Of a DNA stretch of 24,000 nt, positions 1-24,000 are shown piece after piece. The notes under the pieces are model-generated. The model worked only from the letters and a program-made list of their open reading frames with translations. It did not search any database and was not told the DNA's origin. The stretch is taken from contig NC_009635.1 of NCBI RefSeq assembly GCF_000017185.1, forward strand, positions 1,177,189 through 1,201,188, given 5' to 3'. Source of the stretch: Methanococcus aeolicus Nankai-3 (GTDB lineage: Archaea > AGJL01 > Methanococci > Methanococcales > Methanococcaceae). Each line of letters starts with the position of its first letter. Positions within the stretch are counted from its first letter, which is position 1. A program made the position numbers and the translations under genes.

Positions 1-2
1 TA

Positions 3-269
3 GATATATTAAAAGGATTTATAGAATATCCTAATGAAGATTTAGATAAAATTTTAGAAATAAAAGGATTGAAATCACTTTCAAAAGAGGAAGTTGAAGA
101 AATAATTGAAAATATAATAAATCAAAACATAGAAGTTGTAAATAGTAAAGGTATGGGTGCTATGGGTATGTTGATGGGTAGATGTATGGCGGAGCTCCGA
201 GGTAAAGCCGATGGAAAAATTATAAACACCGTGTTAAAAAATAAATTAATGGAAAAGGCAAATAAATAA
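3..269 (+). CDS. 3' fragment of a GatE/GatB-family aminoacyl-tRNA amidotransferase subunit (YqeY-like C-terminal tail); 5' end lies outside the window
   Basis: Frame 3 is open from the window edge (DILKGFIEYPNEDLDKILEIKGLKSLSKEEVEEII...), so the TTG at 69 in the ORF track is probably internal. The C-terminal MGxLMGxxMxELRGKADGKxxNxxLKxKL pattern is typical of the GatB/GatE tail domain. Stop TAA at 267-269. Confidence 0.6.
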   Translation, partial: DILKGFIEYPNEDLDKILEIKGLKSLSKEEVEEIIENIINQNIEVVNSKGMGAMGMLMGRCMAELRGKADGKIINTVLKNKLMEKANK

Positions 270-300
270 TAAATAATATATTAAACTTAAAAGGGAAAAT

Positions 301-1791
301 ATGAATGAGATATTGGGATATATTATTGGTGAAACCACCAATACAGAATTAAGCTTTTTATCATTGGGTATGCCTGAAATTGGGGGGTATGTCTTAATAA
401 AATATGAGAATAAAAATATACTGGGAATGGTTGAAAGTGTTGTGCAGGGTTGCCCAGTATTTGATGAAGTATTAAGCGTAAATGATTTAATAAAATTAAA
501 AAACCTAGAAAATGAAGATTCCTACTATATTATGGGAAAAATAAAGGTATTGGGAGATATTGAAAATAAAGAAATTCCAAGGGTGCCACCAAAACCAGGA
601 ACAGAAGTATATATTGCCGACGATGATTCATTAAAAAATATGTTTTCAGATGGGCATTTAAAAATAGGCAAATTGATATCAAGAGAGGTTCCCGTATGCC
701 TTGATGTCAATAAATTATGCTCTCGGCACTTGGCAATATTGGCAATTACCGGAATGGGAAAATCAAACACAGTATCGGTGTTATTATCCGAATTAAATAA
801 GTTAAATGGAACCGTTGTAGTTTTTGATGTTCATGGAGAGTATAAAGAAATAAAATCAAACAACAGCAACAACATATTAAATACTCACAATGTCGAACCA
901 CAAATAAATATATTTAATATAAGTAGTAGTGCATTATGTGATTTAGCGGGAGTAGATGCACAGGCCACAAAACAGCGACCATATATTAATAAGGCAATAA
1001 AATCGGTTAAAAAACAATATAAGGAAGTTGATTTCAATTCTGCGGAAGATTATGTAAATTCAATAATATTTGAATTGGAATCATATATTGAGATTAATAA
1101 AAGAGATGCGGAAAGTATTCAAACTGCCATATTTAGATTGGAGGATATGCTTCAATTTAAAAATCACATTATTAGACTACATTATAATCCAATAGAGGAA
1201 ATAAAAGACGGACATATTAACATACTGCCATTAGATGGATTAGATGAAAATGATATGGATATTATTATTTCTTACTTTTCAAAAGAGATTTTAAAGAATA
1301 GAAAAAAATCATTTAGAAATAATGAACCAAAACCTGTATTTTTAATATTTGAGGAGGCACATTTAATAGTGCCACAAAATAGAAATACAAAATCAAAATA
1401 TTATATATCCCGAATAGCTCGGGAAGGTAGAAAATTTGGAGTTGGGATATGTCTTGTATCCCAAAGGCCCAAAACTCTTGACCAGGAATCATTATCCCAA
1501 TGCAACAATTTAATTATATCTAAATTAATAGAACCTTCTGACCAATCCCATGTTCAACATGCCTCTGAGAATTTAAGTGAAGATTTATTAAAACAATTGC
1601 CCAGTTTGAATATTGGAGAGGCTGTGATTATAGGGCCTTGTTTAAAAATTCCTGCAATTGTAAAAATAGATAAATTTGATGGAGAATATAAGGGAGAAGA
1701 TATTGATATTGTAAATATATGGAAGAACAATTATAATAATGAAAATAATGAAAAAAGACTTTATTCAGAAGATATGTATGGAGATTTATAG
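301..1791 (+). CDS. HerA/FtsK-like P-loop ATPase (DUF87 family)
   Basis: 496-aa ORF. Walker A is AITGMGKSNT, Walker B-like is VFLIFEEAHLIVP, followed by AREGRKFGVGICLVSQRP, which is typical of HerA/DUF87 ATPases. AGGGA Shine-Dalgarno-like motif upstream of the ATG at 301. No NurA-like partner in the window. Confidence 0.8.
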   Translation: MNEILGYIIGETTNTELSFLSLGMPEIGGYVLIKYENKNILGMVESVVQGCPVFDEVLSVNDLIKLKNLENEDSYYIMGKIKVLGDIENKEIPRVPPKPGTEVYIADDDSLKNMFSDGHLKIGKLISREVPVCLDVNKLCSRHLAILAITGMGKSNTVSVLLSELNKLNGTVVVFDVHGEYKEIKSNNSNNILNTHNVEPQINIFNISSSALCDLAGVDAQATKQRPYINKAIKSVKKQYKEVDFNSAEDYVNSIIFELESYIEINKRDAESIQTAIFRLEDMLQFKNHIIRLHYNPIEEIKDGHINILPLDGLDENDMDIIISYFSKEILKNRKKSFRNNEPKPVFLIFEEAHLIVPQNRNTKSKYYISRIAREGRKFGVGICLVSQRPKTLDQESLSQCNNLIISKLIEPSDQSHVQHASENLSEDLLKQLPSLNIGEAVIIGPCLKIPAIVKIDKFDGEYKGEDIDIVNIWKNNYNNENNEKRLYSEDMYGDL

Positions 1792-2052
1792 TTAATCTTC
1801 AATAACTGTCCTTTATTTGTCCTATAGTAAAAATTCCCCTGGAATTTTGAGGTCCCCCCGGGATTCAATAATCTCTGATTATTACATATCGTAAAAACTC
1901 CTTCGGAGTTTTGAGAATTATTAAATAAAATCCTTTTAGGATTTTGTACAAAAGCATAGCTTTTGTAAACAAATTTCTTAATTTATTGATAATAGGTTAG
2001 ATTTCAGCTTTTAATCGTAGATGGTTTAGTGAAAAAGACCGAAGATTGACTA
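1789..2052 (+). repeat. Family-1 intergenic element, long form, copy A (TAGT...ACTA ends flanked by TA)
   Basis: About 264 bp, roughly 85% identical by eye to the reverse complement of 3505-3764. Shares termini TAGTnAnnTTCAATAACTGTCC and GTGAAAAAGACCGAAGATTGACTA with copies at 8115 and 13338. Contains five short hairpins: 1830-1848, 1867-1883, 1894-1912, 1927-1945, 1948-1966. Confidence 0.85.
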
Positions 2053-2119
2053 TAGATTAGGAGCTCCTTAAAATAATATAAATAAAAATATAAAAATAGA
2101 GATAACAAAGAATATATAT

Positions 2120-2932
2120 CTATTCCTCTGTTTTTTTGCCCAAATAGGATATATTTATCCGTTTATCATATAATTCTATTTTTAAACCTATTTTAGCAGG
2201 GATTATTTTAACTGATGTATTATCCTTAATATATTCGCACTCCTTAATGGGATTTGTCATTTTAACTCCAATATGATTAATAACTACGAGTTCTGGCTTA
2301 TTTTTCATACTATTTAACAAATCTATTAAATCATTTGAACATAAATGACCTTTTAATTTATTATTTTTTTTCCTAACCACATTTGCCACAAGCACCCTAA
2401 CGCCATCAAAACAGTCTTTTAATGGTTCAATTAATTCGGTATCGCTTGTATATCCAATATCTCCTTTATTAGTTTTTACCCTACATCCAATCCCTTTTGG
2501 GTCTCCATGTTTTGTTGGTGTGGCTATTAATTCAATATCATGTATATTTGCAGACTCTTTTGGGTTTAATATATGAATTTCTGATTTAGATTGGTGATAT
2601 TTGGATATTGCATTTTCATATTTTTCATATCCATTCAATACAGAAATATTACTTATAATATAACCAATATTTTTTGTCATACCATATGTCATTGCCTCTA
2701 TCATAACTTCGGCATCGGTGTAGTGGTCGGGATGGTCATGAGATATAAAAATAGCATTTGTATAATATGGTATTAATTTTAAATCTGCCATCCTTACCAG
2801 AGCTCCGGGACCCGGGTCTATATGTAAATTTGTTTTTTCCGTGTGTATTCTAAATCCTCCTGTCCCCCTATTTTGGGTTATAGTTGCCCATCGTCCCCCG
2901 CCAGCACCTAAAAATATTATCTCAGCGTGCAA
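2120..2932 (-). CDS. MBL-fold metallo-hydrolase
   Basis: 270-aa ORF. HxHxDH-type motif SHDHPDH and an N-terminal IIFLGAGGG strand typical of the metallo-beta-lactamase fold. TTG start at 2932 is preceded by GGGGGTGAT (SD-like) with a 4-nt spacer. Confidence 0.85.
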   Translation of the reverse strand: MHAEIIFLGAGGGRWATITQNRGTGGFRIHTEKTNLHIDPGPGALVRMADLKLIPYYTNAIFISHDHPDHYTDAEVMIEAMTYGMTKNIGYIISNISVLNGYEKYENAISKYHQSKSEIHILNPKESANIHDIELIATPTKHGDPKGIGCRVKTNKGDIGYTSDTELIEPLKDCFDGVRVLVANVVRKKNNKLKGHLCSNDLIDLLNSMKNKPELVVINHIGVKMTNPIKECEYIKDNTSVKIIPAKIGLKIELYDKRINISYLGKKTEE

Positions 2933-3002
2933 ATTATCACCCCCATAATTGTTTATCTTTATTCTAAAATATTAGTATATTTTATATTATTATTTTTATT
3001 AA

Positions 3003-3503
3003 TCATTTAAATACGATATTAACATTATTATATATCCCACTAACCCTAACAACAACATATGGAGAAGTAATTATCATATCGGGGTTATTTGGTTGTGTTT
3101 CATTCATATATATAATCAAATTATTGTTATTATCCTTTATTATTTTTGATATTTTAATTTTATAATCACTACTTGGTTTTTTTCCAGCGTAAATGTATAT
3201 TGTAGTTTTATTATATTTATTATCTGCTATTATACTATATGATGGTTTATCATTACCATGAGTTCCAAATTTAACTATATTATACTCAGCAGACATATTG
3301 ACAGAAATGTTATTCGACATATTATTGATAATAATATTATTTTTATTATTATTGTTTATCGTGTTATTTTTTATGTTGTTGGTATTATTGTGATTATTAT
3401 TGATAGTATTGACTTCATCATTAAAATTATCCAAACAACAGGACAAACTCAGAAATAAAATACATATTATCGTTATTATTTTTAATACCATTATATCCCT
3501 CAT
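3003..3503 (-). CDS. Asn-rich secreted or lipoprotein-like protein of unknown function
   Basis: N-terminal hydrophobic signal with LSLSCC (lipobox-like Cys), an Asn-rich low-complexity linker, then a beta-rich C-terminal domain (weak resemblance to PrcB_C-type domains, low confidence). The ATG at 3491 (preceded by GAGGGA) may be the true start. The ATG at 3503 is formed at the junction with repeat copy B. Confidence 0.65.
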   Translation of the reverse strand: MRDIMVLKIITIICILFLSLSCCLDNFNDEVNTINNNHNNTNNIKNNTINNNNKNNIIINNMSNNISVNMSAEYNIVKFGTHGNDKPSYSIIADNKYNKTTIYIYAGKKPSSDYKIKISKIIKDNNNNLIIYMNETQPNNPDMIITSPYVVVRVSGIYNNVNIVFK

Positions 3504-3504
3504 T

Positions 3505-3764
3505 TAGTCAATCTTCGGTCTTTTTCACTAAACCGCTTATGATTAAGCTAAAATCTAACCTATTATCAATAAATTAAGAAATTTGTTTACAAAATCTTCG
3601 ATTTTGTACAAAATCTCGAAGAGATTTTATTTAATAATTCTCAAAATCGCAAAGCGATTTTTACGATATGCAATAATCAGAGATTATTGAATCTCGGGGG
3701 GACCTCAAAATTCCAGAGGAATTTTTACGATATGGCGGATAAGGGACAGTTATTGAACTTACTA
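3505..3764 (-). repeat. Family-1 intergenic element, long form, copy B (inverted relative to copy A)
   Basis: Reverse complement aligns end to end with 1789-2052. Hairpins at 3589-3607, 3610-3628, 3643-3661, 3672-3688 and 3707-3725. ACTA-TA end at 3761-3766. Lies 3 nt from the uppS stop and directly abuts the ATG at 3503. Confidence 0.85.
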
Positions 3765-3769
3765 TATTT

Positions 3770-4573
3770 TTACTTTCCATATCGTCTTTTTCTCTTTTGA
3801 TAATCCCGAATTGCTCTTAGAAAATCTATTTTTCTAAATTGAGGCCAATACACTTCACAAAAATAAAGTTCTGAATATATGGACTGCCATGTTAAAAAAT
3901 TACTAATTCTCTCCTCGCCCGATGTTCTAATTATTAAATCTGGATTAGGGTGGGGTAAATGTGAAGTATATAGTCGTTCAGATATTGTATTAACAGATAT
4001 ATCCTCAACATTTAATTCATTGTTTTTTATTTTATATGCTATATCTTTTATGGCATCTACAATTTCCTGCTGTCCGCCATAGGCAATTGCAACATTTACA
4101 TAATAATTATTATAGTCTTTTGTTCTTTCTTCTGCATAATCTATTGCTTTCCTAACTCGCTCGGGAAGCAAATCTACTCGCCCTATCGCCTTTATTCTTA
4201 TCTTTTTTTTATGAACCATACTGTCGTCTGCTGTGGCCATAAATTCTTGTTCAAACAAATCCATTAAAAAATCTACTTCTTCCTTAGACCTATTAAAATT
4301 CTCCTGTGAAAAAGAATATAGCGTAATTACTTTTACCCCTAAATTAACACACCAATCTACAAACTCCAAACTTTTTTTAGCACCGATTTTATGGCCAATC
4401 ATGGATTTACTTCCAATTGTCTTAGTCATTCTCCGATTTCCATCCATGATTACTCCGATATGTTTTGGGATATTTTTTTTATCTAACTTTCTTTCAAGCA
4501 TTTTTTCATAATATTTGTAAATTCCCAATTTAGTCATAAAATCGTAAATTTCTACCAACAAATTAATCACCAT
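3770..4573 (-). CDS. uppS: cis-prenyltransferase, undecaprenyl-diphosphate synthase family (archaeal GGPP-specific UppS)
   Basis: 267-aa ORF with the hallmark motifs GVIMDGNRR (N-terminal catalytic Asp) and IRTSGEERISNFLTWQSIYSELYF. Confidence 0.9.
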   Translation of the reverse strand: MVINLLVEIYDFMTKLGIYKYYEKMLERKLDKKNIPKHIGVIMDGNRRMTKTIGSKSMIGHKIGAKKSLEFVDWCVNLGVKVITLYSFSQENFNRSKEEVDFLMDLFEQEFMATADDSMVHKKKIRIKAIGRVDLLPERVRKAIDYAEERTKDYNNYYVNVAIAYGGQQEIVDAIKDIAYKIKNNELNVEDISVNTISERLYTSHLPHPNPDLIIRTSGEERISNFLTWQSIYSELYFCEVYWPQFRKIDFLRAIRDYQKRKRRYGK

Positions 4574-5315
4574 TTAAGAATTTTATGGCATTATAATATC
4601 TTTTCCAATCCCCGCTTCTACTGGTATCTATAAATTTTATATCTTTATCATTTAAAATCACTGCACCATATCCTTCCATCTTACATACTAAACCCAAACA
4701 TCTAAATATTAAATTCCCAGAAATTCCGTCGGGTGCTATTATTATGTTGTATCCGTTTTTTAGGTATTCTTCTATTAATATGCCATTATGGTGTATTATA
4801 ATACCGTCCTCTGTTTCCAATATGTTATCATTTTCACTGTCTTCATTATTGTATATTTTTTTAAAATATTTAATTATATTTTCACATTCATTTAATGAAT
4901 TATCAATTTTCTCACTTCTCCCATAATCCGACAACCTTCCCGCAGATAAAAGCCCGACTTTTGGAACAATATTTTTTGATTTTAAAAAATTTATTGAATA
5001 ATTTATTATATTTATTTTATCTTGAATATTATTAACTTCATCAATTCCCACGGGACATAATAAAAAAATATCATCTGTAAATGGATTTTTTAATATTGAT
5101 GCTCTGTAAAATTCTCCAATTTCTTTTTTTAACAATGGCATAATTTCAGAAGAAGATAATGAACCCCTTATGGCACCATCTACTTCATTATTTATGGTTT
5201 TGTCAAGGAGCTCCCGGGAATCATCCACTAACTGAACATCAATTCCTTCCCACACTAATGCTTGATATGCCTTTAAAATTTCTTTTTTGTTTTCACCGAT
5301 GCCCATTAGATACAT
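4563..5315 (-). CDS. PTA/PlsX-like (phosphate acyltransferase fold) protein; possibly the methanogen-specific 'methanogenesis marker protein 4' family
   Basis: 250-aa ORF. The C-terminal IAPDGISGNLIFR resembles the PDxxxGN motif of phosphate acetyl/butyryl transferases. GGTGAT SD-like motif lies 5 nt upstream of the ATG at 5315. Overlaps uppS by 11 nt. The family name is from memory and was not checked. Confidence 0.7.
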   Translation of the reverse strand: MYLMGIGENKKEILKAYQALVWEGIDVQLVDDSRELLDKTINNEVDGAIRGSLSSSEIMPLLKKEIGEFYRASILKNPFTDDIFLLCPVGIDEVNNIQDKINIINYSINFLKSKNIVPKVGLLSAGRLSDYGRSEKIDNSLNECENIIKYFKKIYNNEDSENDNILETEDGIIIHHNGILIEEYLKNGYNIIIAPDGISGNLIFRCLGLVCKMEGYGAVILNDKDIKFIDTSRSGDWKRYYNAIKFLNGD

Positions 5316-5632
5316 AATTTATCACCAATATTAATATTAAAATTTTGGGAGCTCCTTATCTCAATCATAGAATTAGAATAAACCTTTGAGTTATATGTTT
5401 TCCATGGTTTTAAATTTTTGGCAATATCCACAACTTCATTGTTGTATAAAAAAATTACATCTATGGGATATTTCATAAAAAATGTATGGATATGGAGCTT
5501 TCGTTTGCCATAGTAAAATATAAGCCCCTCATTGTGATTTATATCTTTAAACATTAATCCAAATGCTCGTTTTATAAAATTATCTGCCACATTTAAATTA
5601 TATGTTTTATTATTTAATTGAATTTCTGGCAT
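5306..5632 (-). CDS. DUF192 (COG1430) family protein
   Basis: 108-aa ORF. RAFGLMF...GLIF...IHTFFMKYPIDVIF pattern is typical of DUF192. GGGGGGAGA SD-like motif upstream of the ATG at 5632. Overlaps the downstream gene by 10 nt. Confidence 0.8.
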   Translation of the reverse strand: MPEIQLNNKTYNLNVADNFIKRAFGLMFKDINHNEGLIFYYGKRKLHIHTFFMKYPIDVIFLYNNEVVDIAKNLKPWKTYNSKVYSNSMIEIRSSQNFNINIGDKLCI

Positions 5633-5647
5633 ATTCTCCCCCCGATA

Positions 5648-5758
5648 TGGTGTGTGTTTAAAAAGTCAAATTTCATGGATTTATTAAGTCATAGTAATAT
5701 TCGGTCTTTTTCAGGCCATATATGATAAACTCAAATTTTATGTTATTGAATTAAATTA
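5648..5758 (-). repeat. Composite of degenerate repeat fragments (family-2 left end plus a short family-1 copy)
   Basis: 5646-5672 (TA-TGGTGTGTGTTTAAAAAGTCAAATT) matches the family-2 end at 13452-13480. 5692-5715 (TAGTAATATTCGGTCTTTTTCA) matches the family-1 right end in reverse complement. 5742-5758 (GTTATTGAATTAAATTA) resembles the family-1 left end in reverse complement. Boundaries are approximate. Confidence 0.5.
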
Positions 5759-5793
5759 ATAATAATTTAGAGGTAGTTTGATGTAGTTTATAT

Positions 5794-6615
5794 TTATTTT
5801 ATCTTACCATACGGGGCAGGAACATATTGAACCGATGGTTTTTGACCGGTTGGTTGTTTGTATAAATCAAATAAATCATACATTGTTTTTGGAACATTTG
5901 TATTTACTTTTATGCCCATATCCTTTAACTTATTGATTGTAAGAGGATAATCATGCGTCCATACTCCCGTAGATATCAATTCAGTAATATATTTTGCTTT
6001 TTCTTCACTCATTTTATCTTTTAATAACCAATATACAAACTCCCCCACTTGATTTATTGCTTTTTTTGCTATGTCTCCTAAAATTAATGTTTCGTCTTCC
6101 AATTCATCTACATACTTTGTATCTATAACATTTAATATAGATGCAGCAGGATATTGTCCAATTTGAGGGTCAACCGGCCCCATAACTGCATTTTTATCCA
6201 TTATTATTTCATCTACGGCAAGAGATATTAAACTACCTCCGCTCATGGCATAATGGGGTATTATTACGGTAGTTTTTGCCTTATGTTCTTTTAAAGCCAT
6301 GGCTATTTGCTCACTCGCAAGCACAAGCCCTCCGGGAGTATGAAGTATTAAATCTATGGGGACATCATCAGAAGTCATCCTAATTGCTCGCAGAACTTCT
6401 TCACTATCTTCCATATTTATAAACCGATACAATGGAATACCAAATAAAGCCAATGTTTCCTGCCTATGTATCATTGCGATTACTCTTGTTTTTCTCTCTT
6501 TTTCAAGTTTCTTTATGCAATTATATCTTTGTATTAATTTTAATTTAAACATTAACTGAGGATAAAAGAATAAGAATATGAAAAATATCCAAAAAATATT
6601 ATCTATAGCCAACAT
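5794..6615 (-). CDS. Membrane-anchored Clp-fold serine protease, SDH (serine dehydrogenase proteinase, PF01972-like) family
   Basis: 273-aa ORF. N-terminal hydrophobic helix, then IAMIHRQE...PIDLILHTPGGLV...IPHYAMSGGSLISLAVDEIIMD, characteristic of the SDH/SppA-like ClpP-fold group. GGGTGA SD-like motif 3 nt upstream of the ATG at 6615. Confidence 0.8.
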   Translation of the reverse strand: MLAIDNIFWIFFIFLFFYPQLMFKLKLIQRYNCIKKLEKERKTRVIAMIHRQETLALFGIPLYRFINMEDSEEVLRAIRMTSDDVPIDLILHTPGGLVLASEQIAMALKEHKAKTTVIIPHYAMSGGSLISLAVDEIIMDKNAVMGPVDPQIGQYPAASILNVIDTKYVDELEDETLILGDIAKKAINQVGEFVYWLLKDKMSEEKAKYITELISTGVWTHDYPLTINKLKDMGIKVNTNVPKTMYDLFDLYKQPTGQKPSVQYVPAPYGKIK

Positions 6616-6740
6616 AATTCACCCAAATTTAAATTAATATATTATATGTTCAAGAACTATGGTAAATATTCTTTATGTGTTCCAAAATATTAAGTCATAT
6701 TTCGATATTTTCATAAATTACAATAATATATTTATATAAA

Positions 6741-6834
6741 TAGTCCGAAGATTTACCCCGCACGAAACAATGAAATTTCAAAATTTCCTTTGGAAATTTG
6801 ACTTACAATGAACAACTGTTTCGAACACACCAAC
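6741..6834 (-). repeat. Family-2-like intergenic element with central hairpin
   Basis: Right end GTTTCGAACACACC (6819-6832) is the reverse complement of the GGTGTGTTCGAAA end seen at 13456 and 5648. Left end is TAGTCCGAAGATTTAC. The hairpin AAATTTCC-TTT-GGAAATTT at about 6781-6799 sits next to AAGTCAAATT, as in the copy at 13467. Boundaries are uncertain; the element could extend to the ACTA-TA at 6843-6848. Confidence 0.5.
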
Positions 6835-6844
6835 AATATGATAC

Positions 6845-6904
6845 TATATATACACCATATGATATATACAATATAATATATACAATATAATATATGCTAT
6901 ATAT
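6845..6904. repeat. Degenerate tandem repeat of a 14-bp AT-rich unit (ATATATACAATATA)
   Basis: Two exact units at 6862-6875 and 6876-6889, flanked by diverged copies (ATATATACACCATAT at 6845-6859, ATATATGCTATATA at 6890-6903). Lies in the divergent promoter region between the protease and AAA ATPase genes. Confidence 0.6.
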
Positions 6905-6992
6905 TTATGTTTGTTTATATATAATATAACAATTATCATCTATTGGATATATAATACATTAATATGTGCCAATATTAGCACAGAGGTGCATT

Positions 6993-8111
6993 ATGAGTAG
7001 AATAACACTTAATACGATTAAAATAAAACCAAATATTGCGGAGCTCCAAGATGTTCCAGAGGATATTACTGCTTTGAAGTATGTAATATTAGAACCCATT
7101 GGATTTCCAATTAATATAAATGGCGAGAATCTAAAAGTTAGCGTTGATAATCATGATTTATTTAATGTATATGCGAGAGACCAGTGGGCCAATGAAGTGA
7201 TAAAAGAAGGAGAATATTTATTTGATGGTACTCTTATTCCCGATTATGCATTTAAAGTTATTAATACACACCCCAAAGAAGGCGGACTAATCACGAGAAA
7301 CACATTTTTTAAATTAAAAACCGCGAGAACCCACGATAATAAATTAGTTAAAAATGTTAAATTTGATGAAGTTATAGGGCAAAATGAGGCAAAGAAAAAA
7401 TGCAAAATAATAATGAAATATCTTGAAAATCCAGAAATATTTGGAGAGTGGGCACCCAAAAACATATTATTTTACGGAGCTCCGGGAACTGGAAAAACTT
7501 TGTTAGCAAGAGCTTTGGCAACTGAAACCGATGTTCCATTGTATTTAATTAAAGCAACGGAATTAATAGGTGACCATGTAGGAGATGGCTCAAAACAAAT
7601 CCAAGAATTATATGAAAAAGCATCAAGCAGTAAACCTTGCATCATTTTCATAGATGAAATAGATGCAATAGCTTTAAGCCGACAGTATCAATCATTAAGA
7701 GGGGATGTTTCTGAAATTGTAAATGCCCTACTTACAGAATTAGACGGAATACATGATAATGACGGCATTATTACAATTGCGGCAACAAATAATCCCGATA
7801 TGTTAGATAATGCCATAAGAAGTAGGTTTGAAGAAGAAATTAAATTCGAAGCTCCGAATGATGAAGATAGATTAAAAATCATGAAGCTCTATATGGGTAA
7901 AATACCACTTAACACAAAAAATATTAATTTAAAAAAATATGTGGAAAAAACAAAAGGCATGAGTGGTAGGGACATAAAAGAGAAACTAATAAAACCAGCA
8001 CTCCATAAAGCAATTTTAGAGGACAAAAATTCAATTGAAGAGAAAGATTTAGATATTATATTAAATAAGTTAAAAGGCGGAAAAAAAGAGCCTTTACATT
8101 TATATGCGTAA
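6993..8111 (+). CDS. Single-domain AAA+ ATPase (MJ1494-like '26S protease regulatory subunit homolog'; not PAN)
   Basis: Walker A GAPGTGKTLLARA, Walker B IIFIDEIDA, and second region of homology ATNNPDMLDNAIRSRF. The ORF opens at GTG 6966, but ATG 6993 is preceded by GAGGTG with a 4-nt spacer, so 6993 is preferred. Confidence 0.9.
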   Translation: MSRITLNTIKIKPNIAELQDVPEDITALKYVILEPIGFPININGENLKVSVDNHDLFNVYARDQWANEVIKEGEYLFDGTLIPDYAFKVINTHPKEGGLITRNTFFKLKTARTHDNKLVKNVKFDEVIGQNEAKKKCKIIMKYLENPEIFGEWAPKNILFYGAPGTGKTLLARALATETDVPLYLIKATELIGDHVGDGSKQIQELYEKASSSKPCIIFIDEIDAIALSRQYQSLRGDVSEIVNALLTELDGIHDNDGIITIAATNNPDMLDNAIRSRFEEEIKFEAPNDEDRLKIMKLYMGKIPLNTKNINLKKYVEKTKGMSGRDIKEKLIKPALHKAILEDKNSIEEKDLDIILNKLKGGKKEPLHLYA

Positions 8112-8114
8112 ATA

Positions 8115-8242
8115 TGGTAAGTTCAATAACTGTTCCTTATTCGTTCTAAATTAGAACGCATATTTACTATTCATTTTTAGTAATATAATACGGATTTTGG
8201 CTTTAATTAGGCATATTTATGAAAACGACCGATGATTGACTA
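8115..8242 (+). repeat. Family-1 intergenic element, short form, copy C
   Basis: TA-TGGTAAGTTCAATAACTGTTCCTTAT at the left and ATGAAAACGACCGATGATTGACTA-TA at the right. The interior is unrelated to copies A/B but contains the hairpin CGTTCTA-AAT-TAGAACG. Lies between the convergent AAA ATPase and polC genes. Confidence 0.7.
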
Positions 8243-8273
8243 TAAATAAAAAATTATTATATTTTATATTTTA

Positions 8274-13271
<4,998 letters not shown>

Positions 13272-13337
13272 ATATTCACCAAATATATATTTAAAAATAG
13301 TATAGATTATATGATATTAATAATTTTAGGTATATTA

Positions 13338-13451
13338 TAGTAAGTTCAAAAACTGTCCCTTTATTGTTCCAAATAATTAAGTGCAATGAATACATTAATA
13401 AAATATAGTTATTTATATAAATATATGGTGAAACAGTTCGAAGATTGACTA
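13338..13451 (+). repeat. Family-1 intergenic element, short form, copy D
   Basis: TA-TAGTAAGTTCAAAAACTGTCCCTTTAT at the left and GGTGAAACAGTTCGAAGATTGACTA-TA at the right. The interior is AT-rich and unrelated to copies A, B and C. Confidence 0.7.
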
Positions 13452-13453
13452 TA

Positions 13454-13618
13454 TAGTGTGTTCGAAAAGTCAAATTCTTACAGAATTTGAGTTATAATCC
13501 TTCGGATTTTATTCAATTCGTTCTCTATCATCCTATGCTATCTTGCTGTATTTAATATAATATAACAAAATGATAAGGAACATAGAATATATGATGTAAA
13601 GAGTTCTCGAACATACTA
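13454..13618. repeat. Family-2 element with 17-nt terminal inverted repeats
   Basis: Including the TA flanks, the left end TATAGTGTGTTCGAAAA (13452-13468) and the right end TTCTCGAACATACTATA (13604-13620; reverse complement TATAGTATGTTCGAGAA) match at 15 of 17 positions. The core annotated here excludes the TA flanks. Internal hairpins are CAAATTCT-TAC-AGAATTTG and AATCC-TTC-GGATT. Shares the TA at 13452-13453 with copy D. Confidence 0.7.
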
Positions 13619-13669
13619 TAAAAAAACCATATAATTAATTATACAAATATGATTGTTTAAAAAAATAAT

Positions 13670-13912
13670 GGCATGAGACCTATAGCCCGCCTTCTGTAAT
13701 TTCGGCGACATTCGGCTAAGCACAATACTGCTTGCACCCATGTGGGGTAGTCTCGTTTCACTGGATTCTCGGAGCTCCTCAAATTATATCATTGTCATCT
13801 GCTTCGAGGCCATATCGTTTCTATACACTGAAACCCAGCCCTTCTCAGGACATTGCACATATTGTGGGTGGGCGGAGCTTCCTCCTATAAGGAGTCGCCA
13901 GTTCTCTTGCCA
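13670..13912 (-). ncRNA. rnpB: RNase P RNA, archaeal type M (Methanococcales type)
   Basis: The minus-strand RNA carries CR-I-like GGAGGAAGCUCCGCCCACC and CR-V-like UUACAGAAGGCGGGCUAU. P4 pairs CCGCCC with GGCGGG, P2 pairs GGCGAC with GUCGCC, and P1 pairs GGCAAGAGA with UCUCAUGCC. A short P3 hairpin is CUCC-UUAU-AGGAG. The gene is followed by a U7 run. Ends are accurate to a few nt. Confidence 0.85.
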
Positions 13913-14071
13913 TCAATATAATCATATTACAATATTTTATTAGTATATATTATGTTATCGGTTTAACGAATACTATGAGAATACATATAACACTCGAAAA
14001 CCCGAAAAGCTAAATCATAATAAAAACTAAACATAAATTAAAAGTTAAACCATAATAAAAATCGTATATTT

Positions 14072-14078
14072 AAAAAAA
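14072..14078 (-). terminator. Oligo-T archaeal terminator after the 5S rRNA
   Basis: A7 on the plus strand (T7 on the transcribed strand) lies immediately 3' of the 5S rRNA end. Further T-rich repeats (GTTTTTATTATGRTTTA twice) lie downstream at about 14008-14062. Confidence 0.45.
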
Positions 14079-14080
14079 TG

Positions 14081-14198
14081 ACTAACAGCGTCTCCCTGTT
14101 TCCACCGAATGGCAGTACTTAGGGAATCGCTGAAGGGCTTGATTTCCGAGATCGGAATGGGATCGGATATAACACCTTCGCTATGACCGTTATGTCAG
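14081..14198 (-). rRNA. 5S rRNA
   Basis: The reverse complement reads CUGACAUAACGGUCAUAGCG...CCGAUCCCAUUCCGAUCUCGGAA...GGGAGACGCUGUUAGU. Terminal helix pairing and archaeal 5S conserved blocks are present. About 118 nt. Confidence 0.9.
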
Positions 14199-14253
14199 AA
14201 AACAATAAAGTAGGTTCCTGTATCTTTAAGTGTCCAGATATTCCAATATCTCT

Positions 14254-17200
<2,947 letters not shown>

Positions 17201-17322
17201 ATAGATATGTGGAATATCTGGATATCACCAGATACAGAAACCTATGCGTAACCTTCAACTTGCAATATTTGCTATATTGCAATCCAGTTTCAAGTTATAA
17301 CCCTGTGGATTATAACTCCGTA

Positions 17323-17395
<73 letters not shown>

Positions 17396-17404
17396 ATTGT
17401 CCTT

Positions 17405-17436
17405 AGCCCATAACCATTTAGTGCTTGATAACGACC
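17405..17436 (-). other. 3' half of the 16S rRNA processing helix (pairs with 18986-19017)
   Basis: AGCCCATAACCATTTAGTGCTTGATAACGACC is complementary to GGTCGTTATCAAGTATCACTTGGTTATGGGCT except for a central mismatched segment. This is consistent with a bulge-helix-bulge endonuclease site. Confidence 0.6.
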
Positions 17437-17444
17437 TTTTTTTC

Positions 17445-18915
<1,471 letters not shown>

Positions 18916-18985
18916 TAATTGTAAGGCTGTAAAACAACCTTACAACCACTCTTAGGAGTTGGTCAATATATTTTGGAATTGACTC

Positions 18986-19017
18986 GGTCGTTATCAAGTA
19001 TCACTTGGTTATGGGCT
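18986..19017 (-). other. 5' half of the 16S rRNA processing helix (pairs with 17405-17436)
   Basis: See the partner feature. It lies in the leader between the putative promoter region (AT-rich, TTTATAT on the minus strand at 19119-19125) and the 16S 5' end. Confidence 0.6.
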
Positions 19018-19204
19018 TACATCAAACTTGAACTATTTCTTATCTTCAAGCTATCACATTTGCATAATATGCTGGTGGTTTGTGTATTGTATTGTTTTTA
19101 GGTTGGAAACAATAATAAATATAAACATAAATATTCAATAACCACTACTAATTGCCAGATATTCGACTAAGACAATACGATAAAAAAATATTAAAAAAGT
19201 AATA

Positions 19205-20230
19205 TTATTGTTTTTTTTGTTTTTTGGCAAGATTTTCCAAACTATCAAGTTGTTCTTTTGTTCCAAATGCATATAATATATCATCTGAATCCAGAACAAT
19301 ATCTGCCGGAGGATTTGTTATTAAATTATTTTCTTTCTTAATTCCAATAATTGTAGCACCACTTTTTTGTCGGATATTTGTATTTAATATTGTATTATTG
19401 TGGAGCTCCGAGCCATCTTCAACTATTATTTTTCGTATCTCTAAATCTTCATCATATTCATATTTTGCTATGGACATAAATGTTGAAACAAAATCTAATA
19501 TTCCTGGCTTTACTGCCAATTCAGCCATTCTTAAACCGCCAATTACATAAGGAGAAACAACTTTATCTGCCCCTGCAATAAGAAGTTTATCCATAGCAAC
19601 TTGCTCATCTGCCTTTGCTACAATATATAAATCAGGATTTATTCTTCTTGATGATAATACAATATATACATTATCAGAATCATTTGAAACTGATGAAATA
19701 AGTCCTTTTGCATCATTTATTTTTGCATTATATAATATTTCATCATGAGTGGCATCGCCTACAATATATTTAAAATTAGGATTATTTGATAGTTCGTTCT
19801 CCAATGTATCTATATTATTATCTATCACGACATATTCAATCCCTTCTTTTTCAAATTTATCTACAACAACCCTTCCACTTTTACCATATCCACATATAAT
19901 ATAATGATTTTTTAATTTACTTATTTTTTTATCCATAATTTTCAACTGCTTTGTTTTTTGAAAATAACCCCCAATAAAAAAGTCGGCAAAATTACCGAGA
20001 GTATATAATCCAATACTAACACCTAATAGAACATATATTGCAGTAATAATCTTACCGTTCGAAGTTATTGGAACAAAATCCCCAAAACCAACCGTTGTAA
20101 TTGTGGTTATTGAATAATATATGGCGTCCAATGTATTTAATCCTTCAAAATATGCCATAAGCCCAGCATATGCCATTATTAAACTAAACATTACAAATAT
20201 ACTTATTTTTATTTTATCAACAACATCCAT
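19205..20230 (-). CDS. MthK-like potassium channel (2-TM pore plus RCK/TrkA-N and TrkA-C domains)
   Basis: 341-aa ORF. Selectivity filter TTVGFGD lies between two hydrophobic helices. A Rossmann-type motif IICGYGKSGR is followed by a TrkA-C-like C-terminal domain. Confidence 0.9.
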   Translation of the reverse strand: MDVVDKIKISIFVMFSLIMAYAGLMAYFEGLNTLDAIYYSITTITTVGFGDFVPITSNGKIITAIYVLLGVSIGLYTLGNFADFFIGGYFQKTKQLKIMDKKISKLKNHYIICGYGKSGRVVVDKFEKEGIEYVVIDNNIDTLENELSNNPNFKYIVGDATHDEILYNAKINDAKGLISSVSNDSDNVYIVLSSRRINPDLYIVAKADEQVAMDKLLIAGADKVVSPYVIGGLRMAELAVKPGILDFVSTFMSIAKYEYDEDLEIRKIIVEDGSELHNNTILNTNIRQKSGATIIGIKKENNLITNPPADIVLDSDDILYAFGTKEQLDSLENLAKKQKKQ

Positions 20231-20372
20231 ATAACCACAAATATACTATTAATCTGATATCAATTATATTATTATGCCATACACCAGAGACATTTATCAA
20301 CATTATATTAGATATATTATAAAATATAAATGACCTATATAATATATAATTTATCTATATGAACAGTTGCAA

Positions 20373-21878
20373 ATGCTGAAAAATACCGCGGGCGATATAA
20401 TGGAAATCGGGATATTAGATATAAAAGGAGCTCTACCCTGTTTTGAAAATTTCGGAAATTTACCTACAAAAATAATTGATGAAAATAATGTAAAAATAAT
20501 TAATGACCTTGATATGCTTATAATGCCGGGGGGTAGTTTAGTTGAAAGTGGTTCATTAACAGATGATTTAAAAAAACAAATTATAGAATTTGACAATATT
20601 ATTTTAGGAATATGTAGTGGATTCCAAATACTGTGTGAAAAAATAGATATTGGTAGAAAAAGTCCTGTCCCAATAGTAAAAGAGGGATTAAATTTATTGG
20701 GAGTAGAATTTTCGCCCTTGATATGCACCGATAGAGTAAAATTTAACATAGTTGAAAGCGAAATATTTGAAAATAATAGCGGAACTGGTTTTCATTGCCA
20801 TACATACGGAGATATAAAAATTACAAATAAAAAAACAAAACCATTAACATACTCCTCAATCCAAAAATTGAACTATAAAATGACTGGAGGTAAAGATATA
20901 TTATCAGGAGTATATTGTAATAACATAATTGGAACAATGGTACATAACTTTTTAGATAATAAAAATATACGAGAAAATTTATTTAATTATTTAAAAATAG
21001 ATGAAATAGAACAAAATAACATATTTAAAAAAAATAAAGAAATAAAAAATAAATTAAAGGCAAAATCAATAATATATAATAACAAATATAAAAATGAAAA
21101 TAATAATAACAAAAATACTAATGATAATAAAAACCTAAACAGTAAAAAAGGACTAATATTACTGGCAACTGGCTCAGATAGTGGAAAAACATTTTTAATC
21201 ACCAGCATTGTGTCAAAGCTAAATAAAAAAACATTTGTTGCAAAAATAGGTCCTGATGTGCGAGATATTGTTCCATCACTATATATATTGAGAGAAGAAA
21301 TGACAAAATACAACAGCATAAAAATTGCAGATAGAGGATGGTGTGAAGTTGAGGAATTTATGAACTTTGTAAATAATTCAGACTATGAATATTATATTAT
21401 AGAGGGCGTAATGGGGGCTTTCACAGGAGCATTAAATAAAAAAAATTATAGCGGTGCCGAAATCTCGAAAACATTGGGAGCTCCCACATATATTGTATCG
21501 GCATGTAATAAAAGTGGCATAGAAGGAGCATTTGTAGAAAGTTTGGCATATTATTCATTATTAAAAGAAATGGGTGTAAATGTAAAAGGAATGATATTAA
21601 ATAAAATATATAATTTTGAAATATTTGAAAAAGTAAAAGAAATAGGAGAAAATATAGGATTAGAAGTTATCGGCGTTGGAAAAGCCATACAGAATAAAAG
21701 GGGACTTATGCCAGAAGTTGAAATAGACTATGAAGAATTTTGTAAAAATGCAAATAATATAACTATGGATATAAATATTCCAAAATTGAACATAAATGGA
21801 CATAATAATAGTAATAATAGCAATACTCAAAATTATGATTTTAAACATTATTTAGAAAAATGGAGTAAAAAAATATAA
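20373..21878 (+). CDS. Two-domain CobB/CobQ-like protein with swapped domain order: N-terminal GATase3-type glutamine amidotransferase, C-terminal dethiobiotin-synthetase-like P-loop domain
   Basis: N-terminal LIMPGG...[11 protein letters not shown] (nucleophile Cys) and GFHCHTYG (His). An Asn/Lys-rich linker follows. C-terminal [13 protein letters not shown] (P-loop) and YYIIEGVMG. The start is ambiguous (TTG 20367, ATG 20373, ATG 20400), with no clear SD motif. Confidence 0.8.
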
Positions 21879-21969
21879 CATTGAAAAAATTTAATAAAAT
21901 ATTATTGTAATTAGGGGACTCCCATAAAACAACAGTAGTTAAAACATATAATATAATTTAAGGGATAAT

Positions 21970-24000
21970 ATGGACAACAACAAAATTGAAGAATTAAAAC
22001 CATATATTGTTGCCTATCTTAAAAATATGCATCAAGACGATATAGTATTTGAAAATGAAAATATAACGGTAGATTTAGATAAACTATATAATTATGGAGT
22101 GGTAGATTTTATAGAATATTTGATAAATAACCCTCCCGAGGGCATAGAAATATTGGCGGAATGCTATAAGGAGGCCTATTTTGCACTGAAAACAGAACAA
22201 CCTGCTTATACGACTCACATATATATTAAAAATATTCCAAATATATTTAAAACATATAAAAATAAAAAATTAACCATTAAAGATATTAAAAGTAGCACAA
22301 TAGGTAAGTTAATAGAATTTGAAGGAATTATAGTATTGGCAACAAAAATAAAGTCAATATTAAAAAAAGCAGTATATCAATGTTCAAGTTGTGGCAATCC
22401 TCCAATATCATTAGATATTGACAACCCCTATGAATTTAATTATGATTCAAAAACCTGTAAAAAATGTAATGGAATAATGAAATTAATAGAAGGAGAATCA
22501 GAATATGCCGATTTTCAAGAACTAAAAATTCAACAGCCCCTTGATTTAATGGATGACCCAGAGGAACCCCCAAAATACATAACTGTATTTTTGGAAAATT
22601 CAAAGGGAATATATTGCGGAAGAGTAAATGTAATAGGAATACCCATAAAATACCAAAGTAGCAAAAAATTACCAATATATGACATCTGTGTTAAAGGAAT
22701 AAGTTGTGAATTGATAGAAAATCAGATGGAAAATAAGGTAAATGAAGAAGATATTGAAAAAATAGAAAAAGTGGCAACTCATCCAGACATAATAAATATT
22801 CTATCAAATGAATTAATTCCTGAGATAAAAGGATATGAAACCATAAAAAAGGCAATATTTTTACAGCAAATAAAGGGAGTTAAAAAAGGAAATAAAAGAG
22901 CAGACAGCCATATATTATTAATCACAGACCCAGGAATTGGAAAAAGTGTTATGTTAAGAAAAATTGCGGAGCTCCCTGGGAATGTATATGGTTCTGTAAC
23001 TACTGCATCGGGTGTAGGTTTAACGGCCGCAGTAGTTAGGGAAAGAACTGAAATAGGAGACGATACATGGGTAATCAAACCAGGATTATTGGTAAAGGCC
23101 AATTTAGGAACTGCCTGTATTGATGAGCTAACTGTCAATAGAGACCTTCAAAGTTTTGTTTTAGAAGCAATGGAATCCCAAACAATCCACATCAACAAAG
23201 GAGGAATAAACACAAAATTACCTGCGGAATGTGCCATTATTGCAGCATGTAATCCAAGATGGGGAAAATTTGACCCAAATGTATCCATACCTGAACAGAT
23301 TAACATACCTGCCCCCATGTTGAGTAGGTTTGATATTATATTTCCAATAAAAGATGAAGTAAATAGAACAAAGGATAAAGAAATAGCCCAACACATAATA
23401 GGAATACATAAAAAATATTTAGAGGAAGATCAAAATACCAATAAACGAAAAAATAAAGTTGTAATAAATGACATAGAATTAACAGAAGAATTTATTTTAA
23501 AATATATAATATATGCCAGGGGAAAACAGCCAATAATATCAAAAGAAGCCGAAGACATGTTGGTAGAATATTATATAGACATGCGAAAAAGCTCCATGCA
23601 AATCACGGCACGACAATTGGAGGCCACAATAAGAATAGCCGAAGCACATGCAAAAGCAAAATTAAAGGATGTTGTAGAAAAAGAAGATGCGCAAGAAGCC
23701 ATAAGAATAATAAACGAAGCCTTAAAAGAAATTGCCTATGACCCAGAAACTGGAATGATTGATGTAGGAAAAATAACTGGACAATCTACAAAGGAAACCG
23801 ACAAAATGAAAGAAATATATAACATCATTAAAAAAATATCTGAAAAAACTGAAAAAGAATTGGTATTAAGTGAGGACATCATGGAAGAAGCGGAAAAAAT
23901 AGGGATAAAAGAAGAAACAGAGGTAGAAAATATACTTAAAAAATTAAAAATAAAAGGAGAAATTGACGAACCAAGAAATGGAAAATATAGAATAATATAA
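21970..24000 (+). CDS. mcm: MCM replicative helicase
   Basis: 676-aa ORF. C4 zinc motif CSSCGN...CKKCNG, Walker A DPGIGKS, Walker B ACIDE, sensor-1 AACNP, Arg finger SRFD, sensor-2 ARQLEATIRIAEAHAK, and a C-terminal winged-helix-like tail. Stop TAA at 23998-24000. Confidence 0.95.
   Translation: MDNNKIEELKPYIVAYLKNMHQDDIVFENENITVDLDKLYNYGVVDFIEYLINNPPEGIEILAECYKEAYFALKTEQPAYTTHIYIKNIPNIFKTYKNKKLTIKDIKSSTIGKLIEFEGIIVLATKIKSILKKAVYQCSSCGNPPISLDIDNPYEFNYDSKTCKKCNGIMKLIEGESEYADFQELKIQQPLDLMDDPEEPPKYITVFLENSKGIYCGRVNVIGIPIKYQSSKKLPIYDICVKGISCELIENQMENKVNEEDIEKIEKVATHPDIINILSNELIPEIKGYETIKKAIFLQQIKGVKKGNKRADSHILLITDPGIGKSVMLRKIAELPGNVYGSVTTASGVGLTAAVVRERTEIGDDTWVIKPGLLVKANLGTACIDELTVNRDLQSFVLEAMESQTIHINKGGINTKLPAECAIIAACNPRWGKFDPNVSIPEQINIPAPMLSRFDIIFPIKDEVNRTKDKEIAQHIIGIHKKYLEEDQNTNKRKNKVVINDIELTEEFILKYIIYARGKQPIISKEAEDMLVEYYIDMRKSSMQITARQLEATIRIAEAHAKAKLKDVVEKEDAQEAIRIINEALKEIAYDPETGMIDVGKITGQSTKETDKMKEIYNIIKKISEKTEKELVLSEDIMEEAEKIGIKEETEVENILKKLKIKGEIDEPRNGKYRII

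Follow-up and report, generated by a model that had tools for sequence, protein, structure and literature searches.

The 24-kb window of Methanococcus aeolicus Nankai-3 DNA analyzed here raises the question of why one palindromic octamer, GGAGCTCC, recurs throughout it. An exact count gave 14 copies of GGAGCTCC and 18 of its core, GAGCTC, and the 14 octamers and four further core sites listed in a preliminary description of this DNA were all found where it had placed them. The sites are given below with the corresponding sequences in relatives (labeled L004, L012, L015, L019, L020 and L021).

191..198, GGAGCTCC: 3′ end of a GatB/GatE-type gene, encoding Ala-Glu-Leu-Arg
2060..2067, GGAGCTCC: spacer between the convergent HerA and MBL-fold genes, 53 nt beyond the MBL stop codon
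2799..2806, AGAGCTCC: MBL-fold gene, encoding Gly-Ala-Leu; identical in L012 and L004
5207..5214, GGAGCTCC: gene for a 250-aa unknown protein, Glu-Leu; CGAGCTCC in L012, TAATTC in L019
5348..5355, GGAGCTCC: DUF192 gene, Ser-Ser; GAACTT in L019
7040..7047, GGAGCTCC: PRS2-type AAA ATPase gene, Ala-Glu-Leu-Gln versus Gln-Asn-Leu-Gln in relatives
7476..7483, GGAGCTCC: Walker A of the PRS2 AAA ATPase, GAPGTGKT versus GPPG in six relatives
10055..10062, GGAGCTCC: intein-coding part of the gene for DP2, the large subunit of DNA polymerase D; TGAGCTCC in L012, TGAGTTCC in L004
10088..10095, AGAGCTCC: DP2 intein; identical in L012 and L004
10822..10829, GGAGCTCC: DP2 catalytic region, Gly-Ala-Pro; the same octamer in L021 and L020 by parallel change
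11099..11106, GGAGCTCC: DP2, Glu-Leu; GAGCTC core also in L012 and L004, not in L019, L021 or outgroups
11134..11141, GGAGCTCC: DP2, Gly-Ala-Pro; TGAGCTCC in L012, GAAGCTCC in L019, GGAGCTCC in L021 and L020
12532..12539, AGAGCTCC: DP2 N-terminal domain; AGAGCTCC in every motif-bearing lineage; GTGCTC, GGGCCC, GAGCCC or GAGCAC at this position in motif-free lineages
13771..13778, GGAGCTCC: within RNase P RNA (gene 13671-13910, minus strand)
19402..19409, GGAGCTCC: TrkA-type K+ channel gene, Ser-Glu-Leu-His; not in L012 or L015
20427..20434, GGAGCTCT: CobQ-like amidotransferase gene; GGTTCATT in L012
21477..21484, GGAGCTCC: CobQ-like gene, Gly-Ala-Pro; Gly-Phe-Pro in L012 and M. maripaludis
22968..22975, GGAGCTCC: MCM helicase gene, Glu-Leu; also GGAGCTCC in L012, GAAATTCC in Methanocaldococcus

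The assignment of the octamers to eight protein genes, on both coding strands and in all three phases, was correct, and translation agreed with the reading of seven sites as Glu-Leu, four as Gly-Ala-Pro and one as Ser-Ser; the single sites in the spacer (2060) and in RNase P RNA (13771) were likewise verified.

The very large excess claimed for the motif was upheld by every null model applied to the window. Dinucleotide shuffles gave an expectation of 0.08 GGAGCTCC (maximum, 1) and 1.47 GAGCTC (maximum, 6), compared with 14 and 18 observed, and Markov models of order 0 to 3 on the non-rRNA DNA predicted 0.025 to 0.49 octamers. In the synonymous-codon shuffle (2,000 rounds), all proteins were kept, as was the pooled codon usage, in which the motif's own codons are counted from the start, and the coding DNA was expected to hold 0.37 GGAGCTCC (at most 3 in 2,000) and 0.92 GAGCTC, while 12 and 16 were observed; codon and dipeptide usage thus failed to explain the excess. 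Within the coding sequences, 8 of the 14 CTC leucine codons fall inside the motif. Noncoding DNA and the RNA gene, making up about 13% of the non-rRNA DNA of the window, carry 2 of the 14 octamers, which is roughly proportional, and the rRNA operon was confirmed to contain none, with about 3 expected at the density outside it (Poisson P = 0.04).

A further 10 kb of Nankai-3 DNA contained five GGAGCTCC, one GGAGCTCT and one TGAGCTCC. The resulting same-strain sample of approximately 29 kb of non-rRNA DNA holds 19 GGAGCTCC, corresponding to 655 per Mb with a fairly even spacing of about 1 per 1.5 kb, and the observed/expected ratio (O/E) in this sample was 29, 158 and about 300 under models of order 3, 2 and 1, respectively. 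The motif was also present at full density in strain PL15/Hp, where 13.9 kb contained 10 GAGCTC sites, 8 of them being GGAGCTCC.

All 18 GAGCTC sites of the window match RGAGCTCY, as departures from the octamer are restricted to the outer positions: AGAGCTCC occurs three times (2799, 10088 and 12532) and GGAGCTCT once (20427). In the 29 kb of Nankai-3 DNA, 24 of the 25 GAGCTC sites match RGAGCTCY, with a strong preference for G/C at the ends, and 19 are perfect octamers. One-mismatch variants of GGAGCTCC were found at positions 1/8 (n = 6) and 2/7 (n = 2) and never at positions 3 to 6, while the flanks showed a weak symmetric pyrimidine bias (YY at −4/−3) and no strong extended consensus. The only strain polymorphism within a site switches between C and T, both of which are permitted outer bases. 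Ends of the R...Y form are typical of Type II recognition sequences.

Alignment with orthologous positions in relatives revealed that the sites were made by point substitution, never by insertion, and are mostly lineage-specific replacements instead of words encoded by conserved peptides, the two outcomes between which the preliminary description had proposed to decide. Near-cognate proto-sites are converted whatever the DNA encodes, and the direction of change is strong enough to override conserved amino acids and to break a base pair in an RNase P helix. Moreover, separate lineages convert identical positions independently. At 7476, the Walker A sequence GPPG became GAPG in Nankai-3 and, independently, in L021. 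At 10822, the change from Gly-Asn-Pro to Gly-Ala-Pro in DP2 needs three substitutions and arose separately in Nankai-3 and in L021 and L020; GGATTNCC is retained here by closer relatives of Nankai-3, and most other aligned relatives have Gly-Asn-Pro, with one Gly-Asn-Ser (L012 was compared codon by codon). In the RNase P RNA, where relatives have GGAGUUUC, the GGAG half of the site falls in a linker, and its CUCC half makes up the initial four bases of the 3′ arm of a helix; of the two U>C changes, one has a compensating partner, and the second results in an A·C mismatch in the helix. GAGCTC sites were identical in L012 in 8 of 15 cases, compared with 18% for other GC-rich hexamers (P = 0.002), but sites shared with L012 need not be inherited, since parallel gains were demonstrated.

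By 16S rRNA and DP2, Nankai-3 adjoins genomes labeled Methanothermococcus, not M. maripaludis; the tree of lineages was built from a single protein by neighbor joining. Among these close relatives the trait turns on, turns off or alters its form between hexamer and octamer. The sister lineage L019 (97.3% 16S identity) has one GAGCTC in 13 kb and no GGAGCTCC, while two other clades are GAGCTC enriched, mostly without a preference for outer G/C. In L012, L004 and L021, there were 33, 19 and 14 GAGCTC sites versus 2.0, 1.3 and 1.5 expected, respectively, with no strong outer-base rule, and one of the enriched clades independently acquired GGAGCTCC at three Nankai-3 positions. The motif was not found in the syntenic 14 to 23 kb of M. 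maripaludis, M. voltae and M. vannielii, and it was likewise absent from the Methanofervidicoccus and Methanocaldococcus sequences compared.

These properties bear on the class of element to which the motif belongs. The likeness to cyanobacterial HIP1 (GCGATCGC) suggested in the preliminary description held for each feature tested. As with HIP1 and the alternate cyanobacterial HIPs, GGAGCTCC is a GC-rich palindromic octamer with nested 4-, 6- and 8-base palindromes, and it is spread over genes in all frames and on both strands as well as over noncoding DNA. Its density of about 650 per Mb and its O/E of tens to hundreds compare with 300 to 2,700 per Mb and 55 to 228 for HIP1, and its deviations fall mostly at the first and last bases, matching the outer-base bias of HIP1 (Elhai 2015, PMC4390886). 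A further point in common is that related lineages lack the motif or carry another form instead; site identity with a relative is also above that of other GC-rich hexamers, as for HIP1, but with parallel gains such sites need not be inherited. On the other hand, the host is an archaeon and the sequence differs, the family having so far been described from cyanobacteria; HIP1 is near universal across its phylum, whereas the M. aeolicus motif is on or off at 97% 16S identity; and the form is GAGCTC in sister clades and the octamer in M. aeolicus. We class GGAGCTCC, or more strictly RGAGCTCY, as the HIP-type "highly iterated palindrome" of M. aeolicus, a signature at the level of the DNA itself with no coding, RNA or regulatory role. 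A literature search yielded no published description, in agreement with the earlier statement that no equivalent was known in Methanococcales; this is apparently an undescribed HIP-like element in an archaeon.

A second reading offered earlier, that of a DNA uptake sequence, is without direct support; the motif is missing from the syntenic regions of the three Methanococcus species above. Of these, M. maripaludis is the species with demonstrated natural transformation (PMC10133366), and no uptake sequence for archaeal transformation, including that of M. maripaludis, has been reported in the literature. The motif resembles the USS of Haemophilus and the DUS of Neisseria in density (0.65 per kb in the 29 kb versus about 1 per kb), in its location within genes at tolerant positions, in lineage-specific dialects with a common core, and in accumulation by point substitution, which for USS/DUS is believed to be due to molecular drive. 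It differs in being a perfect 8-nt palindrome with a weak flank bias, whereas USS/DUS are 9 to 12 nt long, asymmetric and orientation dependent, and DUS often form inverted pairs in terminators, unlike the M. aeolicus motif; in addition, competence and biased uptake are demonstrated for USS/DUS but would be hypothetical for M. aeolicus, and the transformable M. maripaludis lacks the motif. Two other repeat classes were rejected: a dispersed mobile repeat (REP/MITE-like), because the orthologous alignments showed substitutions only and no shared flanks, and an oriented motif of the Chi/KOPS type, because a palindrome can have no orientation.

The preliminary description also suggested looking for a GAGCTC-specific or orphan methyltransferase (MTase) and for methylation by SMRT or nanopore sequencing. 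An SMRT methylome is already available in the literature for M. aeolicus PL15/Hp; it comprises CTAG, GTNAC, GCACY and CGAG plus an inferred ACGT, and all five MTase genes found were assigned to these five motifs, although M.MaeIII had at first been overlooked by annotation. No GAGCTC or AGCT methylation or MTase is listed there, SMRT being blind to m5C; for HIP1, by contrast, DmtA and DmtC are the methylating enzymes. In the 24-kb Nankai-3 window, no MTase domain is encoded. The interpretation in the preliminary description was thus partly supported: the excess and the HIP1 likeness hold, and the uptake reading has no direct backing. In Escherichia coli, CCWGG and related words are overrepresented via very-short-patch (VSP) repair, so a sequence-specific repair system can enrich its own recognition word; however, that effect is below about 2-fold, compared with at least 30-fold in M. 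aeolicus, and no VSP signature was seen here, since GAGTTC/GAACTC, including the predicted deamination product GAGTTC, are not depleted.

Short palindromes of the same genome are under the reverse pressure, with 0 ACGT versus 19 expected, 1 GATC versus 53, 4 CTAG versus 30 and 5 GTNAC versus 27. Three of these words are restriction targets in Methanococcales (MaeI, CTAG; MaeII, ACGT; MaeIII, GTNAC; PMC10113651). Site avoidance of this kind shares with our motif the short palindromic target, the strong lineage-specific pressure and the patchiness among relatives, but its targets are depleted while GGAGCTCC is enriched 30- to 300-fold; a restriction target under avoidance was rejected, the recognition word being enriched 15- to 300-fold instead of depleted.

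We consider that the motif is most likely due to molecular drive, which is supported by the codon-independent enrichment, the substitution-only origin, the costly and parallel changes, the patchy distribution and the degeneracy confined to the outer bases. The elevated site identity with L012, the opposite pressure on related palindromes in sister lineages and the HIP1 precedent add to this. The drive would be a biased conversion toward the site, in which site-carrying alleles would be preferentially transmitted or fixed, and the agent would be a lineage-specific, probably horizontally mobile protein recognizing the duplex palindrome. Against drive of any kind, the recognition factor is a postulate, and the sample comprises 29 kb of Nankai-3 and 14 kb of PL15/Hp DNA. 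Possibly, site-bearing DNA is favored in DNA exchange or recombinational repair, by analogy with the process established for USS/DUS and now proposed for HIP1, which itself enhances natural transformation; known uptake sequences are not palindromic, though, and M. maripaludis is transformable yet motif free. We rank this above Elhai's HIP model, in which a Type II-like MTase or repair pair would bias mismatch correction toward the site. This second version is somewhat less likely: the PL15/Hp methylome lists no GAGCTC in a strain with the motif at full density, which weakens a methyltransferase model that only m5C or an undetected enzyme could rescue, and the VSP signature is missing.

Direct selection for protein binding could leave a similar substitution pattern. 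In that case, GGAGCTCC would be bound by some abundant protein of the chromosome that acts, for example, in nucleoid organization, segregation or condensin loading, replication or repair, and about 1,000 copies would be retained, each adding to chromosome function. A palindrome suits a dimeric DNA-binding protein, and the even spacing, the elevated identity with L012, the symmetric flank bias and the chromosome-structure roles put forward for HIP1 (Xu et al. 2018, PMC5861425) point the same way. We nevertheless regard this as unlikely: the motif is missing from the sister lineage and most Methanococcales, and such patchiness makes a core chromosomal function improbable, except where the protein that binds the motif is accessory too; the sites follow no positional logic relative to genes, being proportional to length in coding and noncoding DNA, and no candidate protein is known. 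Still less probable is a relic, with sites slowly decaying after the loss of a GAGCTC- or RGAGCTCY-specific system (e.g., an MTase and coupled repair) of the M. aeolicus ancestor. The PL15/Hp inventory without a matching MTase or methylation would fit, L019 shows that a lineage can be wholly motif free, and restriction-modification genes are readily gained and lost (PL15/Hp, for instance, has MaeIII and Nankai-3 does not). However, the motif is very clean in its proportions of perfect octamers (19/25) and RGAGCTCY matches (24/25), with no inner-position variants, which speaks for current or very recent maintenance, and the sole in-site polymorphism alternates permitted bases. Practically no weight is left for the view that the motif follows from biased codon usage, dipeptide usage or composition, from conserved peptides, from chance or from the insertion of a small mobile repeat. 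Although most sites encode common dipeptides (Glu-Leu and Gly-Ala), this was refuted by the protein-preserving shuffle (0.37 versus 12) and the ortholog alignments, in which other residues are mostly encoded at these positions and neither indels nor a strong extended consensus appear; the spacer and the RNA gene carry sites too.

Returning to molecular drive, we tentatively propose a HIP-class element that works without site methylation, in which a horizontally mobile factor with sequence specificity might drive gene conversion to RGAGCTCY chromosome-wide; its origin could lie in a Type II enzyme or in a DNA-exchange component. Such a drive would be powerful enough for separate lineages to have conserved residues of catalytic motifs replaced in parallel, and it would be gained, lost and retuned from hexamer to octamer inside a genus-level clade. 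If so, hyperabundant palindromes would occur in prokaryotes generally and have a mobile genetic cause, and the Methanothermococcus/M. aeolicus clade would offer a natural on/off system for finding it. Pressure in the opposite direction was observed as well: AGCT is depleted in the sister lineages L003, L010, L011 and L018, as is GAGCTC in Methanocaldococcus.

The palindromic octamer GGAGCTCC occurred 14 times and its hexamer core GAGCTC 18 times in the window, exactly where a preliminary description had placed them. In dinucleotide-preserving shuffles of the window, the expected octamer count was 0.08 (at most 1) and the expected hexamer count 1.47 (at most 6). With the rRNA operon excluded, Markov models of order 0 to 3 predicted 0.025 to 0.49 octamers in the remaining 19 kb; models of order higher than 3 were uninformative, since they were trained on the motif itself. 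GAGCTC was the sole strongly over-represented 6-base palindrome, with an observed/expected ratio of 15 versus 2.3 or less for all others. When synonymous codons were shuffled without altering any of the 13 proteins or the pooled codon usage, the very large excess claimed at the outset persisted: coding DNA contained 12 octamers versus 0.37 after shuffling (maximum, 3 in 2,000 shuffles) and 16 hexamers versus 0.92. This protein-preserving shuffle and the ortholog comparison described below ruled out a codon or dipeptide artefact. The motif accounted for eight of the window's 14 CTC leucine codons.

The window carries the following genes and RNAs.

Genes for the GatB/E C-terminus, HerA, an MBL-fold protein, a PrcB-domain protein and UPP synthase
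Genes for a 250-aa protein of unknown function, a DUF192 protein and an SDH-type protease
6966-8111, gene for a PRS2-type AAA ATPase
8274-13271, gene for DP2 (the large subunit of DNA polymerase D) with a LAGLIDADG intein at about residues 927-1415
13671-13910, minus strand, RNase P RNA
5S-23S-tRNA(Ala)-16S operon
Genes for a TrkA-type channel, a CobQ-like amidotransferase and MCM

HerA and MCM were matched by exact sequence to ABR56710.1 and ABR56721.1, respectively, both on the 1,569,500-bp replicon, and no methyltransferase was found among the 13 ORFs of the window. The phases, strands and amino acids originally assigned to the octamers were right, with seven encoding Glu-Leu, four Gly-Ala-Pro and one Ser-Ser in eight genes, and the two non-protein copies indeed lay in the HerA/MBL spacer and in RNase P RNA. 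The rRNA operon, noted before as free of the octamer, contained 0 copies versus ~3 expected at the density outside (P = 0.04). Spacing of the octamers in the window looked irregular, from 35 to 3,147 nt with the rRNA gap set aside. Two motif sites (10055 and 10088) lie within the DP2 intein, which is patchy among relatives and missing in, e.g., M. maripaludis, M. vannielii and L019, the locus of a sister lineage.

All 18 window sites fitted the relaxed form RGAGCTCY, 14 as GG..CC and the other 4 as AG..CC or its equivalent, GG..CT; position 1 was never a pyrimidine. One-mismatch variants of the octamer in the pooled Nankai-3 DNA were concentrated at its ends, with six at positions 1/8 (five A and one T), two at positions 2/7 and none at positions 3 to 6. 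The same deviation pattern is known for HIP1, the highly iterated palindrome of cyanobacteria (Elhai, PMC4390886). The statement that no extended consensus surrounds the sites stood insofar as no strong flanking consensus was found, but it missed a weak pyrimidine (YY) excess at -4/-3, where pyrimidines occupied 22 to 23 of 28 half-sites versus ~55% upstream of generic GGAG.

Enrichment extended beyond the window. Using Logan and NCBI contigs, we added 2.2 kb of Nankai-3 DNA upstream (L001) and 7.8 kb downstream (L038), which contributed five copies of GGAGCTCC and one each of GGAGCTCT and TGAGCTCC. The octamer occurred 19 times in the pooled 29 kb of non-rRNA Nankai-3 DNA (655 per Mb), where 24 of the 25 GAGCTC sites matched RGAGCTCY. 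In 13.9 kb of a second strain, PL15/Hp (CP104873), 8 of 10 GAGCTC sites were GGAGCTCC. Altogether, ~43 kb of M. aeolicus and 5 to 24 kb per relative were sampled. Beyond the right end of the window, positions 2593-3297 of L038 hold 23 of the ~47 SNPs separating Nankai-type from PL15/Hp-type sequence within 700 nt, a divergence of 3.3%, while the remainder is far less divergent (99.3 to 99.5% identity overall). This single block starts at a motif site that is polymorphic between the strains (GGAGCTCT versus GGAGCTCC) and also coincides with the start of a 374-aa gene without a Pfam match; recombination or rapid evolution of the gene might account for the block.

Syntenic loci were then collected from Methanothermococcus-labelled genomes and MAGs, Methanocaldococcus and metagenome contigs by a scan with the DP2 N-terminal region; those of M. 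maripaludis C5, M. vannielii SB, M. voltae and Methanofervidicoccus A16 came from look-ups by protein.

GAGCTC counts in non-rRNA DNA of relatives, observed versus expected under an order-2 model
L012 (Methanothermococcus sp. Ax23): 33 versus 2.0
L004: 19 versus 1.3
L021: 14 versus 1.5
L020: 4 versus 0.6
L019: 1 versus 0.5
L003, L010, L011 (Methanothermococcus MAGs/SAGs): 0 versus 0.3-0.7
M. maripaludis, M. vannielii, M. voltae: 1, 0, 0 versus ~0.5
Methanofervidicoccus: 1 versus 1.5
Methanocaldococcus (L007, L009, L013 pooled): 4 versus ~17.5

In a neighbour-joining tree built from one protein, DP2, M. aeolicus paired with the unenriched L019 (16S identity, 97.3%), L012 and L004 formed the next clade (~96% 16S identity), and L021 and L020 branched outside these four. 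The tree and the counts taken together thus indicated that the trait is patchy at the genus scale. In the sister clades, the outer G/C preference is mostly missing around the hexamer core: just 13 of 34 sites in L012 fitted RGAGCTCY, so M. aeolicus follows the outer G/C rule far more strictly (P = 1.5e-9), and L021 and L020 were intermediate (8 of 14 and 4 of 7 sites). Methanocaldococcus showed the reverse of the M. aeolicus trend, with GAGCTC under-represented in its loci.

When every site was aligned base by base with the orthologous position, substitutions were the only changes seen, with no indels at the aligned sites, and insertion of a small mobile repeat was ruled out by this and by the lack of shared flanks. 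The GAGCTC core was common to M. aeolicus and L012 at 8 of 15 alignable sites, while other GC-rich hexamers were identical between the two at only 18% of positions (P = 0.002). With ancestral states judged by eye from the alignments, three of the L012-shared sites had gained a G in M. aeolicus from a flanking C or T, and the remaining sites were M. aeolicus specific, each needing 1 to 4 changes. Many of the site-making changes were non-synonymous. In the Walker A motif of PRS2 (window 7476-7499), GPPGTGKT became GAPGTGKT, a Pro-to-Ala change that is present solely because of the octamer; GPPG was found in all six compared PRS2 orthologs without the motif, and the same change arose independently in L021. 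Similarly, Gly-Asn-Pro became Gly-Ala-Pro in DP2, Gly-Phe-Pro became Gly-Ala-Pro in the CobQ-like protein, and Gln-Asn-Leu-Gln became Ala-Glu-Leu-Gln in PRS2.

In the distant motif-bearing clade of L021 and L020, GGAGCTCC was found again at M. aeolicus positions 10822 and 11134, and at 7476 in L021 alone; at 12532 this clade had AGAGCTCC. Intervening lineages were unconverted at 7476 (GGNCCNCC) and 10822 (GGATTNCC), and L019, L004 and the outgroups at 11134. As read from these alignments, the same proto-sites were converted in parallel in L021/L020 and in M. aeolicus.

In RNase P RNA, relatives have GGAGUUUC where M. aeolicus has GGAGCUCC. The last four bases of the motif contribute the 3′ arm of a helix in which relatives have Watson-Crick pairs throughout; of the two U-to-C changes, one is compensated (A-U to G-C) and the other yields an A.C mismatch. 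Overall, this helix has two non-Watson-Crick pairs in M. aeolicus (A.C and C.A) and is perfectly paired in L012 and L004, and compensatory changes were seen at two further pairs. The aligned substitutions show a directional pressure acting on the DNA sequence as such. Its ability to override protein and RNA constraints shows in the Walker A Pro-to-Ala change, the DP2 Asn-to-Ala change and the unpaired RNase P base, and this bears on how substitutions in these genomes are read.

At the sequence level, the M. aeolicus octamer has every defining property of HIP elements, but its host is an archaeon rather than a cyanobacterium, and the evidence on methylation leans negative, with SMRT blind to m5C. 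Because the octamer is a palindrome, it does not have the form of an uptake sequence (USS/DUS), and neither a restriction-avoidance target, a mobile repeat nor an oriented Chi/KOPS-type word fits it. No description of GGAGCTCC or GAGCTC over-representation in Methanococcales or archaea was found in the searchable literature; the initial remark that no equivalent had been described was borne out also by the HIP papers, an archaeal R-M review and the M. aeolicus methylome paper. Neither Methanococcus nor Methanothermococcus is covered by Blow et al. 2016, which also lists no GAGCTC methyltransferase from archaea.

We consider it probable that molecular drive with a putative agent lies behind the RGAGCTCY enrichment. 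Such a drive would fix changes that are at best neutral for conserved proteins and an RNA helix, would follow no positional logic relative to genes, would recur at identical proto-sites in separate lineages and would be dispensable to a sister lineage, and it is favoured on these grounds. Direct selection of the octamer as a chromosomal protein-binding site seems improbable to us, and we give even less credence to its being the relic of a lost system.

The drive might take either of two forms. USS and DUS are the other precedent for such densities, reached through uptake or recombination bias. By this analogy, an uptake or recombination bias is a tentative candidate to which we give slightly more weight than to one based on methylation. 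Two recent preprints tie HIP1 to natural transformation; against a bias of this kind, no uptake sequence has been reported for archaeal transformation, and M. maripaludis lacks any such motif. The other form, a methyltransferase coupled to methyl-directed repair as Elhai proposed for HIP (PMC4390886), agrees with the nested 4/6/8 palindrome, the R...Y ends and the patchiness, but we regard it as rather unlikely. The SMRT methylome of PL15/Hp comprises five motifs (m4C CTAG, m6A GTNAC, m6A GCACY, m6A CGAG and m5C ACGT, the last inferred and not detected), to which all five methyltransferase genes found were assigned, and this strain has the motif at full density despite a methylome without GAGCTC. 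A methylation-based drive would be rescued only by m5C, invisible to SMRT, or by an unrecognised enzyme; M.MaeIII itself was initially overlooked in PL15/Hp. The simple VSP prediction of this form, GAGTTC depletion, was not borne out, as no depletion of GAGTTC/GAACTC or AAGCTC/GAGCTT was seen in the window, L012 and L004, where counts are small.

Several other short words were strongly avoided in the same DNA.

Short palindromes in non-rRNA DNA of the window (1-13999 and 19001-24000), observed versus expected
ACGT: 0 versus 19
GATC: 1 versus 53
CTAG: 4 versus 30
GTNAC: 5 versus 27
GTAC: 5 versus 24

CTAG, ACGT and GTNAC correspond to MaeI, MaeII and MaeIII of M. aeolicus (PMC10113651). For GATC and GTAC, the published methylome of PL15/Hp offers no counterpart, and Nankai-3, reported to be without MaeIII, nevertheless avoids GTNAC. 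Depletion of GATCTC merely reflects the general GATC avoidance. AGCT, the inner palindrome of the motif, was strongly depleted in L003, L010 and L011 (4 to 5 per 12 to 18 kb versus 8 to 17 expected) and in Methanofervidicoccus A16 (L018; 5 versus 23), which suggests an AluI-type restriction pressure in lineages adjoining the GAGCTC-enriched ones. With AGCT depleted in these neighbours and GAGCTC enriched here, pressure on related palindromes differs in sign between lineages, as is expected of accessory sequence-specific enzymes. GNGCNC words, which differ from GAGCTC at positions 2/5 (GGGCTC, GTGCTC, GCGCTC and complements), were scarce in the window, L012 and L004 (3 versus ~16.5 expected) and not in L003, L010 and L011 (17 versus ~10.7); preferred proto-sites may already have been converted.

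The origin and function of HIP1, studied in cyanobacteria only, have been open for ~30 years, and since nearly all cyanobacterial lineages have both the motif and methylases, cause and effect are hard to separate there. The archaeal element brings natural contrasts, namely a motif-free sister, clades with mainly the hexamer core, parallel gains and a methylome without the motif. Given these, the gene or genes responsible could be named by phylogenetic profiling of a few dozen small genomes. SacI sites at about every 1.2 kb, and any factor reading them, also bear on genetic tools for M. aeolicus.

The convergent HerA/MBL spacer (1830-1968) additionally contains four successive short stem-loops, each with an A-rich stem, a 3- to 4-nt loop and a T-rich stem.

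1830-1848, stem-loop 1, AAAATTCC/GGAATTTT
1894-1913, stem-loop 2, AAAACTCC/GGAGTTTT
1928-1946, stem-loop 3, AAAATCC/GGATTTT
1948-1966, stem-loop 4, ACAAAAGC/GCTTTTGT

Terminators and a dispersed hairpin repeat are two possible readings. Both HerA-bearing Logan contigs stop at window ~1814, right before the stem-loops, which suggests that the genome holds further copies of the unit.

Follow-up and report, generated by a model that had tools for sequence, protein, structure and literature searches.

Inverted repeats around an MBL-fold hydrolase gene and a PrcB_C-domain gene in Methanococcus aeolicus Nankai-3 are probably two separate MITE insertions

Two short non-coding repeats in inverted orientation around a pair of genes raise the question of whether they form the ends of one mobile unit or were inserted separately beside resident genes. 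We analysed such a locus in M. aeolicus Nankai-3, within a window of 24,000 nt (NC_009635.1, positions 1,177,189 to 1,201,188 of the forward strand), the whole stretch of DNA that was studied and to which coordinates refer unless genome positions are stated. The original prediction described the repeats, copies A and B, as full-length inverted copies (about 85% identical by eye) enclosing exactly two minus-strand genes, neither of them a transposase, and proposed a composite or cassette-like module, with independent insertions into adjacent spacers as its alternative. The description was borne out. A repeat search of the window returned inverted arms at 1798-2010/3545-3757 (88%) and 2011-2052/3505-3546 (90%), which confirmed the coordinates of the copies, global alignment of A and B gave 87.5% identity (264 shared columns, 4 gap columns) and BLAST matched the two at E=1.9e-86. 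The enclosed genes are the ORFs at 2120-2932 and 3003-3503, with Pfam matches to Lactamase_B_2 and PrcB_C, respectively. The proposed module did not stand, and with a probability of roughly 0.88 we read A and B as two separately inserted MITE copies, with the MBL and PrcB genes as residents and the elements turning over singly (Table 1).

Table 1. Features of the locus and further family members in the window.
Feature	Position	Strand	Remarks
HerA-like ATPase gene	301..1791	+	Pfam DUF87/HAS-barrel/HerA_C
Left TA of copy A target-site duplication	1787..1788	.	Sister lineage: GGAGATT-TA-GAGTAG here, one TA only
Copy A, probable long-form MITE, 264 nt	1789..2052	+	Left TIR 1789-1800, right TIR 2041-2052
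Copy A hairpin cassettes	1830-1848, 1854-1883, 1894-1912, 1927-1945, 1948-1966	+	
Copy A variable core	1965-2004	+	
Right TA of copy A target-site duplication	2053..2054	.	
Octamer palindrome GGAGCTCC	2060..2067	.	Outside the element
MBL-fold hydrolase gene	2120..2932	-	Pfam Lactamase_B_2
PrcB_C-domain gene (prcB), secreted or lipoprotein-like	3003..3503	-	Pfam PF14343, E=2.9e-9
Copy B flanks	AA 3503-3504, TA 3765-3766		
Copy B, probable long-form MITE, 260 nt, opposite orientation	3505..3764	-	Right TIR 3505-3516
Copy B core	3551-3590	-	
Copy B hairpin cassettes	3589-3607, 3610-3628, 3643-3661, 3672-3688, 3707-3725	-	
Copy B variant left end TAGTAAGTTCAATAAC	3749-3764	-	
uppS (cis-prenyltransferase)	3770..4573	-	Pfam Prenyltransf; upstream gene of orf250-uppS-prcB-MBL
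Family member, 128-nt form, variant left end	8113..8242	+	
Family member, 118-nt form	13336..13453	+	Unchanged in CP104873.1

Copies A and B belong to a large family, which comprises 181 merged loci (about 180 copies) in the Nankai-3 genome and covers 26.4 kb, almost all outside ORFs, corresponding to 1.7% of the genome and about 10% of its non-ORF DNA. The elements have 12-nt TIRs, TAGTYAATCTTC, and are inserted at TA with duplication of the TA, abutting copies having one TA in common. Genome-wide, 104 left and 157 right termini were counted, with 0 in a reversed-genome control, and matches to the TIR with at most one mismatch numbered 275 (26 in the reversed control). Left and right termini form 91 pairs of 59-340 nt, with a mode at about 115-137 nt; including a mini-form detected in a second strain, CP104873.1, the size range is 48 to about 340 nt. 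Copy A carries the canonical left-end subtype, matching the TIR at 11 of 12 positions, and copy B the variant TAGTAAGTTC. The ORF list shows no ORF of at least 50 aa inside either copy. The family combines properties of MITEs, namely small size, non-coding sequence, TIRs, a TA duplication shown by empty sites and a dispersed high copy number, and it has the TA target and TA duplication of MITEs derived from IS630/Tc1-mariner elements. As part of the same reading, we consider it very probably a lineage-specific, non-autonomous MITE family. The octamer GGAGCTCC near copy A occurs 1259 times in the genome against ~2 expected, and a copy also lies beside the empty A site in the sister lineage. Our literature search returned no account of this family, or of the GGAGCTCC enrichment, in this organism.

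The interior of the elements is built from hairpin cassettes, and several stem “alleles” occur in one flanking context among these internal units. At three cassette positions in five long copies we observed five haplotypes, including all four combinations at positions 1 and 2. Copies A and B themselves differ in three cassettes, and the seemingly “compensatory” differences between them reflect the exchange of one hairpin cassette for another within a small, discrete set, whose members have been shuffled among the copies.

The genes between the copies appear to be old residents of an ancestral orf250-uppS-prcB-MBL cluster and not cargo. The MBL gene has orthologs in 29 of 31 related genomes, and the order orf250-uppS-prcB-MBL is kept in 13 of the 14 loci examined, from both families of the order. 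Six metagenome contigs from a sister lineage (84-92% nucleotide identity) show the same order, with no family element over the 8.5-12.8 kb that each covers. The family is absent from this sister lineage and from 30 relatives which keep the same genes. A second MBL-PrcB unit was not found anywhere in the Nankai-3 genome. The gene at 3003-3503, previously taken simply for a lipoprotein gene, belongs to a recognisable family, PrcB_C. For the MBL-fold gene, one source calls a cluster member a phosphoribosyl 1,2-cyclic phosphodiesterase.

Turnover of single elements is visible in CP104873.1, which is about 99% identical to Nankai-3, has ~108 kb of extra DNA and was sampled over ~60 kb by walking via protein look-ups. 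The elements at Nankai-3 genome positions 1174853-1175048 and 1160960-1161120 are missing from CP104873.1, where the sites are clean and hold a single TA; such clean empty sites could also come from precise loss instead of insertion. Copy B has an ortholog at the identical site without one 36-nt module, while the A site is occupied by the 48-nt mini-form, of the same variant left-end subtype as B, and the ortholog of the element at 8113-8242 is 247 nt long, with four further cassettes in a block of 118 nt. Both the A and B sites are occupied in both strains, and both are empty in the sister lineage. The single absences, together with the differing changes at A and B, indicate that elements move and remodel singly. 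A 2.2-kb difference at genome position 1172781 was considered as a further MITE event and rejected, being an insertion adjoining the 3' end of a tRNA in CP104873.1.

Copy A would have been inserted into the last codons of the HerA-like gene, removing one residue and providing a stop codon. The HerA stop codon TAG (1789-1791) is formed by the first three bases of the element, the proteins of relatives end in GGLD or GDLE before the stop, and taking A and one TA out of the Nankai-3 sequence gives back an ancestral C-terminus, GDLD. We also considered recombination between elements as the cause of a deletion of three genes between HerA and MBL, which genus-level relatives possess. We rejected this reading. 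The HerA stop is still restored by the sequence that flanks A on its right, and closer, element-free relatives already lack those genes.

Copy B would have entered the short uppS-prcB spacer at a point 12 nt upstream from where prcB starts, directly ahead of its ribosome-binding site. This spacer is 1-63 nt long in relatives and 16 nt, GAGGG included, in Nankai-3 after in-silico removal of B. Judged from the sequence, the true prcB start is probably the second ATG, at 3491, which follows the GAGGG ribosome-binding site and agrees with the 162-aa ortholog of CP104873.1, begun at the second ATG. By eye, the 60 nt that precede 3503 in minus-strand direction contain no A/T-only octamer, in agreement with the original prediction's remark that no TATA-like box is seen there. 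Expression of prcB through read-through or an element-borne promoter is a reasonable expectation, and read-through from uppS across copy B would be the most likely route. Elements would subsequently be gained and lost one by one and remodelled through cassette exchange with other copies, perhaps by non-allelic gene conversion or recombination.

The proposal that A and B jointly form the ends of a trans-mobilised 1.98-kb unit carrying the MBL and PrcB genes has in its favour the full-length inverted copies around exactly two genes, each being the best match of the other, but it is refuted by synteny and empty sites and we give it next to no credence. The supposed cargo stands in ancestral synteny order-wide, and close relatives show uppS-prcB-MBL without the repeats. 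Each copy has separate TA flanks (AA/TA for B) and an empty-site reconstruction that is sensible alone, no single duplication surrounds the unit and presence or absence of the unit as a whole was not observed in the relatives sampled. In addition, the A site of CP104873.1 holds only the mini-form with B still long, and the unit lacks a second genome copy. Inverted arrangements are not in excess among the 68 neighbour pairs bracketing one to three genes (29 inverted, 39 direct), and two other long inverted pairs surround the housekeeping genes for ribosomal protein S6e and a RadB-like protein. The original prediction had itself named the same synteny without repeats and independent histories of A and B as grounds for abandoning a cassette, and this is what the relatives display; its second option, in which A and B entered neighbouring spacers independently, is supported by the copies' own flanks, their differing changes in CP104873.1 and the commonness of inverted pairs. 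Nor do the inverted arms (255 nt, 87% identity, 1.45 kb apart) make it anything but very improbable that recombination between A and B flips MBL-prcB as a switch, as all relatives and CP104873.1 have both genes in the same orientation to uppS as Nankai-3, and a flip would part prcB from uppS.

A local connection between the copies, through short-range transposition that derived one from the other or through partial homogenisation by gene conversion between inverted neighbours, is compatible with separate insertion and would not turn the pair into a mobile unit. The two are reciprocal best matches (314 bits vs 302 and 299) and agree at all but one position of a 46-nt variable core, for which the next best genome match is 92%; with ~5 copies of this exact architecture, ~0.03 neighbour pairs would be expected by chance. 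On these three observations, a local event probably links A and B, and the long A of Nankai-3 may have been rebuilt, given the mini-form in CP104873.1. However, the left third of A is closest to distant copies (genome positions 1370949, 163390 and 1172810), the left-end subtype is canonical in A but variant in B and the mini-form, three cassettes distinguish the copies, and their overall identity is not above that of either to distant copies (84-91%). The nearest relative lies <10 kb away in only 5 of 181 loci, hence local hopping is no habit of the family. As a rival explanation for the pair, we regard the local connection as possible but doubtful.

It is also rather unlikely that the elements are retained for a function, for instance as hairpin arrays serving as transcript attenuators, terminators or RNA stabilisers, or as protein-binding palindromes, with B a regulatory insert of prcB. 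Their structure is pronounced, with AAAA-N4-N3-N4-TTTT motifs perfectly paired in 141 of 152 cases in family loci vs 64 of 1220 outside, and folding z-scores of -4.8 as DNA and -2.9 as RNA. An element edge lies within 35 nt of the start codon in 19 of 47 divergent spacers, often sparing the ribosome-binding site alone, so transcripts there begin in the element or cross it. Nevertheless, the elements lie at random with respect to the direction of transcription (45 same, 55 opposite) and density per intergenic kb is equal in tandem, divergent and convergent spacers. Among non-paired motifs there is no G.T excess in these small counts (4 G.T vs 5 mismatches), searches of Rfam gave no match at E up to 1, and neither a curated model match nor strand-specific covariation, as would mark a structured RNA, was found. 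The genes are kept without the family in the sister lineage and the 30 relatives, and elements are gained and lost between strains.

The mobiliser of the family would be a cut-and-paste DDE transposase supplied in trans that duplicates TA, like those of IS630/Tc1-mariner elements, with none in the genome now. No transposase lies between long-range TIR pairs, which enclose genes for DUF63, an ATP-cone kinase-like protein and an FAD oxidoreductase, and no related autonomous element with matching ends was detected. Profile searches of the genome gave no match for DDE_3, rve or HTH_Tnp_Tc3_2, nor for Transposase_1 (mariner), a weak negative as control genomes were silent too, and matches to DDE_Tnp_1 were confined to broken remnants at 551-553 kb, which lack the TIR. 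Self-megablast revealed IS605/TnpB as the only multicopy coding element, and PF01797 (Y1) had a single match, a frameshifted IS605 tnpA at 319 kb. The five IS605/TnpB copies variably carry hairpins of the same style as the elements. Outside Nankai-3, a 23-nt degenerate left-end pattern had 0 matches in genome, metagenome and viral contig collections, which may omit very close records, blastn of phages and plasmids gave no family match, relatives yielded only trivial AT-rich matches, and a search of 12 Methanocaldococcaceae genomes did not find the terminal pattern. The mobiliser might not be recognised as a transposase, or the 19-36-nt cassettes might be an exchanging mini-palindrome layer read by a structure-specific protein. 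Single-element presence and absence, the block differences, the lack of a matching DDE transposase and the IS605/TnpB hairpins point this way, and we treat it as an outside chance.

One real puzzle is left, namely that a complete genome lacks any transposase with matching ends. The family accounts for about 10% of the non-coding sequence in a small methanogen genome, gives HerA a stop codon and interrupts an old operon between uppS and prcB. It offers a usable archaeal system for work on how MITEs turn over and on non-allelic gene conversion, and its members can serve as strain markers. The genes between A and B do not form a mobile cassette and so should not be made the basis of a horizontal-transfer scenario.

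The kind of element is ordinary, a MITE, and the family itself seems undescribed. Composite transposons, in which two IS copies flank cargo, resemble the locus in geometry only, as A and B are non-coding, a separate duplication belongs to each, and the “cargo” genes keep their ancestral order. REP/BIME mosaics with RAYT (Y1) transposases, known from Enterobacteria and Pseudomonas, likewise consist of short palindromic units in mosaic arrays with stem pairing preserved, but REPs lack the TIRs and TA duplication of the Nankai-3 family, in whose genome the only Y1 signal is the broken IS605 tnpA and not a RAYT with the repeats on either side. The BOX elements of Streptococcus pneumoniae, with boxA, a variable number of boxB and boxC, are similar in having conserved end modules around variable stem-loop units and copies differing by whole modules. 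They differ in host domain and sequences, and the Nankai-3 units come as several stem “alleles”, with module differences between 99%-identical strains. Within the Methanococcales, the MJRE1-3 palindromic repeats of Methanocaldococcus jannaschii (Suyama et al. 2005, cited in PMC2229807) are, going by the description given there, also dispersed and small, with a sizeable intergenic share and some coding-region fusions, but have no sequence relationship to the present family. Prokaryotic MITEs with TA ends include the pneumococcal RUP, for which IS630-Spn1 is the presumed mobiliser, and the SM-type elements of Sulfolobus (PMC2229807). Like these, the Nankai-3 elements are short, A+T-rich and non-coding, with TIRs, a TA duplication, many intergenic copies and some gene-end fusions. 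Unlike them, the family has no partner IS of matching ends in the genome and collections scanned, and the interior of its members is not fixed in sequence but made up of discrete hairpin cassettes in varying arrays.

The genome of Methanococcus aeolicus Nankai-3 is a single contig of 1,569,500 bp with 30% G+C; within the window, at genome positions 1177189-1201188, copies A and B are, as originally predicted, reverse complements over their full length (87.5% identity across 264 shared columns with 4 gap columns in a global alignment; BLAST E=1.9e-86). The enclosed minus-strand genes, likewise borne out as two, encode an MBL-fold hydrolase (MBL) and a PrcB_C-domain protein (prcB). The original prediction favoured a composite or cassette-like mobile module over a pair of independent insertions. 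Our comparisons refute the module, as relatives carry the bracketed genes in the same synteny without the repeats and A and B have separate histories, the outcome named beforehand in the original prediction as refuting it. Copies A and B instead both belong to a lineage-specific MITE-like family and are independent insertions into an old gene cluster; in a second strain they are differently altered.

Coordinates of the repeat pair, its neighbours and structural RNA genes in the window
Feature	Position	Strand	Remark
HerA gene	301-1791	+	flanks A-B interval on one side
Copy A	1789-2052	+	full-length inverted copy of B
MBL-fold hydrolase gene	2120-2932	-	Lactamase_B_2
PrcB_C-domain protein gene	3003-3503	-	PrcB_C domain
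Copy B	3505-3764	-	full-length inverted copy of A
uppS	3770-4573	-	flanks A-B interval on other side
Archaeal RNase P RNA gene	13671-13910	-	adjoins rRNA operon
5S-23S-tRNA-16S rRNA operon	14080-18915	-	

Of 14 loci sampled across both families of the order, 13 keep the gene order orf250-uppS-prcB-MBL; uppS-prcB spacers there measure 1-63 nt and lack the element, hence the MBL-prcB pair is not cargo. A cluster look-up found closer relatives, namely the complete genome CP104873.1 (1,677,738 bp, ~99% identical at the locus) and metagenome contigs 84-92% identical to the window. The contigs share the window's arrangement, HerA convergent on MBL followed by prcB and uppS, and hold no family elements across 8.5-12.8 kb. 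Their A site reads GGAGATT-TA-GAGTAG and their HerA ends in GDLE-stop; removing TAGT...ACTA and one TA from the window gives GGAGATT-TA-GATTAG, with a HerA end of GDLD-stop that agrees with the GGLD-stop of genus-level relatives. Judging from this empty site and the reconstructed terminus, copy A inserted at a TA within the last codons of HerA, which lost one residue and now takes its stop codon from A. The contigs' spacer at the B site is 56 nt long; the window without B runs from the uppS TAA through 16 nt containing GAGGG to an ATG at 3491, the called start of the 162-aa prcB ortholog in CP104873.1.

In genus-level relatives HerA and MBL are separated by three additional genes (window 1791-2120 versus L013:3348-5278, the locus of one such relative), encoding a CxxCxxCC protein, an unknown protein and a double zinc-ribbon protein. 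These had no tblastn match in the whole Nankai-3 genome and are also absent at the locus in closer relatives without repeat elements.

Element comparison with CP104873.1 covered ~60 kb. Two Nankai-3 elements (genome positions 1174853-1175048 and 1160960-1161120) are missing there, the empty sites reading GTCGTT-TA-TTTCTT and GCGAAAT-TA-TAAATT and the filled sites having TA on each side. These pairs are direct evidence both of TA target-site duplication and of single-element gain or loss since the strains split. Neither element has a close paralog, consistent with cut-and-paste movement or with a precise loss from CP104873.1. Three further elements are unchanged, and that at window 8113-8242 is 247 nt long in CP104873.1, with an extra 118-nt block of four hairpin cassettes. 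The copy B ortholog occupies the identical site without one 36-nt module, whereas at the A site a 48-nt mini-form bearing the variant left end (described below) replaces the window's 264-nt form, hence the histories of A and B differ. In CP104873.1 an apparent tRNA 3' end is also followed immediately by a 2.2-kb insert containing three small ORFs (L077:10840-13096, a stretch of that genome), likely an integrated element; its Nankai-3 counterpart (genome 1172703-1173031) is a 328-nt spacer only, holding a 204-nt family element.

The A/B pairing itself is mostly not special. Neighbouring elements bracket one to three genes in 68 cases (39 direct, 29 inverted), and a search for further long-form inverted pairs found two, around ribosomal protein S6e and a RadB-like gene; by simple arithmetic, 17 loci of ≥250 nt among ~1,425 spacers give ~0.4 close pairs by chance. 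Each of A and B is the other's best hit, though only just (314 bits versus 302 and 299), and 45 of the 46 positions in their variable cores agree (next best 92%), yet their identity does not exceed that of either to the copies at 163167, 1049053 and 800080 (84-91%), and the left third of A, like the left end of B, finds its best match at other loci. We read this residual relatedness as mosaicism, with a possible contribution from local conversion or a short-range event, and see in it no indication of a unit.

Both copies end in the 12-nt terminal inverted repeat (TIR) TAGTYAATCTTC...GAAGATTRACTA flanked by TA. Genome-wide there are 104 left and 157 right termini (none in a reversed-genome control), forming 91 left-right pairs of 59-340 nt (mode 115-137 nt); a variant left end, TAGTAAGTTCAATAAC, carried by copy B, partners many right ends. 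After BLAST matches were merged, the family comprised 181 loci and 26.4 kb, or 1.7% of the genome and ~10% of the DNA lying outside long ORFs; its overlap with ORFs is just 844 bp. Density per intergenic kb is 0.70 in tandem, 0.70 in divergent and 0.86 in convergent spacers, and orientation relative to transcription is the same in 45 cases and opposite in 55. No two copies are identical (median nearest-neighbour identity 82%). The left-end pattern has 99 occurrences in Nankai-3 and 0-1 in each of 30 relatives, with no match in three public collections searched; nor did the family match Rfam, phages or plasmids. Head-to-tail tandems (genome 364285-364667, 1066748-1067134 and 1136402-1136634) share a single TA in some cases and have a recurrent ACTA-TC-TGTTAATC junction in others, which suggests insertion beside an existing copy or dimer amplification.

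Long forms combine a scaffold (left arm, variable core, right arm) with tandem cassettes of the form AAAA-stem-triloop-stem-TTTT, perfectly paired in 141 of 152 motifs in oriented family loci versus 64 of 1,220 elsewhere. Within the context GTA...GAG, three discrete stems recur (29, 22 and 18 copies), so the seemingly compensatory A/B differences are swaps between cassette alleles found genome-wide, not serial point substitutions. Five long copies represent five haplotypes at three cassette positions, two of which show all four combinations, a pattern that must have involved recombination or gene conversion between copies; the orthologous elements of the two strains, which differ by whole modules, show that this exchange has been active recently. 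There is no G.T excess among non-paired motifs, hence nothing favours RNA-level over DNA-level constraint.

Start-facing element edges lie ≤30 nt from a start codon in 53 of 196 cases. In 19 of 47 divergent spacers (e.g., genome 19321-19403, 216099-216332 and 164674-164820) the edge is ≤35 nt from the start, often leaving only the ribosome-binding site, so transcripts of these genes must start within the element or cross it.

The octamer palindrome GGAGCTCC (window 2060-2067) has 1,259 copies in the 1.57-Mb genome versus ~2 expected from base composition, ~1,000 of them within ORFs, with 184-335 copies in four relatives and ≤35 in the other 26. It resembles the cyanobacterial "highly iterated palindrome" HIP1, and we found no paper on the octamer. 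The rRNA operon recurs in inverted orientation and nearly identical sequence ~40 kb away (genome 1229973-1234796).

The only multicopy coding mobile element is an IS605-like TnpB, with five ~90% identical copies (genome 42.6, 318, 480, 627.5 and 949.8 kb), one accompanied by a broken Y1 tnpA. These copies have small, variably present AAAA-stem-triloop-TTTT hairpins, for instance as a 51-nt indel close to the left end. No transposase matching the A/B family was found in the Nankai-3 genome. The family appears undescribed in the literature searched, although it is of a known, MITE-like kind: TIRs with TA duplication are the product of IS630/Tc1-mariner-type transposases, MITEs so built are well known (PMC2229807), and the A/B family shares both features with them.

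Follow-up and report, generated by a model that had tools for sequence, protein, structure and literature searches.

The hairpins at positions 1830-1966 of the window, the 24,000 nt stretch of Methanococcus aeolicus Nankai-3 DNA that was analysed here, make up the cassette array inside a MITE-like mobile element, which is approximately 265 bp long and non-coding. The window holds two long copies of this element, A and B. They differ at the third, fourth and fifth hairpins (H3 to H5) as carriers of different cassette types, and the interpretation of these differences as six pairs of compensatory substitutions that arose in place, as put forward in the initial annotation, is incorrect. For the whole, the best explanation is a MITE-like cassette-array element making a REP/BIME-like, selfish use of hairpins in DNA, and we give this explanation a probability of roughly 0.45.

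The sequences compared with the window came from a second strain, PL15/Hp (CP104873), which has a closed genome and contributed 88.6 kb in three regions, and from a third strain represented by contigs. One locus was reached through a protein query that matched Hef, and further loci through exact look-up of neighbouring proteins. In all, approximately 115 kb from two strains was covered. The sample amounts to approximately 7 % of one genome, and both the counts of copies and the inventory of cassette types are therefore provisional. PL15/Hp and Nankai-3 are 99.3-99.9 % identical in the DNA flanking copies B and C (the latter a short copy of the element), and 98-98.7 % identical in the segment flanking copy A. 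The window is from an AT-rich archaeon and has a G+C content of 29.5 % outside the rRNA operon, which it includes together with the RNase P RNA. The HerA-like protein encoded at 301-1788 is identical to ABR56710.1 of M. aeolicus Nankai-3.

Structure and distribution of the element

Copy A (1787-2054, + strand, 268 nt) was delimited by its termini and by alignment with copy B (3503-3766, - strand), an inverted copy that is 88 % identical to it. It consists of a 5' terminus, the cassettes H1 to H5, a 3' region and a 3' terminus. The terminal inverted repeat (TIR) of A is 15 bp long: when the 5' end, TATAGTTAATCTTCA (1787-1801, + strand), is compared with the 3' end, CGAAGATTGACTATA (2040-2054, + strand), in reverse complement, 13/15 positions agree and 2 are mismatched, and the two ends pair with each other in the predicted fold. 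The same 3' end is shared by B, by two short copies (C and D), by a partial copy, E, and by copies K and M of PL15/Hp. B, C and D have a less complete TIR, made up of TATAGT plus a partial match. The termini of the element can be written as TATAGT(T)AA(TC/G)TTCAATAACTGTCC... and ...GACCGAAGATTGACTATA.

Two short copies, C (8113-8244, + strand) and D (13336-13453, + strand), have the same termini as A and B and no cassette array. C includes a hairpin of its own at 8142-8158, and the PL15/Hp version of D is identical to that of Nankai-3. As both copies retain the two termini without the cassettes, the element can have defined ends in the absence of the hairpins, and end hairpins of the IS200/IS605 type are unlikely. 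A degenerate remnant of a short copy (5691-5762, - strand) adjoins a fragment of a second type of element, family 2 (GTGTGTTCGAAA...). Family-2 elements are also present at 13456-13530 (+ strand) and 6735-6840 (- strand), and the perfect-stem scan detected in them the hairpins of the same module shape that the initial annotation had pointed out, namely TCAAATTCT TAC AGAATTTGA at 13470-13490 and AAATTTCC TTT GGAAATTT at 6781-6799.

Provisionally, at least six copies or remnants sharing the ends were counted in approximately 26 kb of Nankai-3, and approximately 10 in the 88.6 kb of PL15/Hp, with sizes of 51-282 nt. The smallest of these, at the PL15/Hp site corresponding to A, is a 51-nt mini-copy that consists only of the two ends. 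The partial copy E lies just upstream of the window in Nankai-3, and is missing from the same place in PL15/Hp. Copy B extends from the stop codon of a prenyltransferase gene to 12 nt upstream of the start of a gene for a PrcB_C-domain protein; this spacer is 266 nt in Nankai-3 and 9 nt in Methanococcus okinawensis. M. okinawensis has the two genes that lie between A and B at the equivalent position, but lacks the elements. A and B are therefore separate intergenic insertions, and a composite transposon, with A and B flanking the two genes, was rejected. In three independent read sets, the short-read contigs break off at the ends of the element or slightly within them, as expected for a multi-copy repeat. 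Altogether, the element is non-coding and shorter than approximately 300 bp, it has TIRs, its dispersed copies share conserved ends, and both an empty site and insertion polymorphism were observed; these features are consistent with a MITE.

No open reading frame longer than 39 aa is present in the element, and the translation of its stop-free frame has no homologue among 5.8 billion proteins. A coding function was rejected, as the differences between A and B are mostly non-synonymous and the frame has no start codon and no homologues. Stop-free frames were reportedly also noted by Suyama, Lathe and Bork in 2005 in MJRE1-3, palindromic intergenic repeats of Methanocaldococcus jannaschii, a member of the same archaeal order. 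A CRISPR leader, considered in view of the 'long repeat' of M. jannaschii, was rejected, as there is no adjacent repeat-spacer array. With regard to a target-site duplication, the flanks are rich in TA/TATA, the conserved TATAG is part of the element, and no clean pair of filled and empty sites was found within the species.

The gene tables of the sampled loci (approximately 115 kb) list no match to a transposase Pfam family and no other candidate partner enzyme, and no RAYT (Y1 transposase) gene was found in these loci. Searches of metagenomes with two specific terminus patterns gave no match, nor did a search of the PLSDB plasmids, and in viral contigs there was nothing beyond one chance match inside a phage gene. 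The pattern TTCAAWAACTGTYCYTT, in which only 14 bases are specified, retrieved at least 120 chance matches in genome contigs of unrelated bacteria.

Cassette composition of the arrays

A mechanical scan for perfect stems recovered five hairpins in each long copy, all of them with 3-nt loops; they lie at 1830-1848, 1867-1883, 1894-1912, 1927-1945 and 1947-1967 in copy A, and at 3707-3725, 3671-3689, 3643-3661, 3610-3628 and 3588-3608 in copy B. The sequences and positions reported in the initial annotation were all correct, and its statement that each copy has five perfect hairpins was confirmed, with 40 stem pairs and 80/80 cells paired. The alignment of A with B also bears out the six covarying pairs and the lack of one-sided stem changes between these two copies (6 double changes, no single ones). 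For 12 changed stem positions to fall by chance into 6 complementary pairs, the probability is approximately 1e-8 to 1e-10, and the window contains 13 perfect hairpins with 8 bp and a 3-nt loop where 0.9 are expected under a first-order Markov model. The observation in A and B is real, and chance is excluded. RNA folding gives the same helices, with z-scores of -5.2 for A and -2.6 for B. It also predicts a sixth small helix in A (TCCC-CCC-GGGA, approximately 1855-1865); in B, a G-to-A change at the position equivalent to 1861 is uncompensated and disrupts this helix.

The hairpins had been described as sharing one form, a stem between AAAA and TTTT. This is the case for H1, H3 and H4, whereas the stems of H2 (AATAATC/GATTATT) and H5 (ACAAAAGC/GCTTTTGT) do not have this form. 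More generally, the arrays are made up of hairpin cassettes of approximately 27 nt, with constant flanks and, within each class, a few discrete palindromic cores. Class I cassettes have the structure (C)GTAAAAA-N4-N3-N4'-TTTTGAG, with the cores TTCC/GGAA, CTCC/GGAG or TCGC/GCGA, and class II cassettes have the structure GTACAAAA-...-TTTTGTA, with the cores GC/GC, TC/GA or TCCT/AGGA. Approximately 25 cassette instances were found in the approximately 115 kb from the two strains, and the copies vary in the identity, number and order of the cassettes they carry.

In copy A (all + strand), H1 (1827-1851) is a class I cassette, GTAAAAA-TTCC CCT GGAA-TTTTGAG, and its core (T1) is present, loop included, in B and in the copy at the PL15/Hp C site. 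The H2 module (1862-1883; AATAATC TCT GATTATT) belongs to a 36-nt segment that copy B has in Nankai-3 and lacks in PL15/Hp. H3 (1891-1915) is a class I cassette with the core CTCC TTC GGAG (T3A), which recurs, loop included, in the PL15/Hp C-site copy and in a truncated copy elsewhere (locus L137, 1826-1850). H4 (1926-1949) has the core TCCT TTT AGGA (T4A) and H5 (1946-1970), a class II cassette, can be written as GTACAAAA-GC ATA GC-TTTTGTAAAC (T5A); the two are arranged head-to-head around GTAC, and both cores are found, identical and with their loops, in copy K. The array of copy B (3588-3728, - strand) comprises H1 (3704-3728, TTCC), H2 (3671-3689), H3 (3640-3664, TCGC, T3B), H4 (3606-3629, TCTC, T4B) and H5 (3585-3609, AATC GAA GATT, T5B). 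T3B is found, loop included, in B, K and M, and T5B, again with the loop, in B, E and K.

Copy K (locus L138, 8701-8982) is the most informative. It reads 5' end, T4B*, T5A, T4A, T5B, 3' region, h2*, T3B, 3' end, and hence has the A-type and the B-type versions of both H4 and H5 side by side. The A and B versions are therefore different cassettes and not two states of one site. Copy M (locus L144, 16729-16918) contains only h2 and T3B. Comparison of the strains revealed gain or loss of entire blocks. B of PL15/Hp is identical to B of Nankai-3 base-for-base, apart from a clean 36-nt indel that takes out the H2 module, and C of PL15/Hp equals C of Nankai-3 plus 120 nt with four hairpin cassettes, located exactly inside the hairpin of C, CGTTCTA/TAGAACG. 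Since such indels occur in DNA that is approximately 99.9 % identical, the modules turn over much faster than point substitutions accumulate.

These findings bear on the possibility that A and B descend from one array in which H3 to H5 fixed paired substitutions after duplication, i.e. classical compensatory evolution in place. The 6 double and 0 single changes in the A/B alignment are as this predicts, and a stepwise compensation does occur elsewhere (see below). However, it is largely refuted by the co-occurrence of both types in K, and T3B, T5B, T5A and T4A recur base-for-base in unrelated copies with backbones that are only 60-90 % identical. In its 3' part, E shares no more than 76-80 % identity with A and B, yet it includes an exact B-type H5. 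The distribution of the differences between A and B is also unfavourable, as they affect 12/40 positions of the inner stems, 5/15 of the loops, 0/38 of the outer stems and 15/162 of the rest of the element (Fisher p = 2e-5), which amounts to 30 % of core positions as opposed to 9 % in the flanks. The cores thus change 3-4 times faster than their surroundings, and this concentration of the changes is unlike what would be expected of slow compensatory evolution under purifying selection. Together with the block gain and loss, this contradicts a divergence of A and B by six compensated substitutions and makes compensation in place a very improbable explanation. The six 'covarying pairs' are mostly the result of comparing paralogous cassettes at equivalent positions.

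Within one cassette type, the stems are nearly invariant. Three one-sided changes were found, namely C·T in T4B of K, C·A in h2 of K, and T·G instead of C:G in the outer pair of T4A. Hence, the claim that no stem change is uncompensated does not extend beyond A and B, although mismatches are rare. One completed double change was detected, in the h2 series, with CC/GG in the PL15/Hp C-site copy, CC/GA in K and TC/GA in M. This series is a textbook case of compensation with an intermediate.

Conserved pairing and the role of the hairpins

The pairing of the hairpins is strongly conserved across the cassette types, while the sequence is not. Searches that used only the flanks, and were blind to structure, retrieved GTAAAAA-N11-TTTTGAG cores of which 10/10 are perfectly paired and ACAAAA-N7-11-TTTTGT cores of which 7/7 are perfectly paired. 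The other AAAA-N11-TTTT sites in the same DNA are unpaired. When 19 distinct cassettes were aligned on their loops, 149/152 pair cells were Watson-Crick (98 %), with 0 G·U, though this percentage is somewhat inflated by ascertainment bias, as many of the hairpins were first found by the perfect-stem scan, a bias that the flank-only searches offset in part. There are 42 double-change cells among the 19 cassettes, and none of 500 shuffles reached these values; the number of independent core-changing events behind this covariation is small, approximately 8 to 10. One-sided changes to a wobble pair are absent from the 19 cassettes. The proposal in the initial annotation that structure rather than sequence is preserved is upheld by both the flank-only searches and the aligned cells.

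From this pattern, we infer a role of the hairpins at the DNA level and a REP/BIME-like selfish behaviour of the element. The cassettes would persist since folding as a hairpin is required, and the molecule that folds would most likely be single-stranded or cruciform DNA, rather than RNA. DNA is preferred over RNA because pairing is strictly Watson-Crick on both strands without G·U, the loops are 3 nt long and the outer stems would be weak in RNA. All loops are exactly 3 nt, and nearly always closed by C:G. As RNA, single hairpins have predicted energies of -2 to -8 kcal/mol at 37 °C and approximately 0 at 65 °C, and the AT-rich outer stems are weak. The differences between cassette types include symmetric indels, and the copies occupy intergenic regions of every kind, convergent, co-directional and divergent. 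No Rfam 15 family matched at its gathering score, the best sub-threshold hit being csRNA with 24.6 bits against a cut-off of 57 (E = 2.3).

In this mechanism, the hairpin and its conserved GTA-containing foot may be acted on by a DNA enzyme that recognises structure, or by recombination or slippage. Cassettes would propagate, duplicate and be deleted between the identical linkers by slippage or unequal exchange, as occurs in bacterial REP/BIME elements. An occasional one-sided mutation may later be matched on the other arm, in the manner of the h2 series (CC/GG, CC/GA, TC/GA), and effects on transcripts through U4 tracts would be a side effect.

One feature is at odds with a purely symmetric DNA model. 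In 9/11 cassette types, the loops are pyrimidine-only on the top strand of the element, and this strand asymmetry is not explained by any of the models considered; it could point to RNA or to one DNA strand.

A bolder version, which we regard as quite unlikely, is that the cassettes represent the first REP/RAYT-like system to be described in Archaea, in which a structure-specific enzyme would copy, insert and excise single-stranded DNA hairpins with a conserved foot (TCG-NN ... GAG). A metagenome-assembled genome of Methanothermococcus (locus L142, 15093-15403, with the linkers CTCGAC/GTGAGTC) has an array of this design in which the stems are unrelated. If this version is correct, hairpin-cassette arrays would be a lineage-wide, self-propagating feature of the intergenic DNA of Methanococcaceae.

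The initial annotation had suggested that the hairpins are portable bidirectional terminator or RNA-stability cassettes, with a hairpin followed by U4 from either side, in which case the host would benefit and RNA hairpins would be selected. Each cassette does provide T4 on both strands, and the H3-H5 region has four T4 runs in approximately 55 nt. In Methanococcus maripaludis, U4 tracts are the terminator signal, with an efficacy that rises with the number of tracts, and two U4 tracts are the minimum for efficient binding of aCPSF1 in vitro (PMC8716108). By this rule, the arrays should terminate transcription on both strands (PMC8716108). A and C are situated between convergent genes, directly after the stop codons, and the SPRITE repeat of pneumococcus is a precedent for a mobile terminator-like repeat (PMC10969869). 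However, terminators in archaeal Term-seq studies have no preceding hairpin (PMC8716108), and T4 and A4 runs are only slightly denser in A, at 22.6 and 18.8 per kb, than in the background outside the rRNA, at 16.8 and 11.0 per kb. The settings of other copies are also unfavourable: M separates divergent genes and is 68 nt upstream of a start codon, and B, which like D and K is located between co-directional genes, stops 12 nt before a start codon. The MBL-fold gene adjoining A already has T5 runs before the element. The 0 G·U pairs in 152 cells are not what selection on RNA would suggest, and a scan for terminators of the bacterial intrinsic (consensus) type finds none. Overall, we consider a terminator or RNA-stability function unlikely, though some termination by the arrays is plausible as a side effect, given the several T4 runs on both strands.

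At the other extreme, the hairpins might be a neutral by-product of DNA mechanics, selfish or junk palindromes whose arms are kept matched by intrastrand templated repair or template switching, in arrays that lengthen and shorten by slippage, without selection or function. Strict Watson-Crick pairing with no wobble is consistent with this, as are the symmetric indels and substitutions that separate types (T5B versus T4A; in family 2, CT/AG versus TCC/GGA), the 3-4 times faster change of the cores relative to the flanks, the clean cassette indels between strains, and the deletion in C of Nankai-3 exactly at the base of the enclosing stem CGTTCTA/TAGAACG. On the other hand, no change affects the outer A4/T4 stems or the GTA/GAG feet (0/38) while the cores vary, which suggests that the flanks are constrained. 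The cores are GC-enriched (at least 50 % compared with 29 % genome-wide) and have C:G as the closing pair, as would be expected were stability important, and two unrepaired mismatches persist in K. A wholly neutral origin is accordingly given a low probability.

The element often fills intergenic spacers up to the stop and start codons. Together with the changes observed between strains that are approximately 99.9 % identical, this makes it a candidate source of fast regulatory or structural variation. It breaks short-read assemblies of M. aeolicus. Should the cassettes prove to have a dedicated enzyme, Archaea would be added to the range of REP-like biology, and if the arrays terminate transcription via U4, this lineage, whose termination code is known, would have mobile insulators. 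We note that perfect 'covariation' between two copies can stem from the exchange of pre-existing palindromic cassettes and not from selection on RNA. As cassette exchange mimics covariation, comparisons of two copies overstate the evidence for structured RNA.

Comparison with known repeat families

The closest functional analogy is with the REP/BIME elements of Gammaproteobacteria, which are mobilised by RAYTs, Y1 transposases of the IS200/IS605-like type. Like these, the cassettes are short, imperfect palindromes of extragenic DNA; in both, pairing is preserved among the sequence variants, and both form mosaic clusters of hairpins with constant linkers and a cluster size that varies between strains (PMC2817692). 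REP elements exceed 100 copies in a genome, and the approximately 25 cassette instances found here come from approximately 115 kb of two strains. Some neighbouring units are inverted in REP/BIME, as H4 and H5 seem to be here around GTAC. The linkers in the M. aeolicus element are constant (TTTTGAGGTCGTAAAA; TTTTGTACAAAA), and H4/H5 are head-to-head while H1/H3 are direct, though the near-perfect palindromes make orientation hard to define. A conserved foot adjoins the stem in both, GT[AG]G in REP and GTA[A/C] here (PMC2817692). However, the REP head as defined, GT[AG]G, was not found in the cassettes, which begin with (C)GTAA or GTAC at the head, before an A run, and not with GTAG/GTGG (PMC2817692). 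Further differences from REP/BIME are the archaeal host, the AT-rich stems of 8-10 bp with an explicit 3-nt loop, and the location of the arrays inside a MITE backbone bounded by TIRs.

The pneumococcal BOX element, boxA-(boxB)n-boxC, is likewise small, non-coding and mobile, with conserved ends and a variable number of stably folding modules (PMC10969869). In contrast to BOX, where the boxB modules are copies of one sequence, the modules here share flanks and structure and differ in their cores. BOX and SPRITE have no sequence relationship with the M. aeolicus element and belong to another domain of life.

Prokaryotic MITEs, including those of the archaea Sulfolobus and Haloquadratum (PATEs), are also shorter than 300 bp and non-coding, have TIRs and numerous intergenic copies, and vary in presence or absence among relatives (PMC2229807, PMC10969869). 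Methanococcus is not among the archaeal hosts named in a 2024 review of MITEs (PMC10969869). Unlike a typical MITE, the element has an interior that is a cassette array and not the remains of a deleted IS interior. This archaeal repeat combines a MITE backbone with BIME-like arrays of hairpin cassettes whose cores vary, and is as such a new variant on known kinds of repeat.

Stop-free frame across the cassette array

In both long copies of the MITE-like element, a stop-free frame of approximately 65-70 codons spans the array of hairpin cassettes (window 1865-1972, minus strand, in copy A; 3583-3690, plus strand, in copy B). As the differences between A and B within this frame are predominantly non-synonymous and no homologue of the frame was found, it is probably an effect of composition rather than a gene.

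Intervals containing the element

In M. aeolicus, the interval between the HerA-like and MBL-fold genes (window 1792-2119) contains element A only. These genes are separated by three additional genes in M. okinawensis IH1 (locus L125, 11498-13538) and in two MAGs, namely a CxxCxxCC gene, an unknown gene and a DZR zinc-ribbon gene. In the second M. aeolicus strain, PL15/Hp (CP104873), a lone 5' terminus of the element, CTGTTAATCTTCAATAACTGTTCCCC (locus L144, 16700-16728), immediately adjoins the 3' end of a further copy, copy M (L144 16729-16918), an arrangement that suggests a nested or tandem insertion. The L34e-EMC3 interval of this strain (locus L136, 3402-5997) includes approximately 2.1 kb of additional DNA with small ORFs. 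As the corresponding interval in a third M. aeolicus strain (locus L137, 1736-2196) includes a tRNA-Ser(tga) gene together with a truncated element, the additional DNA in PL15/Hp may be an integrated element adjoining a tRNA.

PolD large subunit and candidate replication origin

The gene for the PolD large subunit (window 8274-13271, minus strand) encodes 1665 aa. Its M. okinawensis orthologue, of 1696 aa, has Pfam matches to intein and LAGLIDADG, and an intein is therefore likely in the M. aeolicus protein. Cumulative GC skew reaches its minimum at approximately 20 kb in the window (region 19205-21969), where the TrkA-like gene and the CobQ-like/MCM genes diverge, and window position 20104 maps to coordinate 1 of the PL15/Hp record. 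The replication origin may lie in this neighbourhood.

Hairpins at other Methanococcaceae loci

Further intergenic hairpin pairs that do not lie within the MITE backbone were seen at two PL15/Hp loci. One pair (L144 16027-16069) is flanked by the TFB and Gar1 genes. The other (locus L141, 18441-18632) is in a tandem repeat of 2 x 91 nt, which includes the hairpins ATAAAAGC-TCT-GCTTTTAT and CAATATCC-GAA-GGATATTG, and also the motif GAGGTCGAAA. In M. okinawensis IH1 (L125 5169-5453), a unit containing the hairpin GCATCCTTT-AAA-AAAGGATGC is present three times in tandem with a period of 132 nt. A 310-nt stretch of intergenic sequence in a Methanothermococcus sp. MAG (JASKJQ010000006.1; locus L142, 15093-15403) holds eight perfect hairpins with 3-nt loops, joined by the constant linkers CTCGAC, GTGAGTC and TCGAC. 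In design this Methanothermococcus array matches the cassettes of M. aeolicus, although its stems bear no relation to theirs.
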